A DNA stretch of 64,000 nucleotides. Origin: an uncultured Bacteroidales bacterium. Lineage in GTDB: Bacteria > Bacteroidota > Bacteroidia > Bacteroidales > Muribaculaceae. The notes under the pieces were generated by a model. It ran no database searches, was not told where the DNA came from, and saw nothing but the letters and a program-made list of their open reading frames with translations. Made by a program: the position numbers and the translations under genes. The stretch covers positions 19,085-83,084 of the forward strand of contig CACZHT010000005.1 of assembly GCA_902781045.1 (NCBI GenBank). The letters run 5' to 3'. This document shows positions 1 through 64,000 of the stretch, one piece after another; positions within the stretch are counted from its first letter, which is position 1; each line of letters opens with the position of its first letter.

Positions 1-2
1 TC

Positions 3-107
3 TTTGACCAACTTGAGCACTACAGTCACTATATGAAGATAGCCGGCTTCGCTCTCCTGGCTCTGGTCATCGGCTACATCATCTACAAGTACAGGTCAAA
101 GCATTAA
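3..107 (+). CDS. 3' end of a membrane protein, possibly DedA family (partial)
   Basis: Open frame FDQLEHYSHYMKIAGFALLALVIGYIIYKYRSKH* ending at TAA 105-107. Hydrophobic helix followed by a basic tail. Family is only a guess from the fragment. Confidence 0.4.
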   Translation, partial: FDQLEHYSHYMKIAGFALLALVIGYIIYKYRSKH

Positions 108-131
108 TCGCTGTTTATCAAATCCGTATAA

Positions 132-166
132 TAACTATTAACTTTAAACTATTAACTTTAAACTAA
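132..166. repeat. Degenerate heptamer tandem array (W-AACT-WW) upstream of rpe
   Basis: taactat-taacttt-aaactat-taacttt-aaactaa. Confidence 0.7.
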
Positions 167-173
167 AAATAAG

Positions 174-818
174 ATGCTCGTATCTCCTTCATTGCTCAGT
201 GCCGACTTTGGCAATCTGGCTCGCGACATCGACATGATCAATCGCAGCGATGCCCACTACCTTCATCTCGATGTGATGGACGGCGTGTTCGTGCCCAACA
301 TATCATTTGGTTTTCCTGTGATGAAACATGTGCAGAAACTCTGCACCAAACCCCTGGATGTGCATCTGATGATTGTAGAGCCACAGAAGTTTGTCAGCGA
401 GGTGCGCGATTGTGGCGCCGACATCATGAATGTGCACTATGAGGTGTGTCCGCACCTCAACCGAGTGGTGCAGCAAATCAAGGATGCGGGCATGCGGGCT
501 GGTGTCACACTCAATCCCGCCACGCCTGTGTGCATGTTGCGCGATATCGTGGCCGAGCTCGACCTGGTGCTACTCATGAGTGTCAACCCAGGCTTTGGGG
601 GACAGAAGTTCATCCCCCAGACACTGAACAAGGTGCGGGAGTTGCGCAAGCTCATCGTCGAGACTGGCTCAAAAGCCATCATAGAGGTTGATGGCGGTGT
701 CAATGCCCAGACAGGAGCACAGCTCGCACAAGCAGGGGCCGACATGGTCGTTGCCGGCAACTACGTCTTCAAGGCTCATGACCCTCTGGCGGCTATCTCC
801 ACATTAGCACAATTATAA
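174..818 (+). CDS. rpe: Ribulose-phosphate 3-epimerase
   Basis: SPSLLSADF, HLDVMDGVFVPNISFG, DVHLM, MSVNPGFGGQKF and EVDGGV motifs. Confidence 0.96.
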   Translation: MLVSPSLLSADFGNLARDIDMINRSDAHYLHLDVMDGVFVPNISFGFPVMKHVQKLCTKPLDVHLMIVEPQKFVSEVRDCGADIMNVHYEVCPHLNRVVQQIKDAGMRAGVTLNPATPVCMLRDIVAELDLVLLMSVNPGFGGQKFIPQTLNKVRELRKLIVETGSKAIIEVDGGVNAQTGAQLAQAGADMVVAGNYVFKAHDPLAAISTLAQL

Positions 819-822
819 AACG

Positions 823-1737
823 ATGAAAAGGACAATCTTACTAGTGGCCATCATGGCCATCACACTTGCAGCCGCGGCGCAGAAGAGCCTCGTGGTGGGC
901 ACCTACAACATACGTCTGTTTACCACCAGCGACGAACAGCAGGGCGAGGTGTGGCGCACGCGCTGCAAGGTCATCTGCGACCAGATGAACTTTGAGGCTC
1001 CCGACGCCTTTGGTGCCCAGGAAGTGACACACCCCCAGCTCGTCGACATGTTGCAGATGCTCGACGGCTATGACTACACCGGAGTGGGGCGTGATGATGG
1101 CAAAGAGGCGGGCGAGTACTCGTGCATCTTCTACAAGCGTGACCGTCTGCGTCTGTTAGACAGCGGCACGTTCTGGCTCAGTGAGACACCCGACAGCGTG
1201 AGTTTTGGCTGGGATGCTGCCTGCCGTCGCGTGTGCTCGTGGGGCAAGTTCAAGATGCGTAAGGGTGGACTCACGTTCTATTTCTTCAACCTCCACATGG
1301 ATCATGTGGGCATCATAGCGCGCCGCGAGGCAGCCAAGCTGGTGGTTGATCGCATCCGCACGATTGCCAAGGGAGCGCCGGTTGTCCTCACGGGCGACTT
1401 CAATGTCGACCAGACCAATGAGATATTCCGTACATTCAGCCAGAGTGGGCTGCTGCACGACACCTACGCTTATGCCAGGCTGCGGTTTGCCGAGAATGGC
1501 ACGTTCGTCGACTTTGACCCAGATGCCAAGACCAGCGAGCGCATCGACCACATCTTTGTGTCGCCACGATTCAAGGTCGAGAGCTACGGCATCCTCACCA
1601 ATGGCTATTGGACTCCCGACGAGCGCAGTGTCGTGAGCGAACAAACCAATGGTGGACCGGCCGAGGTGCGTGTCAAGACCTACCGTCGCCACACCCCCAG
1701 CGACCATTACCCAGTCATAGCCAAGCTCACCTACTAA
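823..1737 (+). CDS. Secreted endonuclease/exonuclease/phosphatase-family protein
   Basis: Signal peptide, then TYNIR, QEV, GDFN, RIDHIFV and SDHYPV catalytic motifs. Confidence 0.88.
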   Translation: MKRTILLVAIMAITLAAAAQKSLVVGTYNIRLFTTSDEQQGEVWRTRCKVICDQMNFEAPDAFGAQEVTHPQLVDMLQMLDGYDYTGVGRDDGKEAGEYSCIFYKRDRLRLLDSGTFWLSETPDSVSFGWDAACRRVCSWGKFKMRKGGLTFYFFNLHMDHVGIIARREAAKLVVDRIRTIAKGAPVVLTGDFNVDQTNEIFRTFSQSGLLHDTYAYARLRFAENGTFVDFDPDAKTSERIDHIFVSPRFKVESYGILTNGYWTPDERSVVSEQTNGGPAEVRVKTYRRHTPSDHYPVIAKLTY

Positions 1738-1767
1738 CTGATTAAGCAGTAGGAATTTATAATTAAG

Positions 1768-1799
1768 AAGTTAGGGACGCATTGCCGCGCCCCTAACTT
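1768..1799. terminator. Hairpin between convergent genes, likely intrinsic terminator
   Basis: aagttagggacgc / gcgcccctaactt, 13-bp stem with one mismatch. Confidence 0.6.
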
Positions 1800-1812
1800 A
1801 ATGTGAGTTCGA
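1797..1812 (+). repeat. 16-bp motif CTTAAYGTGAGTTCGA, copy 1
   Basis: cttaatgtgagttcga. A 15/16 identical inverted copy lies at 37455-37470. Confidence 0.6.
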
Positions 1813-1941
1813 CGAGAATAAAGTGCTGTGAAGCATTTCCTCCCCTAAGTCAATCCTTTACACAGATTCTGCAAGTCAAATCAATCAGCAACATCTGCTT
1901 GAGCTTCATGCCTAAATAATCAGCGCAAGCAACGTGAGACT

Positions 1942-3483
1942 CTATTTGCCCAGCATCTTGTTGATGAGAGTGTTGATGTCGGTGATGTCGACGTGCTTGT
2001 CACCCGTCACGTCCATGATTTTCTCGGCAGCTTCGGCAGGAATGGTGTCATGACCCTGATGCCCAGTAGGCACATCGTAGCCCAGCGTCACATTGATCAA
2101 GATGTTGATGTCGGCAATGTCCACCATACCATCATGGTTCACATCGTACTTAATGCCATAGTAGGTATTGTAATAGGCACCTTCATATAGCGTATTACCA
2201 TCGAGGTCTGCCAAACGGATGAGTCCTTGAGTGCCGGTCTCGCCGCTGGGAGCCAATGGGGTGATGAGGTTGCCTGTGTGATATCCGTCGATTCCCACAC
2301 CTTCAATCCACTTGCCGTCCACCATGCCGATGCCGGTGATGGACGCATAGCGGTTCATTTGGTCACCAACGCGCACATACTTTACGGTCGTGTCGCTGAG
2401 CGAGAAGTAGTCGCAATTATAGAACTCGTTGAGGTTATTCATATAGGTAACCATCCAGTTGAAGTTGTACACATCTCTTTCTCCAAAGCTCTCATATCCT
2501 CGACTATTTATAGTTGGCAAAGAATACGTCCAACCAAATTCTTCTAAGAAATTCTCCTTGTCGTGTGTAGCAATAGGCGTAGTTGATACTGAAACGATTC
2601 TACTCTCTTCATCCAAATAGGCTACAGTTTTAACTTTGGTGGTATCTAAATGCTCTTCAAAATAACGATAACACTTGTATTTGGGCAACTTATAGCCTGA
2701 AATATCTGTGAGTGTCGTGTCGCCCACAATTTGGAAACGCTCGACGCTCATGGTATTATCTTCGTTAACATAGAGATATTCCCACACGACTCCCTCACGG
2801 ACTATTGGAGAATAAATGTTCTCTTCACGGTCGAAAGCGGCTCCCTGATATAGAATGTTGCCATCAAGGTCTTCCAGATGATGGAAACCGTATGTATCAT
2901 AATATGTACAGGTACATATACCAACGAAAGGATGAAACGCATCACCAAAATCTTCGGTGTCAAACCCGATTCCAGGGATGAAGTTTTCTTTCAATGATGA
3001 ATTGGCCATCACTGCAGCCATCTTTGGGCTCATGCGGCTAGGAGTTTCATCCCAATCCCAGGGATCAAAAGGGTTGTCAAAATCGAAAAGTGTGAATTCG
3101 CCAGTGGTGTTTAACTCATTCCAGATAGTTTCATTTTCTGAATATGACCACCAGGCTGTTTCAAAGTTCTCATTAAGGCCATTAAATGGCACCTCATAGA
3201 CTTTGTGACCCTCGTTGCGCATAGCACAGTAGGCTGTGTCTTTGCTCAAGTCGAGTGCTTTACCAGTGTATTTATAACACTTTTTATAAGTCTTACCATT
3301 GATGATTGTATCACCACGGAACTCAAAGTTGTAGAAGTAGCATGAATAGTCACCGTGGAATGCTTCATGGACATTAACCCAGCGCACCCCCTCGCGCACT
3401 AGTGGCTGGTAGTCGGCCTCTTGTGCCTGCGCTGCGATGCTGCTCAGCAGCACCGCCAGCATGATTGTGTAGAATTTCTTCAT
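1942..3483 (-). CDS. Secreted protein with two related ~200-aa domains and a C-terminal dockerin-like duplex
   Basis: Start chosen at MKKFYTIMLAVLLSSIAAQAQ (signal peptide), downstream of a promoter. Internal repeat YQPLVREGVRW / YSPIVREGVVW ... DLDGNILYQG / DLDGNTLYEG. Tail DVNHDGMVDIADINILIN ... DVTGDKHVDITDINTLINKMLGK. Confidence 0.75.
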   Translation of the reverse strand: MKKFYTIMLAVLLSSIAAQAQEADYQPLVREGVRWVNVHEAFHGDYSCYFYNFEFRGDTIINGKTYKKCYKYTGKALDLSKDTAYCAMRNEGHKVYEVPFNGLNENFETAWWSYSENETIWNELNTTGEFTLFDFDNPFDPWDWDETPSRMSPKMAAVMANSSLKENFIPGIGFDTEDFGDAFHPFVGICTCTYYDTYGFHHLEDLDGNILYQGAAFDREENIYSPIVREGVVWEYLYVNEDNTMSVERFQIVGDTTLTDISGYKLPKYKCYRYFEEHLDTTKVKTVAYLDEESRIVSVSTTPIATHDKENFLEEFGWTYSLPTINSRGYESFGERDVYNFNWMVTYMNNLNEFYNCDYFSLSDTTVKYVRVGDQMNRYASITGIGMVDGKWIEGVGIDGYHTGNLITPLAPSGETGTQGLIRLADLDGNTLYEGAYYNTYYGIKYDVNHDGMVDIADINILINVTLGYDVPTGHQGHDTIPAEAAEKIMDVTGDKHVDITDINTLINKMLGK

Positions 3484-3555
3484 AGTGGTAATATTTTTTA
3501 AGTTCATAATTTTCAAAAAGCTGTTGAGGGCGTTCACCCATGACTTACGGTAGTG

Positions 3556-3587
3556 CAAAAGTACTATGTCCTGTCGAGCCTTGCAAA
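3556..3587 (-). promoter_or_regulatory. Bacteroidetes sigma-A promoter for the dockerin protein gene
   Basis: Minus strand TTTG-N20-TACTTTTG. Confidence 0.65.
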
Positions 3588-3662
3588 TTTTTGAGCGAAA
3601 CACGTTTTTGTCTCAGTGACTTGATTATGGGAGGTTTAACTCCGATTGCAGCCGAAACACAC

Positions 3663-5336
3663 CTAGATGAACGGGCGATTTTTAACAATTTCGGCAAGGT
3701 AGTCGGTCAGCGGCACGTCCAAATCCAGTCGTTTGGCCAGCCTTGCACGCAACGAGCGCACGACACCGTCGCTCTTTAGTCCCAGGCAGACCGCGATGCT
3801 GGACGAACGCATGCCAAGGGCTGTGAGGATAATCATCCCGCGCTCTTTTTCATTCAGGTCAGAGTGCTCATCAAAGAACTGCGACATGACACTGTCGTTG
3901 TTGTCATCTATGTATTTCTGCAATTCGGCGAGCAACTCGCCGCGCTGCGTGAACGATTCGACTTCCTTCATGAACTGTCTGTAGAACACTTTTTCGGGAT
4001 AGTCATTGCTCATAGCAATCAGCCTGTCGCACAGTCCGCTATACACCGTCAGCAGCTCGGCAAGGCGCTGGTTGAGGTGTGCATCAGATGTGCGACTGTT
4101 CTCGAATGCTACTTTCTGCAGTGCTTGCTCCTGTTTCAAATGCTCAATCTGTGTTTTCAGCCCCTTGAATTGTCGGCGGTTGCGCAGATAGATTTGCAGC
4201 CACAGCACAACAATGGCCAGCAGTGTCAAGCCAGTGACAACGAGCATGTTGTGCTGTTGTGACTGGGCTTCGGCATGCGCTGCTTGTCGTTGACGGGTGT
4301 CAAACTCGCGGTCGATGGCCAGCAGGCGTGCAATGATGGGGTTGCCGCGCAGCGAGTCGTGCAGCTGCTCGCGCTGCTCATTATAGGCAATATAGTCCAA
4401 GATGTCGTGACGGTTGCGGGCCATAGCCTTCAGGCAGAACAGACGCATCGACTCGCGCTGTTGGTTGGCATCGGGCTGTGGTGCCATGTCCAGGTAGTGT
4501 TGAGCCGAGTCGTTGCGGCCCATCAGTGCGTAGGCACACGCTGCGTCTAGCATCGCATCGACAGTATATCGGGCGGAAGGATAGTGCTGCACGCAGTAGA
4601 CGGCCAGGTCCTTGGCTGTCTCGTGGATTGAGTCCTTCAAGTAACCGCGGGCCAGGTACTCCAGGCTGCGGGCACAGTTGGCACTGTCGCCGCATTGACG
4701 TGCCAGGCGATAGGCATGCTCCAGATTGGGGCGTGCCTTCTGGATGCCGTCGTTGCGCATCAAGGCTCCAGTGGCCAGCAGTGAGTAGATGATTTGCAAC
4801 GTGTCGCCAACTTTAATATAATAGGTGAGTGCTTTCTCGTAGTGCTGCAGGTCTTCCTGGTTCATGACGTTCATGTTCGACAACAGCTGACCGATGCGAT
4901 AGTTGATTTGCGCTAGGTTGCGATAGTCGGTCGTGTCGGCAGTGGCCTCGGCCTGCTTGTACAATTGCATTGCCAGCTCAGGCTGCTCGTGAATCTCGCT
5001 ATGCAGTCCCATGTAAATCATTGCTCGCACATGGCGTTCGCGCTCCTCGGGATGCCGCGAGTAGTGGTCTAGGGCCGCTTGAGCCAGTGAGTCGGTAGCA
5101 AGTTCAAACCGACCGCTGCGATAGGCCGTCTGTGTCCATAGCAGGGCATAGTAGGCACGAGCATCATCGGTCAGGCTGGTGGTATCGACCGCTTGCAGCA
5201 GTGCCAGCGAGCTGTCGGGTTGCGTGTATATCAGCGCATCGGCTTGCTCGAGTTGCCCGGACCGATGTTCATGGCACGACACTAGGGCAAGTGTCGCAAT
5301 TGACAGTCCGAGCAGTAAGGCGAATAATTTGTTCAT
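3663..5336 (-). CDS. Membrane-spanning one-component regulator: TPR-like sensor, TM helix, coiled coil, LuxR-like HTH
   Basis: N-terminal hydrophobic segment ending LALVSC. Helical TPR-like repeats, TM segment MLVVTGLTLLAIVVLWLQIYL, and C-terminal LNEKERGMIILTALGMRSSSIAVCLGL..VRSLRARLAKRL. Confidence 0.72.
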   Translation of the reverse strand: MNKLFALLLGLSIATLALVSCHEHRSGQLEQADALIYTQPDSSLALLQAVDTTSLTDDARAYYALLWTQTAYRSGRFELATDSLAQAALDHYSRHPEERERHVRAMIYMGLHSEIHEQPELAMQLYKQAEATADTTDYRNLAQINYRIGQLLSNMNVMNQEDLQHYEKALTYYIKVGDTLQIIYSLLATGALMRNDGIQKARPNLEHAYRLARQCGDSANCARSLEYLARGYLKDSIHETAKDLAVYCVQHYPSARYTVDAMLDAACAYALMGRNDSAQHYLDMAPQPDANQQRESMRLFCLKAMARNRHDILDYIAYNEQREQLHDSLRGNPIIARLLAIDREFDTRQRQAAHAEAQSQQHNMLVVTGLTLLAIVVLWLQIYLRNRRQFKGLKTQIEHLKQEQALQKVAFENSRTSDAHLNQRLAELLTVYSGLCDRLIAMSNDYPEKVFYRQFMKEVESFTQRGELLAELQKYIDDNNDSVMSQFFDEHSDLNEKERGMIILTALGMRSSSIAVCLGLKSDGVVRSLRARLAKRLDLDVPLTDYLAEIVKNRPFI

Positions 5337-5364
5337 AGTCACAGGGCTTTTTCAAATCGTAGTG

Positions 5365-5396
5365 CAAAGGTAGTTCAAGCCCACAAACTACGCAAA
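5365..5396 (-). promoter_or_regulatory. Bacteroidetes sigma-A promoter for the regulator
   Basis: Minus strand TTTG-N20-TACCTTTG. Confidence 0.65.
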
Positions 5397-5409
5397 TTTT
5401 TCAGCGTAA

Positions 5410-5460
5410 CAATTTTTGAGGGCAAAAGGCTGATTGTCAGCTTTTTGCCCTCAAAAATTG
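5410..5460 (-). terminator. Long 24-bp hairpin after the amylase gene
   Basis: caatttttgagggcaaaaggctga-ttg-tcagctttttgccctcaaaaattg, one non-Watson-Crick pair. Confidence 0.7.
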
Positions 5461-5493
5461 CCGAAACAAGGCTCAATTTGGACTCAAAAATGC

Positions 5494-8400
5494 CTATTTG
5501 CCCAGCATGATGTTGATGACCGTGTTGACATCTGCAATGTCTACTTGCCCATCTGCGCTTACATCACATGCAGCTCTAGACTCGTCGGTCACATTTCTTC
5601 CGAGCATCACATTGATGATGGCATTGACATCGGCAATGTCCACCTGACCGTCACCGGTCACATCACCAGTCAGTGCGGCATAGTCGGACGTGATGTCGCG
5701 AACTGTATACTTGTTGGAAGTAGAAGATATCTCAAAGTAAGTGTCGCGGTTCAGTTCTGTGATGTCAATGGTCTGATGACCACCATCTCCCTGGCTGAAG
5801 ATGATGTTGAACGTGTAGTCCTCGTCCGGGATGTCGAACGACTGGTTGAAGAACCGTGTGCCTCGCACCATAGTTGTGTTGTCGGCTGTCATCAGTTGGC
5901 CTGGCCAGCTACCCAGCAGGCTGCCGCTCTGGTCCCAAGCATAGAAGTAGACTTGGCTCCAGTTGTCGGGTGCGCTGGTGGGATCCTTTAGATAAATGGT
6001 GGCGCGCCGAGGCTCAAATCCGTGGAAGATGTATTCGCGAACAAGCACGTTGCGCACCTTGCCATCTTGCAGCACCCCAGCGGTGAGTGTGGTGTTGTCC
6101 GTCAGGGTCAGTGTCACCATGCCTGTGGCCGTCTTGCTGTCTGGTGTGGGACGTGTGCCGTCGGTCGTGTAGACGATGGTGGCAGTCGACTCCGAGGCGG
6201 TGATGGTGACGGTCACTGGTTCGGTGTAGCGTCCGCTCTCTTTGTCAATGGTCAGGGTGGGGGCGGGTGTGGTGTAGCGTGTCACCTCATGATTCCAAAC
6301 TCCGTCGACATAGTAGCCATGGTTGCGATAGGTAAGGTCGCTGGTTTGAGTGCCGTCGACCACAAAGATGATGCCGGTGGGCATTGTGGTCAAGTCGCCA
6401 TCATAGGTCCACTTGTAGACCTTGCGTGTGCTGTCGGGTGTGCAACCCATCAGCTCCATCGCAGCGCCAGGCCAGCTGCCACCAGTGTAGTTGCTGCTGC
6501 TGTTCCACACCCAAGTGGTGATGCGGCCCGAACTCATGGGAGCCTCGTAGAACACGCTCAACTCATCCTCGTCGACCACAGGTTCATAGACCTGCAGGTC
6601 GGTGACAGGTTGGGGCGTGAAGCCGCCAGTGATGTATTGCGTGTTGGGGTCGCAGTCCTCCTCATGTCCGTCGTATGCAAGTTGGGCGGGGATATTACGG
6701 TTGCTGTCGTAGAGATAAGGACCGTCTTCGCCCACTTTGCCCGGACCGTCCAGTACATAGACACGCAGGTTGCCTTTGCCGCTGAACGATGGTGTGGACA
6801 GAGTGCCATCGGTCACCACTTGCACATCGCCGGTGATGCAATCGCGGTATGTGCCATTCAGCACATGGGTGAATGTCGCGTTGCTGTTCAGTGCCACCAG
6901 GGCGTATGAGTCGATGTCGCCATTGGTGTAGCGGCGCTTGAAGGCATAGCCGCCATTGGATTGGCAACCCTGCTTGCTGTATTGACCCTTGCGCAGTGCC
7001 GGCACCGCAGCCCGAATTTTGTTGAGGCGCTGCAGGTGATGCGCCAGCGGACGGCTCAATGTGGCTGCCACGTTGCCAGTGGCGCGGCTCACTTCGCCGA
7101 AGTCGCTCACCTCAATCTCGCCAGTCAGATAACCGCCATAGTAGGCGCGTCCGGTGTTGGTCAGTGCCAAGTCTGTGCCCTTGTCCATCACCACACCCTT
7201 GCGGAACTCAATCTCGCCGCCATAGTACAGACATGGGATGCCGCGCATGGTGAACATCAGCGACAAGTTCTCGGCCCACTGGTCGGTGCCGCCGTTGAAC
7301 CGCTCGAAGCTGTCGGGACCATAGTCGTGGCTCTCGACATACATCACATTGTAGGTAGCATCATTATATAGGTTATCTTTGTCTAGAACTCCCCACAGGC
7401 GGCCGGCGTTCTGGAAGTTCCAGTGAGCAGTGAAGTCAATCACGCCCATGCCGCTGGCACGGCTGTAGTCGGGAGTGTGGTAGTCATTGCCGTCAAGCAG
7501 TGCATTGTTGCTGCGTGGCTGTCCGCTCTCGCTGGCATTAGCCTCATGTTCCTGAAGGCACAGGCTCTGGTTATGCAGTGTGGCGGGGTCGGTGCTCTCG
7601 TAGATGGCGGTGTTCTGCCAGTAGGCCGGGTCGTCATCCCACTGCGCGAGCAGCGATGCGTCGCTCTGCCAGGTGTAGAAGTAGGGTGACAGTGACGGCT
7701 GCCCACGGTAGGTCACATCGCTGAATCGGGCGCACACCTCGGCAAACATATAGAAGGGGCACTGGTTCAGACGCTTGTGCTTGTACTGCTCGCCCAGGGC
7801 TTGGAATGCCGGGATGAACACCTTATTAAATGTAAGGCGCGAGATATGTCCGCCCGTGTCGATGCGGAATCCATCCACACCCATCTCGATGAACTTCCCG
7901 TAGCAGTCTATGAGGTACTGGTACGTCTCGGGGTTCTCGGTGTTCAGGTCCACACAGTCGCCTGCTATTTGTGCCCACCATCGGTTGGGCTCATCCCAGT
8001 TGAAGTTGCCATAGTGGTGCCATAGGTTGTGGCTGTCATGGTTCTGGCCATCAGTGTTCTTCATCTTGGTCAGCCGGTCGGCATATTGCTGGGCACCGGG
8101 CAAGTTCATATAGTTGTCTTGCAGTTTGCCGCCTTGGCTCTGTGTCCAGGGCACCATGCACTGGCTCAGGTCGCTCTGTGGCTTGCTGTAGTCGCGATTG
8201 AAGAGTTTGCACAGGTGTTCCTCGCCGAAGTTGCCCGTGTGGTTGATGACGATGTCAAGCACAATCTTCATGCCTCGCGCATGGGCGGCGTCTATCAGGT
8301 CTTGCAGCTTGCAGTCATCGCTCTCATATCGTGCATCCACTCGGCTCATATCCATCGCATGATAGCCGTGGTAGTCAAAGCCTGATGCGTTCTGTACCAC

Positions 8401-8694
8401 TGGTGTAATCCACACTGCAGTGAATCCCAGTGCCTTGATATAGTCCAGACGCTCAATCAGTCCCTTGAAGTCGCCGCGCCACTCGGGGTCGTGCACAGCA
8501 GCGTCTTTCGAGCCGTCCCAGCAGTAGGTGTTATTACCTGGGTCGCCGTCATAGAAGCGCGTGGTGATGGCAAAGTAGATAGTTTCGTCTCGGAAGTCAT
8601 TTCGGCCTCCACTAAATGTCGTGCCTGCAATGTTCTGCGCCACGCAGAGCATGAGAGACACGATGCTCAAGATATACATCTTTGTTCTTCTCAT
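5494..8694 (-). CDS. Secreted multimodular GH13 alpha-amylase-family enzyme with two starch-binding (CBM26-like) modules, an Fn3-associated/chitobiase-C-like module and a C-terminal dockerin-like duplex
   Basis: Signal peptide. ETIYF..TRFYDGD, GDFKGL..RLDYIKALGFTAVWITPV, YHGYH, DIVINH, GFRIDT, FAEV and ESHD motifs. Two W..WPG modules, IVYTTDGTRPT, and tail GDVTGDGQVDIADVNAIIN...DVSADGQVDIADVNTVINIMLGK. Confidence 0.9.
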   Translation of the reverse strand: MRRTKMYILSIVSLMLCVAQNIAGTTFSGGRNDFRDETIYFAITTRFYDGDPGNNTYCWDGSKDAAVHDPEWRGDFKGLIERLDYIKALGFTAVWITPVVQNASGFDYHGYHAMDMSRVDARYESDDCKLQDLIDAAHARGMKIVLDIVINHTGNFGEEHLCKLFNRDYSKPQSDLSQCMVPWTQSQGGKLQDNYMNLPGAQQYADRLTKMKNTDGQNHDSHNLWHHYGNFNWDEPNRWWAQIAGDCVDLNTENPETYQYLIDCYGKFIEMGVDGFRIDTGGHISRLTFNKVFIPAFQALGEQYKHKRLNQCPFYMFAEVCARFSDVTYRGQPSLSPYFYTWQSDASLLAQWDDDPAYWQNTAIYESTDPATLHNQSLCLQEHEANASESGQPRSNNALLDGNDYHTPDYSRASGMGVIDFTAHWNFQNAGRLWGVLDKDNLYNDATYNVMYVESHDYGPDSFERFNGGTDQWAENLSLMFTMRGIPCLYYGGEIEFRKGVVMDKGTDLALTNTGRAYYGGYLTGEIEVSDFGEVSRATGNVAATLSRPLAHHLQRLNKIRAAVPALRKGQYSKQGCQSNGGYAFKRRYTNGDIDSYALVALNSNATFTHVLNGTYRDCITGDVQVVTDGTLSTPSFSGKGNLRVYVLDGPGKVGEDGPYLYDSNRNIPAQLAYDGHEEDCDPNTQYITGGFTPQPVTDLQVYEPVVDEDELSVFYEAPMSSGRITTWVWNSSSNYTGGSWPGAAMELMGCTPDSTRKVYKWTYDGDLTTMPTGIIFVVDGTQTSDLTYRNHGYYVDGVWNHEVTRYTTPAPTLTIDKESGRYTEPVTVTITASESTATIVYTTDGTRPTPDSKTATGMVTLTLTDNTTLTAGVLQDGKVRNVLVREYIFHGFEPRRATIYLKDPTSAPDNWSQVYFYAWDQSGSLLGSWPGQLMTADNTTMVRGTRFFNQSFDIPDEDYTFNIIFSQGDGGHQTIDITELNRDTYFEISSTSNKYTVRDITSDYAALTGDVTGDGQVDIADVNAIINVMLGRNVTDESRAACDVSADGQVDIADVNTVINIMLGK

Positions 8695-8723
8695 ATCTTA
8701 TTTTTTTTGTGGGTTTTTGGCTG

Positions 8724-8754
8724 CAAATTTACTGAAATCTTTCTGTTTTGCAAA
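8724..8754 (-). promoter_or_regulatory. Promoter of the amylase gene
   Basis: Minus strand TTTG-N19-TAAATTTG, left intact by the adjacent IS. Confidence 0.65.
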
Positions 8755-8782
8755 CAATTCTTGCGAATTTATAAGTCAATAA

Positions 8783-10376
8783 CCTAAATTCCGCAGCACT
8801 TTAGTTTAACTTTATTTACAAGTTCTTGAGCAACAAAAAGTTGCCCAGGATTTTGCCATGTCAGATTTTTCACTTACTTTAGTGCTGCATTCAATGACAA
8901 GCAAAAATCATCAATGACATGGCAAAGATAAGCATAAAATCTGAGAAAATCACTCCTTTTGGAGGAATTTTTCACATGAGAGAGCTTTTTTCGCGTTTCG
9001 CAGGTCCGGTTATCGACAAAGTACTGGGTTTGCGGTGCACGTCATACGGCTATCAGTACAGTGAGATTGTAGCTTCATTGTCAAGCGTTTACTTCTGTGG
9101 CGGCGACTGTGTGGAGGACGTGACAAGCCACCTGATGCCACATCTCTCGCTTCATCCAACCCTGCGCACATGCAGCTCTGACACCATTCTCAGGGGAATC
9201 TCTGAGCTGAGCTGCGCCAACACGACCTATACCTCTGACACGGGAAAGAGCTATGACTTCAATCCAGCCTCGAAACTGAACACCCTGCTTGTCAAGACAC
9301 TGCTGCACACAGGCCAGCTTGTGGCCGGTGAATCATACGACTTGGACTTCGACCACCAGTTCATTGAGACGGAGAAGTATGACGCAAAGATGACCTACAA
9401 GAAGTTCAGAGGCTACAGCCCCGGCATTGCCGTCATTGGCGACCTCATCGTCGGCATAGAGAACCGCGACGGTAACACCAACGTGCGCTTCCACCAGGCC
9501 GACACGCTGGAGCGCATCTTCTCGAACCTTGAGCAGAACGACATCCGCATCAAGCGCGCACGGATGGACTGCGGCTCATGCTCACGCGAGATAGTGGAAA
9601 CCGTCGAGAAGCACTCCGAGCACTTCTACATCCGTGCCAACCGCTGCAGCTCACTTTATGACAGTCTGCTGACACTGCGCGGATGGCAGCGCGAAGAAAT
9701 CAACGGCATTGAGTATGAACTGAATTCCATCATCGTCGAGAAGTGGGAGGGCAAGGCTTACCGCCTCGTCGTACAGCGGGAGCGCCGCAACAGCGGCGAG
9801 CTGGACTTGTGGGAGGGAGAATACTCGTACCGCTGCATTCTGACCAACGACCACACCTCAACCAATCGTGAGATTGTGGAGTTCTATAATCTCAGGGGCG
9901 GCAAGGAGCGCATCTTCGACGATATGAACAACGGATTCGGATGGGCCAGGCTGCCAAAGTCCTTCATGGCTGAGAACACCGTGTTCCTGCTGCTGACGGC
10001 TCTCATACGAAACTTCTACAGGTTCCTCATGGGCAGGCTTGACTCAAAAGCCTTCGGACTGAAGAACACGAGCCGGATCAAAGCCTTCGTGTTCAAGTTC
10101 ATCAGCGTGCCAGCCAAGTGGATAAGGACGGCTAGGCACTATGAGCTGAACATCTACACGGACAATCAGGCATATCTAACACCTTTTGAAATCACTGACG
10201 GATGAGTATTCGACTTCGAGGATTAAGAACAGCATAAAACCCCTGTACTGCTTGACGGGGTAAGGGGAAACTGTGTGCGAATCACACGTAATCGTTGCTG
10301 TAGGGGCGGGAGATTACTCTGAAGGAGGGCCAGACGGCAAAATTAGTCCGAATGACTATTAGTTGCGGATTTTAGG
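8783..10376 (+). mobile_element. IS1380-family insertion sequence, complete
   Basis: Terminal inverted repeats cctaaattccgcagc (8783-8797) and gttgcggattttagg (10362-10376), 13/15 matching. Flanked by AATAA direct repeats at 8778-8782 and 10377-10381. Single transposase ORF. Confidence 0.9.
8919..10205 (+). CDS. IS1380-family DDE transposase
   Basis: ITPFGG, YDLDFD, RARMDCG, FYIRA, YNLRGGKERIFDDMNNGFGW and F..N.VFLLL motifs typical of Bacteroides IS1380 transposases. Confidence 0.92.
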   Translation: MAKISIKSEKITPFGGIFHMRELFSRFAGPVIDKVLGLRCTSYGYQYSEIVASLSSVYFCGGDCVEDVTSHLMPHLSLHPTLRTCSSDTILRGISELSCANTTYTSDTGKSYDFNPASKLNTLLVKTLLHTGQLVAGESYDLDFDHQFIETEKYDAKMTYKKFRGYSPGIAVIGDLIVGIENRDGNTNVRFHQADTLERIFSNLEQNDIRIKRARMDCGSCSREIVETVEKHSEHFYIRANRCSSLYDSLLTLRGWQREEINGIEYELNSIIVEKWEGKAYRLVVQRERRNSGELDLWEGEYSYRCILTNDHTSTNREIVEFYNLRGGKERIFDDMNNGFGWARLPKSFMAENTVFLLLTALIRNFYRFLMGRLDSKAFGLKNTSRIKAFVFKFISVPAKWIRTARHYELNIYTDNQAYLTPFEITDG

Positions 10377-10577
10377 AATAACTGAAGCTTGTAAGTGAAA
10401 AGCCGAAAAGCTTCCCCACATTTTCTAAGGTCATTGACGGCTTCGCCCTAAGCTATAAGCTCCACGTTGTGGTTTGTGGAGTAGGATGGCGTTTGTGGCG
10501 ATTTGGAACATTGCGCTGTCACATTTTTACCATTTTCAGGACACAGGTGAAAATGCAGTCAAAAATTCATTATAATA

Positions 10578-10609
10578 TTTGTGCAGTTCGAATGTTTTAT
10601 CTAATTTTG
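10578..10609 (+). promoter_or_regulatory. Promoter of the capsule operon, with a ~150-nt leader before upxY
   Basis: TTTG-N20-TAATTTTG. An 8-bp inverted repeat cattttca-N9-tgaaaatg (10531-10555) lies just upstream. Confidence 0.65.
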
Positions 10610-10772
10610 CAGCAATTTTCAATCTCTTTCAAGGGAGATTTTGAAAGAAATGTCTTTTTATGTCACTGATATTCAGTACAATAAGACTCTATTCTATACG
10701 TTTTTATGCGAGTCTCCATGCACTCTTGTGTGGTGACCCCAAGGTTTTGTTTCCACTTGTCACCCTGCCCTG

Positions 10773-11348
10773 ATGCTCAAGCGTTCTGATGTGCATTGGT
10801 TTCCCATGCGTGTTAGCTACTCCAGTGCGCCACGCCTGGCACGACTCAAGGATTTGCTTGAGCAGGACGAAGCGGTGCAGGCAACCTATGTCGCCATGCA
10901 GTACAAGAAGGTGCGTGGTGTCATGAAGTTCACCCCGGCTGTCGAAAACCTGATTTTCGTCCGTTCAAGCCTTGACCGGCTGAGTGTGATAAAACGCACA
11001 GGACCCTTTGTCGTGCTGCGTTACATCATGCACCCGGTCATTGAGAACGATGGCTGGAAGCACACCGAGCCGCTGATGGTGCCCGACACCCACATGGACG
11101 ACTTTATCCGGGTCACGGCCGAGGCCAACGACAAGGTCATCTATCTTGACAACCTTGATTTTGCCTGCAGGCCGGGACTGCGGGTGCAAATCACTGATGG
11201 TACCTTTGCCGGTGTGACGGGGGTCATCAAGCGCATCCAAGGCAATGTTTGTGTGGTCATACCCATCCAGCACACCATTGCGGCGGCAATCACCGGCATC
11301 CCACGCAAGCACTTGCGCTATCTCCCCGACAACGAACCAGATAATTAA
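10773..11348 (+). CDS. upxY: UpxY-family (NusG-like) transcription antiterminator
   Basis: W(F)PMRVSY, P.VENLIFVRSS, VPD.HMDDF and KOW motif RVQITDGTFAGVTG. First gene of a polysaccharide locus. Confidence 0.88.
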   Translation: MLKRSDVHWFPMRVSYSSAPRLARLKDLLEQDEAVQATYVAMQYKKVRGVMKFTPAVENLIFVRSSLDRLSVIKRTGPFVVLRYIMHPVIENDGWKHTEPLMVPDTHMDDFIRVTAEANDKVIYLDNLDFACRPGLRVQITDGTFAGVTGVIKRIQGNVCVVIPIQHTIAAAITGIPRKHLRYLPDNEPDN

Positions 11349-11370
11349 TCAAACAATCTCAACGAATATT

Positions 11371-12171
11371 ATGAAGAAGCAGTCACTTCTGGCGACAGCA
11401 TTTGTCGCCATGTTGCTTTATAGCTGCAAAACCCCCAACGTCGGCTATATATCCGATGTGAAGAATGGCCAGACCGATGCCATCGCTCAGGTATTGGACA
11501 TCAGGTTCAAACCCGATGACAAGATTTGCATCATCATCAAGAGCCAGGATTCAAGGCTCAGTGAACTTTTCAATCTGCCCATCTACACCCTGCGAGTGGG
11601 GTGGGGCAACAGCTCGTCGCAGTACATGTCGGCTTACACCATCGACCCCGATGGCAATATCGATTTCCCCGTGCTGGGAACGATGCATATTGCTGGCATG
11701 TCAAGGCACGAGGTTGAACAGCTTGTCAAGAACGAGTTGCTCACTCGCAAGCTGGTCAACGACCCGCACGTTACGGTTGAGTTTGGCAATATGGCCATCA
11801 ATGTCATGGGCGAGGTTAACAAGCCTGGACGTTATGAGTTCGACCGCGACCACATCACTGTGCTCGATGCATTGAGCATGGCCGGCGATTTGACCATTTT
11901 GGGGCAGCGCGATAGTGTTAAGGTGGTACGCTCCAACGGGGTCAACCAGACCACAACCTATGTCCTCAACTTGCAGAAAGCCGATGAGTTATATTCATCG
12001 CCGGCATTCTATCTGCAGCAGAACGACGTGGTCTATGTCACCCCCAACGTGTATCGTGCGCGCCAGTCGGTGGTCAACGGCAATAATGTTTACTCAACAT
12101 CTTTCTGGATTTCGGTTGCCTCGTTGGTCACATCGGTGACGTCGGTCATCTTCATGATTGTCAAAAAATAA
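11371..12171 (+). CDS. wza: Polysaccharide export outer-membrane lipoprotein (Wza-like)
   Basis: Lipobox LLYSC, DGNIDFPVLG, VMGEVNKPG, DALSMAGDLT and C-terminal amphipathic helix. Start moved to ATG 11371. Confidence 0.88.
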   Translation: MKKQSLLATAFVAMLLYSCKTPNVGYISDVKNGQTDAIAQVLDIRFKPDDKICIIIKSQDSRLSELFNLPIYTLRVGWGNSSSQYMSAYTIDPDGNIDFPVLGTMHIAGMSRHEVEQLVKNELLTRKLVNDPHVTVEFGNMAINVMGEVNKPGRYEFDRDHITVLDALSMAGDLTILGQRDSVKVVRSNGVNQTTTYVLNLQKADELYSSPAFYLQQNDVVYVTPNVYRARQSVVNGNNVYSTSFWISVASLVTSVTSVIFMIVKK

Positions 12172-12186
12172 CCTCCTGAAATAGTT

Positions 12187-14610
12187 ATGGCAGTAACCAA
12201 AAAAGTGTCTTCCGATCGCCATCAGTCTGGCGAGTATCTGCGGTTGCAGGATCTTTTTTCGATTTGTCTCGAGCACAAATTGTGGTTTTTCATCTCGTTG
12301 GTGGTGTGCTTGGGCTTGGCCTTTGCCTACTTGTTGTGCACACAGCCTGTGTATACTCGTTCATCGGCCGTGCAGGTCAAGAAGGAGGGTAAGAGTGACA
12401 AGTCGCTGGCTTCTGAACTAAGCTCGGTTTCAGGCATGGGCGTGTTCAGCAGCAGTTCCAATGTTCGCAACGAGTTGGTATATTTCCAGTCTCCCGACCT
12501 GATTATGGAGGTGGTCAAGCGTCTGGGAGTAGATGTGTCCTATACCACAGACGGAACGTTCCATAAGCAGACACTCTATGGGCAGACGTTGCCTGTGACA
12601 CTCTCTTTCCGCAGCATGGCTTACCATGACAACGGCTCATGTACAGCGTCGCTAACTAAGGACGGAACTGTAACCCTTAGTAATTTCAAACGTAATGGAG
12701 ACAAATGCGGCGATGGGAAACCCATTACCGCCAAGGTCAACACTGAGGTCAAGACCCCACTCGGTAATGTTATGGTCGCTGCCAACGACAACTATGCTGC
12801 ACTGGTCGGCGACAAGATGGATGTATATGTCCATCGCACGAACCTCATGTCGGCTGTTACAGCCTATAAGTCGAAACTGACTGTTGTGCTCGATGATAAG
12901 ATGAACGACATCATAGACCTCTCGTTCAGTGATGTCAACATCCAGCGAGCTGAGGATTTCCTCAATATGCTGGTCGCGGTGTACAACGAGAACTGGATCA
13001 AAGACAAGAACCAGATTGCAGTCAGCACTTCCGAGTTTATCGGCGAGCGACTGGCTGTCATTGAGAACGACCTGGGTAATGTCGATAATGACATCTCTTC
13101 TTATAAGAGCTCAAACCTCGTGCCAGATGTCGATGCTGCGTCCCACATGGCCATGACCACAGCAAACCAAGCGAGTGTGCAGATTTCTGACCTGAGTAAC
13201 AAACTCTACATGGCGCGCTATGTGCGTGAACATGTCAAGAAGTCGGGCAACTCGCAGCTGTTGCCTGCCAACTCGGGAATCAACGCCCCTGCTATCGAGG
13301 CACAGATTAGCGACTATAACTCCAAGTTGCTACAGCGCAACAGCTTGGTGTCAAACAGTAGCGAGGACAACCCACTGGCTGTCGAGATGGACAAGCAGCT
13401 CACATCAATGCGCGCTGCGCTCATCTCCTCGCTGGACAATCAGGTGAGCACCTTTGAGGCGCAAATCCGGGGGTTACGCTCGGTCGAGGGCACCAACACG
13501 TCCAAGATGGCCAGCAACCCCTCGCAGGCCAAGTACCTCCTCTCGGTTGAACGACAGCAGAAGGTCAAGGAGTCGCTCTATCTCTTCCTCCTGCAAAAAC
13601 GCGAGGAGAACGAACTTTCGCAGGCCTTTACGTCCTATAACACCCGTATCATCATGTCGCCCACAGGGCCAATGTCGCCCACATCGCCCAACCGCAAACG
13701 CGTCTTCATGGCAGCACTGCTGTTGGGATTGCTCATCCCCATGGGGTTGCTCTACATTCGCGAGAACATGAACAATCGTGTACGTGGGCGCAAAGATCTT
13801 GATGGAATGGAGACTCCCCTTGTGGGCGAAATCCCACAGTATGGTCGCCGTGACAAGCGTTCACTCCTCGACCGCATTACCGGCAACAAGCGGCGTGAAG
13901 ACCACTACCAGATTGTCATCAAACCTAAGAGTCACAACGTCATCAACGAGGCGTTCCGTATCGTGCGCACCAACATTGAGTTCATGGGGCAGTCGCAGGA
14001 TCGCAAGGTCTATATGGTCACTTCGGCCAATCCCCAGTCGGGCAAGACGTTTGTCTCGATGAACCTGGCCATGACTTTCAGTATCAAGGGGCTGCGTGTA
14101 GCTGTCGTTGACCTTGACCTGCGTCGCGCATCGCTTTCATGTTATGTCCAGTCGCCCAATATCGGTGTTTCAGGATATCTCAATGGCAAGTTTGACAACT
14201 GGAGAGACATCGTCGTACCAATTACCAGCAATGAGGGCAAGCTTGACGTGATTCCCGTTGGAGCCATTCCGCCCAACCCAGCAGAGTTGCTGTTCAGCCC
14301 CAAGCTCGAGCAGCTCATCACTGAGCTGCGTGAGCAATATGACATCGTTTTTCTCGATTGCCCGCCCGTTGAGTTGGTGGCCGATGCCAATGTCATCGCA
14401 CGTTGGGCCGACATGACGCTCTTTGTTATCCGTGCCGGCCTCATGGTTCGCGACATGCTTCCCTCTATCGATGAGTTCTATACCGACAAGAAGTTCAACA
14501 ACATGGCTCTGATACTCAACGGTACAGAAACCGAGCATAGTCGATACGGTTATGGCTACGGATATGGTTACGGATATGGCTATTCTTATAGTGGTTATAC
14601 CGACAAATGA
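12187..14610 (+). CDS. wzc: Polysaccharide co-polymerase / BY tyrosine kinase (Wzc-like)
   Basis: Two TM segments, coiled-coil periplasmic region, Walker A SANPQSGKT, VVDLDLRR, FLDCPP, and a C-terminal cluster of 9 tyrosines. Confidence 0.92.
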   Translation: MAVTKKVSSDRHQSGEYLRLQDLFSICLEHKLWFFISLVVCLGLAFAYLLCTQPVYTRSSAVQVKKEGKSDKSLASELSSVSGMGVFSSSSNVRNELVYFQSPDLIMEVVKRLGVDVSYTTDGTFHKQTLYGQTLPVTLSFRSMAYHDNGSCTASLTKDGTVTLSNFKRNGDKCGDGKPITAKVNTEVKTPLGNVMVAANDNYAALVGDKMDVYVHRTNLMSAVTAYKSKLTVVLDDKMNDIIDLSFSDVNIQRAEDFLNMLVAVYNENWIKDKNQIAVSTSEFIGERLAVIENDLGNVDNDISSYKSSNLVPDVDAASHMAMTTANQASVQISDLSNKLYMARYVREHVKKSGNSQLLPANSGINAPAIEAQISDYNSKLLQRNSLVSNSSEDNPLAVEMDKQLTSMRAALISSLDNQVSTFEAQIRGLRSVEGTNTSKMASNPSQAKYLLSVERQQKVKESLYLFLLQKREENELSQAFTSYNTRIIMSPTGPMSPTSPNRKRVFMAALLLGLLIPMGLLYIRENMNNRVRGRKDLDGMETPLVGEIPQYGRRDKRSLLDRITGNKRREDHYQIVIKPKSHNVINEAFRIVRTNIEFMGQSQDRKVYMVTSANPQSGKTFVSMNLAMTFSIKGLRVAVVDLDLRRASLSCYVQSPNIGVSGYLNGKFDNWRDIVVPITSNEGKLDVIPVGAIPPNPAELLFSPKLEQLITELREQYDIVFLDCPPVELVADANVIARWADMTLFVIRAGLMVRDMLPSIDEFYTDKKFNNMALILNGTETEHSRYGYGYGYGYGYGYSYSGYTDK

Positions 14611-14646
14611 CGCAAACAAATAATTACTCTTAATATTAAACATTAG

Positions 14647-15960
14647 ATGAAAGAAATCTTACTTAAAAAAATTGCAGACCATCAGATTGTGGCTGGCGTT
14701 GTCGGTCTGGGTTATGTTGGTCTGCCCTTGGCCGTAGAGAAGGCTAAGGCGGGTTTTCGCACCATCGGCTTCGATGTGCAGCAAGAGAAAGTTGACTTAG
14801 TTAATTCGGGGCACAACTACATTGGTGATGTCGTTGACAGTGACCTCAAACAGCTGGTCGAAAAGGGTATGCTCCGTGCTACCACTGACTTTAGCGAGAT
14901 TTCCAATGTCGACTTCGTAGCCATTTGTGTGCCAACACCCCTTGATGCGCACCAGCAGCCTGACATCAGCTATGTTGAGTCTTCGGCTCGGTCTATTGCT
15001 AAGTATTTGCACCGTGGCATGATGGTCGTTCTTGAGTCGACGACTTATCCTGGCACTACTGAGGAATTGATTAAACCAATTCTTGAGACTTCTGGTCTTA
15101 AGTGTGGAGAGGATTTCTACTTGGGTTTCTCGCCCGAACGTGTCGACCCAGGAAACGCTCAGTTCAAGACCAAAAATACACCCAAGGTGGTGGGCGGTCT
15201 CGGTGCGGATGCGAGCGAGGTGATATCAGCGATGTACGAAGCGGTACTTCAGAGTGATGTGTTCCGTGCTTCGTCGCCCGCAGTAGCCGAGATGACTAAG
15301 ATTCTTGAAAACACTTATCGAAACATCAACATTGGACTCATCAACGAGCTGGCCATTTTGTGCAACCGCATGAACATTAACCTGTGGGAGGTCATTGAGG
15401 CTGCCAAAACTAAACCATTCGGTTTCACTCCATTCTATCCCGGTCCAGGTCTGGGAGGCCACTGTATTCCCCTTGATCCATACTACTTGAGCTGGAAGGC
15501 GCGTGAATATGGTTTCCACACATCGATGATTGAGGCTTCGATGATGGTCAACGATCGGATGCCTGAGTATTGTGTGGCACGTACAGCTGATATACTCAAC
15601 CGCCGATTCCAGAAATCGCTCAGCGGGAGTCGTGTGCTTGTGCTGGGTGTGGCCTACAAGCAGGACATCGACGACTATCGTGAGTCTCCGGCAATCCGCG
15701 TCATCGAGCGACTGAAGATGAAAGGAGCCGAAGTGGTCTTCTACGATCCTTTCATACCCAAGTTCCGTGATCATGGGAAGAACTATGTGGGCGAACCGGC
15801 TCTGACTGCCGAGTTGATTGAGAGTGCCGACATCGTTGTAATCACTGCATCGCACAGCACAATCGACTATGACTTTGTTCAGAGTCACGCACGTGCAATC
15901 TTTGACACCAAGAACGTCACTAAGGACGTTAAAGACAAGAGCAATATTGAGGTTCTTTAA
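14647..15960 (+). CDS. wbpA: UDP-N-acetylglucosamine 6-dehydrogenase (WbpA/WbpO-like)
   Basis: GLGYVGLPLA, ICVPTP, LESTTYPGTT, FSPERVDPGN, GPGLGGHCIPLDP and GVAYKQDIDDYRESPA. Confidence 0.88.
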   Translation: MKEILLKKIADHQIVAGVVGLGYVGLPLAVEKAKAGFRTIGFDVQQEKVDLVNSGHNYIGDVVDSDLKQLVEKGMLRATTDFSEISNVDFVAICVPTPLDAHQQPDISYVESSARSIAKYLHRGMMVVLESTTYPGTTEELIKPILETSGLKCGEDFYLGFSPERVDPGNAQFKTKNTPKVVGGLGADASEVISAMYEAVLQSDVFRASSPAVAEMTKILENTYRNINIGLINELAILCNRMNINLWEVIEAAKTKPFGFTPFYPGPGLGGHCIPLDPYYLSWKAREYGFHTSMIEASMMVNDRMPEYCVARTADILNRRFQKSLSGSRVLVLGVAYKQDIDDYRESPAIRVIERLKMKGAEVVFYDPFIPKFRDHGKNYVGEPALTAELIESADIVVITASHSTIDYDFVQSHARAIFDTKNVTKDVKDKSNIEVL

Positions 15961-15978
15961 CCAAAAATAAAGCCTTGT

Positions 15979-16084
15979 TGCGATATATGGACTACCCCGA
16001 TGTGTATACCAAACTAAGCATGGATTACACATCGGGGCAAATTCTCATTATATGGGAATTGTTTTTAGAATCTTTTATATCGCA
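15979..16084 (+). other. Nested inverted-repeat structure between wbpA and wbpD
   Basis: Outer tgcgatata / tatatcgca enclose a 12-bp perfect stem ccccgatgtgta / tacacatcgggg and a second stem aattctcat / atgggaatt. Confidence 0.5.
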
Positions 16085-16158
16085 TACTTGTAAACAGTTA
16101 TGAGGCACGTTCTATATTTTATCACATTAATAATTCATCACACATCCATTGCTATAAA

Positions 16159-16710
16159 ATGATTCATCCCTCTAGCTTTATCGACGATGATGTTCAGATT
16201 GGCCAGGGTACCAACGTCTGGCATTTTTGCCACATTCAGCGTGGTGCGCGACTGGGCTGCAACTGCTCTTTAGGTCAGAACGTCAACATTGGCAACAATG
16301 TCATCATTGGCAACGGCGTACGCATCCAGAACAATGTGTCGGTCTACGAGGGTGTCGAGATTGAGGACAATGTCTTCTGCGGCCCTTCGTGTGTGTTCAC
16401 CAATGTTGTCACACCGCGCGCACACTTTCCCGTTCATGGCATCTATGCTCGCACACTCATCCGCGAGGGGGCTTCACTCGGCGCCAACTGCACTGTCGTT
16501 TGTGGACATACTGTGGGGCGCAGTGCACTCATCGCTGCCGGGGCTGTTGTCACTCGTGACGTCAAGGACTATGCTCTCATGGCAGGTGTGCCTGCCCGTC
16601 AGATTGGCTGGGTGTGTGAGTGTGGTAAAAGGTTGGACGATTCGCTGCAGTGCTCTTGTGGGCGCCGTTATCATCACGATGCCACCACTGACACCTTGAC
16701 ACAAGAATGA
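16159..16710 (+). CDS. wbpD: Hexapeptide-repeat N-acetyltransferase (WbpD-like)
   Basis: [59 protein letters not shown]. Confidence 0.88.
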
Positions 16711-16773
16711 ACTGATTTGACTTCATTCTCTGGTAGAATGATTAAATGAATTTTTGTTTTTCAATTTTTAGTT

Positions 16774-17922
16774 TTGAAGCAAGTGCAATTTCGCGATTTA
16801 AAACAACAATATCAGGCTCTCAAAGCCGAAATCGACCAAGCCATGATTGAAGTCGCAACATCTGGTGCTTTCATCATGGGCCCGCAAGTCAAAGTGCTTG
16901 AGCAACAGCTTGCCCAATATGTCGGCGTAAATCACTGCATCAGTTGTGCCAACGGCACCGATGCGCTGACTCTTGCGCTAAAGGTGTGGGGGGTCGGCCC
17001 CGGCGATGCCGTCTTTGTGCCTGATTTCACGTTCTTTTCTTCGGCCGAAGTAGTGAGCCTTGAGGGGGCAACACCCATTTTTGTCGATGTCAATGCCGAC
17101 ACTTTCAATGTTGATCCCACCGATTTGGAGCGTGCCATTCGTCAAGTTATTGACGAGGGAAAGCTCAGACCGCGTGTCATCATTGCTGTTGACCTCTTCG
17201 GTCTGCCTGCCGATTATCCGGCCATACGTCAAGTGGCCGACCGTTACAGTCTGTTTATCCTTGAGGATGGTGCACAGGGCTTCGGTGGTTCCATCGGCAA
17301 TCAGCGTGCTTGCAGTTTTGGTGATATCGCCACAACATCTTTCTTCCCGGCCAAACCTCTGGGCTGCTATGGCGATGGTGGAGCTGTGTTTACAAATAAT
17401 GATGAATGGGCCATGCTTGCCGACTCCTATCGTGTACATGGCAAGGGTGCGTTCAAGTATGATAACGTGCGCATCGGTCTCAACTCGCGACTTGATACAC
17501 TACAAGCTGCCATCCTGCAAGTCAAGCTCAAGGCGTTTGCCGATTATGAGCTGGAGGCCGTCAATCGTGTAGCCGAGTGCTATACATCAATGCTGGGCGG
17601 AAAGGTCAAGACTCCGGACATTCCCGATGGGTTTGGCTCTAGCTGGGCGCAGTACACCATTCAGCTTGACAATCGTGACATGCGAGACTCGCTTCAGGCG
17701 GCACTAAAATCTAAAGGTATACCGGCTATGGTCTATTATCCAACGCCTATGCACTTGCAGACCGCCTTCAGGTCATTGCAAACAAAGCAGAATGGCTCTG
17801 TCGCATCACAATGTCCAGTCTCGGCACTGTTGAGCCAAACCGTCCTCTCACTCCCCATGCATCCATACTTGTCGGACGACGACGTGGCAACAATTTGCAA
17901 TGCAATCTTCACATCGCTGTAA
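16774..17922 (+). CDS. wbpE: DegT/DnrJ/EryC1/StrS PLP aminotransferase (WbpE-like)
   Basis: ANGTDAL, VDLFG, EDGAQGFG, SFFPAKPLGCYGDGGA, NSRLDTLQAA. TTG start. Confidence 0.88.
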   Translation: MKQVQFRDLKQQYQALKAEIDQAMIEVATSGAFIMGPQVKVLEQQLAQYVGVNHCISCANGTDALTLALKVWGVGPGDAVFVPDFTFFSSAEVVSLEGATPIFVDVNADTFNVDPTDLERAIRQVIDEGKLRPRVIIAVDLFGLPADYPAIRQVADRYSLFILEDGAQGFGGSIGNQRACSFGDIATTSFFPAKPLGCYGDGGAVFTNNDEWAMLADSYRVHGKGAFKYDNVRIGLNSRLDTLQAAILQVKLKAFADYELEAVNRVAECYTSMLGGKVKTPDIPDGFGSSWAQYTIQLDNRDMRDSLQAALKSKGIPAMVYYPTPMHLQTAFRSLQTKQNGSVASQCPVSALLSQTVLSLPMHPYLSDDDVATICNAIFTSL

Positions 17923-18111
17923 CATCCTCTGGTAGCATTAATGTAAATGTCGTCATGGCATTGTAGCATTATGCTTCAAAAAGGAGTCTATAATAGAGTA
18001 GTGCGCACCAATCAGGCACATGAAGTCAATCGGATTTCATAAAGTGTCCATTCGGTGCATGATGCATCTTGCATATTGTGAAATCAAACATTTCATGCGA
18101 ATCAAATTTTT

Positions 18112-19470
18112 ATGAATGTCAATTTGTCTAATAGTGAAGATAGGATTAACACAGCGTTAGTTCTTGTGTGTTTCATAGGCCTTGTTGCTTACTATGTTGG
18201 TATAATCAACATGTATGTGTGGCTTTTCTTTCTTCTCATTAGATTATTCACATTTAATAGAAAAGAATTTGGTTTCTTCGCTTTGCTGTTTGGATCCAGT
18301 ATGTTTGGGCGTATGTTTGCTTCCCAGTCATTATACCTGTCTACGATTGTCCTTTTTTTGGTCCTTGGCATTATTGCTCTGCGTAATGAGATTTTTAGCG
18401 TATTGAGTAAATCGTTTCATTCTTACTTTTTCTTGTTAATCTTGATTGGGTTCTTTCTGGTGGAGTATTTGTTAGGACCTGGGACTTTTTATGCACATGA
18501 TAAGATTATGAAACTCTCTGTCAGAGGGCTTATTTGGTTGACAGTCTTTCTGATTTTTGTTCAATCTGATGAAATATCAAACAAGAAAATAGCAGTATCT
18601 TTCTTACTTTTAACCCTTTTCTACTTGTCGCAGTCTGCTCAATTATACGGCATTAGACCTTCGGCTGTCCTTGACTTTTCATACTTCAGAGATTATTGTG
18701 ACATGATTGGCCGCAATGAAGCGTATACTGAAGTGGTTAATTATCAGACGCTTGGGTATCTAGCTTTGGCTCCTTCCATTTTCTGCATGATGGATTCTGA
18801 CTGGAGCAAAAACAATGCCGTTATGACTTATGCTATAATTGCCATATCATTTTGGGTTCTGCTATTGTCGGGAACTAGGCAGACGTTAGTAATTTTTCTG
18901 GCAATTGCATTTCTGCGATATATATTGGGGCAAAAGGGACCAATTCCATATACTCGACTAATAGGATTAGCGATAGCGGCCGTCCTGGTGTACTTCATGA
19001 TATCGAATTTAGGCTCTTCTTCTTACGACCAGATGATCAATGAAGACGGTGATTTATCTTATAGTATAAATCGAGACACTACAACACCTTTTGCTGTGAT
19101 GGACATTAATCCTTTTTTTGGAGTTGGCTTTGGGGGCTATGTTTTGTATGCACACAAGGCTTATCCGCATAATTTCTTTCTTGAGGTAATTGATGAGTTG
19201 GGCATAGTTGGTTTGCTTTTTATTTTAGCTGTCTTGACTTGTTTCATGATGACAAATGTTAATAAGGTTTACTTTAGATTTTTGTCTCGTAATGGCTCAT
19301 ACATTTTCTTGTTTTTCTTGATGTGTTTCCTAAGGTCTATGATTAGTGGAGATATGGCTGATAGTATGAGCTTTATCTGTGTTCTGCTGGCTATGACGTT
19401 ATTGCCAGAGCCGGCTCAGGATGAAGTCACAGAACTTGCTGTTATTGAAGATAATGGGCATTCTGTTTAG
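18112..19470 (+). CDS. wzy: Probable Wzy polymerase
   Basis: About 11-12 hydrophobic segments, SGTRQ, late periplasmic loop with FGVGFGG and YPHN..LEVI.ELGIVG (O-antigen ligase/polymerase signature). Confidence 0.75.
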   Translation: MNVNLSNSEDRINTALVLVCFIGLVAYYVGIINMYVWLFFLLIRLFTFNRKEFGFFALLFGSSMFGRMFASQSLYLSTIVLFLVLGIIALRNEIFSVLSKSFHSYFFLLILIGFFLVEYLLGPGTFYAHDKIMKLSVRGLIWLTVFLIFVQSDEISNKKIAVSFLLLTLFYLSQSAQLYGIRPSAVLDFSYFRDYCDMIGRNEAYTEVVNYQTLGYLALAPSIFCMMDSDWSKNNAVMTYAIIAISFWVLLLSGTRQTLVIFLAIAFLRYILGQKGPIPYTRLIGLAIAAVLVYFMISNLGSSSYDQMINEDGDLSYSINRDTTTPFAVMDINPFFGVGFGGYVLYAHKAYPHNFFLEVIDELGIVGLLFILAVLTCFMMTNVNKVYFRFLSRNGSYIFLFFLMCFLRSMISGDMADSMSFICVLLAMTLLPEPAQDEVTELAVIEDNGHSV

Positions 19471-19524
19471 GGATGTCTTCGGTATTGAGATATCAAGTAT
19501 ATTAATGATTATAAATAGCAGATT

Positions 19525-19755
19525 ATGGAATTAGAAAAATTTATTGAGAATTTTGCTGAACAGTTCGATGAGACAGATGCAAGTGAGATCACTGCGTCGA
19601 CTAACTATCATGACCTTGAAGAGTGGTCATCGCTTGTCGCTTTGTCGGTTATAGCAATGGTTGATGAAGAGTACGATGTGACACTGAAGGGTGATGATAT
19701 CCGCAATAGCAAAACAGTAGAGGACCTGTTTAACCTTGTGTCTTCGAGATTGTAG
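19525..19755 (+). CDS. Acyl carrier protein
   Basis: 76-aa acidic protein with EEWSSL (phosphopantetheine serine) and TVEDLFNLV. Confidence 0.88.
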   Translation: MELEKFIENFAEQFDETDASEITASTNYHDLEEWSSLVALSVIAMVDEEYDVTLKGDDIRNSKTVEDLFNLVSSRL

Positions 19756-19762
19756 TAAAAGA

Positions 19763-20521
19763 ATGGAAGGACTGAATCCATTTTCTCTGTCAGGAAAGAG
19801 TATATTGATTACTGGTGCGTCTTCTGGCATTGGTAGGCAGATTGCTCTCTCGTGTGCAGAAATGGAGGCTTCACTATATGTCTCGGGTAGAAATGTCAAC
19901 CGTCTTCAAGACACTTTAGACTCATTATCTACCCATTCTGGATGCCATCATAAGCTTCTGGTTGCTGATTTGACTCATTCTGATGAAGTAAATAATCTAG
20001 TTGCTGCTGTTGAACCGTTGGATGGAGCTGTGTTGTGCTCTGGAATAGGCTTGACGCTTCCTGTCAAGTTTGCTAGCCAGGATAAGTTTAAAGAAGTTTT
20101 TGAGACTAATTTCTTCTCACAAGTTGAATTAGTTAGGCTGCTCTATAAAGCGAAGAAATTAAAAGCAAGTGCTTCCGTGGTGTTTCTTGATTCTATTGGA
20201 GGTACTCACGATATCAGTGCTGGTGCCATTGTTTATGGAACGTCGAAAGCTGCTCTGTTGTCTGCAACAAAGTACTGTGCGTTAGAATTCTCTCATCGGC
20301 TGATACGTGTCAACTGCATTTGCCCTGGAATGGTTGAGACACCTTTAATTCACAGGGGCACAGTGACAGAAGAACAATTGCATGCCGATATGATGCGGTA
20401 CCCTTTAAAACGATACGGTCGTCCTGAGGATATTGCTTATATGGCTGTTTATCTTTTAAGTGATGCTGCGTCCTGGGTGACAGGACAAGATTTTGTAATT
20501 GACGGAGGCATTTCATTATAA
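19763..20521 (+). CDS. FabG-like short-chain dehydrogenase/reductase
   Basis: ITGASSGIG, YGTSK (YxxxK), IRVNCICPGMVETP, TGQDFVIDGG. Confidence 0.88.
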   Translation: MEGLNPFSLSGKSILITGASSGIGRQIALSCAEMEASLYVSGRNVNRLQDTLDSLSTHSGCHHKLLVADLTHSDEVNNLVAAVEPLDGAVLCSGIGLTLPVKFASQDKFKEVFETNFFSQVELVRLLYKAKKLKASASVVFLDSIGGTHDISAGAIVYGTSKAALLSATKYCALEFSHRLIRVNCICPGMVETPLIHRGTVTEEQLHADMMRYPLKRYGRPEDIAYMAVYLLSDAASWVTGQDFVIDGGISL

Positions 20522-20530
20522 GGTTTTTTT

Positions 20531-21589
20531 ATGGCGTATCTAACATTCAAAGGAGTTGGCGTAACGGCAATGTCTGCCGCTGTGCCTCACCATGTAATAA
20601 ACAATTACGAATACACTGAGTTTTTCCCGGCCGAGGAGGTCAAGCAAGTTGTAGACAAAATCGGTATATATGAACGCCGATTTGCCGATCCAGATACCTG
20701 CTCGTCTGACTTGTGCTTTGCCGCTGCTGAAAAACTGTTGGAAGACAATCAGGTTGATCGCAGTGAGATTGACCTGTTAGTTTTTATTTCTCAGACTCCT
20801 GATTATCGCATGCCTGCGACTTCAATCTTGCTTCAAGACCGACTTGGCCTGGAGAAGACTTGCATGGCTTTTGATATCAATCTGGGTTGTGCTGCTTTCA
20901 GCTACGGCTTATCTGTTGTTTATGGCCTGATGCAAACAGGTGGTATCCGTAAGGCATTACTACTCGACGGCGAAACGCGTTCAAAAGTATATTCGCCTAA
21001 AGACAGGCGTACTGCTTTTCTGTTTGGTGACGGAGGAGTGGCAGCACTGATTGAGTGTGACCCGAAGTTTGGTGAGAGTCATTTCTCTATCCATTCTGAT
21101 GGCTCTTTGGCCGATCTGATTATGATAAAGGGTGGAGGGTATAGATATCCTAGTTCAGCGGAAACACTGAAGGAGCGCGTTGTCGACGAATATGGAAACA
21201 GACGCAATGACGAACAAGGAACCATGAAAGGTGGCGATGTGTTTAGTTTTGTCCTGTCTCACATTCCTAAGGACATCAAGCGAACATTGGCTCAAGCTAA
21301 TGTAGATGTAGAGCAGCTGGACTATGTCATTTTCCATCAGGCTAATGACTTTATGAACAATCATATAGCAAAGAAATTGAAATTGCCTGCTGAGAAGGTC
21401 CCGGCAACTATAGCAAAATATGGGAACACATCATCTGTCTCGGTCCCTCTCACCATTGTGAGTGAGCTGAAAGGAAAAATGGCAGGGAACAAGACATTGC
21501 TTCTCAGCGCATTTGGGGTGGGGATGAGTTGGTCAACGGCAATCGTTCCTTTTGTTGATTGTAAATTGAGTGAAATTGTTGAGGTTTAG
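20531..21589 (+). CDS. FabH-like ketoacyl-ACP synthase III
   Basis: Catalytic triad motifs NLGC, FHQAN and YGNTSS, plus FGDGG and FGVGMSW. Confidence 0.9.
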   Translation: MAYLTFKGVGVTAMSAAVPHHVINNYEYTEFFPAEEVKQVVDKIGIYERRFADPDTCSSDLCFAAAEKLLEDNQVDRSEIDLLVFISQTPDYRMPATSILLQDRLGLEKTCMAFDINLGCAAFSYGLSVVYGLMQTGGIRKALLLDGETRSKVYSPKDRRTAFLFGDGGVAALIECDPKFGESHFSIHSDGSLADLIMIKGGGYRYPSSAETLKERVVDEYGNRRNDEQGTMKGGDVFSFVLSHIPKDIKRTLAQANVDVEQLDYVIFHQANDFMNNHIAKKLKLPAEKVPATIAKYGNTSSVSVPLTIVSELKGKMAGNKTLLLSAFGVGMSWSTAIVPFVDCKLSEIVEV

Positions 21590-21607
21590 CTATCTACAAC
21601 GACTGTA

Positions 21608-22612
21608 ATGGCAATAAAAAGTGCAATTAGCAAAGCATTATTTGTTCTGAGGGACAGATATGTCAATGTTCCTATGGCTGCGGCTTCTATCAAGAAGTCT
21701 GGTGGGAGTCAATGGATGTCTAATAAGGTGAGGTTGTTTTGCGACTTTATGTATAGTTATTTAAGATATGGCAGTAATGTCGAGAACTACCTTACATTTG
21801 AATTCTATCGAAAAGACCACAAAGCGAGGAACGAATATCTGACTTTCAAGAGAAGTAAGTCCCTTAAAAGAATGAGTAAGCTGGCTGAACCTGTTTTTCT
21901 GGATAAGGCCGCTTTTAATCGAGAGTTTAAAAATTTCATTCATCGCAAATGGCTTGATTCCAGAACGGTTGAGGCCGGAGCCATTGAATCATTTATCGAT
22001 GAATTGGGGGCTGTCATTGTCAAGCCATTAGATTCGTGCTTTGGGAGGGGAATTGAAAAGATTGAGGCCGAAAACAAATCACCTTTTATTCACAATGTGC
22101 GCAATGGTGATAACTATATTGTTGAAGAGCTTCTTGTGAATGATGAGGCAATTCGGCAGTTAAATCCCTCTTCCTTAAATACAATCAGGATTGTTACATG
22201 TCTGGATAAGAATGACGGAGTGCACATTGTTGAGACGTTGATACGTATTGGCTCGACAGATGCATGCATTGACAATGCGATGGGGGGAGGCATTGCCTGC
22301 GCCATAGACTTACAAACCGGAGTGATTCGTTCTGATGGTATTGATTTGCGAGGGAACACATTCACGCATCATCCTCGATCAGGAATTAAATTAAAAGGTT
22401 ACCAAATTCCGCGTTGGGATGAGGTTGTCGCTCTGGTGAAAGAGTTAGCCTTAGTGAACAAAAATGCCCGATTGGTTGGATGGGATATTGCTGTAACACC
22501 CAGCTACCTTGAGGTGATTGAAGGCAATATTCCTCCAGGTGAGAATATTACTCAGGCGTTTAAGGGGAGAGGAATTTATAATGAATTAAAAGAACTGATG
22601 GGGATTGCATAG
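21608..22612 (+). CDS. Sugar-transfer-associated ATP-grasp ligase 1
   Basis: IVKPLDSCFGRGI, VEE, SLNTIRIVT, RIG..DNAMGGG, VGWDIAV, IEGN. Confidence 0.8.
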   Translation: MAIKSAISKALFVLRDRYVNVPMAAASIKKSGGSQWMSNKVRLFCDFMYSYLRYGSNVENYLTFEFYRKDHKARNEYLTFKRSKSLKRMSKLAEPVFLDKAAFNREFKNFIHRKWLDSRTVEAGAIESFIDELGAVIVKPLDSCFGRGIEKIEAENKSPFIHNVRNGDNYIVEELLVNDEAIRQLNPSSLNTIRIVTCLDKNDGVHIVETLIRIGSTDACIDNAMGGGIACAIDLQTGVIRSDGIDLRGNTFTHHPRSGIKLKGYQIPRWDEVVALVKELALVNKNARLVGWDIAVTPSYLEVIEGNIPPGENITQAFKGRGIYNELKELMGIA

Positions 22613-22645
22613 CTGTTGTCTAGACACGTGATAAGTTGGCGAGGT

Positions 22646-23230
22646 ATGATTCACCAGATTGCTAATTCATTGTTTAATTCCAACACTTGGATTATTGAAT
22701 TAGAAGACACTCTATGGCTGGTTGATTGTGGGGATGTCGAAACGGTGATTCCACTTTTGAAAAACAAATCTCTTTCGGGGATTCTATTGACACATGCTCA
22801 TTTTGACCACATCTATGGGTTGAATACCCTTTTTCGGATTTGCTCGAACGCATTGCTCTATACCAATGTCTACGGCAAAATTGCATTGACTGACTCGAAG
22901 AAAAACCTGTCATTCTATCATGAGACGCCTTATGTATTTGATTTCCCCGAAAGGGTGAGAATAATTGATGATGGCGATACGATAGAGTTGAACGAGGACT
23001 ATCAGGCTGTTGCTGTTGCAACTCCAGGGCATAACAATAGCTGCCTATCTTATGTGCTGGATGATTGCTTGTTTACGGGTGATTCATATATACCAGGATT
23101 GAAGGTGGTTACAAGTCTGCCTGGAGGCAATAAGGTGAATGCCAACGAGTCCTTGGAAAAGATTATGAATCTGGCAAAAGGACGCATCATTTATCCTGGT
23201 CACGGTGCCTCGCAAGAAAAGACGATGTAA
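22646..23230 (+). CDS. MBL-fold metallo-hydrolase
   Basis: LVDCG, THAHFDH, TPGH, FTGD, YPGHG. Confidence 0.85.
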   Translation: MIHQIANSLFNSNTWIIELEDTLWLVDCGDVETVIPLLKNKSLSGILLTHAHFDHIYGLNTLFRICSNALLYTNVYGKIALTDSKKNLSFYHETPYVFDFPERVRIIDDGDTIELNEDYQAVAVATPGHNNSCLSYVLDDCLFTGDSYIPGLKVVTSLPGGNKVNANESLEKIMNLAKGRIIYPGHGASQEKTM

Positions 23231-23252
23231 TCTCAGATGTTTTGTTTGCCCG

Positions 23253-24173
23253 ATGAATAGAGAAAAGAAAATTTATCAATGGACTTTAGGAACTCTTAAG
23301 AAAATCTTTGGAGTTCCAAAGAATGACGGACTGAGTAGAGCCAATATCATAAAGTATATTAGGCTGAAATATGGACCATATCTATATAAAAAGAAATATG
23401 GAACAGCCGAGATTATTGCGATTATGAAGGATTTCGGGATGAAATCAGGCAGTAATGTTTTCATACATTCTTCATGGAACGAATTTTATAACTATACGGG
23501 TTCTGAGCAGGAGCTGATTGAAGCCATTCTGGGGGTTATTGGCCCAACGGGAACTTTGGCAATGCCGGCCTATCCTTTGCGGCGTAAAGGAAGAATCTTT
23601 AACTTGAAGAAATCTGTTACCAAAGGAGGACTTTTGGCTGAAGAGTTCCGAAAATATCCTGGAGTGAAAAGGAGTATTAATGACAGGCACTCGGTCTGTG
23701 CATTAGGACCAATGGCCGATTTTCTATTAAACGAGCATCACTTGGGCGATAATTGTTGGGATGAAAAATCTCCTTATTACAAGTTATCGCAGATTGATTG
23801 TATTGTTTTCACACTCGGCTTGAGCAAATATTTTTTCGGAACAATGGTGCATTGCGTCGAGGGGGTGCTTTGGAAAGACTATCCCTATTTTAGAGATATG
23901 TTTTCTGAGTCGAAAATCGAACATCAATACATCGACTATGATGGGCAGACAAAGTCTTATTACTGCTATGATGGCATAAAGAGGACGTTGCCTGGTTTCT
24001 TTAAGGAGAGGAAGTTTCTGAGAAAATACATCAAGTATCAACACTCATCAGTAAGTAATTTGGGAATCACTGCATTTCGTGCAAAACAAGTGATTCCAAT
24101 GATGATTGAAAATGGTCGTAAAGGTGTGATTCTTTATTCGATGCCTAGTCCGAGAGGTTATCATTTTGAATGA
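23253..24173 (+). CDS. AAC(3)-family N-acyltransferase-like protein
   Basis: VFIHSS, GPTGTLAMPAY, GVKRS...HSVCALG, SPYYKL and TMVHCVE match the aminoglycoside 3-N-acetyltransferase fold motifs. Confidence 0.7.
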   Translation: MNREKKIYQWTLGTLKKIFGVPKNDGLSRANIIKYIRLKYGPYLYKKKYGTAEIIAIMKDFGMKSGSNVFIHSSWNEFYNYTGSEQELIEAILGVIGPTGTLAMPAYPLRRKGRIFNLKKSVTKGGLLAEEFRKYPGVKRSINDRHSVCALGPMADFLLNEHHLGDNCWDEKSPYYKLSQIDCIVFTLGLSKYFFGTMVHCVEGVLWKDYPYFRDMFSESKIEHQYIDYDGQTKSYYCYDGIKRTLPGFFKERKFLRKYIKYQHSSVSNLGITAFRAKQVIPMMIENGRKGVILYSMPSPRGYHFE

Positions 24174-24208
24174 TCTATGTGTCCCCATTTTTATAAAGAA
24201 ATGAATTT

Positions 24209-25378
24209 ATGAGCTTTCGAGTGCACAGACGGCATCCCTGGGAGGATGACATGGAATTGGAAAACTATACCGAGCGAGGCGTTGACAAGGGTGCGCACAT
24301 GGCAGACAGTCATGTGACAAATGCTGACATGGTGCGTATCTTTGAGGCCACCAAGCATTTGGGACTTGATGAAGCTCTTGCATGGCTTGACGCACATAAG
24401 GGTGAGTTTGACACAAGTACGGTTATCGTTGACACTGACGAAGGCGATGATTTGGCTCAGTTTCGTGACGTTAAACCGCAGGTCATTGTTGAGAAGAGGG
24501 CTTTGAATGAGATTCGCCATCTGAACACTTTGCTCAATCGGGCTAATGAGGTTTTGGAAGATGGAGGCTATCTGTGGTGTCACGCACACACTGCTGTGCT
24601 AAAGCGGCAGTTGATCATGAACCGCCACATCTGGGGGGTGCGCCATGTGATTTATGCGTGTCACTTCATCTGGCACCGAGTCCTGCCCAAAATGAAATGG
24701 AGTCGTGGCATCTACATGGCTATCACCAAGGGGAAGAATCGCACATATCATCGTGTGGAGGTTCTGGGGCGTATGTATCGAGCTGGATATGAGGTGGTCG
24801 ACGAGGAATTCCGCAAGGGTGAGTTTTTCGTCCTGGCACGCAAGGTCAAGGAACCTATCTGGAATGACATTCCTTCTGGCTCACCGCTCATCTACCTCAA
24901 GCGTGTGGGCAAGGGAGGCAAGCTGATACGTGTCTACAAGTTCCGCACGATGTATCCTTACAGCGAATATCTGCAGCCATATATCTATGAGCACAACCAC
25001 TTGCAACAGGGTGGCAAGTTTGCTGATGACTACCGTGTTACCCCTTGGGGCAAGTGGATGCGCAAGTTATGGATTGACGAGTTGCCGATGATACTGAACA
25101 TGTTTAAGGGAGAGCTGAAGCTTGTCGGTGTCCGTCCCCTTTCGCGCCACTATTTCAGCCTATACTCACCAGAGATGCAAGAGTTGCGCATTAAGGTGAG
25201 GCCAGGTCTGTTGCCGCCATTCTATTATGACAAACACACTCCCAAGACCATCGAAGAGGTGCAGGCTAGTGAACGGCACTACATTGAGCAATGTCTCAAA
25301 CATCCGCTCATCACCGATATCAAATACTTTTTTGGCACAATAGGTAACATCATTTTTAGGGGAAAAACCAGTAAATAA
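24209..25378 (+). CDS. Initiating phosphoglycosyl transferase (Bac_transf domain) with a long N-terminal extension
   Basis: RVGKGGKLIRVYKFRTM, DYRVTPWGKWMRKLWIDELP, LVGVRP, RPGL. Confidence 0.78.
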   Translation: MSFRVHRRHPWEDDMELENYTERGVDKGAHMADSHVTNADMVRIFEATKHLGLDEALAWLDAHKGEFDTSTVIVDTDEGDDLAQFRDVKPQVIVEKRALNEIRHLNTLLNRANEVLEDGGYLWCHAHTAVLKRQLIMNRHIWGVRHVIYACHFIWHRVLPKMKWSRGIYMAITKGKNRTYHRVEVLGRMYRAGYEVVDEEFRKGEFFVLARKVKEPIWNDIPSGSPLIYLKRVGKGGKLIRVYKFRTMYPYSEYLQPYIYEHNHLQQGGKFADDYRVTPWGKWMRKLWIDELPMILNMFKGELKLVGVRPLSRHYFSLYSPEMQELRIKVRPGLLPPFYYDKHTPKTIEEVQASERHYIEQCLKHPLITDIKYFFGTIGNIIFRGKTSK

Positions 25379-25391
25379 TTGGAATGAAACG

Positions 25392-26420
25392 ATGAAGATA
25401 TTAATTGATATAAATCATCCCGCGCATGTTCATTATTTCAAGAATTTTATAAAAATAATGGAAGCGCATGGACACAAATTCTTTGTAATCAACAGAGATA
25501 GTCCAATGATTAATCAGTTGCTTGATTACTATGGCATTGAGCATACAATCCGTAATAAGCGCCCTGAAAAGAAAGGAACGATAGCATCATTGATGAATAT
25601 TCTTCGTATGATTGGCTGGGTGGCGAAGAAGTCTTTCTCTTTTCATCCTGACATTTATATGGGGTTCGCTTCTTCTGCTTGTGCTGTTACATCGTTTTTG
25701 TTCAGGAAACCCTGTGTGCTTATTGATGACACGGAGCATAATGTAATGAATCAGAAGCTATATCTGCCATTCTGTTCTAAAGTGCTGACTCCTTTTTATT
25801 TCCAAAAACAGCTTGGGGACGGAACGAAGCAAGTACGCTTTAATGCTTATGTAGAACAATTGTATCTGCACAGCAAATATTATAAGAAGAATCCAGCTGT
25901 TCTTGATGAACTGGGTGTTAAGCCGGGTGAATATGTGATTGTGCGCTATATTGCGTATGATGCGCATCACGATTTGGTAGCACATCCTATCTCTGATGAT
26001 GTGAAGAAGAAAATTGTCAGTGAAATAGCTAAGCACTATCGGGTGTTTGTATCGCTAGAAAAGAACGTAAATGATCATTTTTATGATGATTATTTGTTGA
26101 AAATATCGCCTGAAAAAATGCATGACTTGGAGGCTTATGCCAAATTTATGGTGGCTGAAGGGGCAACAATGGCATCAGAATCATTTATTCATGGCGTCCC
26201 CTATCTGTACTTGAATCCTTTGCATTGCGGGTATATTGACTACCAATGTGAGCACTATCCTGACAGGGCTTTTCAAACAACTGACAAGGAACAAGCATTG
26301 CAGATTGTGCAGCGACTTCTTCTCACCGATTGTGACTCTGATCACGAAAAAAAGAACATTGAGAGTCAGACGATAGATCCTACTGCCTACTTGATAAGTG
26401 TAATTGAGCCCCCCCTGTAG
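25392..26420 (+). CDS. DUF354-family protein, probable GT-B-fold transferase
   Basis: MKILIDINHPAHVHYFKN, DDTEH, EGATMASES. Confidence 0.8.
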   Translation: MKILIDINHPAHVHYFKNFIKIMEAHGHKFFVINRDSPMINQLLDYYGIEHTIRNKRPEKKGTIASLMNILRMIGWVAKKSFSFHPDIYMGFASSACAVTSFLFRKPCVLIDDTEHNVMNQKLYLPFCSKVLTPFYFQKQLGDGTKQVRFNAYVEQLYLHSKYYKKNPAVLDELGVKPGEYVIVRYIAYDAHHDLVAHPISDDVKKKIVSEIAKHYRVFVSLEKNVNDHFYDDYLLKISPEKMHDLEAYAKFMVAEGATMASESFIHGVPYLYLNPLHCGYIDYQCEHYPDRAFQTTDKEQALQIVQRLLLTDCDSDHEKKNIESQTIDPTAYLISVIEPPL

Positions 26421-26474
26421 ACTGTGTTACGGGACACATTTGGGCTGCATCATCCAAGGCTTACGCCGTGTATG

Positions 26475-26591
26475 TCATTCTTTCTCGCTAAGAATGGCGA
26501 TGAGCTTTCTCGTCAGCCTCTCGTTTGCGTCTTTGAGGTATTCCATTTCCTTAGCTGTTACTATATCTGCCGGATTATTCGTGGCCTGCAA
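26475..26591 (-). pseudogene. Short antisense coiled-coil-like ORF or gene remnant
   Basis: TTG-start 38-aa frame LQATNNPADIVTAKEMEYLKDANERLTRKLIAILSEKE*. Protein-like composition only. Confidence 0.2.
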
Positions 26592-26665
26592 ACTTTTTGA
26601 AATTTAGCTATATTACTTAAAGAATATGAGCTAATTATTTAAATGACTCATAAAGGTATTGTAAA

Positions 26666-27871
26666 ATGAAAATTGGACTTTTAAAAGAGACCAAAACACC
26701 TGTAGATAATCGTGTGGCTTTGTCACCCGAACAGGTTGCCAGACTTAATAAGGAATTTCCTGAATCTGAGATTGTAGTTCAGAGTAGCGATATAAGAGCG
26801 TTTACTGACGATGAATATCGCAAAGCAGGAGTAAGGGTTGTTGATGATATTTCTGACTGTGATGTGCTGTTTGGCATCAAAGAAGCTAGTATTGATACTC
26901 TGCTTTCTGGTAAGCACTATGTTTTCTTCGGTCACATTGCTAAGATGCAGGAATATAATCGTCCGTTGCTACAGGCGTTTTTACATAAAGGAATTACATT
27001 TACTGACTACGAGTATCTAGTCGATGATAGAGGTGTACGTGTCTGTGCCTTTGGATGGTGGGCTGGTGTGGTTGGTGTCTATTATACACTGCGAGGATAT
27101 GGCTTAAAAACCGATAGTTTCGAATTGCCGCAGCCTGATGTCAGATTTACACTACAGCAGTTGATTGATACTCTGAAAAATCTCGAATTACCGGCGGTAA
27201 AAATGCTGGTTACAGGGGCTGGCCGCGTGTCACAGGGTGCTCAGTATGTCCTGGACCAAATAGGTGCGAAACGTGTCTGTGAAGAAGATTATTTGAACGA
27301 ATGCAAAGTTGACACTTTGACTTACTGCGTGGCTGATGTGGACAGACTGGTACGTAGAGTTGATGGCGGTGTTTTCTCGTTTAAACATTTTACAGACTAT
27401 CCTAGTGCATACGAGAGTGATTTCATGCGATGGGCAAAACAGACTGATGTGCTAATCTCTGCTCACTTCTGGTCTAATGATGCACCCGTTTATCTAAGTC
27501 AGGATGACCTCAGAAGCCCAGATAATCGCATCCGTATGATAGGGGATGTTACATGCGATATTATGGGTAGCATCAAATCTACTATTAGGTCAGCAACGCA
27601 TCAAGATCCGTATTATGATTATAACCCAATAACAGAAGAGGAAGAGGCATTATTTGCCAACAAGAACAACATCACTGTCGAAGCTGTTGATACATGTCCC
27701 AATGCCCTACCTATGGATGCCAGCAAATATTTTGGTGAGATGCTCATTCCGCATGTGTTAGAGCCATTGCTGAAAGGCGAAGAATCAAAGGTAATTACCG
27801 GCGCTACTATCATAAAAGACGGTAAACTGACTGATAAATTCTTATATTTGTCTGATTTTGCGCAAGGATAA
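26666..27871 (+). CDS. Saccharopine dehydrogenase / lysine-ketoglutarate reductase-like NAD(P) oxidoreductase (AlaDH/PNT superfamily)
   Basis: MKIGLLKETK..DNRVAL.P, FGIKE, FFGHIAKMQEYNRPLL, DYE, FGWWAGVVG, VTGAGRVSQGA, IGDVTCD, AVDTCPNALP. Confidence 0.8.
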   Translation: MKIGLLKETKTPVDNRVALSPEQVARLNKEFPESEIVVQSSDIRAFTDDEYRKAGVRVVDDISDCDVLFGIKEASIDTLLSGKHYVFFGHIAKMQEYNRPLLQAFLHKGITFTDYEYLVDDRGVRVCAFGWWAGVVGVYYTLRGYGLKTDSFELPQPDVRFTLQQLIDTLKNLELPAVKMLVTGAGRVSQGAQYVLDQIGAKRVCEEDYLNECKVDTLTYCVADVDRLVRRVDGGVFSFKHFTDYPSAYESDFMRWAKQTDVLISAHFWSNDAPVYLSQDDLRSPDNRIRMIGDVTCDIMGSIKSTIRSATHQDPYYDYNPITEEEEALFANKNNITVEAVDTCPNALPMDASKYFGEMLIPHVLEPLLKGEESKVITGATIIKDGKLTDKFLYLSDFAQG

Positions 27872-27881
27872 AAAGGCAATA

Positions 27882-29348
27882 ATGGCGGAAAAAAAGCTGA
27901 AACAGAAAGCAGTGTCCAGTATGATTTGGATGGCTGTCCAAAGATACTCGAAGATGCTAATTCAATTCGTCTCGGGTATCATTTTGGCTCGATTGCTCAC
28001 TCCGTATGACTATGGTTGCATTGGTTTACTTGCCGTTTTTGTCGTATTGGCAGAGTCATTCATTGACGGTGGCTTCGGTTCGGCTTTGATTCAAAAGAAA
28101 CGACCAACCCAAGAGGATTATTCAACTATATTCTTTTGGAATCTTCTGATGTCGATGATTCTTTATGTCATTTTGTTCATTTCTGCTCCAACAATAGCAC
28201 GTTTCTACAAAATACCATTATTAAGCGATGTCTTGCGGGTTTATGGTATAGTCCTATTTGTCTATGCGTTTAATGTTGTCCAGCAAAACCAGCTGCAAAA
28301 ACAATTGAACTTCAAACTCTTGTCCATCGTGGCTCTGGTGTCTTCAGTTATTTCGTTAGCAGTAACCATCATCATGGCATATAATGGGTTTGGTGTTTGG
28401 GCTTTAGTTACACAATATCTACTTATTGCAATAATTCCTGCTTTTGCCTTTTGGTTTTTGGTAAAATGGAGACCAAGACTTGTCTTCTCCTGGAGCTCAT
28501 TTAAGGAGTTGTTTAGCTTTGGTTTCTATATGTTTCTGACAAATTTAATCAATCAGTTCGGAAGTCAATTGCAAGGGCTTTTGATTGGTCGATTCTACAA
28601 CGCGGCAACCTTGGGTTATTATTCTAAGGCTCAAAGAACAGAAACCTTAGCTTCACAGAGCATTTCATCTATCATGACTCAGGTGACATTCCCATTGTAT
28701 GCTGAGTTGCAAAACGACAGGCAGGCTATGGCCATGGTAATCAAAAGGATTACCATGACGCTAGCTTATTTCTCATTTCCCATTCTATTTATATTTCTAT
28801 TGCTTGCTAAACCGATATTTATTATACTTTATTCTGATAGGTGGTTGGCTAGTGTGCCATATTTCCAAGCGCTGTGCATTGCTGGGCTTGCTGGATGTTT
28901 GCAGGCGGTGAATTTGCAGTCCATTTCTGCAATTGGAAAAAGCAAAACAATGTTTGAATGGACCATCGTAAAACGCATTGTAGGTATTGGCGCTGTTGTC
29001 GTTGGGCTATTGTGTTATGGCATGAAAGGGCTGCTTGCTGGTGTGGTTTTTAACTATTGGTTCTCTTATTTTATAAATATCAGACTAGTGTCGAAGCATA
29101 TTGGCTATAAGTGGTATCACCAAATCAGAGATCTCTTTTCAGTGGGGGCTGTGTCTGTCACAATAGCCGGTATATGCTTTTTGTTGGGTGAATGGCTCAA
29201 TCTTGGTATTTACCTTAATGGGTTGATACAGTTGGTTGTCTATCTTTGCTTGTATCTTGGATGGTCGCTCTTTTTCAAGCCTGAAGCCTATACATATTTT
29301 ATTAGTGTCATACCAAATAGATTTAAATCAAGATCTAAATCAAGATAA
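27882..29348 (+). CDS. wzx: Wzx flippase (PST family)
   Basis: GIILARLLTPYDYG, DGGFGSALIQKK, LGYYSKA and many TM helices. Confidence 0.9.
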   Translation: MAEKKLKQKAVSSMIWMAVQRYSKMLIQFVSGIILARLLTPYDYGCIGLLAVFVVLAESFIDGGFGSALIQKKRPTQEDYSTIFFWNLLMSMILYVILFISAPTIARFYKIPLLSDVLRVYGIVLFVYAFNVVQQNQLQKQLNFKLLSIVALVSSVISLAVTIIMAYNGFGVWALVTQYLLIAIIPAFAFWFLVKWRPRLVFSWSSFKELFSFGFYMFLTNLINQFGSQLQGLLIGRFYNAATLGYYSKAQRTETLASQSISSIMTQVTFPLYAELQNDRQAMAMVIKRITMTLAYFSFPILFIFLLLAKPIFIILYSDRWLASVPYFQALCIAGLAGCLQAVNLQSISAIGKSKTMFEWTIVKRIVGIGAVVVGLLCYGMKGLLAGVVFNYWFSYFINIRLVSKHIGYKWYHQIRDLFSVGAVSVTIAGICFLLGEWLNLGIYLNGLIQLVVYLCLYLGWSLFFKPEAYTYFISVIPNRFKSRSKSR

Positions 29349-29384
29349 GCCCCTAATTATCGTTTTGCCATTTGATGGAATTAT

Positions 29385-30182
29385 ATGATACAAATTATTC
29401 TGAATGCTGATGATTTTGGAAAAAGTGTGGCTCGAAACAAGGCGATTGATGATTCTCTCAAGCAGGGTTTGATTCAATCAACAGGCCTAATTGTAACGGG
29501 CAAGCACCTTGAAGAAGCAGTGGATTTCATGATGAGTGGGGATTATGCTGGGAAGACTCATCTTCATTTTAATTTATCGGCAAATTTATTGCACGAAGAT
29601 TCTGATGATGCCCCACTTACCGAGGGCATGAAGAGGGATTCTTTTTTTTGTGAAGATGGGAAGTTCATTAGATATAGAGGATTGCCACGTAACATTACTG
29701 ATATCAGAAAGTGGAAAATCGTCTATAACGAATTAGTAGCTCAGTACAACAAATACATTGAAGTTACAAGAGGACAAGGCAATAATACTCATGTTGATTT
29801 TCATTTGTGGTACAACTTGACATTTCCTGTCGCACTTGCACTAAATGCTTTCACTCGTAAATATGGCATAAAATCGGTGCGATATATTGGGCTCCACCAG
29901 AAATCCCTTAGATATAGGCTATTCCCGATGATAAGTTGGAATCCAAAGGTGAAATCATACCCATCCACTAACATCGATTATTTCCTTTCGTGCCATAAGT
30001 CAATAAGGCAATCACAAATAATAGAACTGTACTGCCATCCCAATTATAAAGATGGAATACTTCTTGATGACAGTGTATCGTATCTTAAACACGAAAGACA
30101 GCCTATGCAAGTGCATGTTAGTATGCTAAAGAAAATAGGCGACATTACTTTTTTGTCATGGGAGGATATAAAAAATGAGTAA
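29385..30182 (+). CDS. YdjC/ChbG-family carbohydrate deacetylase
   Basis: LNADDFG, HLHFNL, HVDFH, LYCHP. Confidence 0.78.
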   Translation: MIQIILNADDFGKSVARNKAIDDSLKQGLIQSTGLIVTGKHLEEAVDFMMSGDYAGKTHLHFNLSANLLHEDSDDAPLTEGMKRDSFFCEDGKFIRYRGLPRNITDIRKWKIVYNELVAQYNKYIEVTRGQGNNTHVDFHLWYNLTFPVALALNAFTRKYGIKSVRYIGLHQKSLRYRLFPMISWNPKVKSYPSTNIDYFLSCHKSIRQSQIIELYCHPNYKDGILLDDSVSYLKHERQPMQVHVSMLKKIGDITFLSWEDIKNE

Positions 30183-31323
30183 TATTCGTTTGTTTTTCTC
30201 TGGGGATTTTTGCTCGAAACCATCAACTTCAAAAATCTCTGTTTCGGACGAATTGAAAGAGCTGATTCAATCCTGTGATTGGAAGGTTGTGAATTTCGAG
30301 GTGCCTTTGAAGCCTAAAAATTCTTCTAATTCTCAAGGACGATTTTTTCAAAACGACGATGCCCCTTCTTTTCTGCTTAATCTAGGTTTCAACCTATTCT
30401 CGTTCGCCAACAATCATGCTTTTGATTATGGTATAGAAGGATGGAAGAAAACGGTAGATAGTCTCTCAGGAAAAATTTTTGGTTCGGGCAGATATGATGA
30501 CGCTTATCAAGTTAAAATTGTAGAAAAGAATGGTCTGAAGATTGGATTTCTTGCCTTGACCTACGCTGCCCGATCCGGGGTTTTTGATATTTTCACAGAT
30601 AAGGATTCTTATGCTTGTGCATGGATAAATGACCTGAAAGTCAATCACATTATCATTGATGCAAAGAAAAAAGTTGATTATCTTGTAATTCTTCCGCATG
30701 ACGGCATTGAGTATATCGATGTTCCTATGCCAGAAACAATTTCTCGTTACCGAGATTTTATTGAATACGGTGCTGATGCTGTGATAGGAACTCATCCGCA
30801 TTGCCCACAGGGATGGGAAGTGTATAAGGGGAAACCAATCTTTTACAGCCTTGGCAATTTTTTGTTCAACAGCAAGGATAATTATGATTATAGGGCATGG
30901 AATCGTCCTCATTGGTATGAAGGTTTGTGCGTTATTGTTAGCTTTGGTGTCGATGGCATAACTTATCAAGTTATTAATACAAGGAATGAGGGAAATGTTG
31001 GCATATCTGTTGAGCATTCTACCGATAGGGATGAACACAACAGACGGTTGTGCAGCTACCTTACGGACAAAGAGGCATATTCAAGGGTATTGAATAAGGA
31101 ATGTAGCCGTTTGATGAAAAATCAGGAGATGCCAATTATTAATCAGTCTTTTCATAGTGTCTCGTTAAAATCATCGGTTATATTGCTGTTTAAGACGTTA
31201 GTGAGGGTAGTCTTGAAGCGAAATAATGATACCGCGCTTGTCAATCTTGTCAAGAATGATTCCAGAAGAAGTTTGTTGATTCGTGGTCTTCAAGAGACAA
31301 ATGATGCTCAAGGTAAAAAATAG
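30175..31323 (+). CDS. CapA/PGA_cap-family metallophosphatase-like protein
   Basis: SGDF, VNFE, ANNHAFDYG, PHDGIEY, GTHPH, YSLGNF. Confidence 0.85.
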   Translation: MSNIRLFFSGDFCSKPSTSKISVSDELKELIQSCDWKVVNFEVPLKPKNSSNSQGRFFQNDDAPSFLLNLGFNLFSFANNHAFDYGIEGWKKTVDSLSGKIFGSGRYDDAYQVKIVEKNGLKIGFLALTYAARSGVFDIFTDKDSYACAWINDLKVNHIIIDAKKKVDYLVILPHDGIEYIDVPMPETISRYRDFIEYGADAVIGTHPHCPQGWEVYKGKPIFYSLGNFLFNSKDNYDYRAWNRPHWYEGLCVIVSFGVDGITYQVINTRNEGNVGISVEHSTDRDEHNRRLCSYLTDKEAYSRVLNKECSRLMKNQEMPIINQSFHSVSLKSSVILLFKTLVRVVLKRNNDTALVNLVKNDSRRSLLIRGLQETNDAQGKK

Positions 31324-31344
31324 TAGTATTTAAAAAACGATTTA

Positions 31345-32439
31345 ATGAATATTGCAAAAAAAATCCGCAATTTGATGTTTATATGCCATAAAGAAATAGC
31401 ATATAGATATCATGAGAGAAAGGTCGGAAGAAATCTGAAAAAGCTTGTCGATCGCAAGAGATTGACCAGAGACCAAATAAATGAGATTCAAGAGTTCTAT
31501 AAGGGAATCATAGGCAAAAAGATATCTCTGAAATCGCATGAGTATTTTTACTCGCGAACGGGTATCTACTCTAAAGAGTATGTCCCTATCAGCCTCTACC
31601 ATGTTGAGTTGCAACCCAAGGCTAACATGGTGCCCTATCGCAATGCTTATGCCGATAAAAACATGGTGGACATTCTGTTGCCCAATGTAAAACATCCACG
31701 AACCATTGTGAAGCGTATGAATGGGTATTACTACTATGATGGGCAACCGATATCAGAGGATGACGTGATAGAGAAATGCAGCAATCTGAAGAACGCAATC
31801 ATTAAACCTGTTCTGGAATACAGCGGAAAGGGAGTTGAAGGCCTTGAGGTTACAAATGGCATCACAAATATTGATGGACTTAATCTGAAAGAGCTATTCA
31901 ACAAATATGGCAAGAACTTCCAGATACAAGAACGATTGCGTCAGCATGAGAAAATGAATGCACTCAATCCGACCTCAGTCAATACAATCAGAATATTGAC
32001 TTATCGTTCTGGAATGGAAATTCTGCTGATTTATTCGGTTGTGCGCATTGGCAGAAAAGGGCAGGTTATTGACAACCAGTGCGCGGGCGGAATTAGTACA
32101 ATCGTCTCCGAAGATGGAAAGCTGGGGAAATATGCCTTTGGTGGATATGCCGAAGATGGAATTGAGGTTACCGACTCAGGAGTTGTGCTAGATGGTTTTG
32201 AAATACCATCGTACGACAAAGCTGTTGAAACAGTTAAGAGACTTCACTATCAGTTGCCCTTCTTCAACTTGATAGGCTGGGATGTGGCTATCGATGAGGC
32301 CGGAGATCCAGTCATTATTGAGTGGAATGCCAATCCTGGCTTGAGCCAATCAGCATTTGGACCTGGGTTTGGTAAATATACAGAGAGGGTGTTGCGAGAA
32401 TTGTGGCCCAGAGAGAATACTGCGCGATTGCGCTATTGA
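31345..32439 (+). CDS. Sugar-transfer-associated ATP-grasp ligase 2
   Basis: YADKN, IIKP...SGKGV, IQERL, SVNTIRILT, RIG..IDNQCAGG, IGWDVAI, IEWN. Confidence 0.82.
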   Translation: MNIAKKIRNLMFICHKEIAYRYHERKVGRNLKKLVDRKRLTRDQINEIQEFYKGIIGKKISLKSHEYFYSRTGIYSKEYVPISLYHVELQPKANMVPYRNAYADKNMVDILLPNVKHPRTIVKRMNGYYYYDGQPISEDDVIEKCSNLKNAIIKPVLEYSGKGVEGLEVTNGITNIDGLNLKELFNKYGKNFQIQERLRQHEKMNALNPTSVNTIRILTYRSGMEILLIYSVVRIGRKGQVIDNQCAGGISTIVSEDGKLGKYAFGGYAEDGIEVTDSGVVLDGFEIPSYDKAVETVKRLHYQLPFFNLIGWDVAIDEAGDPVIIEWNANPGLSQSAFGPGFGKYTERVLRELWPRENTARLRY

Positions 32440-32652
32440 CTGAATTGCAGTAGCTGATTTGGATAGTGGCTTGCGTTTCCTCTATGGCACTATGTGGGTT
32501 TTCACAGATTGTCTGAGTTGGATTGTGCATGCGCACATTGCATCAGCCCATCGATTGATTTCTGTTTTTTATAACTGATATATTGGCAGTGCTAGGCGTC
32601 TTTCATCCTTTTGAAATCCTGGTGCTATAAAAGAACACAGATAATAATTTTA

Positions 32653-33630
32653 ATGAAAAACTTTGCACTCATTGGTGCTGCGGGATATATCGCACCGCGG
32701 CACATCAAGGCCATCGCCGACACAGGAAACAACCTGATGGTGGCATACGACCGCTTTGACAGTGTGGGACGACTGGACAGCTCGTTCCCCGAAGCCTCGT
32801 TCTTCACCGAGCAGGAGCAGTTTGACCGGTTCTGCTCGCGACAGATGCTAACCGACAACCCGTTGCACTGGCTCAGCATTTGCACTCCCAACTACACGCA
32901 TGACGCATTCATACGCTATGGACTGCGGCTGGGCACGGATGTCATCTGCGAGAAACCGCTTGTACTGAACCCTTATAACATCGATAATCTCTTGGAGGTG
33001 GAGCGAGCCACCGGTCACAAGGCTTACACCATCTTGCAGTTGCGTCTGCACGACTCGATTGTGGCTCTAAAGGAGAAAATCGACAACGGCCCCAAGGACA
33101 AAATCTACGATGTCGACCTGACTTATATCACCAGCCGAGGCAAATGGTACTATGCTTCATGGAAGGGCGACATACACAAGAGTGGCGGTGTGGCGACCAA
33201 CATCGGCGTGCACTTCTATGACATGCTTCAGTGGGTGTTCGGTCCTGTGAAGCAGAATATAGTGCATGTGATGAGCTTTGACCGCGTGGCGGGATACTTG
33301 GAGCTGGAAAAGGCGCATGTGCGTTATTTCCTGAGCATCAACGCCGAGTGTCTGCCACCCAATGCTGTGCAGGGCGAGAAGCGGACCTACCGCACGCTTA
33401 ACATCGATGGCGACGAATTTGAGTTCAGTGTGGGATTCACCGAGCTGCATACTAAGAGTTACCAGAAGATTCTGGCCGGAGAGGGATTCCGCATCAGTGA
33501 GGCAAGGCCGTGCATTGAGATTGTGAGCGACATCCGTCACGCCACACCCATCGGACTCAAGGGCGACTACCACCCGTTGGCACGGCTCCCGCTCTCTACT
33601 CACCCCTTCGGCTGGGACGAGAAGCGTTGA
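32653..33630 (+). CDS. wbpB: UDP-GlcNAcA 3-dehydrogenase (WbpB-like, Gfo/Idh/MocA family)
   Basis: NFALIGAAGYIAPRH, ICTPNYTH, VICEKPL, SWKGD..KSGGVATNIGVHFYDML, GFTELHT.SY. Confidence 0.9.
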   Translation: MKNFALIGAAGYIAPRHIKAIADTGNNLMVAYDRFDSVGRLDSSFPEASFFTEQEQFDRFCSRQMLTDNPLHWLSICTPNYTHDAFIRYGLRLGTDVICEKPLVLNPYNIDNLLEVERATGHKAYTILQLRLHDSIVALKEKIDNGPKDKIYDVDLTYITSRGKWYYASWKGDIHKSGGVATNIGVHFYDMLQWVFGPVKQNIVHVMSFDRVAGYLELEKAHVRYFLSINAECLPPNAVQGEKRTYRTLNIDGDEFEFSVGFTELHTKSYQKILAGEGFRISEARPCIEIVSDIRHATPIGLKGDYHPLARLPLSTHPFGWDEKR

Positions 33631-33929
33631 CAGACATGTCACTATGCGGCTGAAAGCGGTGGAGTGTGACAAGGTGTCTTGCACTATTTTTACGATTAAG
33701 CTGAAGGAATACTTTATTAGACCTATCAAATCTTTGGCTGCCACATGATTGGAAGCAATCTGATAATATTGGTCTAGTATGAGTTGATTATATCGAGTTG
33801 ACCATATTGATTTGATTCTCTTATAATCTTCAATTCTTTTCCTTGTGTGCGTTTAGAGATGTAATAACAGTCGCAACAGTACACAACTTTGAACATGAGA
33901 AGACAGAACATTTTTAAATATTTAACACC

Positions 33930-35234
33930 ATGCTCAAGAAATTACTTTTAACAACGTGTTGTGTGATGGCTCTGACTGCCGAGGCAACCGTAGGCCATAA
34001 TGCGGATTATGCTAAGAGCAATCTACAGCAACCTGAACAAATTGCCACATTCCAGAGGACACCCAACTCATGGCTTTGGTACAGAAACTTTGTCATCACC
34101 ACTGTTTATGGCGTGTCAGACACGGCAATGACCCACTCGGTCTACAATGATTGTCTCATCACCCCGCAGGACTTGCAAAACTCGGCTACGGATGCACTGC
34201 CCATCAATGCTAAGATTATTGGTTACCAACTCGACGGCTACTATGACAGTCAGTACTCTAATGTGCTGATGATTTATTGCTGGATGAAGCACACCGACCA
34301 GACAAGCATTGAACACACCACAGTAAGTGACGGGTGGAAGAAAAATGGCTACTTGGACGGACTGACAAGTGACTGGCAGTACTGCAACGGACAGACGTTT
34401 ACACTACCCAGCGGCGCGACAGAACAGAGCCCAAAGCCTTTGTATGATGTGACGTTTGATAACGGTAAGGTGTTCCAGTATGAGGGACGAAACATCCTGA
34501 TGTCCATCAGAAATCGGGCAGAGACTCGGAAGCTGATAGATTTTCACTATGTCTGTGCGCCCGCAGTGAATGAGATTGCGGCGTTCTATCGCACAGGCAA
34601 CTATGGTTATGGCGGGCCGGCGACTGGCGGCACAACAGTCGAGGTCGATGGCATGGTCTCGGCTGAGTCTTATCAGCTGCCTGCATTCAGGTGGAAATAT
34701 TACACCAACGACATCACTGTGGTTGTGAATCTCCTGGATCGCAGCGGGAACCCCATCGCACAGGATGACATCACCGATGGCCAGCCTGACGGTCGTCCAT
34801 TGCTCTACATCTATGACGAGACTGCCAAGCGGATTGTTGAGGTGCAGGGCGTGACGCGTGATGCCGATGGCTTCTTTGCTGTGACACCGGGCACTGCAAT
34901 CGAGGTGAAGAATGTTGACTACACCCACCAGTATCGCATCGTAGCCAAGAGTGCCACATGCGGGCAAGACGAGGTGCTGGCATCTTTCGGTTCTATCGAC
35001 AACGACATTGACCTGACCTTCACCTTGCAGCAGGATGGCGCACCGGCCAAGCCCGGCGACCTGACGGGTGATGGCAATGTGGACATTGCCGACATCAACG
35101 CCCTGATCAACGTCATGCTCGGACAGTGGACCGCTGCCGACTGCGTCAACGACCCCGACCTGACAGGCGACGGCAAGGTTGATATCGCCGATGTGAATGT
35201 CTGCATTAACCTCATGCTGGGTATTGGTGAATAA
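33930..35234 (+). CDS. Secreted protein of unknown function with C-terminal dockerin-like duplex
   Basis: Signal peptide MLKKLLLTTCCVMALTAEA. Tail GDLTGDGNVDIADINALIN...DLTGDGKVDIADVNVCINLMLG. Confidence 0.78.
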   Translation: MLKKLLLTTCCVMALTAEATVGHNADYAKSNLQQPEQIATFQRTPNSWLWYRNFVITTVYGVSDTAMTHSVYNDCLITPQDLQNSATDALPINAKIIGYQLDGYYDSQYSNVLMIYCWMKHTDQTSIEHTTVSDGWKKNGYLDGLTSDWQYCNGQTFTLPSGATEQSPKPLYDVTFDNGKVFQYEGRNILMSIRNRAETRKLIDFHYVCAPAVNEIAAFYRTGNYGYGGPATGGTTVEVDGMVSAESYQLPAFRWKYYTNDITVVVNLLDRSGNPIAQDDITDGQPDGRPLLYIYDETAKRIVEVQGVTRDADGFFAVTPGTAIEVKNVDYTHQYRIVAKSATCGQDEVLASFGSIDNDIDLTFTLQQDGAPAKPGDLTGDGNVDIADINALINVMLGQWTAADCVNDPDLTGDGKVDIADVNVCINLMLGIGE

Positions 35235-35279
35235 TTGACAAGCTGTACGCTTGGTGTGTAACGTGCCAGACTATAACAA

Positions 35280-35891
35280 ATGACAACTAGAACTATGAGA
35301 CGTTGGATAATCTGTTGCATTGCCATCATGGCAATGGCTCATGCCGCAGGGCAGGAGCAAGTGCAGGAACAGGTGCGCAAGGTGACTGTGATGCCGCGCC
35401 TGGGCATGACTGCTAGCACCATGTGGGGCAAGCAGGCCACCGGGTCGCGGTTGCGTGTGGGGGCTGTGGCTGGTGTGGACGTGGAATACCGCTTCTCACC
35501 CAAGTGGGGAGTCCAGCTGGGTGTGGAAGGTTTGCTCATCGGGTCGAACATCCACAGCGATGTCCCCACATCGGCCAGTACGCTGCTCATTGGCTACGTC
35601 GGTGTGCCTGTGATGGCAGACTTCCATGTCGCTAAGCGCTGGACCATCAAGGCCGGTGTAGAGCCGGCCTATCGCGTGGCGGCAGGGGCCAAGAATGGCA
35701 ACAGGTATGTCAAATTCACCAAGTACACACGCAAGTGCGATGTGATGATACCTGTGGCCGCGTCGTTCGATATCACTCGTCACTGGGTGGCTGAGGCCAG
35801 AGCCAATCTGGGTGTGCGGTCGGTCATGGAAGCGAGCGGTGTCAATGTGCGGAATCTTGCTTTCACGCTTTCAATGGGGTATAGGTTCTGA
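35280..35891 (+). CDS. Outer-membrane beta-barrel protein (PorT-like/porin family)
   Basis: Signal peptide, VMPRLG, alternating beta strands, YVGVPV and terminal MGYRF. Confidence 0.78.
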   Translation: MTTRTMRRWIICCIAIMAMAHAAGQEQVQEQVRKVTVMPRLGMTASTMWGKQATGSRLRVGAVAGVDVEYRFSPKWGVQLGVEGLLIGSNIHSDVPTSASTLLIGYVGVPVMADFHVAKRWTIKAGVEPAYRVAAGAKNGNRYVKFTKYTRKCDVMIPVAASFDITRHWVAEARANLGVRSVMEASGVNVRNLAFTLSMGYRF

Positions 35892-35988
35892 TGAGTGTAA
35901 ATAATGTTGAGTCCTACCTGATTTGAAAAAACGCTACAAAATAGTAATTTTTTTTGAAAAAAATTGCTCTAGTTCCAAAATAAATTAT

Positions 35989-35996
35989 TACCTTTG
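35989..35996 (+). promoter_or_regulatory. -7 promoter box about 280 nt upstream of the 36278 gene
   Basis: TACCTTTG followed by cagc and a long ORF-free leader. Confidence 0.55.
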
Positions 35997-36277
35997 CAGC
36001 GTGTAGTAATAGTTTCTTTTACTCATGATGTCCAAAGTTGCTGATTCATAGCGGCTTGCTGTGGCGATTTTGAGTTTTAAGTTTTAGAAACTAGAACTAT
36101 TGACTGGATGGAGAGGCCAAAACGGGCTCTCATGTCATGTGCGGTTGAGTGCCATGACCGTAGTTGTTGTGCTGGATTTCGTTTGATATGTTTTGTCATT
36201 GATGATGACATCTCAGCATTCCTGTAATTAGTGAGTTATTATTTATTTGTATAGTTTTTTTAAAAAATTCTTGTTTT

Positions 36278-37435
36278 ATGAAAAAGATTTTTATCTTTGC
36301 AATGATGGCTTCGGCTTTTGCCGGTGCCGTGAATGCTCAGGGCATTGAGTGGACTACCACCGCCGAGCAGACTGTGAAATCGTTCGTCAAGGCTCCCAAG
36401 GCCGATGAGCGCCAGATCATTTCGAACCAGGCTGGTATGCTGGTTGAGGGTGTTAACTTGAAGCTCAACAGCTTCCAGGTCGAGTGCCTCACCACTACTC
36501 AAGACTTGGATGGACTTCCCAAGTTTGCTGAGGTCAACAAGCTGATGCTCAATGGCACCAACCTTGAGGCCAACCGCACCATGGGTATCGAGGCTTATGC
36601 CGAGAACACCAACGAGACTATCCTGCGCAACATCGACCTGTCGCTCAGCGAAATGCCGCTGCCCGTCGAGGACTTCAGAGTGGCCAACATGACCGAGATG
36701 ACCATGCCCGAGCAGGGTCAGGATGGTTACATTGTCGAGCTGCCGTTTGATGTTAAGCCTTTCTACTATCTGGGCGAGGGCGCTTACATCACGCTCAACA
36801 TGTCGACCCCCGAGGATGTCATGTTCAACTTTGAGGTCACCGAGGCCGAGCTGGAGGTTCCCGCTGTCTATCGCAACAGCTTCTTCCCCTTCTACACTGG
36901 CATGAGCACTGAGAACGCTAAGGTTCCTGCTGCTTATCAGACTGCTTTCGAGGCTATCGTTGAGGCTCTGGATCTGCAGCCCAACACGCTGCCCGCTTAC
37001 CAGCTGGACTACTACACCCACGATGTGTTTGGCACCGTTGTCAGAGATGGTAAGGCCGTTTCTGGCGCTCAGATCGTTATCAGCCAGAATGGTGGTGAGG
37101 ACTTCACCGCCACCAGCGATGAGAATGGCGAATTTGTCATTGAGGGTCTTGACTACACCAAGAACTGCACTATCAATGTTGTCTATGGTGAGAATAATCT
37201 GGATGAGCAGTATGAGGCAGTCATGAATTTCGGCAACCAGAGCAACGACATTCTGGTCAATGTTACTCTCTCGCCCAAAACAGCTGTTGAGAACGTCAAC
37301 GCCAGCAAGAGCGTTGTTGCCGTCAACTACCTTGACATGTCTGGTCGCATGAGCAATGTGCCCTTCAACGGTGTCAATGTCGTTGTCACTCGCTATGCCG
37401 ATGGCACTACCAACGTTTCGAAGGTCGTTCGCTAA
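36278..37435 (+). CDS. Secreted protein with carboxypeptidase-regulatory-like domain and T9SS C-terminal sorting domain
   Basis: Signal peptide ending AVNA. GTVVRDGKAVSGAQI...TSDENGEFVIEGL. Tail TAVENV...YLDMSGRMSNVPFNGVNVVVTRYADGTTNVSKVVR. Strongly biased codons. Confidence 0.78.
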   Translation: MKKIFIFAMMASAFAGAVNAQGIEWTTTAEQTVKSFVKAPKADERQIISNQAGMLVEGVNLKLNSFQVECLTTTQDLDGLPKFAEVNKLMLNGTNLEANRTMGIEAYAENTNETILRNIDLSLSEMPLPVEDFRVANMTEMTMPEQGQDGYIVELPFDVKPFYYLGEGAYITLNMSTPEDVMFNFEVTEAELEVPAVYRNSFFPFYTGMSTENAKVPAAYQTAFEAIVEALDLQPNTLPAYQLDYYTHDVFGTVVRDGKAVSGAQIVISQNGGEDFTATSDENGEFVIEGLDYTKNCTINVVYGENNLDEQYEAVMNFGNQSNDILVNVTLSPKTAVENVNASKSVVAVNYLDMSGRMSNVPFNGVNVVVTRYADGTTNVSKVVR

Positions 37436-37454
37436 AGTTTAATCGACTTTTTCA

Positions 37455-37470
37455 TCGAACTCACGTTAAG
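37455..37470 (-). repeat. 16-bp motif CTTAAYGTGAGTTCGA, copy 2 (inverted)
   Basis: tcgaactcacgttaag, whose reverse complement is cttaacgtgagttcga. Confidence 0.6.
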
Positions 37471-37485
37471 CAACCCTGAGTTGCA

Positions 37486-37520
37486 GAGGGGTCATGACTC
37501 GTGCAGAGTCATGACCCCTC
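37486..37520 (+). terminator. Intrinsic terminator-like hairpin
   Basis: gaggggtcatgactc-gtgca-gagtcatgacccctc, perfect 15-bp stem followed by gctatttt. Confidence 0.75.
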
Positions 37521-37680
37521 GCTATTTTATGACCACATCAAATGCTTTTAAATATTGTTGAACAAATATTAAATTGGTTCAAGATATCGCTGAAAAAAGC
37601 AATGTTTGGTTAAAGATTCTTTGGAATCCTAAATTCTAGATACTTTGTTGTAATTTTGTGGCACTCAATTCTAACAAGGT

Positions 37681-39537
37681 ATGAAGAAATACAGAAGCCT
37701 CAACGAGGATGAGATAAAAATCATGCAGAGCAATGGCTGCCAGGCCGAGGACTGGAAACTGGTGATGGTGGCCAAAGGTTTTGAGCCCGAAGCATGTCAC
37801 CGCGTGACTTTTTATGGCTGGGCCAGAATTGGCAGTACCAAAGGTACTGTCGAGGTCACCGAGGGCTTTGTCAAGCATTGTGGCATCAACAATGCAACAC
37901 TGCGCAATGTCACCATCGGCGACCAATGTCTCATTGAGAACATCGGCAACTTTATCAATGATGTCAACATAGGCAACTGTTGCCAAGTGTCGAATGTCAG
38001 TACCATCAACACTACCCGCGAGGCCAACTATGGCGAGGGAACGCTCATCTCTGTGCTCAACGAGGCCGGAAAGGGAAACCTTATCATCTTCAGTGGACTC
38101 AACAGTCAGGTCGGGGCACTGATGGTCAATCATGCCAGCGACAAGAAGCTGATGGCCACGCTCAAACGCCTCATTGGCGAAACTGTGGCGGCGACTAGGC
38201 CGCGATGCACCACCATCGGCGACCATGTGGCCATTGTCAACACCAACCAGATCACTAATGCCGTCATCGGCGATGCCTGTCGCATCGAGGGCACGGCGCG
38301 CCTCAACGACTGCACAATTGCAAGTACGACTGACAATCCCATACACATTGGCACTGGTGTCATCTGCGAGAACTCTATTGTCAGTGGTGGCAGCAAGCTC
38401 ACTGGCAGTGTCAAGATGGTGGACTGTTTTGTGGGCGAGGCTTGTGAGCTGTCGATTGGTTTCACTGCCGCTAGTAGTGTCTTTTTTGCCAACTCCTACA
38501 TGAGTAATGGTGAGGCTTGCGCGGCATTCTGTGGACCCTATACGGTCAGTCACCACAAGAGTTCGTTGCTCATCGGGGCCATGTTTTCGTTCTACAACGC
38601 CGGGTCGGCCACCAACTTCAGCAACCATGCCTACAAGATGGGGCCCATGCACTATGGCACGCTTGAGCGGGGTGTCAAGACGGCAAGCGGCGCATACCTG
38701 CTCATGCCGGCCAAGATTGGGGCATTTTCGGTCTTGTTCGGCAAGCTAATGTATCATCCCGACACACGCGACCTGCCGTTTTCTTATCTCATCGCCTACA
38801 GCGACACGATGTATCTGGTGCCTGGGCGCAACTTTGCGACTGTGGGACTCTACCGTGACATACGCAAGTGGCCCAAACGCGACCGCCGCAATTCGGCCGA
38901 CCGCAAGAGCTGTGTCAACTTCGACTGGCTCAGCCCCTTCACCATCAGCGAGGTGCTGCGAGGCAAGCGCATCCTGGAAGACCTGCGCGACCACAAGCCC
39001 AATGCCGGCAAGAACTACAAGTATCAGGATTATGTCATCAAGTCAGAGTGGCTTGAACGTGGCATCATGTATTACGACCTGGCACTACGCATCTACATGG
39101 GGGCAGTGCTCAAGCGGCATCGGCCCACCAAGCCTCGCACTCAACGCGGCGAGGGCAACTGGATTGACTTGTCGGGGCTGCTAATGCCTGAAAGCGAGGA
39201 GAAACTGGTCATCGATGACTTGATCTCGGGCAAACTGGACAGTATCTCGGCACTGATTTATCGCTTCAAGGGCATCAACGATGACTATAACGAGCTGCGG
39301 TGGGCATGGAGCTACCGGCTGTTGCTTGACTACTATGGACTGGACGAACTGAGCGACGACAGTCTGGACCGCATACATGCCGACTACAAGGAAGCCCGGC
39401 ACAAGTGGGTGGACCTCATCCGTCAAGATGCCGAGAAGGAGTTTGCTCTGGGCGATGTCGAGCGCGAGGTGTTTGAGGACTTTATCAGCCAGCTGGATCG
39501 CGAGGTTGACTTCGAGGACCGACGGCTTTATATGTGA
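37681..39537 (+). CDS. DUF4954-family protein (beta-helix-like, conserved in Bacteroidales)
   Basis: YR.L...EI..M.SNGC.AEDW, SNGEACAAFCGPYTVSHHKSSLLI, GSATNFSNHAYKMGP and DIRKWPKRDRR. Confidence 0.82.
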   Translation: MKKYRSLNEDEIKIMQSNGCQAEDWKLVMVAKGFEPEACHRVTFYGWARIGSTKGTVEVTEGFVKHCGINNATLRNVTIGDQCLIENIGNFINDVNIGNCCQVSNVSTINTTREANYGEGTLISVLNEAGKGNLIIFSGLNSQVGALMVNHASDKKLMATLKRLIGETVAATRPRCTTIGDHVAIVNTNQITNAVIGDACRIEGTARLNDCTIASTTDNPIHIGTGVICENSIVSGGSKLTGSVKMVDCFVGEACELSIGFTAASSVFFANSYMSNGEACAAFCGPYTVSHHKSSLLIGAMFSFYNAGSATNFSNHAYKMGPMHYGTLERGVKTASGAYLLMPAKIGAFSVLFGKLMYHPDTRDLPFSYLIAYSDTMYLVPGRNFATVGLYRDIRKWPKRDRRNSADRKSCVNFDWLSPFTISEVLRGKRILEDLRDHKPNAGKNYKYQDYVIKSEWLERGIMYYDLALRIYMGAVLKRHRPTKPRTQRGEGNWIDLSGLLMPESEEKLVIDDLISGKLDSISALIYRFKGINDDYNELRWAWSYRLLLDYYGLDELSDDSLDRIHADYKEARHKWVDLIRQDAEKEFALGDVEREVFEDFISQLDREVDFEDRRLYM

Positions 39538-39563
39538 TCAATCTGTCATGTTAATAATGACAT

Positions 39564-39597
39564 AATCCCGTCCGCCATATTTGTGGCGGACGGGATT
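39564..39597. terminator. Bidirectional terminator-like hairpin between convergent genes
   Basis: aatcccgtccgcca / tggcggacgggatt, perfect 14-bp stem. Confidence 0.75.
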
Positions 39598-39628
39598 TTC
39601 AGTCCAGTGCTGTTGCGACTGAGCGGGC

Positions 39629-40063
39629 TTACTTCTTCTCGCCCAGTTTGCCCTTGGCGGCATCGAGTGCTTCCATGACCTTCTTGGTCATCAATCCCTC
39701 AAGGTCGACTTTCTCAGCTGCTTTCTTGCCAGCTTCGTCAAATGCCTTCTGGGCCTCCTCGCCCTTCTCGCTGTAGTACTTCTCAAAGGTTTCCTCGGTA
39801 GACTTCATCGCCTCCTCAAGCTTCTTCTGCGACTCCTTGTCGGTAAAATCAGTCTCCTCGATGGCCTTGACCATAAAGTCGGCACAAGCTTGGGCATCCT
39901 TCTCGGGATCGCCAGTCGGGGTCAGCTTACCGTCAGTTGCTGCCTCTGTGGCACTTTCAGTCTGTTCAGGTGCGGCTGCCTTGTTGTCGGTGGCACCCTT
40001 CTCTGTGCAGCTGTACAGCGCAAGCGAGAACAGCGCAACAAGCATCAGTAAGTACTTCTTCAT
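39629..40063 (-). CDS. Small helical lipoprotein of unknown function
   Basis: MKKYLLMLVALFSLALYSC lipobox, acidic/lysine-rich helical body. Upstream promoter TTTG-N19-TATCTTTG at 40112-40142. Confidence 0.75.
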   Translation of the reverse strand: MKKYLLMLVALFSLALYSCTEKGATDNKAAAPEQTESATEAATDGKLTPTGDPEKDAQACADFMVKAIEETDFTDKESQKKLEEAMKSTEETFEKYYSEKGEEAQKAFDEAGKKAAEKVDLEGLMTKKVMEALDAAKGKLGEKK

Positions 40064-40202
40064 AATGTTTTGAAATGCGTTTAAAGTGAATAATTGTTAC
40101 TTATCGCACGGCAAAGATACAAAAAGTTTTTCAATTTGCAAATTTTTCTTTAATTTTTCTGTCTCCTAGTCGCTTTTTCGACTGTGAGTCACATCATGCA
40201 AC

Positions 40203-40889
40203 TCATTCAACTCGCTCCGCACCATGATAGGTGCCGTGCTTGTCGTGAGCCCGGTTGTCATCGTCGACGGTGAATGTGGCATAGTCGGCATCCTCAAGCA
40301 GCTCGCCCATATACCAGATGTGTGCCTTGTCGCGGCTGTAGTAGCCTTTCCAATCCTCATCGTAGGTGGCGGGGTCGGCCAACGGCAGAATCTTGCCGAA
40401 GCGATATACATGGTTCTTGTCGACAGCATGGGTGATACTCTTGACCTTGAATGTGGCAAGGTCAACACCGGCGATGTGGAGGGTGTCAAAGTAGGCACAC
40501 TGAGAGTCTTTGGCCCAGAAGTCATCCTCAAATCGCTTGAGAATCTTGAACGTGCTCATGTCTGCCACATGCATGGGCGATGTCTGGTAATAGTAGTCAT
40601 TCTTGTCGCAGAACAAAGGATAATGCTTGGCTTCGATGGTTGCTGGGTCGGCACTGGACACCAGCTTGTTCTGGAAGTAGACGCGCTGGGTGTCTCGTCC
40701 CAGCCAATCGTTCACACTCTTGAACGTCGCAGCGTCGGCACCGGGCAAGGTGTCATATCTTTGCCCGAAACTGAACGTCCAGTAGGTGTAGCGCACCACT
40801 TGGCCATCCGACTCATACTTGCCATGACTGCTGCAACTGGCTGCAAGCAACACAGCCGCAATAATAAGAATTTGTCTCATAGTTTTCAA
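40203..40889 (-). CDS. DKNYY-repeat lipoprotein
   Basis: Lipobox LAASC. Repeats GAD.ATFK, DKNDYYY, AVDKNHVY, SRDKAHIWY. Confidence 0.8.
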   Translation of the reverse strand: MKTMRQILIIAAVLLAASCSSHGKYESDGQVVRYTYWTFSFGQRYDTLPGADAATFKSVNDWLGRDTQRVYFQNKLVSSADPATIEAKHYPLFCDKNDYYYQTSPMHVADMSTFKILKRFEDDFWAKDSQCAYFDTLHIAGVDLATFKVKSITHAVDKNHVYRFGKILPLADPATYDEDWKGYYSRDKAHIWYMGELLEDADYATFTVDDDNRAHDKHGTYHGAERVE

Positions 40890-41531
40890 TTAGTTATGGT
40901 TGGGTTGATAGATATCAGCATCCACAGCATGCATCTGTGGCCCTACAATGAGGACTTCGCCCATTAGTGCAGCATCAGGGTCGTAATCCATGACAAAAGT
41001 GTTATTGATGTGTTGCTTAGCATCAATCTCTAAAGTCTTCATTCCTATATGCTTGATTAACAACTTGCTGCCACGCTTCACCCTGATCGCAAAAGCGCCA
41101 TCTAAGTCTGTCACAGTATCATGTTGGGTGCCTATGACAACTATGCTTGCGCCGATGAGGGGTTCTTTATCTTCCTTATCGATAACATTACCTCTAATAA
41201 CCACAATATCGCTGTCGCCAGGGGCTGCATCCACAAGTCGAGGCTCTGCTCGTTGTGTGGCGACTTGTTGAGGGGATTGCTGCGTTTGGGCTAGGGCAGG
41301 AGTCAATGCGGCTGTGCTCAGCGTGAGGCCTGCCACAACCACAGCCTTGCCCATGGCTTGGCGCAGACGCAGTTGTCGCTCGATATAGCGCAACTCACCC
41401 TCACAGTGCGGGCAGGTCCCAGAGCATTCGCCTTGGTGGTCGCATTCAGCAGGAGCATAAGCAATGTCATTGGCGCTGGCTATGTGACAACGAATGTCGC
41501 GCAGAACTTCGCATATTTCTTTTCCATTCAT
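40890..41531 (-). CDS. Protein with Cys-rich N-terminal domain, TM helix and carboxypeptidase-regulatory-like domain
   Basis: C..LRDIR.HIA..N.I.....CDHQGECSGTCPHCEGE, hydrophobic helix, then IRGNVIDKEDKEPLIGASI...TVTDLDGAF. Promoter TTTG-N20-TAACTTTG upstream. Confidence 0.72.
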   Translation of the reverse strand: MNGKEICEVLRDIRCHIASANDIAYAPAECDHQGECSGTCPHCEGELRYIERQLRLRQAMGKAVVVAGLTLSTAALTPALAQTQQSPQQVATQRAEPRLVDAAPGDSDIVVIRGNVIDKEDKEPLIGASIVVIGTQHDTVTDLDGAFAIRVKRGSKLLIKHIGMKTLEIDAKQHINNTFVMDYDPDAALMGEVLIVGPQMHAVDADIYQPNHN

Positions 41532-41831
41532 TGCTGTCGTCTGTATTAAATGTTCGGCACAAAGTTACATATTCCGGATCAGAAATCCAAAGAATTGCGC
41601 ATTTTTTAACGTCAGAATCAGATTCCAGCCAGCGCAGTGAAATCAATCATTGGATAGACAACTTGGCCGTTTCCGGCTTCGTATCGGTTATGGTCGGCAT
41701 AACACTGTATGCCCCAAAAAACTGTTTGTTGTTGCCACCAATGCGCGAGCCAAGCCTGATGTGATGCCCAAGGCCGATATTGCACAGCACAACGACAAGC
41801 GCAACGCCCACAGTAAGTCCGTTAAAAATTA

Positions 41832-41860
41832 AGTGTAATGAATTTGGCATTCATTACACT
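41832..41860 (-). terminator. Terminator downstream of tRNA-Ser
   Basis: agtgtaatgaat / attcattacact, perfect 12-bp stem with a T-rich tail on the minus strand. Confidence 0.75.
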
Positions 41861-41867
41861 GTCTGTG

Positions 41868-41953
41868 CGGAAAGAGAGGGATTCGAACCCACGGTACGCA
41901 GAGCGTACAACGGTTTTCGAGACCGCCCCGATCGACCACTCCGGCATCTTTCC
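41868..41953 (-). tRNA. tRNA-Ser(CGA)
   Basis: GGAAAGA/TCTTTCC acceptor stem, GGAGTGG D-loop, anticodon arm GCGGT-CTCGAAA-ACCGT, long variable arm, GGTTCGAATCC T-loop. CCA is not encoded. Confidence 0.95.
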
Positions 41954-41990
41954 TAGTCATGTGTTCCGGCTTTCTCTCCGATTCACGCTG

Positions 41991-42022
41991 CAAAATTACT
42001 GCCTTTTTCTGAACTGTACAAA
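41991..42022 (-). promoter_or_regulatory. Promoter of tRNA-Ser
   Basis: Minus strand TTTG-N20-TAATTTTG. Confidence 0.65.
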
Positions 42023-42047
42023 TTTTTGGCAAGAAAAATGATAAAAA

Positions 42048-42659
42048 TCATTCTTCAAGCAGGTTTTTGAGCAATTGAAGCATCGAGTGTGACGGGTTGC
42101 CATTTAATTCGAGTTCAACGGTGAGACGCAATTCAGGGTCTAACTCAATGCGACGCATTACCACCAAGTTCAGCATCAGGCGGAACGCAGTGTATCGCAA
42201 CAGCGGTGATGGCTCATCGTGCAAAGTGCGCTGCGTCGCCACCAAGTTCAGCATCTTGCGGTACACAATGCAATGTACCTGCGATGATGTCTCATCAAGC
42301 AACTGCATCATGAGCGCGGGGGCATATTCCAATCGACGCAGCAGGCGATGGCACAGTATATCGGCTTCCTCCTCGTTCATCACATCGTGACACCAACGCA
42401 GAGCGGTCGCTTGATTGCACTGAGCAGTGGGGTAGAGCATGGTGGCTATCAGGCGGCACTCGCGGTGCTTGCGGTCGGCCCACAAGGCCTCGGCCAACTC
42501 GGTTGATGGCTCATAGACTTGGGCCACAGCCGTAATGTCGCTCAGCGGACAACCCATGATGAGTTCATGTGGGTCGCCACTGGCCCGCAGTGCATCGGCC
42601 ACAACACCATTGCGTCGAGCAAATAGTGCCAGCCTTATTTCTTTCAGTGTCTCTTGCAT
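42048..42659 (-). CDS. DNA alkylation repair (AlkD-like, HEAT-repeat) family protein
   Basis: IRL.LFA.RNGVVA..LR..G, LAEALW...HRECRLIATMLYP, EEADILC..LL. Confidence 0.65.
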   Translation of the reverse strand: MQETLKEIRLALFARRNGVVADALRASGDPHELIMGCPLSDITAVAQVYEPSTELAEALWADRKHRECRLIATMLYPTAQCNQATALRWCHDVMNEEEADILCHRLLRRLEYAPALMMQLLDETSSQVHCIVYRKMLNLVATQRTLHDEPSPLLRYTAFRLMLNLVVMRRIELDPELRLTVELELNGNPSHSMLQLLKNLLEE

Positions 42660-42670
42660 AACATCATCAT

Positions 42671-42745
42671 TAAGAGTTTATAGTTAGAGTGAGTAAGAAA
42701 GGAAACAACTCATAACTATAAACTCTTAACTTTAAACTATAAATT
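42671..42745. repeat. Heptamer arrays arranged as an inverted pair
   Basis: Perfect 16-bp inverted repeat taagagtttatagtta (42671-42686) / taactataaactctta (42713-42728), continuing as taacttt-aaactat. Confidence 0.7.
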
Positions 42746-42750
42746 AGATA

Positions 42751-44796
42751 CTACTTGGTCAGCGGCGAGTAGTCGCGGCTGTAGCGCAGCATCTGGTCGA
42801 CATAGTTCTCGCCGTAGGTCACCTTGATGTCGGTGATATTGCCGCTGGCGTCATACACCGGCTTGTAGACGGGGTTGACAAAGCCCTTGTAGGGGGCGAT
42901 ATCCAACGAGTTGTAGCGAGCCAGAACCTCCTTGTGCAGTTTCGGGTCAACCTTCACACCGTAGGTCTCGACCAACTTGCGGCCGGCCTCAAAGTCGCCC
43001 TCGCTCTTGATGCGCTGTACCTCGGCCAGCAATTCGGCGAACAATCCGCGCAGCTTCTCATAGTTGTTGATTTTGACGTAAGTCTTGCCCTTGCGCTTGA
43101 CCAGCTCGATGACCTTGTCCTTCTTGCCTTTCTGCAGACACCACTCGCTGATGAACTTGCGGTTGCGCATGTGCGACTCCTCGATGTTCTTGCCCGGCTC
43201 GATGCGGTAGAGTTGGGTCAGCAGGCCGTTCATGATATATTTGTAGTACTCCGACTTGTAGGCATCGGGGCTGTCAAAGATGCCCAGCTCCACCAGCTTG
43301 GGGTCGGCCAGGTAGTAGAGGGCGAACAGGTCGGCACGGCCTTCCTCCAGCGTGGCACCGTAGGCCTTGAGCGCGTCAGGGTCGACACCGGGCAGCAGCT
43401 GACCGCTGGCATGGCCCAGGCACTCGTGCAGGTCGGTGTGCAGCTTATCGGCCAGCGTGAGGTACTTCTTCATCAGGTCAATCTCGGTCTGGCTGTAGGC
43501 AAACTCCTCGTTCAGACCCGAGCCGTTGGCCACCTCGTCGTAGGCATCGGTGATATTTTCGAGCGTGACCGACTTCGAGCCGTGAGCGGCGCGAATCCAG
43601 TTGCTGTTGGGCAGGTTGATGCCGATGGGGGTAGAGGGATAGCTGTCGCCAGCCAGGATGGCGGCGGTGATGACCTTGGCACTCACGCCGGTGACCTTCT
43701 CCTTGCGGAAGCGCGGGTCGACGGGCGAGTGGTCCTCAAACCACTGTGCGTTGCCGCTGATGAGGCTGGTGCGGTGCGACGCAGCGTTGTTGCGGAAGTT
43801 GACGATGCTCTCCCACGAGCCGGTCATGCCCAGTGGGTCGCCATAGCTCTCGATAAAGCCGTTGATAAAGTCGACCTGGCTCTTGGTGTCCTCGGCCCAC
43901 ATGATTGAATACTCGTCGAAGGTCAGCAGTGAGCCTGTCTCGTAGAACTCAATCAGCTTGTTGATGTAGTCACGCTGGGCGCTGGTCTCGGCCACCTTCA
44001 CGGCCTTCTGCAGCCAGTAGACGATGTTGACGATGGCCTGCGAATAGAGGCCGCCCACTTTATAAGGCTTCTCGACAACCTTGCCATTCTCCTTGACCAC
44101 CTTGCAGTTCAGACCATAGCTGATGGGCGTGGTGTCGTTGGGGTTCTTCATCGCGTTATAGAAGTCCTCGACCTCCTTCTGCGTCACACCCTCATAGAGG
44201 TTGGTGGCCGAAGTCAGAATCAAATCCTCGCCATCGGCCTGGTTGACTTTCTTGGGCATGAAGGTGGGGTCGAAGATCACCTTCTCCAGCGTCTTGCGTA
44301 ACCGGGCGGCCTTGTCACACTTGCCCTCCTCGGTGCAGCGGTCGCACGAGTTGATGGGCAGCGCAGTCAGTGGCAGCTTATTGTACTCGTCAACAAAAAA
44401 GTTAATCGAGAACTGGGGCACAAACTTGTCCATGCCATAGTGGTGATAGATGCCATTGCCAAACCACACCTGCTTCAGATACAGCTCCAGCCCCTTGAAG
44501 TCCTGGCTGTTGCGGTCGCCCTGATAGCGAGTGTAAATCTCCTCAAGCACCTTGCGGACATACAGGTTGTACTTGCCGTTCTGGTCAAACAGGATGTCGC
44601 GACCTTGCAAGGCGGCCTCGGTCAGATAATAGACCAGCTTCTTCTGATTCAACGACAGTTCGTCAAACCCGGGGACCTGATAGCGCAGCACCTGGATGTC
44701 AGCAAAACGGTCCACGTTGTAGTCAAAGTTACTACTTTGTGCCATAGCAGTGGATGATAACGCCACCAGTGCGGCGGCAATAATTGTTTTTCGCAT
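42751..44796 (-). CDS. Dipeptidyl-peptidase III (M49)
   Basis: Signal peptide, DRFADIQVLRY, HECLGH zinc motif, LEEGRADLFALYY, IEESHMRNR. Promoter TTTG-N20-TATCTTTG at 44842-44873. Confidence 0.92.
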   Translation of the reverse strand: MRKTIIAAALVALSSTAMAQSSNFDYNVDRFADIQVLRYQVPGFDELSLNQKKLVYYLTEAALQGRDILFDQNGKYNLYVRKVLEEIYTRYQGDRNSQDFKGLELYLKQVWFGNGIYHHYGMDKFVPQFSINFFVDEYNKLPLTALPINSCDRCTEEGKCDKAARLRKTLEKVIFDPTFMPKKVNQADGEDLILTSATNLYEGVTQKEVEDFYNAMKNPNDTTPISYGLNCKVVKENGKVVEKPYKVGGLYSQAIVNIVYWLQKAVKVAETSAQRDYINKLIEFYETGSLLTFDEYSIMWAEDTKSQVDFINGFIESYGDPLGMTGSWESIVNFRNNAASHRTSLISGNAQWFEDHSPVDPRFRKEKVTGVSAKVITAAILAGDSYPSTPIGINLPNSNWIRAAHGSKSVTLENITDAYDEVANGSGLNEEFAYSQTEIDLMKKYLTLADKLHTDLHECLGHASGQLLPGVDPDALKAYGATLEEGRADLFALYYLADPKLVELGIFDSPDAYKSEYYKYIMNGLLTQLYRIEPGKNIEESHMRNRKFISEWCLQKGKKDKVIELVKRKGKTYVKINNYEKLRGLFAELLAEVQRIKSEGDFEAGRKLVETYGVKVDPKLHKEVLARYNSLDIAPYKGFVNPVYKPVYDASGNITDIKVTYGENYVDQMLRYSRDYSPLTK

Positions 44797-44926
44797 AGAG
44801 TTTGTTTATTTAGTTTTATAAGGTAAGTCACATTTAGCCCACAAAGATACGGCTTTTCGCACAATGCTGCAAAAGTTCGGCCCAAAATTACAGTCAAGGG
44901 CTAGCCGAACCGCGCGGTGGCAATTG

Positions 44927-46237
44927 TCAGAGCAGCGCGGGAAGTTGGAAGAGCTTGATACCGTTTGACCCCTTGATGAGAATGTAACGGCCCTCGGGAC
45001 GCTGTTGTGTGATGGCTGCCTTGACCTCGTCCACATCATGGAACTTGCGATAGGGGCAGTCAATAGCACTGAACTCATCGCCCACCAGCCACACCTCGTC
45101 GAGGTGACAACGCTGCAGCCTTTCGACCACCTGACGGTGTTCGATGGCGGAACTCTCGCCCAGCTCGCGCATCTCGCCCAGGATGGCCATCTTGGGCGAC
45201 ACTTGCATCAACTCGAAGTTGTCGAGCGCAGCGGCCATCGAGGTGGGATTGGCGTTATAGGCGTCGACAATGAGGTGATTATGTTCTGTCTCAGTGAGCT
45301 GCGAACGGTTGTTTTGGGGCACATAGTTCTCTAGTGCATGACAAATCTGCTGGGGCGATACCCCAAAGTGCAACCCCACAGTCACTGCAGCCAGCGCGTT
45401 GTCCAGATTGTAACTGCCGATGAGGTGGGTCGCCACATTGTGCCATTCACAATCCGTGGTGCGCCAGCGCAGTCGCAAGAATGGGTCGCATGCCACAACC
45501 TGGCCGCACACACGCGCGTCCGTGTCGGTCACGTCTTGCGTGTAGCCCTCTGTGGCGGTGCCGGTGGGCAGGATGCCGCACAAATGGCGATTGTCACGGT
45601 TCACAAAGATGACACTGTCGGGGCGCGAGGCCAAGTTGGCATACAACTCACCCTTGGTGTGGATCACACCTTCAAACGACCCGAAGCCCTGTAGGTGGGC
45701 CTTGCCCACATTGGTGATGAGGCCACAGGTGGGCTCGGCCGTCTCGGCCAGTGTCTGGATGTCGCCAGGATGGCTGGCTCCCATCTCGACAACGGCTATC
45801 TCATGGTCGGCATTGAGGCGCAGCAGTGTCTTGGGCACGCCCACGTCGTTGTTGTAGTTTCCCTCGGTGGCCATGACATTATACTTCTGTTGCAGCACGG
45901 CGCTCACCAGCTCCTTTGTGGTGGTCTTGCCGTTGGTGCCGGTGATGCCAATGACAGGGATGTCAAACTGGCGGCGATGCTCACGAGCCAAGTCCTTGAA
46001 CGCTTGCAGCGTGTCGTCGACCAGAATCATGCGTGGGTCGGCGGCTTGGGCGTATAGCTGAGCGTCATCAATCAGGGCGTAGGCACAGCCCTTGTCCAGT
46101 GCTGATGAGGCAAAACGGTTGCCGTCAAAGGTCTCGCCCCGCAGGGCCACAAAGATGCTGCCTGCCGGGCAGTCGCGGCTGTCGGTAGTGATGACAGGAT
46201 GCGCACAGTAGAGGCGATATAGTTCCTTGATGTCCAT
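44927..46237 (-). CDS. murF: UDP-MurNAc-tripeptide D-Ala-D-Ala ligase
   Basis: TDSR, ALRGETFDGN, GITGTNGKTTTKE, NYNNDVGVP, EMGASH, DAYNANPTSM, LIKGSNG. Start set at MDIKELY. Confidence 0.95.
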   Translation of the reverse strand: MDIKELYRLYCAHPVITTDSRDCPAGSIFVALRGETFDGNRFASSALDKGCAYALIDDAQLYAQAADPRMILVDDTLQAFKDLAREHRRQFDIPVIGITGTNGKTTTKELVSAVLQQKYNVMATEGNYNNDVGVPKTLLRLNADHEIAVVEMGASHPGDIQTLAETAEPTCGLITNVGKAHLQGFGSFEGVIHTKGELYANLASRPDSVIFVNRDNRHLCGILPTGTATEGYTQDVTDTDARVCGQVVACDPFLRLRWRTTDCEWHNVATHLIGSYNLDNALAAVTVGLHFGVSPQQICHALENYVPQNNRSQLTETEHNHLIVDAYNANPTSMAAALDNFELMQVSPKMAILGEMRELGESSAIEHRQVVERLQRCHLDEVWLVGDEFSAIDCPYRKFHDVDEVKAAITQQRPEGRYILIKGSNGIKLFQLPALL

Positions 46238-46392
46238 GTTGCTTGCTATTTGACCGACAAAGTTACACATTTTTCTCCACCCGATGGCACTTAAATCCCA
46301 AAAACATGCCACAACTCAAAACTTCTTTGTAACTTTGCACGCACAATAACAAGAGGCAAGAAGATTGCTCTTACTTGATAATTTAGAAAAAG

Positions 46393-47391
46393 ATGACAAC
46401 CAAGCGAACCATAGCCATCGTGTGTGGTGGCGACTCGTCTGAGCACGAGGTGTCGCTGCGTTCGGCGCAGGGACTTTATTCTTTCTTTGACCATGTCCGG
46501 TATAACATCTACATCGTGTGGATGCGAGGCCTTGACTGGCATGCCAAGTTGTCCGATGGGACCACTGCACCCATCGACCGAAACGATTTCTCGTTTATGA
46601 CCGATGGTAAAAAGGTCACCTTCGACTATGCCTACATTACTATCCATGGCACACCCGGTGAGAACGGCATCTTGCAGGGCTACTTTGACCTGTTGCGAAT
46701 TCCTTATTCGACCTGCAATGTGCTGGTTGAGGCTCTGACTTTCGACAAGTTTGCTCTTGTCCGTTATATTCGTGCTTTCGGTGTACACACTGCCGAGAGT
46801 GTGCTTGTGCGTCGTGATGACGAGAGCCGTCTGTCGCCCGATGAGATCGAGACACGCTTGGGCATGCCATGCTTTGTCAAGCCTGTGGCCAACGGCTCGA
46901 GTTTCGGGGTGTCGAAAGTCAAGAGTGCCGATCAGCTGGAACAGGCTCTAGCCAAGGCCTTTGAGCAGGGCGATGATGTGATGATCGAGTCTTATCTAAA
47001 TGGAACAGAAGTCACCGTGGGCTGTTACAAGACCCGCGAGAAAACTGTTGTCTTCCCTGTCACAGAGGTGGTTACCGACAACGAGTTCTTTGACTATGAT
47101 GCTAAGTACAATGGCCAGGTTGATGAAATTACACCCGCACGCATCAGCGATGAGCTGACCCATCAGCTGCAAGAGCTCACCTCTCGCATCTATGGAATCA
47201 TGCACTGCAACGGCATCATACGCATCGACTATATCATCACAAAAAATGAGGATGGCAGTGACCGCATCAACCTGCTCGAGATCAACACCACGCCTGGTAT
47301 GACCGCCACCAGCTTCATTCCCCAGCAGGTGCGTGCAGCCGGCCTCGACATCAAGGATGTCCTCACCGAGATTGTCGAAAATCAGTTTTAG
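46393..47391 (+). CDS. ddl: D-alanine-D-alanine ligase
   Basis: GGDSSEHEVSLRSA, IHGTPGENG, KPVANGSSFGV, FDYDAKY, EINTTPGMT. Confidence 0.95.
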   Translation: MTTKRTIAIVCGGDSSEHEVSLRSAQGLYSFFDHVRYNIYIVWMRGLDWHAKLSDGTTAPIDRNDFSFMTDGKKVTFDYAYITIHGTPGENGILQGYFDLLRIPYSTCNVLVEALTFDKFALVRYIRAFGVHTAESVLVRRDDESRLSPDEIETRLGMPCFVKPVANGSSFGVSKVKSADQLEQALAKAFEQGDDVMIESYLNGTEVTVGCYKTREKTVVFPVTEVVTDNEFFDYDAKYNGQVDEITPARISDELTHQLQELTSRIYGIMHCNGIIRIDYIITKNEDGSDRINLLEINTTPGMTATSFIPQQVRAAGLDIKDVLTEIVENQF

Positions 47392-47497
47392 TCAAGTTCT
47401 CTCAGTACAGTAATCCGCTAATTGCGCGAATCCTATTGACTTCCCGAGTGTCGGGTTATGATATGATTTGCGCAATTAGCGGTTGTAATGCTGCATC

Positions 47498-49909
47498 TCA
47501 CACAATCTGGAAACGGGCAAACTTGAGCAACATTGTCTTGATGCCCACATCGCTGAAGTTGACCATGATTTTGGCATCGGCACCAGTCTGGTCGATGAGG
47601 GTGATGGTGCCCTGGCCAAACTTGGGATGCAGCACCGTCATGCCTTCGCTCAGCTCGTTGGCCGTGTGCAGAGTGAAGTTGCCCCCGGTTGCCACTGGAG
47701 GCGCTGTGGCTTTGCTCACGGGTTTGAATCCCGCTGGTGGAGTTGTTGTGCTGGTGGGCGAGAGGGTGGGGCGGCTCACAGGGCGTTCCTGCCGCTCGAT
47801 GGTTGGACTCTCGTCGGTCCAGTCGTTGACCTGCCACCGATCGGTCTCGTCATTCCAGCGTTTTCGCATCTGTCCGAACGATGGTGTGCCGCCGGCATTG
47901 CTGGTGGCTGTCATTTGCAGGTATTGCTGGTCGATGTCGCGCAAGAATTCAGACATTTTACTTGTTTGTGTCTCGCCATTGCGGTAACGAGAAGTGGCAT
48001 AGGTGATGACGCATGTGCGCATGGCGCGAGTGATGGCCACATAGAGCAGACGCCGTTCTTCTTCTATGTCATTTGGACTCAGTGGTATACCTCTTATTGT
48101 TAACGGGAAAAAATCTTTCTCAACACCCACAATGATGATATTTTTGAATTCCAGTCCCTTGGCGGCATGCACTGTCATCAGGGTGACACAGTCTCCATCG
48201 TTCTGGTCGGTATCCTGATCGGTGAGCAGCGACACTTCGGCCAGATAGTTGCCCAGCGTGTTGTCGGTGTTGCCTTCTTCCAACTGATTGTCCACAAAGT
48301 CATGGATGCCGTTCATCAGTTCGTTTAGGTTCTCCTGTCGGCTGATATTCTCCGGTGTCTTGTCGCCCATTAGGACGGCCATCAGCTGTGTGCGCTCGAT
48401 GATGGTTTTGGCCTGCGTATAGGCATCTGTGCCCTCCTGGGTCATGCGGATGAAGCCTCTGATAAGATCGGCGAAGTCGGTGAGGCGTTTGAGTGTTCCG
48501 CGGTTTACGCCTAGCTGAACCTCATCGGGGTGGCAGATGGCATGCCACATGCTCACGCCATGCTCCATGGCGCAGTGCTGAATCTTGCCCACAGTGGTGT
48601 CGCCGATGCCTCGCAGGGGGTAGTTGATGATGCGACGGATGGCCTCGTCGTCATCAGGATTGATAGACAGCCTGAAGTAGGCAACGGCATCCTTGATTTC
48701 CTTGCGCTGGTAGAACGACAGTCCGCCATATACCCTATAGGGGATGGCGTTGCGCACGTTGCCGTGCTTGTCACGTCGGCCGCCGTTGCTGAAGGCCTCT
48801 TCTAGCGCACGCGACTGGGCATTGGTGCGGTAGAGCACAGCAAAATCCTCATAGCGGTCTCCTTGTCGAGCCTTGATGGCGGCAATCTGGTTGGCCACAA
48901 CGTATGCTTCTTCATAGTCGCTGAAGCATTTAATGACAGGAATTTTGTCACCGATATCGTTTTTCGAGAAGATGTGCTTCTTAATTTGGTTCTTGTTTTT
49001 CTCTATCAGCGAGTTGGCCGCTTCAATGATGGTCTGTGTCGAACGGTAGTTGCGTTCCAGTTTATGGGTCACCAGGTCGGGGTAAAACTTCTTCATACCC
49101 AGTATGTTGGTGATATTGGCACCACGGAACGAGTAGATGCTCTGTGCGTCATCGCCCACCACACACAGCCGGTTCTGCTGCCGCGTGAGTTGCATCACAA
49201 TCATGTGCTGGGCAAAGTTGGTGTCTTGATACTCATCGACCAGGACATATTGGAACATCTGCTGGTATTTTTCGAGCACGTCGGGGCAATCGCGCAACAG
49301 AATGTTGGTGTAAAACAACAGGTCATCAAAGTCCATTGCTCCGGCGATGCGGCATCGCTCCCAGTACGCTTTATAAATAAGGTATGTCTCTGGACGACCG
49401 GCACGCTCGTCATCGTCGCGCAGACCCTTGTTGCGCTCATATTCGTCTGGCCCGAACAGAGCGTTTTTCATGTTGGAGATTTGTGACTGGATGACGGCGG
49501 GCTTGTAGACCTTGTCGTCAAGCTGCATGTCGCGCACAATGAGTTTGATGAGCGAGCGCGAGTCGGCTTGGTCATAGATGGTGAAGTCGTGGCGGAAACC
49601 GATGCGTTCGCTGTTGATGCGCAGCAGGCGGGCAAAGATGGAGTGGAACGTGCCCATCCACAGCTGTGAGGCCACATCTGCACCCACAAGTGCCTGGATG
49701 CGCTCGCGCATCTCGCGGGCGGCCTTGTTGGTGAACGTCAGAGCCATAATGCGGTAGGGTTTTAAACCCAGGTGCAGCAGATGCACAATCTTGTAGGTCA
49801 GCACGCGTGTTTTTCCCGATCCGGCACCGGCAATGACCAGTTGTGGTCCATCGCAGTAGAGCACGGCCTCGCGTTGTTGCTCATTGAGCTGTTCCAGATA
49901 TTTTTCCAC
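47498..49909 (-). CDS. pcrA: UvrD/PcrA-family ATP-dependent DNA helicase
   Basis: LNEQQ..AV, AGAGSGKT, TFTNKAA, VDEYQDTN, VGDDAQSIYSFRGA, LERNYRST, LMTVHAAKGLEF, EEERRLLYVAITRA, and Tudor-like tail HPKFGQG. GTG start chosen. Confidence 0.93.
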   Translation of the reverse strand: MEKYLEQLNEQQREAVLYCDGPQLVIAGAGSGKTRVLTYKIVHLLHLGLKPYRIMALTFTNKAAREMRERIQALVGADVASQLWMGTFHSIFARLLRINSERIGFRHDFTIYDQADSRSLIKLIVRDMQLDDKVYKPAVIQSQISNMKNALFGPDEYERNKGLRDDDERAGRPETYLIYKAYWERCRIAGAMDFDDLLFYTNILLRDCPDVLEKYQQMFQYVLVDEYQDTNFAQHMIVMQLTRQQNRLCVVGDDAQSIYSFRGANITNILGMKKFYPDLVTHKLERNYRSTQTIIEAANSLIEKNKNQIKKHIFSKNDIGDKIPVIKCFSDYEEAYVVANQIAAIKARQGDRYEDFAVLYRTNAQSRALEEAFSNGGRRDKHGNVRNAIPYRVYGGLSFYQRKEIKDAVAYFRLSINPDDDEAIRRIINYPLRGIGDTTVGKIQHCAMEHGVSMWHAICHPDEVQLGVNRGTLKRLTDFADLIRGFIRMTQEGTDAYTQAKTIIERTQLMAVLMGDKTPENISRQENLNELMNGIHDFVDNQLEEGNTDNTLGNYLAEVSLLTDQDTDQNDGDCVTLMTVHAAKGLEFKNIIIVGVEKDFFPLTIRGIPLSPNDIEEERRLLYVAITRAMRTCVITYATSRYRNGETQTSKMSEFLRDIDQQYLQMTATSNAGGTPSFGQMRKRWNDETDRWQVNDWTDESPTIERQERPVSRPTLSPTSTTTPPAGFKPVSKATAPPVATGGNFTLHTANELSEGMTVLHPKFGQGTITLIDQTGADAKIMVNFSDVGIKTMLLKFARFQIV

Positions 49910-50019
49910 TTTTCCTTTGCTTTTGGGCTGCAAATTTAACAATTCTCGGACATATAGCCAAATTTTGATTTGCCCACTAGACAAAATTGCACTACCTTTG
50001 CACCCACAATTAACGCATC

Positions 50020-51429
50020 ATGTCACGCAAGAAGAAAGAACTCCCCACGATTGAGAATTTCGAGATAACTGGTGTTGCGGCCGAGGGCAAGAGCCTCGGG
50101 CGCTGGGATGACCTGGTTGTTTTCGTTCCATTCGGTGCACCAGGCGACATCGTCGACTTGAAGATTACCCGCAAGAAACATAGCTTTGCCGAGGGACAGA
50201 TTGTCCGCATGGTAGCTCCCAGTCCGTTGCGCGTCGAGCCGTTCTGCCAGCACTTCGGCATCTGTGGTGGCTGCAAGTGGCAACACCTGCCATACGAGAG
50301 CCAGTTGCAGTACAAGCAACAGCAAGTGGTCGATGCCTTGCAGCGCATTGCCAAGGTCGAGCTGCCACCCATCAATCCCATCCTGGGGTCGACACAGACT
50401 TGTCACTACCGCAATAAGCTTGAATTCACTTTTAGCAACAAGTGCTGGCTCACCACCGAGCAGATGCGCAGTGGCGAGGTCTTCGATGACCGCAACGCGC
50501 TGGGATTCCACATCCCCGGCAGTTTCGACAAGGTGCTCGACATCAAGCACTGTTGGTTGCAGCCCGAGGTGAGCAACGAAATTCGCCTCTTCATCCGCGA
50601 CTATGCCATCGGGCGTGGCCACTCGTTCTACGACATTCGCAACAACCAGGGCTTGTTGCGAACCATCATGGTGCGCACGGCCAGCACGGGTGAGATTATG
50701 CTGGTCGTTGTCTTTGGCGAGGCCAATCAGGTGGCGATTGACGATGTGATGGATGCCATCAGAGGGCGATTCCCCCAGATCACAAGCCTGATGTATGTCA
50801 TCAACCTCAAGTGCAACGACTCAATAGCTGACCAGGACATCCTTTTGCACAGCGGCCGTGACTACATCGAGGAGGAGATGGAGGGACTGCGCTTCCGCGT
50901 CGGCCCGAAATCGTTCTACCAGACCAACTCGCTTCAAGCCTATGAACTCTACAAGGTGGCGCGTCGCATGGCGGCACTCACCGGCTCTGAGCTGGTCTAC
51001 GATTTGTACACAGGCACAGGCACCATCGCCAACTTTGTCGCGCGTCAAGCACGCCAGGTCATCGGCATTGAGTATGTGCCCGATGCGATTGAGGATGCCA
51101 AGTTGAACTCGCGTGTCAACGGCATCGACAATACCCTGTTCTATGCCGGCGACATGAAGGACGTGCTTACTGACCAGTTTGTGGCCGAGCATGGCCGTCC
51201 CGATGTGATGATTATCGACCCGCCACGTGCAGGCATGCATCCCGATGTGGTTGGTGTTATCCTTCAAGCCCAGCCCAGCCGCATCGTTTATGTCAGTTGC
51301 AATCCTGCCACCCAAGCACGCGACCTGGCCCTGCTCGACACCAAGTATCGCGTGGTCGAGATTCAGCCCGTCGACATGTTCCCCCACACCCACCATGTCG
51401 AGAACGTCGTTCTGCTGACAATCAGATGA
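50020..51429 (+). CDS. rlmD: 23S rRNA (uracil-5)-methyltransferase
   Basis: TRAM domain, C.HFGICGGC.WQH, YRNKLEF, SFYQTN, DLYTGTGTI, DPPRAG, YVSCNPAT.ARD, DMFPHTHHVE. Confidence 0.93.
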   Translation: MSRKKKELPTIENFEITGVAAEGKSLGRWDDLVVFVPFGAPGDIVDLKITRKKHSFAEGQIVRMVAPSPLRVEPFCQHFGICGGCKWQHLPYESQLQYKQQQVVDALQRIAKVELPPINPILGSTQTCHYRNKLEFTFSNKCWLTTEQMRSGEVFDDRNALGFHIPGSFDKVLDIKHCWLQPEVSNEIRLFIRDYAIGRGHSFYDIRNNQGLLRTIMVRTASTGEIMLVVVFGEANQVAIDDVMDAIRGRFPQITSLMYVINLKCNDSIADQDILLHSGRDYIEEEMEGLRFRVGPKSFYQTNSLQAYELYKVARRMAALTGSELVYDLYTGTGTIANFVARQARQVIGIEYVPDAIEDAKLNSRVNGIDNTLFYAGDMKDVLTDQFVAEHGRPDVMIIDPPRAGMHPDVVGVILQAQPSRIVYVSCNPATQARDLALLDTKYRVVEIQPVDMFPHTHHVENVVLLTIR

Positions 51430-51463
51430 AAAATTGCCACGACTGTGTCGTGGCAATTTTTCA
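51427..51463. terminator. Bidirectional terminator between rlmD and the M3 peptidase
   Basis: tgaaaaattgccacgac-tgt-gtcgtggcaatttttca, perfect 17-bp stem. Confidence 0.8.
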
Positions 51464-51466
51464 ATG

Positions 51467-53500
51467 CTAGTCTATTATCATTCCATCACGGCGGAGCAGG
51501 GCATCGATGCGCGGCGGTCGGCCTCGGAACTGCTCATAGAGCGTCATGGGCATGTCGCTGCTGCCACGAGACATCACACAGTCGTGCCACAACCGGGCTG
51601 TGGCGGGGTTAAAGATTCCGTCTTCCTGAAACTTGCTGAAGGCATCGGCATCGAGTATCTCGGCCCACTTGTAACCATAATAGCCCGCCGCATAGCCGCC
51701 CGAGAAGATGTGGCCAAACTGCGGCGACATCAGGCAACCATCGACTGGCTCAAAAGCTTGCACTGGGTGCATGGCATCGTACTCGAGTGCATCAATGGCA
51801 CCTTGATAGGGTGTGTCTAGTCCATGCCATGCCATGTCGAGCAAACCGAACGAGAGTTGGCGCATACAAGCGTAGCCGGCTCCATACTGCGATGCGGCGA
51901 TGATGCGGTCGATGAGCTCCTGGGGGATGGGCTCATTGGTCAAGTAGTGGCGGGCGAAACTGTCGAGAAAATCGCGCTGGGTGAGGAAATTCTCGTGGAA
52001 CTGCGAGGGCAGTTCGACAAAGTCACGGAAAACGTTAGTGCCAGAGGTCGACTCATATCGGCAACGAGACAGCAGGCAGTGGAGCCCATGTCCAAACTCA
52101 TGCAAGAACGTGCGCACCTCGCCGAAGGTGAGCAGCGATGGTTTGCTGGCAGTGGGACGTGTGAAGTTCATGGTCAGGGTCACCAGCGGACGCACGTCAT
52201 TGCCGGCCTGGTCACGGTACTGCTCGCGGAATGCGGTCATCCAGGCACCGCTCTGTTTGGTCTCGCGCGGAAAGAAATCGGTGTAGAGTGCGCCCATCCA
52301 CTCGCCCTGCTCGTTGGTCACGTCATAGACTTTGACCTCTGGATGAAACACTTGAGCTTCATTGTTGGGAGTGAAGTGCAGACCATAAAGCCGTGTGGCC
52401 AGACCCAGCACCCCATCAATGACACGGTTCAGCGGAAAGTAAGGCCGCAGTAGCTCATCGTTGATGCTAAATCGGCTGTCGCGTTCCTTATTGGCATAGT
52501 AGCTGTAGTCCCAGGGCTTGAGCTGGACAGGATGCCCCTCGGCCTTTGAGGCAAATAGAGTCAGTTGTTCGAGTTCGCGCTGCATGGCGGGCTGGTAGGC
52601 GTCGCGCAACTGGCTCAACATGCCGGTCACTGCCTGTGGAGTCTGTGCCATGGAGTTGGTCAACCGATAGTCTGCAAAGGTCTTGTAGCCCATGAGTTGG
52701 GCTAACTCGAGCCGAGCATTGGCAATGCGGTGGCATAGTTCCATGTTGCTGTATTCGCCGCTGGTACACTGCGTGCTATAGGCCATATAGAGCTTCTCGC
52801 GCAGGTCGCGGCGGTCTGAATGCTTCATGAAAGCCATGTAGCTGGGACCATGCAGTGTGAACAGATACTCGCCCTTGCGGCCATGTTCGCTGGCGGCATG
52901 AGTCGCGGCATCGATGGCACTTTCGGGCAGACCTGTCAGGTCATCAGCAGTTAGCCATAACTCAAAGGCGTTGGTGGCCTTGAGATGGTTTTGCTCAAAT
53001 TTGAGGCAGTCCTCGGTCAGTTGCTTGGTGAGCTCGCGGTAGCGGTCGCGTGCAGGCCCTTCGAGCGAAGCTCCACTGCGTACAAATGCGCGATAGGTCT
53101 TGTCGAGCAGCATCCAGTCTTCGCGGTCGTGTGCTGCACTGTCGAATGTGTCATGCACCTTCTTGACGCGCAGCCACAGGTCGCGGTTCAGCGTGATAGA
53201 AGCACTGTGCTCGGCCAGACGGGGAGCCACGCGTTGCGAGATGCTCATCAGCTGGTCATCGGCATGTGCCGAGAGCATAGGATAAAACACGCCCAGCACG
53301 CGGTTGAGCATTGCACCGCTGCGTTCAAGGGCTACGATAGTGTTGGCGAATGTCGGAGGCTCGGGATTGTGAGCGATGTGATCAATCTCAGCTTGACACT
53401 GTGCGATGCCCTGCTCAATGGCGGGCTCATACATGTCGGCCGTGATCTGCTGGAATGGCACGAGGCCATGAGGGGTGTCGAATGGTTGAGTAAAGAGCAT
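51467..53500 (-). CDS. dcp: M3-family metallopeptidase (peptidyl-dipeptidase Dcp-like)
   Basis: PTFANTI.ALE, DFFPRETKQSGAWM, HEFGH, DFVELPSQ, GGYAAGYYGYKWAEILDADAF. Confidence 0.9.
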   Translation of the reverse strand: MLFTQPFDTPHGLVPFQQITADMYEPAIEQGIAQCQAEIDHIAHNPEPPTFANTIVALERSGAMLNRVLGVFYPMLSAHADDQLMSISQRVAPRLAEHSASITLNRDLWLRVKKVHDTFDSAAHDREDWMLLDKTYRAFVRSGASLEGPARDRYRELTKQLTEDCLKFEQNHLKATNAFELWLTADDLTGLPESAIDAATHAASEHGRKGEYLFTLHGPSYMAFMKHSDRRDLREKLYMAYSTQCTSGEYSNMELCHRIANARLELAQLMGYKTFADYRLTNSMAQTPQAVTGMLSQLRDAYQPAMQRELEQLTLFASKAEGHPVQLKPWDYSYYANKERDSRFSINDELLRPYFPLNRVIDGVLGLATRLYGLHFTPNNEAQVFHPEVKVYDVTNEQGEWMGALYTDFFPRETKQSGAWMTAFREQYRDQAGNDVRPLVTLTMNFTRPTASKPSLLTFGEVRTFLHEFGHGLHCLLSRCRYESTSGTNVFRDFVELPSQFHENFLTQRDFLDSFARHYLTNEPIPQELIDRIIAASQYGAGYACMRQLSFGLLDMAWHGLDTPYQGAIDALEYDAMHPVQAFEPVDGCLMSPQFGHIFSGGYAAGYYGYKWAEILDADAFSKFQEDGIFNPATARLWHDCVMSRGSSDMPMTLYEQFRGRPPRIDALLRRDGMIID

Positions 53501-53572
53501 TTAGTTGTTGGTTGTGTGATTTTAGTTGTTTGTTGTGCTGTAAAACAAACTCGATGCTTGAGCCAGGTATGG

Positions 53573-55807
53573 TTACTCCACACTGCTTGAGGGCTGGATG
53601 GTGGCATCGATGACTAGGCGAATGTCTTGTTCGCTGAGGCCACGGGCTTGCAGGTGGGGCAAATCCTCTAGAATGGACTCTCGTAGGGTGGCGGCATTGT
53701 GGTCGGTCAGGGCCAAAGCTTGACGATAGTCGGCGATGGCATCGGCCACACGATGGTTGCACAGATGCACATGGCCGCGGTTGATGTGGTCAGACATCGT
53801 GGCCTTGCCACTGTCCATAATGCGGTTGTAGTAGTCCAGGCTGCGCTCGTCGTTGCCCAGCAAAAACGAACACCAAGCGATGGGCCGCCAGGCGCGGTGC
53901 TTGGACTCGTCCATTAGGTCGGCCTTGAAGTAGTATTGCAGTGCTTCGTCGGTACGGCCATTCTCAAGCAGGGCATGACCCATATTGAGCGTGTTGGACA
54001 CCTGTCCAGGCTTGATTTGGTCGATACGTTCATAGTATTCTAGTGCCTTGTCGGGCTTGTGGAGCACACGATAGCAACCGGCAATGTGTCGCAAAGTCCA
54101 CAAATCCTCGTCGTTGGCAAGCTCATAACGCTTGTATTGCTTGAGTGCCTCGCGGATGTTGCCCAACCGCTCGTGGGCGAAGCCGAGCTTCTGCAGCACG
54201 ATGGGGTCGGTGTGTTGCTGGACACCGAGTAACAAGGTGTAATAGTGTACAGCATCCTGGTCAAACTCGTTCTTAAGATAGAACTCGGCGATGAGCATCA
54301 ATGTCTCGGGCGCGTCGGTGTAGGCTGACAGGTAGGGCATGCCAGTGAAGTCCATGTCTGAGTCCATTGCGGGCAAGAATTCCCGCCGTCGAGAGAAGAG
54401 CTTGAAGAAGCGGTACAAATCCTGGACACATCGCGTGGCGATGGTGTCACGTTGCAGGTTGAGTTTCTCCACCACTTGCTCTGCTTTCATCTCGTCGAGC
54501 TGGTCCATCTGTTGTTGCGACTGAATGCGCATCAGCTGCCGCTGGCTCTCGGGGATGCCCCGCAGCGTCAAGCAGAAGGAGTAGCGGTCGCTGTTGCACA
54601 TGAATGGGGCACGGGCTACCATGTCGCGCAACAGGTGGTCGTCGTCGGCAAAGGACTCTTGCACCACCGAGTGGTCGCTGTGATAGGGCAGGAACCAGTT
54701 GCTGAGTGTGTGGAAAAACGGGAAAGTCTTCAGCCTTGAGAAAGTGCTGATGAACACATCATTGCCCTCTTGTTGCAGCTGGCTGAACTGCTCCATCTTG
54801 GATGCCACACCGTTGTCTTCGAGCATCTTTTGCCATTCGGGGTTGGCCTCAAGCACGTCCGGGTCAATCTCGGCGCGGCGGTTGCGCAGCTTGCTGATGA
54901 GTTCGGGGCTGGCCTTGATGATGTCGGGCATGATGTCCTGGGTCACTTGGCGAGTGACGCGGTCGGTGTTGCGGGTGCTGATAAGACGGTACATGACCAT
55001 GGCCACATCATCGGCAAAGGTTGAGACTTCAGTCATTGCGTTGATGTGGCTGCGCAGCACTCGTGACTGCTCAACGCGCCGGCGATAACTGTTCATCACC
55101 AGCAAGATGGAAATGATGGCACGCAGCTGCACCTGGGCGTCATTGCTGGCAGTGTAGGTGTCAATGAGCAGGATGAGCTTGGTCTCATCGTAGAATGTCA
55201 TCAGTCCCAAGAACAAGGCCATCACTGCTAGGCATCGCGCCGGCTGAGGCATGGTTTGATCGGCGATGAACTGTGCGATGATTTCTGCATCACCATGCGG
55301 GGTGGGAAATGTACTCCACACCTTATTAAAAATTGTGGTTTCGGCCTGCTCGCAGGTTTTCATCACCTGCAGCATGGCAGCACGGTCGCGCTGTGACTCT
55401 TCAACCGACCCAAGTAAAGTCAACTTGTTGACCTGCGTGCGGTACTCTGCCAGCAGGTGGCTCAGCGATGTGCCGGACAACTCGCGGCGGCGGGCATAGA
55501 TGACCTGGGGTGACTCACGTTCGAGCAACGCAATCACGCACTGGTCGGTGAGTGTGCCCAGCTGGCCGATGATGTGATTCAGCACATCATCGCGCTGTGG
55601 GTCAAGGATGCCCTGCGACAGGTAGCGCAGCATGAAGTCATAACTCATCTTGACCTGTTCAAGGCGTTCGCGAAGCGTGACTAGAGGTGTTTGTGCGGCT
55701 AGCTCGGACAGCAGCCTTATGGCTTGGTTGAGCTGCTGACTGTCAATGCAGTCAACAATCTGGTTGCGGCGTTTCTGTATCTCTTGTGGGCTCAATTCGT
55801 TGGGCAT
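53573..55807 (-). CDS. Large TPR-containing protein conserved in Bacteroidales
   Basis: Helical N-terminal region, EG.DVF.STF..LK.FPFF....NWF.P, C.SDRYSF, C-terminal TPR repeats. Confidence 0.75.
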   Translation of the reverse strand: MPNELSPQEIQKRRNQIVDCIDSQQLNQAIRLLSELAAQTPLVTLRERLEQVKMSYDFMLRYLSQGILDPQRDDVLNHIIGQLGTLTDQCVIALLERESPQVIYARRRELSGTSLSHLLAEYRTQVNKLTLLGSVEESQRDRAAMLQVMKTCEQAETTIFNKVWSTFPTPHGDAEIIAQFIADQTMPQPARCLAVMALFLGLMTFYDETKLILLIDTYTASNDAQVQLRAIISILLVMNSYRRRVEQSRVLRSHINAMTEVSTFADDVAMVMYRLISTRNTDRVTRQVTQDIMPDIIKASPELISKLRNRRAEIDPDVLEANPEWQKMLEDNGVASKMEQFSQLQQEGNDVFISTFSRLKTFPFFHTLSNWFLPYHSDHSVVQESFADDDHLLRDMVARAPFMCNSDRYSFCLTLRGIPESQRQLMRIQSQQQMDQLDEMKAEQVVEKLNLQRDTIATRCVQDLYRFFKLFSRRREFLPAMDSDMDFTGMPYLSAYTDAPETLMLIAEFYLKNEFDQDAVHYYTLLLGVQQHTDPIVLQKLGFAHERLGNIREALKQYKRYELANDEDLWTLRHIAGCYRVLHKPDKALEYYERIDQIKPGQVSNTLNMGHALLENGRTDEALQYYFKADLMDESKHRAWRPIAWCSFLLGNDERSLDYYNRIMDSGKATMSDHINRGHVHLCNHRVADAIADYRQALALTDHNAATLRESILEDLPHLQARGLSEQDIRLVIDATIQPSSSVE

Positions 55808-55855
55808 ATAATATAGTAGTTAGTTTTAGTGTTTGGTTCGAGAATACTCGAATGT

Positions 55856-55903
55856 CTAGAACCCGAAACTCGGAATTCGGGTCACGAAACTCGAAACTAA
55901 AAT
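55856..55903. repeat. Degenerate heptamer array with internal hairpin in a divergent intergenic region
   Basis: ctagaac-ccgaaac-tcggaat-tcgggtc-acgaaac-tcgaaac; acccgaa / ttcgggt stem. Confidence 0.55.
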
Positions 55904-55969
55904 GCAAAGTTACTGACATTTTTGCACACATGTCAAAAAATAGCAGTAATTTTGCCAAAAAAATGAACA

Positions 55970-56740
55970 ATGAGACAAAACCACATAATCGGAATCATTC
56001 CGGCGCGTTATGCCTCAACGCGATTTCCAGGCAAACCGTTGGCCCTGTTGGGTGGCAAACCGGTCATCGAGCATGTCTATAGCCGCGCCTACGAAGCACT
56101 TGAGGGTAACGTCATTGTTGCCACCGACGACGAGCGCATCCGTCGGGCTGTAGAAAAATTCGGAGGCAAGGCCGTCATGACAAGCACAGAGCATCGCAGT
56201 GGCACCGACCGTTGCTACGAAGCCTTTTGCCTGAACGGCGGCAATGAGCAAATCATTCTTAACATTCAGGGCGACGAGCCCTTTGTGGATTCATGGCAGT
56301 TTATGGAACTGATTTCATGTTTTGCCTACGATTCGACTGAGATTGGTACTCTGGTGAGGCCGTTCCCGCAAGATGGCAAGTTTGAAGACCTGCAGAATCC
56401 CAATGTGCCCAAGGTGGTGGTGGATGACAAACGGCGAGCACTCTACTTCTCGCGTTCGGTCATCCCCTATCTGCGTGGAGTGGACCCGCAGTTGTGGCCC
56501 CAGCAGCATCAATATTACACACACATTGGCTTCTATGGCTTTCGTGCTGATGTGTTGGAACAGATCACCCGACTGCCGCAGTCACCGCTAGAGAAGGCCG
56601 AGTCGCTCGAACAGTTGCGATGGCTTCAGAGTGGTTTTCACATCCGTGTCGGAGTCTCTAACCACCAGACCATCGGCATCGATACGCCGCAAGATTTGGA
56701 GCGGGCTGAGGCCTACCTTAAATCCCTAAACCATGATTGA
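55970..56740 (+). CDS. kdsB: 3-deoxy-manno-octulosonate cytidylyltransferase
   Basis: IIPARYASTRFPGKPL, VATDDERI, HRSGTDR, NIQGDEP, LYFSRS.IP, LEKAESLEQLRWL, IDTPQDL. Confidence 0.95.
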   Translation: MRQNHIIGIIPARYASTRFPGKPLALLGGKPVIEHVYSRAYEALEGNVIVATDDERIRRAVEKFGGKAVMTSTEHRSGTDRCYEAFCLNGGNEQIILNIQGDEPFVDSWQFMELISCFAYDSTEIGTLVRPFPQDGKFEDLQNPNVPKVVVDDKRRALYFSRSVIPYLRGVDPQLWPQQHQYYTHIGFYGFRADVLEQITRLPQSPLEKAESLEQLRWLQSGFHIRVGVSNHQTIGIDTPQDLERAEAYLKSLNHD

Positions 56741-58022
56741 CCGCTCAAAGCCGCCCGTCCTCGCTCAGTTCACCGACGTGCACCTTGACTTCCCTGTCTG
56801 CCAGACATTGTCGTGCGGCATACCCATTTGGGTGATTGAGGGTGGTGACCAGGATGTGTGCCAGATCAGTGTCTATGTCTCTGGCGGCACGATGCACGAA
56901 TGTCAACCGCTTGTCTCGCTCGTCACAGCTCAAATGGTGCTAGAGGGCACGGAGTCGTTCAGTTCACATGACATAGCCGAACAACTTGACTACTATGGCG
57001 CATGGAAGTCGGCACAAAACCATGACACCATGAGTCAGCTGACCTTGTCGGCGATGACCGAGTACTACGACCGGCTGCTCCCCATCGTGGCCGATGCCAT
57101 GGGGCATGCCACAATGCCTGAAGAGGAGCTTGATGTCTACAGACGGCGTTATGCGGCATCTTATGCCACGATGCGCCGACGCGTGAAATATCTTGCGGGT
57201 GTCGAGTTGCGGAGGCTGTACTATGGCAATGACCATCCTCTTGTGGCTGATGTCCAGCCTAAGCAGTTGCTTCACATGACCAGAAGTGACCTGTGGCAGT
57301 TCTATACACGGTTCTATCACCCCTCGAATTGCCGACTCATTTTGGCAGGACGTGTCACAGACCAGATGCTGAAAGCCACCGACCAGATTTTCAGTCAATG
57401 GATTGACTCACATGACATCAAGGCCAATCCTGTGGATTGGACTTTCAGTCCATCACAGCAGATGCTCAGCGTGGTAGACTGCCCCGGCAGTGTGCAGGCG
57501 GCTGTGGCGATGTCCATCCAAGCAGTCGGGCGCAGTCATCCCGACTACCTGGCTCTGCGTGTTCTGTGCACGGTGCTTGGGGGCTACTTCGGCAGTCGCT
57601 TGATGAGCAACATACGGGAGAACAAGGGCTACACCTACGGCATCAGTGCTTTTCTGTCAGGACGGGAGCATGATGGCTTTGTCGGGGTGAGTACCGAATG
57701 TGACATCCACCACACATGGCAGGTTGTGGATGAGGTCAAGCGTGAGATGCAGCGGCTACGTGACGAGCTGGTGTCGGAGGCCGAGTTGGCAATGGTGAGA
57801 CAGTATATGCTCAGTGACCAGGTCAAAACTCTCGACACCCCGTTCGCACTGGCTAGTTATGTGGCCTCGACATGGCTCTATGGGGTGTACCCGGAATATT
57901 TCAATCGTCAGATTGACACAATTTTGCACATCACTCCCGAACGCTTGCAGCAGGTGGCTGTGCGTTATCTGAATCTGGACCGATTGCGCGTGGTCATCGC
58001 CGGTGACAAGAGCATGTTGTGA
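56733..58022 (+). CDS. M16-family (insulinase/pitrilysin) subunit, probably non-catalytic
   Basis: Two M16 lobes and LGGYFGSRLMSNIRENKGYTYG. No HxxEH motif in the N-terminal lobe. Confidence 0.82.
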   Translation: MIDRSKPPVLAQFTDVHLDFPVCQTLSCGIPIWVIEGGDQDVCQISVYVSGGTMHECQPLVSLVTAQMVLEGTESFSSHDIAEQLDYYGAWKSAQNHDTMSQLTLSAMTEYYDRLLPIVADAMGHATMPEEELDVYRRRYAASYATMRRRVKYLAGVELRRLYYGNDHPLVADVQPKQLLHMTRSDLWQFYTRFYHPSNCRLILAGRVTDQMLKATDQIFSQWIDSHDIKANPVDWTFSPSQQMLSVVDCPGSVQAAVAMSIQAVGRSHPDYLALRVLCTVLGGYFGSRLMSNIRENKGYTYGISAFLSGREHDGFVGVSTECDIHHTWQVVDEVKREMQRLRDELVSEAELAMVRQYMLSDQVKTLDTPFALASYVASTWLYGVYPEYFNRQIDTILHITPERLQQVAVRYLNLDRLRVVIAGDKSML

Positions 58023-58147
58023 ACTCGGCAAGGTTAAAAATTACAAAGAGGGCTGAAAAATGAGACACTTGTCGCCGTTTTTCGGCCTTTCTTTTGTAAT
58101 TTTGTCGCCTGATTTTGAAAATAGGGATTAAATTTTTTGAGACTAAT

Positions 58148-59830
58148 ATGACTACAAAAAGTGTTCTGCAACAATTACGCGCTTCTTATCAACCTAAATT
58201 GCCAACTGCTCTGTGTGGCCAGGTGAGGATGGAGGTGGGTGAACCCACCGAGTCGGTAGCTGACCAGGAGCAGATTCAGCAACTGTTTCCCATGACATAC
58301 GGCATGCCGCAAATCACCTTTGTTCCCGATGACAAAGCGAAGAAAACAGACGCCAAGCCGATCAATGTGGGCGTGATTCTGTCGGGTGGCCAGGCCCCTG
58401 GCGGACACAATGTGATCAGCGGCATCTTTGACGGCATCAAGCAAATTCATCCCGAGAGCCGCCTCTACGGTTTCTTGATGGGACCTGACGGATTGGTCAA
58501 ACACGACTATATGGAGCTCACGGGCGACATTATCGACGAGTACCGCAACACAGGTGGATTCGACATGATTGGCTCTGGGCGTACTAAACTCGACAAGGAG
58601 GAGCAGTTTGAGAAGGGGCTGCAGATTATCCGCGAACTCAACCTGAAAGCTATTGTCATCATTGGTGGCGATGACAGTAATACCAACGCCGCCATTATGG
58701 CCGAGTACTACAAGGCACATGGTGCCAAGGTGCAGGTCATCGGTTGCCCCAAGACCATCGACGGCGACCTCAAGAACGAGTTTATTGAGGCTTCGTTCGG
58801 ATTTGACACTGCAACCAAGGTCTACAGCGAACTCATTGGCAATGTGGAGCGAGACTGCTTCTCGGCGCGCAAATACTGGCACTTCATCAAGCTCATGGGA
58901 CGCTCGGCATCGCACATCGCACTGGAGTGCGCGCTGCAGACGCAACCCAACCTCTGCCTCATCAGCGAGGAGGTGGAGGAATACTGCCTGGAGTTGAGCG
59001 ACATCGTCACCAGCATCACAAACATCGTGGTCAAGCGAGCCAAGCGCGGACTGAATTTCGGTACTGTCTTGGTTCCTGAGGGGCTTATAGAGTTCATCCC
59101 CTCATGCAAGGCACTGATTGAGCAGCTCAACGAGATCATGGCCAAGTTCAAACCTGAGGTCTCTACTCTGGATCCTGACGCGCAGGTGGTGTTCATCCGT
59201 GAGCACTTAGATCCCGAGAATCTGTCGACACTCGACAGTTTGCCCAAGACATTGGGTCGCCAGCTGATGCTGGACCGCGACCCGCATGGCAATGTCCAGG
59301 TCTCGCTCATCGAGACCGAGAAGCTGCTCAGCACGCTGGTCAAGAAGAAACTCAAGCAAATCAACAAGGGCAAGCAGAAGGATGATCCCGACTATGTCAA
59401 GTTTAAGGCCATGCACCATTTCTTCGGCTATGAGGGTCGCTGCGCGGCCCCGTCCAACTTTGACGCCGACTACTGCTATGCACTGGGCTACAATGCTGCC
59501 CAGCTCATCAACTGTGGTGCGACAGGCTACATGTCGTCGGTTCGCGACCTGATCAAGCCGTCGTCAGAGTGGCGATGCGGTGGCATTCCCATCACCATGA
59601 TGATGAACATTGAGCGCCGCAATGGTGAGGACAAGCCGGTCATACGCAAGGCACTGGTCGACATGAAGGATCGCCCCTTCCTGGAGTACTCCAACAATCG
59701 TGCCACTTGGTCCAAGGAGACGTGCTATGTTTATCCCGGTCCCATACAGTATTTCGGCCCAAGCGAGCTGATTGATCAGCCGACCAAGACACTTATCCTC
59801 GAGCATACGCCAGAGGATGAAGAACAATAA
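58148..59830 (+). CDS. pfp: Pyrophosphate-dependent phosphofructokinase
   Basis: LSGGQAPGGHNVI, RNTGGFD.IGSGR, IGGDDSNTNA, PKTIDGD, KLMGRSASH, FGYEGRC. Confidence 0.95.
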   Translation: MTTKSVLQQLRASYQPKLPTALCGQVRMEVGEPTESVADQEQIQQLFPMTYGMPQITFVPDDKAKKTDAKPINVGVILSGGQAPGGHNVISGIFDGIKQIHPESRLYGFLMGPDGLVKHDYMELTGDIIDEYRNTGGFDMIGSGRTKLDKEEQFEKGLQIIRELNLKAIVIIGGDDSNTNAAIMAEYYKAHGAKVQVIGCPKTIDGDLKNEFIEASFGFDTATKVYSELIGNVERDCFSARKYWHFIKLMGRSASHIALECALQTQPNLCLISEEVEEYCLELSDIVTSITNIVVKRAKRGLNFGTVLVPEGLIEFIPSCKALIEQLNEIMAKFKPEVSTLDPDAQVVFIREHLDPENLSTLDSLPKTLGRQLMLDRDPHGNVQVSLIETEKLLSTLVKKKLKQINKGKQKDDPDYVKFKAMHHFFGYEGRCAAPSNFDADYCYALGYNAAQLINCGATGYMSSVRDLIKPSSEWRCGGIPITMMMNIERRNGEDKPVIRKALVDMKDRPFLEYSNNRATWSKETCYVYPGPIQYFGPSELIDQPTKTLILEHTPEDEEQ

Positions 59831-59832
59831 AA

Positions 59833-59872
59833 GCTGAAAACGCCTCCACCCGCGAGGGATGGAGGCATCAGC
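59833..59872. terminator. Terminator-like hairpin after pfp
   Basis: gcctcca-ccc-gcga-ggg-a-tggaggc with outer gctga / tcagc and a T-tract. A second stem gtccctg / cagggac lies at 59905-59932. Confidence 0.6.
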
Positions 59873-59949
59873 GTTATTTTTTATCAACCTTTTTCACAGC
59901 TTGCGTCCCTGCACCACCGTGGTGACAGGGACTTTTGTTCATGCTGGTT

Positions 59950-61158
59950 TTACAAGCTGTTGCACCATTGGTCGAGCAGCTGGCCGTGATGGCCTGTTAC
60001 GACGATGTGGTGATTGCCGATGGGGTGCGTCAGAAAGTAGTTACAGCTATCTGTGTCATCAATGCGGATGAGCAACTGGGTGCGGCACAAGTCGTTGCTG
60101 CGTTTGTTGCCTATCAACTGCCCCTCAGCCACAAAGTGGAGACTGAGGTCGCCATTGGCCTTGAAGACAGTGACAGGCCCCAGAGGCATATACCCCCGGA
60201 TGCCCACACCGATGCCTGACTCGAAGTGGGTGTCCAGTTCATAGCTCGACACCATGTTCAACGGAATGGTGCAGTGAGCCAGTGTCATCATGCCAGTGTC
60301 AGGGTCGATGACCGAGGGGTTGGCCTGGAATCCCGAGAAGCCAAGCAGCGCATGGCACATCATCATCGACAGGGCTGCAGGCACGTCGCCCTCACAACCG
60401 GCCACGATGCCCTCGGCATTAAGTTGTGCAAGTGCCAGGCAACCCGTGTTGTGCACGGCGGTGAGCAAGTCGAAGCAACGGATGGTGAATGCTGACAGCT
60501 GATGCTTTTTAACAATGTGGAGCAGCGCATGGTACAAGCGGCGGGCATCGGGTAGGGCAGAGGTCACTTCGGGCACTGGCTCAGTCTTTGGATGGATGTC
60601 TAAAGTGCAGTCATCGAGAGAGATATTGTTGAATGCTTCAATCACTTCTTGAATCTCAAGTTCAATCAAGTCGACTCCCAGTTTTGACTGTACGGCGATA
60701 GGGTCGGCATGACTCGAGATGAGCCAGTCGGATGGCTGACCGATAATGCCTAGACGCTGACCATGCAGCCGCTGTCGAGCAGTGGACAGTTGCAGCAAGT
60801 CGGCAATGCGCTGCTTGACGTGGATGGGTGACCCATGCAGAATTTCGCCCTTGAGGCCTTGCTGATGCAGGTAGGACATAATCTCCATCGAGGCGGCTAA
60901 CGAGTTGCTCTTGCCTGATGTGAGCAGAAAGATGGGTTGTGATGACTGTTGTCGCAGCTGCTGAAGCAACGTCTTGAACACGCCCTCGGTGCCGCCGGTG
61001 CGCACATAGATGAGGCTCAAGGTGGCGGTGCCATAATCGGCAAAGTCTCCTCCCTTGAAGTCATAGTCGATGCCGAGCGATGACAGGAATTCGGTTGTTG
61101 TCGCGGCCACAGCATGCTCGTCGTGCAGTGGCGAAGTGAGGGTGTAAATGGCAATCAT
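59950..61158 (-). CDS. L-fucose/L-arabinose-isomerase-like protein of unknown substrate
   Basis: C-terminal half has IRCFDL, CLALAQL, CEGDVP, FQANP, LAHCT.P and THFESG.GV, as in fucose-isomerase-like families. Confidence 0.55.
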   Translation of the reverse strand: MIAIYTLTSPLHDEHAVAATTTEFLSSLGIDYDFKGGDFADYGTATLSLIYVRTGGTEGVFKTLLQQLRQQSSQPIFLLTSGKSNSLAASMEIMSYLHQQGLKGEILHGSPIHVKQRIADLLQLSTARQRLHGQRLGIIGQPSDWLISSHADPIAVQSKLGVDLIELEIQEVIEAFNNISLDDCTLDIHPKTEPVPEVTSALPDARRLYHALLHIVKKHQLSAFTIRCFDLLTAVHNTGCLALAQLNAEGIVAGCEGDVPAALSMMMCHALLGFSGFQANPSVIDPDTGMMTLAHCTIPLNMVSSYELDTHFESGIGVGIRGYMPLGPVTVFKANGDLSLHFVAEGQLIGNKRSNDLCRTQLLIRIDDTDSCNYFLTHPIGNHHIVVTGHHGQLLDQWCNSL

Positions 61159-61175
61159 GTCTTACGTCTGAATTT

Positions 61176-61982
61176 TTAGCCCACCAGCTGACTCATCTCG
61201 GATTGCATGGCGGCGGCTTTCTGGCGGGCAGCATCCACCCAGTCTTCGCCGTTGCTGGCATGGATGATGCCGCGCGACGAGTTGACGATGATGCCGCACT
61301 GCGAGTTCATGGCATAGCGTGCCACATCGGCCAGAGAACCGCCCTGGGCACCCACGCCAGGCACTAGCAGGAAATGCTTGGGGACAATGCGGCGCACATC
61401 TTGCAGCATCTCGCCGCGTGTGGCTCCGGCCACAAACATCATGTTGTCGGGCGTGCCCCACTGCTGAGCCTTGCGCAGCACATGCTCGTAGAGCGGTGTG
61501 CCCTCGGTGTCACGAATCATCTGGAAGTCCATTGAACCCTTGTTGCTGGTCAGGGCCAGCACAATCACCCATTTGCCATCGTAGCCCAGAAATGGAGTCA
61601 CACTGTCCTCGCCCATGTAGGGGGCCACGGTCAGCGCATCGACATCAAGTGTCTCAAAGAAGCTTCGGGCGTAAGCCTTGCTGGTATTGCCGATGTCACC
61701 CCGCTTGGCATCAGCGATGATAAACTGGTCGGGATGGTGCTTGCGGATGTAACGCACGGTATCTTCGAACGCCTGATAACCGGCGGGGCCATGCGCCTCA
61801 TAGAAGGCCAGATTGGGCTTGAAGGCGATGGCGTATGGTGCTGTGGCATCGATGATGGCCTTGTTGAAGGCTAACAGGTCGCCGTTGAGCGACATGGGCA
61901 TCTTGCTGGGGTCCGGGTCTAGCCCCACGCACAGGAAGCTGCGCTTGCGCAGCATGTTGGCATAAAGTTCGTCGCGAGTCAT
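61176..61982 (-). CDS. pyrF: Orotidine-5'-phosphate decarboxylase (type 2)
   Basis: [53 protein letters not shown]. Confidence 0.95.
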
Positions 61983-61984
61983 GT

Positions 61985-62061
61985 TCAGTTATCGGTTATC
62001 AGTTATCGTTGTCAGTTATCAGATAATAGCTTGATTATGAATTATGAATTATGAATTATCA
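61985..62061. repeat. Two heptamer tandem arrays between prfA and pyrF
   Basis: cagttat-cggttat-cagttat-cgttgt-cagttat, then attatga x3 plus attatca (62034-62061), the last unit supplying the TGA-TAA stops of prfA. Confidence 0.75.
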
Positions 62062-63168
62062 GAGCGCAGCCTCCTTGAGTTTCTCGGCATTCTCGGCCAC
62101 AATGAGGTGGTCGATGCAGTCCTGGATGTCGCCGTCCATGAAGGCTGGCAGATTGTAGATGGTGTAGCCGATGCGATGATCGGTGATGCGTCCTTGCGGA
62201 AAATTATAGGTGCGTATCTTGGCCGAGCGGTCGCCAGTCGACACCAGCGTCTTGCGCCTGCTGGCAATGTCATCCATATATTTCTGGTGCTCGTGGTCAT
62301 AAATGAAAGTGCGAAGGCGCGCCAGTGCGCGCTCCTTGTTCTTGGGCTGGTCGCGTGTCTCGGTACACTCGATGAGAATCTCCTGTTGTTCGTTGGTCAC
62401 GGGGTTAGTCCACATGTATCGCAGACGCACACCCGAGTTCACCTTGTTGACATTCTGGCCACCGGCACCGCTGCTGCGGAAGTAGTCCCAGCGAATCTCG
62501 CCCTCGTTGATGTGAACATCGAATGGCTCGGCCTCGGGCAGCACAGCCACACTTGCGGCCGAGGTGTGCACGCGTCCCTGTGTCTCGGTGACAGGCACAC
62601 GCTGCACGCGGTGCACCCCCGACTCATACTTGAGTGTGCCATAGACATTGTCGCCAGTGATGCTGAAGATAATCTCCTTGTAACCACCTGCTGCACCCTC
62701 GGTGTAGCTTGACACCTGCACTGTCCAGCCCTTGCTCTCGCAGTAGCGGGTGTACATGCGAGCCAGGTCGCCTGCAAACAGTGCCGCCTCGTCGCCACCC
62801 GTGCCGCCACGTATCTCAAGCACCACATTCTTGCTGTCCTCGGGATCCTCGGGAATAAGCAGTAGCTTGATTTGCTCCTCGACCTTGGGCACCAGGGCGG
62901 TGTCATGCTCAATCTCCTCACGAGCCATGGCACGCAAATCCTCATCACTCTCGCTGGCAAGCAATTCCTTGGCTTGCTCAATGTCGGTGAGAAGCTTGCG
63001 GTAGTGGTTGGCAGTCTTGAGCAGGTTCTCTAGACTTTTGTATTCCTTGGTCAGTTTGACATATCGGCGCTGGTCGGCTATGACACTGGGGTCGGTGATG
63101 AGTGTCGCAATCTCGTCGAAGCGGGCATCCAGGCCCTCCAGACGCTGCAATAAGGGTGAATCAGCCAT
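62059..63168 (-). CDS. prfA: Peptide chain release factor 1
   Basis: EIRGGTGGDEAALFA, LKYESGVHRVQRVPVTE (PxT), SGAGGQNVNK (GGQ), KIRTYNFPQ.RITDHR. Start set at MADSPLL. Confidence 0.96.
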   Translation of the reverse strand: MADSPLLQRLEGLDARFDEIATLITDPSVIADQRRYVKLTKEYKSLENLLKTANHYRKLLTDIEQAKELLASESDEDLRAMAREEIEHDTALVPKVEEQIKLLLIPEDPEDSKNVVLEIRGGTGGDEAALFAGDLARMYTRYCESKGWTVQVSSYTEGAAGGYKEIIFSITGDNVYGTLKYESGVHRVQRVPVTETQGRVHTSAASVAVLPEAEPFDVHINEGEIRWDYFRSSGAGGQNVNKVNSGVRLRYMWTNPVTNEQQEILIECTETRDQPKNKERALARLRTFIYDHEHQKYMDDIASRRKTLVSTGDRSAKIRTYNFPQGRITDHRIGYTIYNLPAFMDGDIQDCIDHLIVAENAEKLKEAAL

Positions 63169-63277
63169 AAAATTCTGTATTATTTCGAGAAATTTTGTGC
63201 AAAGGTACAAAAATTTCACTACCTTTGCATCATCTTTGCGACACAATGTCGACAAGGAGTGGACAAAAGCTGATGTC

Positions 63278-63350
63278 TTAACTCCCTTTAACTACTTAAC
63301 TCTATTTAACTACTTTACTTCCTATATCTACTTAACTCCCTTTAACTACT
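63278..63350. repeat. Four degenerate 18-bp tandem units in the leader of the DUF4293 gene
   Basis: ttaactccctttaactac / ttaactctatttaactac / tttacttcctatatctac / ttaactccctttaactac. Confidence 0.7.
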
Positions 63351-63357
63351 GAAGATT

Positions 63358-63795
63358 ATGGTTCTACAACGTTGGCAAAGCGTATTTCTTTTTCTGGCAG
63401 CTGTTGCAATGGCTGTGTTCACTTTCATGCCCGTCATGGGGCTGGTCACTGACAATGGTACCGCAACACTCAGTGCATTGTGCTGCAACGAGGGCGGAAT
63501 ATCGAGCACAGTGTTGCTTGTCCTGGATTGTCTGATTGTTGTCATGTTGCTGGTCACCATATTCAAATACCGTGACCTGAAACTGCAGCAGCGTCTGTGC
63601 AAGGTCAACATCTTGTTGTTGATTGCAGTGATTGCCTTCATCATGACAATGTGGCTCATGCAGCGAGGACAGGCTATTGCCGTACTCGAGCCCTGGATTG
63701 CCTTGCCCTTTGTGGCACTGTTCTTCACCCTCTGGGCCAGTGGACGCATCAAGGCCGACCGCAAGCTGCTCAGCGACAGTGAACGCATCCGCTGA
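63358..63795 (+). CDS. DUF4293-family membrane protein
   Basis: M.LQRWQSVFLFLA, IFKYRDLKLQ.RLC, A...I.ADRKLL.DSERIR. Confidence 0.88.
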   Translation: MVLQRWQSVFLFLAAVAMAVFTFMPVMGLVTDNGTATLSALCCNEGGISSTVLLVLDCLIVVMLLVTIFKYRDLKLQQRLCKVNILLLIAVIAFIMTMWLMQRGQAIAVLEPWIALPFVALFFTLWASGRIKADRKLLSDSERIR

Positions 63796-63854
63796 TAAGC
63801 GCTGAACACTGGACGAATAACGACCTGGACAAATTCCAGGTCGTTACTTTATAA

Positions 63855-64000
63855 CTATGCCAGTTTGGCTTTGAGAAAGTGGCCGGTGTAGCTGTCGGGG
63901 CATTGTGCCACCTGTTCGGGCGTGCCGGTGACCACGACTTGTCCGCCGGATGCGCCACCCTCGGGGCCAAGGTCGATGATGTGGTCGGCACACTTGATGA
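63855..64000 (-). CDS. uvrA: Excinuclease ABC subunit A, C-terminal end (partial)
   Basis: [47 protein letters not shown]. Confidence 0.9.

Follow-up and report, generated by a model that had tools for sequence, protein, structure and literature searches.

The window, as the whole stretch of 64 kb analysed here is called, derives from a Gram-negative rumen member of the Muribaculaceae (Bacteroidales), rather than from a Prevotella, and encodes three secreted proteins, P1 to P3, each of which has an N-terminal signal peptide and ends in a dockerin. P1 (1942-3483, minus strand) has no function assigned from its translation, and its passenger is duplicated internally. Translation probably begins with Met 3483 (MKKFYTIMLAVLLSSIAAQAQ...), giving a protein of 513 aa that matches a 513-aa homologue in L007, where the tandem paralogues measure 487, 513 and 714 aa; the signal peptide reads MKKFYTIMLAVLLSSIAAQA-QE. 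Apart from the dockerin, P1 gave no Pfam family and no PDB sequence match. P2 (5494-8694, minus strand, 1066 aa) comprises, according to Pfam, a GH13 α-amylase (Alpha-amylase, E-value 3.7e-42), a CHB_HEX_C/Fn3_assoc region (CHB_HEX_C_1, 7e-10), two stretches of CBM26 (1.2e-13) and a C-terminal dockerin (Dockerin_1, 2.7e-09), and its signal peptide is apparently cut before TTFSGG, as in the L007 and L082 orthologues. P3 (33930-35234, plus strand, 434 aa), likewise of unassigned function from its translation, recurs as the exact protein, its neighbours conserved, on 22 contigs of rumen metagenomes, and its passenger matched nothing in Pfam or the PDB. The passengers are unrelated, as the preliminary description had stated, in that a GH13 α-amylase with CBM26 stands against two proteins lacking Pfam or PDB matches. 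Rumen metatranscriptome contigs cover positions 1998-3168 at P1 and 5474-8588 at P2, so that the genes are represented in rumen metatranscriptome assemblies.

The preliminary description had also reported a dockerin-like tail of two repeats on each of the three ORFs, and the Pfam scan bears this out, as Dockerin_1 (PF00404, gathering score 22.9) matches the C-terminal extremity of all three above the gathering score. The match spans 1951-2148 (minus strand) in P1, with 32.2 bits at aa 486-551 of the ORF 1942-3603, 5506-5667 (minus strand) in P2, with 37.5 bits at aa 1010-1063, and 35052-35213 (plus strand) in P3, with 28.1 bits at aa 375-428. Scanned in six frames for the Ca-loop motif, the 64 kb showed exactly six repeats, against a chance expectation of 0.03 (200 shuffles), all within these tails: 2107-2145 and 1975-2013 in P1, separated by a linker of 21 residues, 5626-5664 and 5527-5565 in P2 (both minus strand), and 35058-35096 and 35157-35195 in P3 (plus strand). 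The residues first noted at the putative specificity positions were read again in all six, with I-N at positions 17/18 in 6/6 and, at positions 10/11, I-A in 5/6 and I-T in the second repeat of P1. The tail profile matches the solved type I dockerins 5NRM/5NRK, 2CCL, 1OHZ and 4FL4. Judged by sequence, the tails are genuine type-I-like dockerin modules of one specificity type, and the same I-A/T and I-N in both repeats could, by analogy, allow dual binding in a symmetric mode.

These nearest solved relatives belong to clostridial and ruminococcal cellulosomes (C. thermocellum Xyn10B-CipA, A. cellulolyticus Cel5-ScaB), where two-repeat, EF-hand-like dockerins likewise end secreted enzymes and have an internal symmetry compatible with dual binding. 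Unlike in those systems, the host is diderm, and the recognition positions, S-T and K-R in cellulosomes, are hydrophobic or Asn (I-A, I-N). The layout of P2, with GH13, CBM26 and dockerin, is typical of the amylases of the Ruminococcus bromii amylosome, which shares the habitat of a starch-degrading gut community; here, in contrast, the amylase is one among many unrelated dockerin proteins. Dockerin-bearing CAZymes in rumen MAG surveys are mostly GH13 (PMC9763041).

None of P1, P2 and P3 matched the T9SS CTD model TIGR04183 at E<=0.01, in agreement with the earlier observation that they lack this domain. That the window holds no cohesin also stands, since Pfam found none on the scanned ORFs, a family-specific cohesin HMM none among all six-frame ORFs of at least 60 aa, and hhalign none in the sole CTD-bearing neighbour. 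This neighbour (36278-37435, plus strand) is a secreted protein of 385 aa, the last ~70 aa of which are T9SS-CTD-like by phmmer and HMM (..FNGVNVVVTRYADGTTNVSKVVR); it resembles the C-terminus of L030 3078-4490 (phmmer E 6.8e-12) and scores 9.3e-25 with the HMM of its CTD subtype, which TIGR04183 does not recognise. As a candidate cohesin it was ruled out by a probability of 0.2% in hhalign against the cohesin profile. Its CTD-like end suggests that the window's organism uses the T9SS.

Among the 185,579 species genomes scanned with the tails, relatives turned up in Muribaculaceae MAGs only, and the window DNA is 82-95% identical to UBA2720, Tb.RUG.166 and UBA4262. Counted over the examined loci of these congeneric MAGs, dockerin ORFs number at least 47, 25 and 23, respectively, and on these data the dockerin type is lineage-specific and greatly expanded in rumen Muribaculaceae. 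The signature is conserved over 280 repeats, and in an unbiased set of 59 neighbouring dockerin ORFs, picked independently of the search pattern, A/S/T occupies position 11 in 90%, I/V/L position 17 in 97% and N/D position 18 in 95%, so that the specificity positions do not vary at random. The passengers in the congeners are mostly C10 proteases, amylases, FGE-sulfatase-like and LRR proteins, as opposed to the cellulases of cellulosomes.

All dockerin-rich MAGs of the genus have genes for LRR-dockerin-X-CTD proteins, and full-length orthologues of these carriers accompany the dockerins in 5/5 examined same-genus genomes (UBA4262, UBA2720, Tb.RUG.166, RGIG4861 and RGIG7587). As the genomes with detected carriers do not include that of the window's species, its carriers are extrapolated from those congeners. 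The carriers, ~680 aa long and mostly present as two tandem paralogues, consist of a BspA-type LRR domain, a dockerin that likewise reads IA/IN, the module X and a CTD, the last recognised by TIGR04183 (E 2.6e-4 on L030 4524-6542) and by family CTD HMMs. X, the ~145 aa between dockerin and CTD, was modelled by AF2 with pLDDT 95.5 and pTM 0.88, and a Foldseek search of the PDB with this model returned cohesins as the first 21 and most of the top matches, led by 2XDH (E 2.5e-9, TM 0.77/0.81) and followed by 2JH2, 4DH2, 5N5P and 5NRM. On the predicted structure, X is a cohesin. Pfam Cohesin matches 7/50 family members (best 7.7e-12), and P0162 has a precomputed PF00963 match; P0123, the modelled cohesin, falls below the Pfam Cohesin model, and no significant match to a cohesin emerged from a sequence search of the PDB.

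Structurally, the Muribaculaceae cohesin is matched best by A. fulgidus 2XDH and the C. perfringens GH84C/GH33 cohesins 2JH2, 2W1N and 2VO8. These come from cohesin-dockerin pairs that also assemble proteins unrelated to cellulose degradation, although in one archaeon and one Gram-positive bacterium, where there is neither a connection with the T9SS nor a large expansion of dockerins. Cellulosomes share the cohesin fold of the partner module, seen here by Foldseek on the AF2 model, as well as the many dockerin proteins and few cohesin carriers per genome, whereas the carriers described here combine one cohesin with an LRR adhesin domain and a dockerin of their own. The three proteins had been proposed to bind one common receptor; a surface-anchored cohesin is a plausible one, given the cohesin-fold modules with T9SS-type CTDs in five congeneric genomes. 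On balance, the dockerin proteins are probably displayed through such cohesin-CTD carriers on the organism's own surface.

Dockerins lacking cohesins are common in genomes outside the cellulosome producers (Peer et al. 2009, as relayed in PMC6487960 and PMC9763041), and the absence of a cohesin from the window would fit a dockerin that is a Ca-binding stabiliser or linker, complete in itself and without a specific partner. Such a role is improbable, because the putative contact positions show strong conservation across over 150 proteins whose passengers are unrelated, cohesins are present in all the congeneric genomes examined, dockerin and CTD exclude one another as tags, and the varied placement of the dockerin (N-terminal, internal or C-terminal, beside unrelated domains) fits a portable binding module. 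Foreign cohesins are abundant in the rumen, and dockerins have been suggested to pass laterally between Firmicutes and Bacteroidetes (PMC6487960), so docking on scaffoldins of other rumen organisms, e.g., Ruminococcus, was considered as well; however, I-A/I-N is also found on the dockerin that shares a polypeptide chain with the lineage's own cohesin, and the proteins would first have to exit from a diderm cell, which leaves cross-species docking with hardly any probability.

Single-cohesin carriers face dozens of dockerin proteins in the genus, an observation that counts against display through these carriers. The dockerin-cohesin tandem of the carrier co-folds in AF2 with pTM 0.91 and an ordered linker, as in a fixed intramolecular arrangement, and if this arrangement is the canonical cis complex, the cohesin site may not be free for enzymes. 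The receptor might then be one of the small SP-cohesin-like-CTD proteins beside the carriers (241 aa and 451-471 aa), a multi-cohesin adaptor scaffoldin or a non-protein ligand. Two neighbours in L030/L026, 3078-4490 and 7354-8076(-), have a CTD, no dockerin and an N-terminus resembling the first cohesin strands, but their hhalign matches to the cohesin profile (93% over 48 columns and 88% over 40) span just one third of the domain. The cohesin subfamily comprises ~9,000 representatives, of which many are multi-cohesin proteins with CTD-like ends, and related Bacteroidales have proteins with 2-14 cohesins, such as P0307 (Coh-Big_2 repeats-Coh-Doc-Coh-Doc(IA/IN)); within the DNA examined, however, the window's genus yielded single-cohesin carriers only. 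A receptor other than the carrier cohesin is judged unlikely.

SPI-type signal peptides are present in 138/142 dockerin proteins, and, with no CTD and few real lipoboxes, these proteins have no known outer-membrane route. In the tag census, 168 ORFs carry a dockerin only and 45 combine dockerin, cohesin and CTD; a single ORF with dockerin and CTD, but no cohesin, was a false regex match. Dockerin-only proteins never have a CTD, and all CTD-bearing dockerin proteins also have a cohesin, a distribution that would suit a dockerin serving mainly as an export tag, which docks in the periplasm on a cohesin-CTD carrier so that the pair leaves through the T9SS. The passengers include Peptidase_C10 with an Inhibitor_I69 propeptide (14/84), which is CTD-bearing T9SS cargo in Porphyromonas and Prevotella, and the two starch-granule-binding CBM26 modules of P2 are ill-suited to the periplasm. 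Nevertheless, piggy-back transport through the T9SS has no known precedent, and lysis or vesicle release followed by capture by surface cohesins predicts the same gene content. Such joint export has a small but real chance of being correct; surface display would be its consequence, and it refines rather than excludes display through the carriers.

The kinds of passenger (C10 with I69, BspA-type LRR) recall the gingipains, C10 proteases and BspA-type LRR adhesins that Porphyromonas and Prevotella display as CTD cargo of the T9SS, and the T9SS is shared too, being complete in most S24-7/Muribaculaceae genomes (PMC4936053), with CTD-ended carriers here. In contrast to that cargo, most such passengers here bear a dockerin in place of the CTD, which in this lineage remains only on the cohesin carriers and on a small number of further proteins. 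A cellulosome-like complex has been inferred from MAGs of 'Ca. Stygibacter' (Cloacimonadota; Williams et al. 2021, PMC8542988), another FCB-group diderm, with signal-peptide enzymes (GH18, GH57, S8, C25) bearing C-terminal dockerins and a cohesin protein whose conserved T9SS CTD would attach it to the surface of the producing cell. The scaffoldin of that organism is a single 3,755-aa protein with multiple cohesins and with CBMs, in place of ~680-aa single-cohesin LRR-Doc-Coh-CTD carriers, whereas the present lineage belongs to the Bacteroidota, lives in another habitat and has a far larger dockerin repertoire. The idea of a cellulosome-like or novel display system in a Gram-negative host is therefore retained in part: the host is Gram-negative and cohesins are fused to T9SS-type CTDs in five congeners, but "novel" was an overstatement, as a T9SS-CTD scaffoldin with dockerin enzymes had already been inferred for Cloacimonadota (PMC8542988). 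Dockerins of rumen Bacteroidetes were reported in 2016 (PMC6487960).

In the preferred reading, display through the carriers, the passengers of P1-P3 would cross the inner membrane via their ordinary signal peptides, and the Ca-dependent dockerin would most likely plug into a cohesin module on CTD-ended proteins, mainly LRR-dockerin-cohesin-CTD, encoded outside the window. Export and surface attachment of CTD cargo by the T9SS are established in other Bacteroidota, and here the system would export the carriers and fix them on the cell surface. The amylase P2, together with P1 and P3, would then be displayed on the cell in a cellulosome- or amylosome-like manner, with a T9SS-dependent anchor replacing the SLH or sortase anchors of cellulosomes and the sortase- or cell-wall-bound scaffoldins of the Firmicute R. 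bromii.

Type I dockerins (Pfam PF00404) consist of two repeats of about 22 residues, each made of a 12-residue EF-hand-like calcium loop (D1, D/N3, D5, D9/12) followed by a helix. A two-repeat module lies at the C-terminal end of three ORFs of the window, P1 (1942-3603, minus strand), P2 (5494-8694, minus strand) and P3 (33930-35234, plus strand), and the stop codon follows about 0-3 residues past it. Pfam Dockerin_1 scores them at 32.2, 37.5 and 28.1 bits, respectively, all above the gathering score of 22.9. When the tail profile was compared with the PDB, the best matches were solved type I dockerins (5NRM/5NRK, 2CCL, 1OHZ and 4FL4), with 5NRM_B, 5NRK_B, 2CCL_B, 4FL4_A, 1OHZ_B and 6KG9_A at E values of 2e-4 to 7e-3. 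The six repeats share the consensus D-[VL]-[TNS]-x-D-[GK]-x-V-D-I-[AT]-D-[IV]-N-x-x-I-N-x-x-L-G, and a six-frame scan of the 64-kb window for the calcium-loop motif recovered exactly these six, all in the tails of P1-P3, against 0.03 in shuffled sequence. Counting the first loop Asp as 1, positions 10/11 are I-A, once I-T, and positions 17/18 are I-N in 6/6. The tails are genuine dockerins of one conserved specificity type, and the preliminary description was right both about the two-repeat tails and about I-A/T and I-N at these positions in all six repeats.

Each of the three proteins that carry these tails has an ordinary, cleavable signal peptide. P2 is a GH13 α-amylase with two CBM26 modules, and no identical protein was found on record. 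The most likely start of P1 is the Met codon at 3483, for a length of 513 aa; its passenger and that of P3 had no match among Pfam, NCBIfam or PDB sequences, in keeping with the earlier claim that the three passengers are unrelated. The passenger of P1 contains an internal duplication (PLVREGVRWVN.../PIVREGVVWEY... and LEDLDGNILYQGA/LADLDGNTLYEGA), and in the related MAG UBA4262 three tandem P1 paralogues adjoin the amylase orthologue (L007 6980-12502). Both P1 and P2, dockerin parts included, occur in cattle and sheep rumen metatranscriptome assemblies at 95-100% identity, where carry-over of DNA is possible because the data are assemblies.

Between P1 and the amylase, a gene (3663-5342, minus strand) encodes a protein of 559 aa that has TPR-like repeats at its N-terminus, a single transmembrane segment and a C-terminal segment. 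This protein weakly resembles the BT3442 family and DUF6377 and may be a membrane-bound regulator of the adjoining secreted-protein genes. Directly upstream of the amylase start is a DDE_Tnp_1 transposase ORF (8919-10205, within a region spanning 8779-10205). Metatranscriptome contig depth rises from about 5 to 140-400 at 8779-9000, and many contigs end at about 8780, which suggests that an IS element, multi-copy and expressed, ends here within the promoter region of the amylase; a terminal inverted repeat pair was not found within 8650-10700.

The exact P3 protein is present on 22 contigs from cattle rumen metagenomes. A search of one genome per species (185,579 species) with the aligned tails gave 103 confirmed matches, all of them ruminant Muribaculaceae MAGs, some under older names such as "Porphyromonadaceae bacterium UBA4262". 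An assignment of the organism to Prevotella was dropped, since every relative falls among Muribaculaceae MAGs. The window shares 82-95% DNA identity with UBA4262, UBA2720 and RGIG4861, which makes its organism another species of their genus, in a diderm lineage. The same tails searched against a database of 5.8 billion proteins returned only fragments of up to 128 aa; this search seems to favor proteins of about the length of the query.

The preliminary description had proposed to count such tails genome-wide. In the DNA fetched around the matches, that is, in loci of relatives, dozens were counted per congeneric MAG, with at least 47 dockerin ORFs in UBA2720, at least 25 in Tb.RUG.166 and at least 23 in UBA4262. 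Altogether, 156 distinct dockerin ORFs with 280 repeats were collected, among which the signature of P1-P3 (IA/IN, the residues at positions 10/11 and 17/18) accounts for 52%, followed by IA/ID (14%) and IS/IN (11%). Random variation at these positions would have counted against a common specificity. Yet 59 neighboring dockerin ORFs without the search pattern have A/S/T at position 11 in 90% of cases, I/V/L at position 17 in 97% and N/D at position 18 in 95%, so that this objection is removed.

The passengers of this dockerin type include several secreted enzymes, among them GH13 amylases, GH30, GH53, and C10 and S8 proteases. Over 84 of the ORFs, the passenger domains were Peptidase_C10 with Inhibitor_I69 (14 ORFs), BspA-type LRR and FGE-sulfatase (8 each), Omp28 (5), Alpha-amylase with CBM26 (4), NAGPA (3), GH30 and CotH (2 each), and GH53, GHL10 and Peptidase_S8 (1 each). 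SPI-type signal peptides were predicted for 138 of 142 dockerin proteins, and a credible lipobox for few. The dockerin is most commonly C-terminal, with the second repeat beginning 23 residues before the stop; others are internal (e.g., followed by an F5/8-type-C domain) or stand directly after the signal peptide, as in SP-Doc-FGE-sulfatase-like proteins. The latter form a recurrent family of about 320 aa (signal peptide, N-terminal dockerin, FGE-sulfatase or SUMF1-like domain), found in the relative loci L029, L035 (e.g., 9923-10873), L040, L042, L050, L052, L059 and L065. Since their dockerin is N-terminal, it is not a C-terminal sorting signal in those proteins.

T9SS type A cargo proteins end in a C-terminal sorting domain (CTD) of about 70-80 aa (TIGR04183/PF18962). 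This domain was not detected on P1, P2 or P3 at E≤0.01, as the first reading of the sequence had held. The fetched ORFs comprise 168 with a dockerin alone, 45 with a dockerin, a cohesin and a CTD, 6 with a dockerin and a cohesin, and 21 with a CTD alone. One ORF that seemed to combine dockerin and CTD without cohesin (L051 7793-10843) was rejected as a single false regex match. In this set the two tags are mutually exclusive; from the counts, dockerin and CTD therefore behave as alternative tags, joined only via the cohesin-bearing carriers.

The carriers came to light through dockerin proteins of related loci (L026, L030 and L039) that continue for about 225-250 residues C-terminal of the dockerin. 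Two 682-aa proteins of UBA4262 (L030) consist of a signal peptide, LRR_5, Dockerin_1, an unannotated module of about 145 aa and a CTD-like end, which in the protein at 4524-6542 scores 20.9 bits with TIGR04183 (cut-off 23; E 2.6e-4). The carriers end in domains that resemble T9SS-type CTDs, not in SLH modules or sortase signals. TIGR04183 at E≤1 does not recognize a second CTD subtype (..GVNVVVTRYADG..KVVK), which was linked by homology.

The subtype V.V.YYN..G......F.G.N.VVTRY.DG....KV.K, homologous to the carrier CTDs, also ends many other secreted proteins of the lineage. Examples are the window protein at 36278-37435 (plus strand) and those at L030 3078-4490 and 7354-8076(-), and T9SS cargo is probably under-annotated in Muribaculaceae. 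The protein at 36278-37435, two genes after P3, is the one CTD-type protein of the window; it was considered as a hidden cohesin and rejected (hhalign probability 0.2%). T9SS machinery genes were not found in the window. All 10 T9SS components are reported in 22 S24-7 genomes, and the system is reported to be complete in most genomes of the family (PMC4936053).

The window ORFs gave no cohesin match with Pfam or with the family HMM, which upholds the earlier remark that the window is without one. Cohesins (Pfam PF00963) are nine-stranded β-sandwiches (jelly-roll) of about 140-150 aa. At the level of sequence, the cohesin-like profiles matched no cohesin of the PDB significantly (E 0.5 for 1TYJ and 2Y3N, and none thereafter), so that comparison of folds was needed. 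The module of P0123, a database protein 98% identical to the UBA4262 protein, was modeled by AF2 from a 50-sequence alignment with a pLDDT of 95.5 and a pTM of 0.88. Foldseek matches of this model in the PDB were mostly cohesins, including all of the first 21; the top one was 2XDH (E 2.5e-9, TM 0.77/0.81), and others were 2JH2, 4DH2, 5N5P, 5NRM, 3UL4 and 2VN6. On the strength of the predicted structure and these matches, the module of about 145 aa between dockerin and CTD is a cohesin; thus the search by structure prediction and Foldseek that the preliminary description had suggested did find a cohesin module, on carriers encoded outside the window. Pfam Cohesin matches 7 of 50 diverse copies of the module (best E 7.7e-12), more than any other family, the module of P0123 itself being unmatched, and a precomputed Cohesin match exists for one full-length family member, P0162.

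All dockerin-rich MAGs of the genus (UBA4262, UBA2720, Tb.RUG.166, RGIG4861 and RGIG7587) have full-length carrier orthologues, and so do Tb.RUG.446, Sodaliphilus spp. and some 30 further rumen MAGs. The orthologues are usually two tandem paralogues; in the genus of the window each carrier seen has a single cohesin, and the dockerin of one paralogue is of the IA/IN type of P1-P3, the other being VT/VN-like. Searching the 5.8-billion-protein database with eight cohesin-like modules yielded one fragment; alignment of the full-length carrier worked instead and brought out a large family built like the carriers, with 5,493 matches among 8,000 candidates, the best 120 all having about 655-700 aa. 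Named full-length matches are entered as "leucine-rich repeat protein [Muribaculaceae bacterium]".

As a stand-in for a two-chain model, the natural dockerin-cohesin tandem of a carrier (206 aa, 64-sequence alignment), whose dockerin is of the IA/IN type, was folded as one chain. The model reached a pLDDT of 96.3 and a pTM of 0.91, with a linker pLDDT of 87; at this pTM, for modules of 60 and 145 aa, their relative position is predicted with confidence. The model fits a cognate pair; alternatively, the dockerin may clasp the cohesin in cis and block its site, or the contact may be non-canonical. Foldseek with the tandem model returned the cohesin only (TMq about 0.5), a result that bears on the cohesin fold and not on the interface. 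Candidate receptors without a dockerin adjoin the carriers in L030 and L026, namely, a 241-aa SP-domain-CTD protein and a 451-471-aa protein, whose N-terminal domains resemble the cohesin profile in its first strands (over 40-48 columns only; hhalign 88% and 93%).

The cohesin family extends well beyond the carriers. In an exhaustive search of 1.84 billion representatives, its profile matched 9,071 proteins at E≤1e-3, of which 1,222 reach E≤1e-30. Among the best matches, many combine 2-14 cohesin copies with signal peptides of the Bacteroidota style and ends that resemble CTDs, and some also contain dockerins; one multi-cohesin cluster has a taxon name, "hypothetical protein [Bacteroidaceae bacterium]". 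The 1,536-aa protein P0307 has, in order, a cohesin, about 11 Big_2 repeats, a cohesin, an atypical dockerin, a cohesin and a C-terminal IA/IN dockerin, by its domain order the design of an adaptor scaffoldin. In a related rumen Bacteroidales, L039 1-2761 encodes Big_2 repeats-Coh-Doc-Coh-CTD and then a small SP-Coh-Doc protein. These adaptor-like proteins hint at a hierarchical assembly.

The remainder of the window contains housekeeping genes, a capsule-type polysaccharide locus and the IS element. The capsule/O-antigen-type locus (11245-33630), with P3 at its downstream edge, includes Poly_export, Wzz/tyrosine kinase, UDP-glucose dehydrogenase, DegT aminotransferase, Wzy, flippase, ATP-grasp and PGA_cap genes. 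Its G+C content is 0.38-0.44 at 16-32 kb, against about 0.50-0.55 in other parts of the window, and this lower G+C suggests an exchangeable cassette. A small outer-membrane β-barrel protein (OMP_b-brl_2; 35280-35891, plus strand) lies between P3 and the CTD protein, an order kept in 6/6 rumen contigs examined. Two small adjacent secreted proteins are encoded at 40203-41531 (minus strand), one of the DKNYY family and the other with a CarbopepD_reg_2 domain that resembles the N-terminal plug-proximal domain of SusC.

In the usual view of Bacteroidota, polymers are broken down by PUL-encoded lipoproteins and T9SS cargo. A report of 2016 assigned rumen dockerins, one of them on a C10 protease, to Prevotella or Bacteroides (PMC6487960). 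In 2021 a CTD-bearing multi-cohesin scaffoldin was inferred for Cloacimonadota, together with dockerin enzymes (PMC8542988). A study of rumen Bacteroidetes described genomes of the phylum as being without cohesins and dockerins (PMC5831590). Literature joining Muribaculaceae, dockerins, cohesins and T9SS was not found, subscription journals lying outside the coverage. The module pair is that of the cellulosome, but host, anchor, carrier architecture and passenger set differ. P2 resembles the amylases of the amylosome; both of those systems are anchored by SLH modules or sortase, whereas the carriers here end in a domain that resembles a T9SS-type CTD.

The congeners possess cohesin-fold modules on CTD-bearing proteins and a large dockerin repertoire. 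The species of the window would likewise encode LRR-Doc-Coh-CTD carriers, which T9SS would place on the cell surface and to which P1-P3 would bind in a calcium-dependent and perhaps symmetric manner. A bolder proposal, to which we give only a slim chance, is that in rumen Muribaculaceae the dockerin has replaced the CTD as the tag that localizes most secreted enzymes, which leave the cell by hitchhiking on CTD carriers. Dockerin proteins exported by Sec and devoid of a CTD would dock in the periplasm onto carrier cohesins, pass the type IX translocon together with the carrier and then be fixed to the surface. In Porphyromonas, Prevotella and Tannerella, the cargo with CTDs includes C10 proteases and BspA-type LRR proteins, whose counterparts in Muribaculaceae bear dockerins; this difference fits such a replacement of tags. 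If hitchhiking is true, the cohesin-dockerin pair would be an adaptor for a secretion system.

In a common rumen family, proteases, amylases and adhesins that bear dockerins thus number in the dozens per genome, and the same family encodes cohesins fused to T9SS-type anchors. Unannotated relatives of the cohesin subfamily run into the thousands. Should the pair bind as predicted, protein engineering would gain a new orthogonal pair of cohesin and dockerin, of the I-A/I-N type, and cellulosome-style modular assembly would be in wide use on Gram-negative surfaces. T9SS biology would then face the question of how proteins without a CTD exit the periplasm, and Muribaculaceae could display enzymes that degrade starch and protein with neither lipidation nor a CTD on them.

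Follow-up and report, generated by a model that had tools for sequence, protein, structure and literature searches.

How a capsule could be assembled from a locus with almost no recognizable glycosyltransferases (GTs) but many amide- and acyl-forming enzymes is the question raised by positions 10773–33630 of the 64-kb stretch of DNA analyzed here (hereafter, the window). An initial annotation had proposed a very short, heavily amidated repeat unit or a partly amide-linked backbone, an interpretation that is partly supported by the results below.

A single capsule locus shared among ruminant gut metagenomes

Based on Pfam and NCBIfam matches, the region is a single co-directional, UpxY-headed Wzx/Wzy/Wza/Wzc capsule locus (Table 1). 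The enzyme classes named in the initial annotation were all present at their coordinates and its overall observation was confirmed, though instead of the 23 genes it had counted there are 21 solid genes, all with intact ORFs, and only tiny doubtful ORFs in the gaps between them. The UpxY gene marks both the start of the locus and a Bacteroidota host. A longer Wza ORF (from 11245) runs into UpxY, and the likely Wza start is the Met preceding an LLYSC lipobox. The Wzc C-terminus is a YG-repeat tail.

Table 1. Genes of the capsule locus, with positions in the window and the evidence for each assignment
Product	Coordinates	Strand	Evidence
UpxY-family transcription antiterminator	10773..11348	+	NCBIfam NF033644 3e-21, below its cut-off; KOW motif
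Wza-type outer-membrane polysaccharide export lipoprotein	11371..12171	+	Poly_export, SLBB domains
Wzc chain-length regulator/tyrosine autokinase	12187..14610	+	Wzz, GNVR, P-loop domains; TIGR01007 above cut-off
NDP-sugar 6-dehydrogenase, WbpA-like by genomic context	14647..15960	+	TIGR03026 1.5e-130, above cut-off
WbpD/WlbB-type UDP-GlcNAc3NA 3-N-acetyltransferase (hexapeptide)	16159..16710	+	phmmer 8e-61 to PDB 3MQG
DegT-family PLP aminotransferase, WbpE-like by context	16774..17922	+	PF01041 6e-97
Wzy-type repeat-unit polymerase	18112..19470	+	Wzy_C 3.7e-8; many hydrophobic segments
ACP	19525..19755	+	Domain matches
FabG-like SDR	19736..20521	+	Domain matches
FabH	20531..21589	+	Domain matches
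ATPgrasp_ST ligase 1	21608..22612	+	PF14397 2.8e-46
Glyoxalase-II-like MBL hydrolase	22616..23230	+	Lactamase_B 2.7e-21; weak TIGR03413 match
AAC(3)-like N-acyltransferase	23205..24173	+	Antibiotic_NAT 4.5e-26
Atypical phosphoglycosyl transferase, 389 aa	24209..25378	+	Bac_transf
DUF354 GT-B protein	25392..26420	+	Pfam, model fold, profile comparison
LKR, lysine-ketoglutarate-reductase/saccharopine-dehydrogenase-like	26666..27871	+	AlaDh_PNT
Wzx (MOP) flippase	27858..29348	+	Polysacc_synt_3 2.5e-92
YdjC-family de-N-acetylase	29385..30182	+	Pfam, NCBIfam
PGA_cap (CapA/MslH-like) protein	30175..31323	+	Pfam, NCBIfam
ATPgrasp_ST ligase 2, paired with PGA_cap	31345..32439	+	PF14397 5.5e-36; pairing statistics
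WbpB, UDP-GlcNAcA 3-dehydrogenase (GFO_IDH_MocA), last locus gene	32611..33630	+	phmmer 4e-107 to PDB 3OA2

Judged from sequence, the orthology of WbpB (to PDB 3OA2) and WbpD (to PDB 3MQG) is firm, and the diamino-uronic-acid pathway proposed initially is real. The hexapeptide–DegT gene pair is conserved in relatives, and all substrate-specific NCBIfam models score below cut-off for the NDP-sugar 6-dehydrogenase. No Epimerase_2 (WbpI-type) homologue occurs in the window, as had been claimed.

The DUF354 protein was found on 22 contigs that were read, and the same locus was present on all six of these that were fetched, from different samples, indicating that it is not a one-off assembly. The locus occurs in bovine and sheep gut metagenomes, and contigs from RNA runs span almost its whole length (DNA carry-over in those runs is possible). 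A T8 tract in ydjC (29642–29649) is T7, a frameshift, in five of the six sibling contigs, which suggests that the YdjC step is dispensable or switched. The locus might be a mosaic that was shuffled recently and is in partial decay, with capsule no longer made; this would fit the frameshift, the mosaic origin discussed below, the low GC content of the core (0.38–0.44, compared to ~0.52 in the flanks), the DDE transposase directly upstream, and the absence of a GT4 gene that partners DUF354 elsewhere. With all 21 ORFs intact in the window, proteins other than YdjC 97–100% identical across the fetched contigs, and the RNA-run contigs, there is little chance that this is the case.

Missing glycosyltransferases and the role of DUF354

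No Glycos_transf or Glyco_trans family was matched in the locus (Pfam, E ≤ 0.01) or among the 26 further ORFs of the window; GT2, GT4, GT26, and GT32 families had no match in either part, and purpose-built GT2/GT4/GT32 profiles matched none of the six-frame ORFs of the window. The claim that the locus lacks classical GTs was thus borne out. The density of GT2/4/32 genes in DUF354-anchored loci (n = 55) is 1.17 per 10 kb, at which a 23-kb locus should have ~2.7, and the absence is thus unusual.

Two candidate sugar transferases had been named. The first, a 389-aa protein, combines a methyltransferase-like N-terminal domain with a Bac_transf catalytic domain that aligns to WbaP and PglC (1e-13 to 1e-10) and keeps the catalytic core, with the DE dyad within ‘IDELP’. 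A phosphoglycosyl transferase is therefore present but atypical: the canonical re-entrant membrane helix is absent and no strongly hydrophobic segment was found in the protein, leaving its role as the initiating enzyme uncertain.

The second, DUF354, has a predicted GT-B fold (mean pLDDT, 90.9) for which Foldseek ranks 2-epimerases slightly above glycosyltransferases, the top matches being UDP-GlcNAc 2-epimerases and the Thermus UDP-GlcNAc3NAcA 2-epimerase (E 3e-14, TM about 0.7; 8SXW is among the structures ranked above the GTs). Profile comparison with hhalign instead favored GT4 (97.2% probability, E 4e-11, 311 columns) over an Epimerase_2 profile built from only seven sequences (28.8%). 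E256/E263 land on the GT4 E-x7-E helix, and DUF354 lacks the GDT, HVEAGLR, and HRREN motifs of the epimerases. Because the GT4 profile is preferred and the epimerase catalytic motifs are absent, DUF354 is probably a GT4-like GT-B transferase and the sole glycosyltransferase of the locus; with WbpI-type epimerases as the best structural matches, the dedicated transferase role proposed initially is likely rather than settled.

The structural ranking would also suit a non-canonical UDP-GlcNAc3NAcA 2-epimerase, the ‘missing WbpI’, in which case a single transferase would act and the repeat polymerized by Wzy would be one sugar, a decorated mannosaminuronic acid. Close homologues of DUF354 are found together with WbpB (84–90% identity), and no WbpB+DUF354 locus holds an intact Epimerase_2; further, DUF354 adjoins WbpG-like, HisH, and HisF amidino genes in a Methanosarcina locus (L045) and, in locus L021, a candidate WbpG-like gene called from its N-terminal zinc-ribbon sequence alone, with no Pfam match. 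Set against this, along with the profile comparison and absent motifs, most of the distant DUF354 loci lack WbpA/B/E genes and four to five DUF354 loci also hold a canonical Epimerase_2 gene or fragment. An epimerase is, overall, an improbable identity for DUF354, and the transferase assignment is retained.

The conserved partners of DUF354 are WbpB, a ~305-aa GT4, and the 389-aa Bac_transf protein, while ATP-grasp genes were near DUF354 in none of the 55 loci. Of the linkages suggested initially, that with WbpB recurs and that with ATP-grasp genes does not; given these separate partners, the locus is a mosaic of independent modules and not one co-evolved system. In Bacteroidales relatives, DUF354 or the Bac_transf–DUF354 pair is as a rule immediately preceded by a GT4, and this short GT4, found beside nearly all DUF354 relatives, is absent from the locus, which could mean dependence on a transferase encoded elsewhere.

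A recurrent amide-forming cassette

The block at 26666–32439 (LKR, Wzx, YdjC, PGA_cap, and ATPgrasp_ST) recurs in rumen and gut Bacteroidales. Of 42 LKR-anchored metagenome loci spanning 12 kb or more, 95% contained ATP-grasp genes and 90% contained ATPgrasp_ST (93 copies; maximum, 5 per locus), with PGA_cap present in 62% and YdjC in 31%. The same gene order is repeated elsewhere (for example, in L137), and ATPgrasp_ST directly followed PGA_cap in 30 of 50 cases (9.7 ± 2.5 in shuffles).

LKR, whose ORF overlaps that of Wzx, aligns full length to the LKR domain of human AASS (1e-37) and to yeast saccharopine dehydrogenase (L-lysine-forming), and resembles N5-(carboxyethyl)ornithine synthase, with catalytic and carboxylate-binding residues conserved. 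As aligned, R16, K72, H90, K93, and R125 correspond to yeast R18, K77, H96, K99, and R131, a complete saccharopine-dehydrogenase active site that the initial annotation had not noted. Unlike saccharopine dehydrogenase and AASS, LKR is encoded in a capsule locus, as are its homologues of 70–80% identity, which are not part of lysine-metabolism operons. LKR is a candidate opine-forming enzyme for reductive condensation of an amine with a 2-oxoacid. PGA_cap aligns to the peptide epimerase MslH (8e-12) and keeps its two His/Asp catalytic pairs; D11, E42, N-H-x-x-D, H, and H match MslH D11, E44, N87/H88/D91, H259, and H295. Its best interpretation, also missed initially, is as a candidate MslH-type epimerase that would act on a C-terminal amino-acid residue.

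The two ATPgrasp_ST ligases are 27% identical, and both the ATP-grasp Lys and the D...E-x-N metal motif are conserved in their family. Among solved structures, the nearest relatives of the family are glutamate ligases of the RimK and TTLL types, which couple amino acids to carboxylates; both RimK and TTLL polyglutamylate processively. As neither protein has a TupA-like match in Pfam, the teichuronopeptide analogy drawn initially is loose. ACP, SDR, and FabH may form a cassette for a short 3-hydroxyacyl group; in other loci such sets lie directly upstream of LKR genes, adjoin DUF354, and are repeatedly beside ATPgrasp_ST and LKR genes. The MBL hydrolase is a candidate acyl-thioester hydrolase and the AAC(3)-like protein a candidate amino-sugar N-acylase.

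Ligases of this type could join the repeat units themselves or make a poly-amide, giving a glycopeptide- or teichuronopeptide-like polymer, as relatives with up to 5–6 ATP-grasp and up to three PGA_cap genes and few or no GTs might suggest, together with the processivity of RimK and TTLL. Only two ATP-grasp genes occur in this locus, however, with no PgsB, PgsC, or TupA-like family member (Pfam); because Wzy is present here, alongside Wzx, and Wzy-like polytopic membrane proteins occur in 28 LKR loci, the amide-linked backbone proposed initially is very unlikely.

Since some LKR loci carry GT2, GT4, or GT26 genes, the cassette may serve for decoration only. A conventional oligosaccharide repeat, with the missing GTs (such as the short GT4 of DUF354) elsewhere in the genome and the amide enzymes adding minor decoration, would accord with the frequency of GT4, GT2, or GT26 in relatives of both modules, the upstream GT4 rule, and rearrangement at the adjacent transposase. 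It is nonetheless unlikely, if deserving of attention: capsule loci normally carry their own transferases and none is in the window, the GT-free arrangement is kept in all six fetched contigs, and several LKR loci with 4–6 ATP-grasp genes contain no GT over the 14–21 kb sampled.

A proposed short, amide-decorated capsule repeat

The closest pathway is the wbp–wlb system of Pseudomonas aeruginosa O5 and Bordetella (WbpA, B, E, D, and I), which makes UDP-2,3-diacetamido-2,3-dideoxy-uronic acids. Orthologues of WbpB and WbpD/WlbB are shared, and a WbpA-like dehydrogenase, a DegT aminotransferase, and Wzx/Wzy-dependent assembly occur here too; the present locus differs in lacking Epimerase_2 (WbpI) and a WbpH/WbpJ-type GT4, in an initiating enzyme of the Bac_transf rather than WbpL/WecA type, and in its extra acyl- and amide-forming genes. 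In the Campylobacter jejuni HS:2 capsule locus, the ATP-dependent amidoligase Cj1438 amidates a uronic-acid carboxylate, its ligase domain being of the TupA-like ATP-grasp family, unlike ATPgrasp_ST. That system likewise places an ATP-dependent ligase inside a capsule locus, but it is an ABC-transporter system with several polymerizing GTs and no known PGA_cap or LKR partner. Glucuronamide formation in this capsule has been described (PMC11800379, PMC12409886).

Amides of N-epsilon-(1-carboxyethyl)lysine or alanopine are carried by Proteus and Providencia O-antigens. These are a chemical precedent for a sugar-amide-linked, N-carboxyalkylated amino acid, the product expected of an ATP-grasp ligase and then an LKR/opine-type dehydrogenase, though their loci have normal GT sets. 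Modification of these O-antigens has been reviewed (PMC10609480, PMC6801904), and no paper on the genetics of the N-carboxyalkyl decorations was found in the literature searched. For PGA_cap, MslH epimerizes the C-terminal residue of a lasso peptide, and CapA/PgsA is implicated in the D-Glu content of poly-gamma-glutamate (PMC10406935, PMC8179263, PMC6029982). All share the PGA_cap/calcineurin-like fold, and the residue acted on there bears a free carboxylate beside an amide; here there are no lasso-peptide genes and no PgsB/PgsC, and the partner is ATPgrasp_ST in a polysaccharide locus.

The lack of ordinary GTs, the diamino-uronic-acid pathway, and the amide enzymes of a conserved, expanded cassette make a one- or two-sugar repeat with amide-linked amino-acid or acyl decoration probably the most economical reading, in support of the short amidated repeat first suggested. 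For the full proposal, a transcribed Wzx/Wzy capsule locus in a rumen member of the Bacteroidales, composed of three mobile modules and producing a very short repeat with amide-linked side chains, we consider the chances evenly balanced. In the scheme that we infer, down to its substrates, step order, sugar number, and side-chain nature, module 1 (WbpA, WbpB, WbpE, WbpD, the 389-aa Bac_transf protein, and DUF354) would produce UDP-2,3-diacetamido-2,3-dideoxy-glucuronic acid or an N-acyl variant, then build a very short lipid-linked repeat, with the phosphoglycosyl transferase adding sugar 1 and DUF354 sugar 2. Module 2 (ACP, SDR, FabH, ATPgrasp_ST ligase 1, MBL hydrolase, and AAC(3)-like acyltransferase) would provide a 3-hydroxyacyl (short) or acetyl group and attach it through an amide bond. 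Module 3 (LKR, Wzx, YdjC, PGA_cap, and ATPgrasp_ST ligase 2) would place an amino-acid-derived side chain on the sugar: YdjC may free an amine, the ATP-grasp ligase may join it to a carboxylate (of the uronic acid or an amino acid) as an amide, PGA_cap may epimerize the newly exposed C-terminal residue in an MslH-like manner, and LKR may reductively condense a free amine with a 2-oxoacid to an opine-type N-carboxyalkyl group. The decorated unit would be flipped by Wzx, polymerized via its sugars by Wzy, and exported by Wza/Wzc. The amide-forming enzyme set of the LKR–ATPgrasp_ST block is widespread, conserved, expanded, and unstudied.

The locus and its setting

The capsule locus comprises 21 genes, all on the plus strand, rather than the 23 counted in the initial annotation, and includes a Wzx flippase, a Wzy polymerase and the Wza/Wzc export pair. 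Its first gene, at the head of the co-directional operon, encodes an UpxY-family antiterminator (NF033644, 3e-21, under the curated cut-off), a marker of Bacteroidota capsule operons, and its last gene encodes a WbpB orthologue. No glycosyltransferase family was matched by the locus genes (Pfam, E ≤ 0.01) or by the remaining large ORFs of the window, and profiles for GT2, GT4 and GT32, built from 174 fetched loci, had no match among all six-frame ORFs of the window. Several GT2/GT4-type glycosyltransferases are expected of UpxY Wzx/Wzy capsule loci, a feature absent here, and GT2/GT4/GT32 density reaches 1.17 per 10 kb across 55 loci anchored on homologues of the DUF354 protein. The scarcity of glycosyltransferases is real and unusual, and the earlier observation that the locus contains no GT2 or GT4 enzyme is borne out for both locus and window.

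G+C content drops to 0.38–0.44 over 18–32 kb from ~0.50–0.55 in the flanking DNA and the conserved genes at the ends, a dip typical of serotype-specific cores that are exchanged horizontally. Upstream are a DDE transposase, directly before the UpxY gene, and a dockerin-bearing GH13 amylase. Downstream, a dockerin protein and an outer-membrane beta-barrel protein are followed by housekeeping genes, among them those for a Mur ligase, Ddl, UvrD, a KdsB-like CMP-sugar cytidylyltransferase, phosphofructokinase, PyrF and RF-1. Type I dockerin domains, usually associated with Firmicutes cellulosomes, occur in three proteins of the window, one of them the GH13 amylase, which carries CBM26 modules. A search upstream of UpxY for an invertible-promoter-like inverted repeat found none, the sole inverted repeat being a short one at the start of the transposase.

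The window's version of DUF354 was read on 22 contigs, and the whole locus was present in all six contigs fetched, with 97–100% protein identity except for YdjC. Locus DNA was found in bovine and sheep gut metagenomes, and contigs from RNA runs span nearly the whole locus (strandless, with DNA carry-over possible). The C-terminal tail of Wzc is a tyrosine-rich YGYGYGYGYGYSYSGY repeat at which one RNA-run contig contains a 36-nt joint that goes back; together with single-base gaps near the tail in another RNA run, this suggests that repeat length may differ between strains. Within ydjC, a T8 homopolymer keeps the reading frame open in the window and one near-identical contig (L003); five of the six near-identical contigs (from other samples) have T7, which cuts the product short at 116 aa. 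The deacetylase may thus be turned on and off by slipped-strand events at this tract, or the difference may reflect a recurrent assembly error.

Coordinates of features in the window and in related fetched loci
Feature	Sequence	Coordinates	Strand
Type I dockerin protein	window	1942-3603	-
Type I dockerin protein	window	5494-8694	-
Short inverted repeat	window	8861-8876 / 8929-8944	
DDE transposase	window	8919-10205	
Capsule locus	window	10773-33630	+
Wzc tail repeat	window	14560-14610	+
36-nt joint in RNA-run contig	window	14583 to 14548	
ATPgrasp_ST-1	window	21608-22612	+
389-aa Bac_transf	window	24209-25378	+
DUF354	window	25392-26420	+
LKR	window	26666-27871	+
ydjC	window	29385-30182	+
T8 homopolymer in ydjC	window	29642-29649	
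PGA_cap	window	30175-31323	+
ATPgrasp_ST-2	window	31345-32439	+
Type I dockerin protein	window	33930-35234	+
Mur ligase	window	44927-46312	
~1000-aa FAD/Fe-S protein	L007	11087-14053	
~1000-aa FAD/Fe-S protein	L012	11106-14126	
Epimerase_2 fragment	L024	8889-9251	
Gene set ending in archaeal DUF354	L045	5663-11077	
Organic-acid enzymes	L120	4095-8869	
Minimal cassette and tRNA-synthetase-like gene	L161	9992-16089	

The sugar precursor, DUF354 and the phosphoglycosyl transferase

The 3-dehydrogenase (WbpB) and 3-N-acetyltransferase (WbpD/WlbB) of the diamino-uronic-acid pathway are both present, with the MocA-family protein matching P. aeruginosa WbpB over its full length (PDB 3OA2; 4e-107) and the hexapeptide protein matching the Bordetella WlbB/WbpD acetyltransferase (3MQG; 8e-61). 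These two orthologues in the WbpA/B/E/D route proposed initially are firm; the NDP-sugar dehydrogenase and the DegT protein fit WbpA and WbpE at the family level only (TIGR03026 and PF01041, both strong), with all substrate-specific models for the dehydrogenase and aminotransferase scoring under their cut-offs. The WbpB and WbpD matches, with the family-level fit of WbpA and WbpE, make UDP-GlcNAc3NAcA or an N-acyl variant the well-supported predicted precursor. The manno-epimer would require an epimerase and none is recognisable here, as the initial annotation had remarked of WbpI: searches with Pfam and with Epimerase_2 seeds found no member of that family in the ORFs of the window. In many loci with DUF354 and WbpB, the latter is adjoined by a ~1000-aa FAD_binding_4/FAD-oxidase_C/Fe-S protein, absent from the window, which is a candidate 2-hydroxyglutarate dehydrogenase that would recycle the by-product of WbpB's 2-oxoglutarate-coupled NAD+ regeneration.

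The AF2 model of DUF354, previously put forward as the dedicated transferase, has a two-Rossmann GT-B fold (mean pLDDT, 90.9), and of its 262 Foldseek matches in the PDB (E ≤ 1e-3) every one of the 50 listed is a GT-B protein. Among the matches listed, non-hydrolysing 2-epimerases rank at the top, including the Thermus UDP-GlcNAc3NAcA 2-epimerase (E ~3e-14, TM ~0.7), with GT1-type transferases behind them from ~2e-12. Based on this ranking DUF354 could be the missing WbpI, a reading that was downgraded after profile comparisons and a motif check. A profile of 25 diverse DUF354 proteins aligned with the GT4 profile at 97.2% probability (hhalign; E 4e-11, 311 columns), placing the conserved TEGATMASE segment onto the GT4 E-x7-E helix, and E256 and E263 of DUF354 form an E-x6-E fitted with one gap to this C-terminal nucleotide-sugar motif. 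The same profile reached a probability of only 28.8% against an Epimerase_2 alignment drawn from the fetched loci (hhalign; just seven sequences in that alignment), and the epimerase motifs GDT, HVEAGLR, PEE and HRREN were absent or unaligned. DUF354 is probably a glycosyltransferase, with a role as an epimerase improbable. Neither the single sequence nor the 25-member profile had a match among PDB sequences, and the sole relevant text found (PMC4520260) predicts a glycosyltransferase, one in which few catalytic residues are conserved.

Close DUF354 homologues (49–76% identity, Bacteroidales) are co-located with WbpB (84–90% identical) and the 389-aa Bac_transf protein, and a ~305-aa GT4 is nearly always found directly before them; the DDE transposase and its inverted repeat may account for the mosaic nature of the locus as well as for the loss of this partner GT4. 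Distant homologues (Pontibacter, Algoriphagus, Planctomycetes, Methanosarcina) occur among GT2, GT4 and Bac_transf genes. The suggested gene linkage of DUF354 with ATP-grasp ligases is not supported, with ATPgrasp_ST present in 0 of the 55 DUF354-anchored loci and the locus being a mosaic whose modules are independent. In a Prevotella MAG (L024) whose locus also has WbpB, a 121-aa Epimerase_2 fragment directly follows DUF354 and may be the remnant of a displaced WbpI-type gene. In a Methanosarcina MAG (L045), asparagine-synthase-like, HisH-like, HisF-like, PP-loop (WbpG-like) and two GT4 genes precede an archaeal DUF354, a set that looks like acetamidino/uronamide sugar genes, similar to P. 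aeruginosa wbp.

The 389-aa Bac_transf family is a conserved neighbour of DUF354, its architecture is shared by >100 Bacteroidales clusters, and an N-terminally extended Bac_transf variant also flanks DUF354 in Algoriphagus. As the Pfam match begins only at position 31 of the profile, the protein was concluded to lack the canonical re-entrant helix at its N terminus, and no hydrophobic or transmembrane segment was found along the whole protein (top 15-residue hydropathy, 1.0). A conserved Rossmann domain resembling that of methyltransferases spans residues 30–215 (pLDDT 75–94, weak Foldseek hits), with a helix-Pro-helix insertion at residues 144–173. The catalytic segment is intact, has its DE dyad in ‘IDELP’ and aligns to WbaP and PglC, so that of the membrane-embedded initiating phosphoglycosyl transferase expected in UpxY Wzx/Wzy capsule loci the Bac_transf core is present. 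The AF2 model is good for the N-terminal domain only and, with the catalytic domain at pLDDT <50, is uninformative on membrane association. As predicted from its sequence, the protein is an atypical phosphoglycosyl transferase variant without the hallmark re-entrant helix.

The LKR, PGA_cap and ATPgrasp_ST cassette

Of greatest interest is a wider class of uncharacterised cassettes combining LKR (an AlaDh_PNT protein resembling lysine-ketoglutarate reductase/saccharopine dehydrogenase), PGA_cap (a CapA/MslH-like protein) and ATPgrasp_ST ligases. Over its full length, LKR aligns with human AASS (LKR domain; 1e-37) and yeast saccharopine dehydrogenase, and its R16, K72, H90, K93 and R125 correspond to yeast R18, K77, H96, K99 and R131, among which are a Lys/His pair serving in catalysis and Arg/Lys residues that bind carboxylates. 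Homologues are 70–80% identical, conservation that could denote a housekeeping gene of lysine metabolism, a reading that was rejected because these homologues sit in Prevotella-type capsule loci.

An LKR-anchored metagenome scan yielded 80 loci, with statistics based on the 42 of ≥12 kb. Any ATP-grasp gene occurred in 95% of these, ATPgrasp_ST in 90% (93 copies, ≤5 per locus), PGA_cap in 62% (up to three genes in a locus) and YdjC in 31%; a GT2, GT4 or GT32 gene occurred in 45%, a lower bound because the counts cover these families only and one locus (L137) has a GT26. The order LKR-Wzx-YdjC-PGA_cap-ATPgrasp_ST is repeated exactly in L137, and three other loci (L120, L126, L134) have the window's order from LKR to ATPgrasp_ST with extra PGA_cap/ATPgrasp_ST pairs. 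In 30 of 50 cases the gene directly after PGA_cap was ATPgrasp_ST, compared to 9.7 ± 2.5 in within-locus shuffles (n = 2000; maximum, 22). ACP/SDR/FabH sets are often directly upstream of LKR genes. One LKR/ATP-grasp locus (L120) also encodes a TIM-barrel C-C bond lyase, a fumarase-like hydratase, a D-2-hydroxyacid dehydrogenase and an MmgE/PrpD dehydratase, which suggests unusual di-/tricarboxylic acids as ligase or LKR substrates. Another (L161) has a minimal LKR-YdjC-PGA_cap-ATPgrasp_ST cassette without Wzx, then directly a class II Lys/Asp/Asn-tRNA-synthetase-like gene.

The two window ligases match ATPgrasp_ST (PF14397; 2.8e-46 and 5.5e-36), are just 27% identical to each other, and belong to a family of ~3,900 clusters (50% identity, E ≤ 1e-10) for which we know of no characterised member. 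K154, D313, E326 and N328, the ATP-binding Lys and D/E...E-x-N metal ligands, are invariant in 29 diverse members. No solved structure was found for the family and the ATPgrasp_ST-1 sequence had no match among PDB sequences, the nearest solved relatives being RimK-type and TTLL glutamate ligases. In contrast to the TupA-like ATP-grasp enzyme of teichuronopeptide synthesis, the window ligases had no TupA-like match even at E ≤ 10. The family reportedly originates from the work of Iyer et al. in 2009 on amidoligases with ATP-grasp domains; searches found no relevant literature on ATPgrasp_ST/PF14397 or on ATP-grasp capsule loci in Bacteroidales.

PGA_cap matches the lasso-peptide epimerase MslH (8e-12), which acts on the C-terminal residue, and keeps the D11/H295 and H88/D91 catalytic pairs (phmmer alignment; D11 by direct reading); of the MslH Ca ligands, E44, N87 and H259 are kept and H261 aligns to Tyr. 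CapA/PgsA has been proposed to epimerise in the manner of MslH in poly-gamma-glutamate synthesis, with pgsA-less B. subtilis producing an L-rich polymer. Unlike the PgsBCA poly-gamma-glutamate synthetase, the locus lacks both PgsB (Mur-ligase type) and PgsC, and the sole Mur ligase in the window is that among the housekeeping genes.

Proposed chemistry and implications

In the proposed side-chain logic, ATPgrasp_ST would ligate, PGA_cap would epimerise and LKR would reductively alkylate on a diamino-uronic-acid repeat, supported by the MslH-like sites of PGA_cap and the relation of ATPgrasp_ST to RimK and TTLL. An ACP-derived acyl group would be handled by ATPgrasp_ST-1, the MBL hydrolase and the AAC(3)-like enzyme (putative assignments). 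A chemical precedent comes from the O-antigens of Proteus and Providencia, in which uronic acids carry amino-acid and N-epsilon-(carboxyethyl)lysine amides, and the C. jejuni HS:2 glucuronamide is a second; nothing relevant was found in the gene-level literature on carboxyethyl-lysine O-antigens.

Of the two repeat units envisaged in the initial annotation, the short, heavily amidated one is the best-supported reading, held at about even confidence. An amide-linked backbone is unlikely: Wzy-like polytopic proteins occur in 28 LKR loci, so polymerisation is probably still glycosidic. More tentatively, ATPgrasp_ST and PGA_cap might act as repeated ‘ligate, then epimerise’ pairs which, with opine-like N-carboxyalkyl links made by LKR, would assemble an oligo-amide of mixed D/L configuration on a lipid-linked mono- or disaccharide, flipped by Wzx and polymerised by Wzy. 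If true, this route to a sugar-peptide surface polymer would differ from those using Mur ligases, PgsBCA or NRPS and would be widespread among Bacteroidales of the rumen and gut (≤5 ATPgrasp_ST and ≤3 PGA_cap per locus).

Testable functions are offered for three poorly understood families: ATPgrasp_ST, PGA_cap/CapA, whose role in poly-gamma-glutamate synthesis has long been obscure, and DUF354. If the model is right, pipelines predicting repeat-unit size from glycosyltransferase counts would systematically misread such loci. In gut and rumen Bacteroidales, capsules control sensitivity to phages, recognition by the immune system and competition for niches, and to our knowledge almost no capsule structure is known for Prevotella-like rumen bacteria. 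The locus, and the cassette it has in common with dozens of others, points to a capsule class diversified by amide chemistry rather than by glycosyltransferases.

What the first reader, a model, noticed from the sequence alone, without database searches (positions are those of the whole stretch)
26666..27871. Saccharopine-dehydrogenase-like enzyme inside the capsule operon may supply an opine-type amino acid
Seen: a complete SDH/LKR-like ORF co-oriented between DUF354 and wzx, with the same AT-rich composition as its neighbours. Established: this superfamily reductively condenses an amino acid amine with a 2-oxo acid, as in saccharopine and N5-carboxyethyl-ornithine synthesis. N-epsilon-(1-carboxyethyl)lysine amides of uronic acids occur in some enterobacterial O-antigens. 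Inference: the enzyme makes saccharopine or a carboxyethyl-lysine-like compound that one ATP-grasp ligase attaches to the uronic acid carboxyl.
Basis: inference. Interest (0 to 1): 0.6.

Follow-up and report, generated by a model that had tools for sequence, protein, structure and literature searches.

The report
Opine-type reductase in capsule decoration cassette
A rumen or gut Prevotella-like bacterium carries a relative of the lysine-degrading enzyme lysine-ketoglutarate reductase as the first gene of a mobile five-gene capsule cassette, where it most likely makes an unusual carboxyalkyl-amino-acid side group that a partner ligase joins to the sugar chain.

Summary
Window 26666-27871 (+) is an intact 401-aa enzyme of the lysine-2-oxoglutarate reductase / saccharopine dehydrogenase type. 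Its best solved relative is the human AASS LOR domain (E 1e-37). The structure model has pLDDT 96 and TM 0.85 to that domain. All nine mapped SDH active-site residues are invariant in 39 relatives.

It is not housekeeping lysine metabolism. Relatives occur in only 5 of 301 genomes of the same family, and close relatives always lie in glycan loci.

It is the first gene of a conserved 5.8-kb cassette: LKR-like, Wzx, YdjC, PGA_cap, ATPgrasp_ST (26666-32439). This cassette is shared among rumen Bacteroidales.

In 33 species-level loci, 31 have an ATP-grasp ligase within about 10 kb. The other two are cut by contig ends. Four ligase families appear as partners. Natural fusions join the enzyme to an L-amino-acid-ligase-like ATP-grasp, to a double-GNAT protein, and to a true opine dehydrogenase.

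An opine-type product handed to an ATP-grasp ligase is the best reading. The substrates and the attachment point (uronic carboxyl or deacetylated amino sugar) remain untested.

The scan noted the same gene type in five other genomes. One was followed up with the same reading.

The parts
26666..27871 (+). LKR/SDH-like (AlaDH/PNT-fold) reductase, 401 aa. First gene of the cassette.
   Evidence: The residues matching yeast SDH K13, R18, K77, E78, H96, K99, E122, R131 and D319 are K10, R16, K72, E73, H90, K93, E116, R125 and D342. All are invariant in 39 of 39 glycan-locus relatives.
27882..29348 (+). Wzx flippase. The ORF is open from 27858, but the likely start is ATG 27882, 10 nt after the LKR-like stop.
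   Evidence: Polysacc_synt_3 at E 2.5e-92. Start codon. It is 46-75% identical to the Wzx that follows the LKR-like gene in other species.
29385..30182 (+). YdjC-family de-N-acetylase. An optional member of the cassette.
   Evidence: Pfam YdjC at E 9.8e-24. Solved relative: chitooligosaccharide deacetylase 7VI8, E 3e-9. It is 54-66% identical in 9 other loci.
30175..31323 (+). PGA_cap (CapA/MslH-like, calcineurin-fold) protein.
   Evidence: Pfam PGA_cap at E 3.1e-46. Its only solved relative is MslH (8GQ9), which epimerises a C-terminal residue (PMC10406935). It is 49-69% identical in most other cassettes, about 30% in three.
31345..32439 (+). ATPgrasp_ST ligase. The cassette-borne, likely partner ligase.
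   Evidence: Pfam PF14397 at E 5.5e-36. It is 42-73% identical in most other cassettes, lower (28-34%) in six loci, and nucleotide similarity between loci ends at about 32420.
26421..26665 (.). 245-nt gap at the upstream edge of the cassette. Not conserved in other loci.
   Evidence: No terminator-like site. No blastn match in other loci, and similarity begins at 26662-26666.
21608..22612 (+). Second ATPgrasp_ST ligase. Specific to this locus, only 25-32% identical to those elsewhere.
   Evidence: The genome holds only these two PF14397 genes.
14647..15960 (+). UDP-sugar 6-dehydrogenase, the source of a uronic acid in this locus.
   Evidence: All three UDPG_MGDP_dh domains are present. With the hexapeptide transferase (16159-16710), DegT (16774-17922) and the GFO_IDH_MocA protein (32611-33630), it resembles a WbpA/D/E/B-type pathway to a diacetamido-uronic acid (inference).

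Best explanation
The gene encodes an active reductive aminase of the lysine-2-oxoglutarate reductase / saccharopine dehydrogenase type, probably using NAD(H). It has been recruited from amino-acid metabolism into surface-glycan decoration.

It is the first gene of a horizontally mobile cassette (LKR-like, Wzx, YdjC, PGA_cap, ATPgrasp_ST) inserted into this capsule locus.

Most likely it condenses a primary amine with a 2-oxo acid and reduces the imine. The best guess for the amine is the epsilon-amine of free L-lysine. The best guess for the oxo acid is 2-oxoglutarate, with pyruvate as the alternative. The product would be an N-carboxyalkyl amino acid of the saccharopine or carboxyethyl-lysine type.

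The cassette's ATP-grasp ligase would then join this residue by an amide bond to the lipid-linked repeat unit. The acceptor could be a uronic-acid carboxyl or an amino sugar freed by YdjC. PGA_cap may epimerise the terminal residue. The cassette's own Wzx would then flip the decorated unit.

Shown: family, fold, intact active site, accessory distribution, cassette structure, ligase co-occurrence and fusions. Inferred: substrates, order of steps and attachment point.
For: Family and active site:
- The best solved relatives are human LOR and yeast SDH.
- The model has pLDDT 96.2 and TM 0.84-0.86 to 8E8U.
- Nine SDH active-site positions are invariant in 39 of 39 relatives.

Not housekeeping:
- It is single-copy in the genome.
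- Relatives are found in 5 of 301 genomes of the same family and in none of 17 other genomes of the same genus.
- The only Sacchrp_dh_NADP protein in the genome looks like carboxynorspermidine synthase, so no second saccharopine-pathway step is evident.

Context:
- All 33 species-level loci plus four metagenomic contexts are glycan loci.
- ATPgrasp_ST lies within 12 kb in 28 of 33 loci, and some ATP-grasp in 31 of 33. The remaining two (L032, L034) are cut by contig ends. L046 carries a TupA-like ATP-grasp.
- The background rate of ATPgrasp_ST is 22 of 301 genomes.

Cassette:
- Wzx, YdjC, PGA_cap and ATPgrasp_ST mostly show 42-75% identity across species (lower in some loci).
- Nucleotide similarity runs exactly from 26662/26666 to about 32420.
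- The cassette is flanked by two of the largest gaps of the locus, 245 and 171 nt.

Fusions:
- P0297 is an L-amino-acid-ligase-like ATP-grasp fused to the LKR-like enzyme.
- P0298 is the LKR-like enzyme fused to a double-GNAT protein, seen in two samples.
- P0299 is an opine dehydrogenase (1BG6-like, PF02317) fused to the LKR-like enzyme, inside a YdjC-Wzx-PGA_cap-ATPgrasp_ST locus.

Precedents:
- A TupA-like ATP-grasp amidates the GlcA carboxyl in the C. jejuni capsule (PMC11800379).
- N-epsilon-(1-carboxyethyl)-lysine amide of GalA occurs in Providencia rustigianii O14 (PMC10609480).
Against: - There is no biochemical or polysaccharide-composition data for any carrier organism.
- The conserved residues are shared by the whole LKR/SDH group, so they do not settle the substrates.
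- Of the 16 clade-specific positions, six abut catalytic residues (A74, I91, M94, W131, T343, C344). This hints at a changed specificity.
- Much of the co-occurrence reflects inheritance of one cassette, so the loci are not independent. Four different ligase families and three fusions lessen this concern.
- The 245-nt upstream gap could hold a separate promoter. Co-transcription with the upstream genes is not shown.
- Two of the three fusions rest on a single contig each.
Confidence: 0.55

Rival explanations
1. The chemistry is the same but it acts later. An ATP-grasp ligase first attaches lysine or ornithine, or YdjC exposes an amino-sugar amine. The LKR-like enzyme then carboxyalkylates that free amine on the nucleotide- or lipid-linked sugar.
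For: YdjC travels with the gene in 9 or more loci. Pocket-adjacent residues are clade-specific. In the Providencia O14 structure the lysine alpha-amine is acylated and the epsilon-amine is alkylated (PMC10609480), which either order of steps would explain.
Against: D342 and K93 are invariant. From memory of the yeast enzyme, the matching D319 and K99 hold the free alpha-amino-acid end of lysine. The type-B partner is closest to ligases that act on free L-amino acids (3VOT, 4WD3). YdjC is absent from most cassettes.
Confidence: 0.22
2. It is a different amino-acid dehydrogenase reaction. For example, it could reductively aminate a 2-oxo acid with ammonia as AlaDH does, or work oxidatively. In either case it would supply a plain or unusual amino acid to the ligases rather than an opine.
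For: It shares the AlaDH/PNT fold, and NCBIfam gives only weak alaDH hits, far below the cut-off. Sources label relatives 'alanine dehydrogenase'.
Against: Sequence and fold are much closer to LOR/SDH than to AlaDH (E 1e-37 against 2e-5; TM 0.85 against 0.65). The SDH-specific R125, K93 and D342 are invariant. One relative is fused to a true opine dehydrogenase.
Confidence: 0.1
3. It supports sugar-nucleotide synthesis indirectly. It would balance 2-oxoglutarate/glutamate or NAD(H) for the WbpB/WbpE-like oxidase and aminotransferase pair of the locus.
For: The window has GFO_IDH_MocA and DegT genes. WbpB-type enzymes use 2-oxoglutarate (own knowledge).
Against: Across loci the gene tracks ATP-grasp ligases and Wzx, not GFO_IDH_MocA or DegT. 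GFO appears in 3 and DegT in about 9 of 37 loci.
Confidence: 0.05
4. It is ordinary lysine catabolism or biosynthesis (the saccharopine pathway) and lies in the capsule locus by chance.
For: The closest characterised enzymes are lysine-pathway enzymes. A 52% relative in Chryseobacterium sits in a housekeeping context.
Against: It is found in 5 of 301 genomes of the same family and in no other genome of the genus. It always lies in glycan loci. The glycan-locus forms make one clade. No evident second pathway enzyme is present. It has the low GC of the cassette.
Confidence: 0.03

Closest known systems
Lysine-2-oxoglutarate reductase (LOR/LKR) domain of human AASS (EC 1.5.1.8; PDB 8E8U, 8DDA; PMC9490328)
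   Same: Best sequence match (E 1.3e-37) and best fold match (TM 0.84-0.86). Same two-domain AlaDH/PNT architecture, including the C-terminal helix. The Ala-Gly nicotinamide motif (A133-G134) and the GxGxxS Rossmann motif are present.
   Different: Stand-alone 401-aa bacterial protein, about 25% identical. It has Ala-Asp where the human enzyme has the NADPH-selecting Ser266-Arg267, so it probably uses NAD(H). It is not fused or linked to the second-step SDH domain. It lies in a capsule cassette rather than a lysine-degradation pathway.
Saccharomyces cerevisiae saccharopine dehydrogenase Lys1 (EC 1.5.1.7; PDB 2Q99, 3UH1)
   Same: The positions matching K13, R18, K77, E78, H96, K99, E122, R131 and D319 are all conserved. 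It has an NAD-type Asp.
   Different: 23% identity and TM about 0.7. Lys1 is a core lysine-biosynthesis enzyme, whereas this gene is a rare accessory gene.
N5-(carboxyethyl)ornithine synthase of Lactococcus lactis (EC 1.5.1.24)
   Same: From memory: it belongs to the AlaDH/PNT family, condenses ornithine or lysine with pyruvate, and is encoded on a mobile element.
   Different: It is about 313 aa (from memory) against 401 aa here. Its products are free cytoplasmic amino acids.
C. jejuni HS:2 glucuronamide system (Cj1438 C-terminal TupA-like ATP-grasp amidoligase; PMC11800379)
   Same: A capsule-locus ATP-grasp that forms an amide on a uronic-acid C6 carboxyl with a dedicated, locus-made amine. 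One relative locus (L046) pairs the LKR-like gene with a TupA-like ATP-grasp.
   Different: There the amine is serinol or ethanolamine phosphate made by an aminotransferase and a phosphatase, with no opine-type reductase. The window's ligases belong to the ATPgrasp_ST family, which has not been characterised.
N-epsilon-[(S)-1-carboxyethyl]-N-alpha-(D-galacturonoyl)-L-lysine in the Providencia rustigianii O14 O-antigen (PMC10609480)
   Same: A chemical precedent for an opine-type lysine amide on a uronic acid.
   Different: It comes from Enterobacterales. No biosynthetic gene is linked to it in the papers I could search, and no link to this enzyme clade has been shown.

Membership tests
LKR/LOR - saccharopine dehydrogenase (L-lysine-forming), AlaDH/PNT superfamily | Two-domain AlaDH/PNT fold with a Rossmann GxGxxG/S motif | tested here: met
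   Pfam PF05222 at E 2.5e-21. Model pLDDT 96.2 with TM 0.84-0.86 to 8E8U. G184, G186 and S189 are conserved.
LKR/LOR - saccharopine dehydrogenase (L-lysine-forming), AlaDH/PNT superfamily | Catalytic Lys/His pair (yeast K77/H96) with supporting E78 and E122 | tested here: met
   K72, H90, E73 and E116 align to them and are invariant in 39 of 39 sequences.
LKR/LOR - saccharopine dehydrogenase (L-lysine-forming), AlaDH/PNT superfamily | Carboxylate- and amine-binding residues R18, R131, K99 and D319 (roles from memory of the yeast work) | tested here: met
   R16, R125, K93 and D342 are invariant in 39 of 39 sequences.
LKR/LOR - saccharopine dehydrogenase (L-lysine-forming), AlaDH/PNT superfamily | Catalyses lysine + 2-oxoglutarate <-> saccharopine | not testable with these tools
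   This needs an enzyme assay. Clade-specific changes next to catalytic residues leave the specificity open.
Saccharopine pathway of lysine catabolism | Linked or fused second enzyme (saccharopine dehydrogenase, glutamate-forming; PF03435), with a core-like distribution | tested here: not met
   No PF03435 gene lies nearby. The genome's best PF03435 protein resembles carboxynorspermidine synthase. The LKR-like gene occurs in only 5 of 301 genomes of the family.
Octopine/nopaline-type opine dehydrogenases (PF02317) | Octopine_DH helical domain | tested here: not met
   The window protein has no PF02317 hit. A relative (P0299) is fused to such a domain. The two are therefore partners, not the same family.
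N5-(carboxyethyl)ornithine synthase subfamily | Sequence membership in the CEOS subfamily and use of pyruvate | not tested
   No CEOS sequence could be obtained. A plasmid tblastn search found none.

The most novel reading that the evidence does not exclude
This LKR-like clade may be a general carboxyalkylating partner of carboxylate-amine ligases. In rumen Bacteroidales capsule loci it would build opine-containing side chains on sugars. These chains could be peptide-like and partly D-configured, given the repeated PGA_cap/ATPgrasp_ST pairs. This would be a class of glycan substituent with no known biosynthetic genes. The sister clade in prophages does related chemistry next to an Amidoligase_2/DAM-like/GNAT fusion and ParB_N, possibly as part of DNA-base hypermodification.
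Probability: 0.3. Interest if true: 0.8.

Novelty: new variant of a known kind. Interest (0 to 1): 0.6.

Why it matters
Amino-acid and opine-type substituents shape the charge and antigenicity of bacterial surface polysaccharides. In the papers I could search, no gene is linked to the opine-type substituents. This enzyme would be a first genetic handle on them, and the cassette gives a compact five-gene unit to test.

The cassette is shared across several rumen and gut Bacteroidales families, together with its own flippase. This suggests a portable way to redecorate capsules.

The same enzyme clade recurs with four ligase families, and a sister clade sits in phage modules. This points to a broader, unrecognised biosynthetic partnership.

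Tried and rejected
- **Housekeeping lysine catabolism.** Rejected on distribution and context.
- **Direct comparison with lactococcal CEOS.** No sequence was available. A plasmid tblastn search returned only Persicobacter, Streptomyces and similar saccharopine-dehydrogenase-like genes.
- **Literature search for a gene behind carboxyethyl-lysine or alanopine substituents, or for LKR/SDH in polysaccharide loci.** Nothing relevant was found in the held library. This is not proof that nothing exists elsewhere.
- **Papers describing yeast SDH residue roles.** They could not be retrieved. Those roles are therefore given from memory, apart from K77/H96, whose role is stated in a title cited in PMC9490328.
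- **Sigma-70 promoter scan.** It is uninformative for Bacteroidota.
- **Upstream gap 26421-26665.** It is not conserved in other loci, so no shared promoter could be defined.
- **Sequence search of solved structures with ATPgrasp_ST and with the type-B 335-aa protein.** Nothing was found. A fold search then showed the 335-aa protein to be a double-GNAT, NMT/Eis-like protein.
- **Complex prediction.** None was run, because no physical binding is claimed.

Full report
**Observation.** Window 26666-27871 (+) is a complete ATG-initiated ORF of 401 aa.
- It matches Pfam AlaDh_PNT_N at E 2.5e-21.
- Among solved structures it is closest to the human AASS lysine-2-oxoglutarate reductase domain (E 1.3e-37), then to yeast saccharopine dehydrogenase Lys1 (E 2.6e-16). 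Alanine dehydrogenases are far behind at E 2e-5.
- An AlphaFold2 model built on 56 relatives is very confident, with mean pLDDT 96.2.
- Foldseek ranks human LOR first (TM 0.84-0.86), then yeast SDH (about 0.7), then AlaDH and transhydrogenase dI.
- The gene lies between DUF354 (25392-26420) and a Wzx flippase and shares their low GC: 0.42 against 0.39 for both neighbours and 0.525 outside the block.
- The wzx gene probably starts at ATG 27882, 10 nt after the stop codon.
- A 245-nt gap without a terminator-like site lies upstream.

**Active site.** The HMMER alignment to yeast SDH maps yeast K13, R18, K77, E78, H96, K99, E122, R131 and D319 onto K10, R16, K72, E73, H90, K93, E116, R125 and D342.
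- All nine are invariant in 39 glycan-locus relatives and nearly so in 126 more distant family members.
- The acid-base role of K77/H96 is stated in the title of a paper cited in PMC9490328. The roles of the other residues are from my memory of the yeast work.
- At the position where human LOR has Ser266-Arg267 for NADPH (PMC9490328), this protein has Ala223-Asp224, as yeast has Asp. This suggests NAD(H) use, though the alignment is weaker there.
- Sixteen positions are fixed in the glycan-locus clade but differ elsewhere. Six of them sit next to catalytic residues (A74, I91, M94, W131, T343, C344). The catalytic core is therefore kept while the pocket may be retuned.

**Not housekeeping.**
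- The genome holds one copy and no other AlaDh_PNT_N gene.
- Among 301 genomes sampled from the same GTDB family, 5 have a relative. None of the 17 other genomes of the same genus does.
- The only clear Sacchrp_dh_NADP protein in the genome looks like carboxynorspermidine synthase, so the next step of the saccharopine pathway is not evident.

**Context elsewhere.** Four metagenomic homologues, together with G137 of the family sample, sit in polysaccharide loci. A scan of species-representative genomes returned 33 loci with 56-76% identity. Most are rumen or gut MAGs of Prevotella, other Bacteroidales, Lentimicrobiaceae, Rikenellaceae and Porphyromonadaceae. I scanned their flanks with phmmer, using seed proteins already annotated by Pfam.
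- ATPgrasp_ST lies within 12 kb in 28 of 33 loci.
- Another five loci were checked for other ligases. L051 and L057 have an L-amino-acid-ligase-like ATP-grasp. [quoted passage not shown]
- The two remaining loci, L032 and L034, end at a contig edge 0.3 and 4.4 kb downstream.
- For comparison, ATPgrasp_ST passes the Pfam cut-off in 22 of 301 genomes of the family sample.
- These loci are related to one another and are not independent observations.

**A cassette.**
- The window's Wzx, YdjC, PGA_cap and second ATPgrasp_ST are mostly 46-75%, 54-66%, 49-69% and 42-73% identical to their counterparts downstream of the LKR-like gene in other species; PGA_cap and ATPgrasp_ST drop to about 30% in some loci.
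- The rest of the window locus (Wzy, DUF354, the AAC(3)-like protein and the initiating transferase, with only a weak MBL match in one locus) has no counterpart there. Some loci do carry SDR and KASIII relatives.
- Nucleotide similarity starts at 26662/26666 and ends near 32420.
- The block is bounded by two of the largest intergenic gaps of the locus, 245 and 171 nt.
- I call this architecture type A: LKR-like, Wzx, optional YdjC, then one or more PGA_cap/ATPgrasp_ST pairs.
- Type B is a sugar-phosphate transferase, an unknown protein, an ATP-grasp, the LKR-like gene, then a 335-aa protein. The ATP-grasp is closest to the L-amino-acid ligases 3VOT and 4WD3. The 335-aa protein folds as a double GNAT of the NMT/Eis type.

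**Fusions.** A search for longer proteins found three.
- P0297 (824 aa) is the type-B ATP-grasp fused to the LKR-like enzyme. Its two halves are 57% and 69% identical to the separate proteins.
- P0298 (744 aa) is the LKR-like enzyme fused to the double-GNAT protein. It is seen on contigs from two samples.
- P0299 (790 aa) is an opine dehydrogenase fused to the LKR-like enzyme. The opine-dehydrogenase half matches Pfam Octopine_DH at E 8e-31 and carboxyethyl-norvaline dehydrogenase 1BG6 at E 9e-26.
- P0299 lies in this locus: NusG, nucleotidyltransferase-aminotransferase, OCD/mu-crystallin, the fusion, YdjC, Wzx, PGA_cap, two ATPgrasp_ST, LicD, Wzy.
- These fusions tie the enzyme functionally to amino-acid ligation and to opine chemistry.

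**Phylogeny.** In a FastTree of 165 family members, the 39 glycan-locus sequences form one clade with support 94.
- Next to it are a Chryseobacterium protein in a housekeeping context and a protein beside a UDP-sugar dehydrogenase.
- The sister group at 44-49% identity lies in prophage-like DNA. That is a separate observation, listed under things noticed in passing.

**Mechanism.** The best reading is reductive condensation of an amine with a 2-oxo acid to give an N-carboxyalkyl amino acid. An ATP-grasp ligase would then join it to the repeat unit by an amide bond before the cassette's Wzx flips the unit.
- By homology the default substrates are L-lysine and 2-oxoglutarate, giving saccharopine. 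Pyruvate, giving carboxyethyl-lysine as in the Providencia O14 antigen (PMC10609480), is an alternative.
- The window locus can make a uronic acid. It has a UDP-sugar dehydrogenase plus WbpB/D/E-like genes.
- A TupA-like ATP-grasp is known to amidate a glucuronate carboxyl (PMC11800379).
- Equally, YdjC could free an amino-sugar amine that one of the opine's carboxyls then acylates.
- PGA_cap's only solved relative is MslH, which epimerises a C-terminal residue (PMC10406935). It may therefore convert the newly added residue to the D form. This is a lead only.
- The substrates, the order of steps and the acceptor are inferred, not shown.

**Earlier notes.** The scan had already flagged LKR-like genes in glycan loci of five other genomes. 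One of these was followed up with the same reading. I treated these notes as leads. The distribution, cassette, fusion and residue analyses above were done here.

**Verdict.** The enzyme is a dedicated glycan-decoration enzyme of a known fold in a role not described in the papers I could search. Biochemistry is needed to name the product.

Noticed in passing
L061 5291-9188; L062 5303-9185; L063 436-4341; L016 6600-10599 (L017 is the same arrangement): The sister clade of the LKR-like enzyme (44-49% identical) sits in prophage or phage DNA. The order is DUF488, a 670-aa fusion of Amidoligase_2, DAM-like-phage2 and GNAT-phage-like domains, ParB_N, the LKR-like gene, then terminase or portal genes. 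L062 also has PAPS_reduct and dUTPase/DCD genes upstream. It looks like a DNA-base hypermodification module that uses a reductive aminase.
   Followed up: partly
window 26475-26603 (- strand): The gap upstream of the cassette holds a 42-aa open frame with a leucine-zipper-like stretch reminiscent of an IS3-type OrfA remnant. It could be a scar of the cassette's insertion. This was not tested.
   Followed up: no
L029 5118-6326 and 10001-11209: One rumen Bacteroidetes MAG carries two LKR-like genes in the same locus, one on each side of the wzx gene.
   Followed up: no
L036, L039, L043, L048, L056, L060 (downstream of wzx): PGA_cap and ATPgrasp_ST genes recur as alternating pairs, up to three or four per locus. 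This suggests stepwise addition of several residues, possibly with epimerisation, to give a peptide-like side chain.
   Followed up: partly
window 24209-25378: The initiating sugar-phosphate transferase has genome-like GC (0.49; GC3 0.59) inside an otherwise low-GC block (0.38-0.45). The locus is therefore a mosaic.
   Followed up: no
window 19736-24173: An SDR, KASIII, ATPgrasp_ST, MBL hydrolase and AAC(3)-like gene run lies upstream. SDR/KASIII relatives (35-71% identical) also occur in several other LKR-bearing loci (L030, L039, L041, L045, L053, L054, L055).
   Followed up: no
L065 7261-9974: A nucleotidyltransferase-aminotransferase fusion (605 aa) and an OCD/mu-crystallin-family protein lie directly upstream of the opine-dehydrogenase::LKR-like fusion. 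This is further amino-acid tailoring in the same glycan locus.
   Followed up: no
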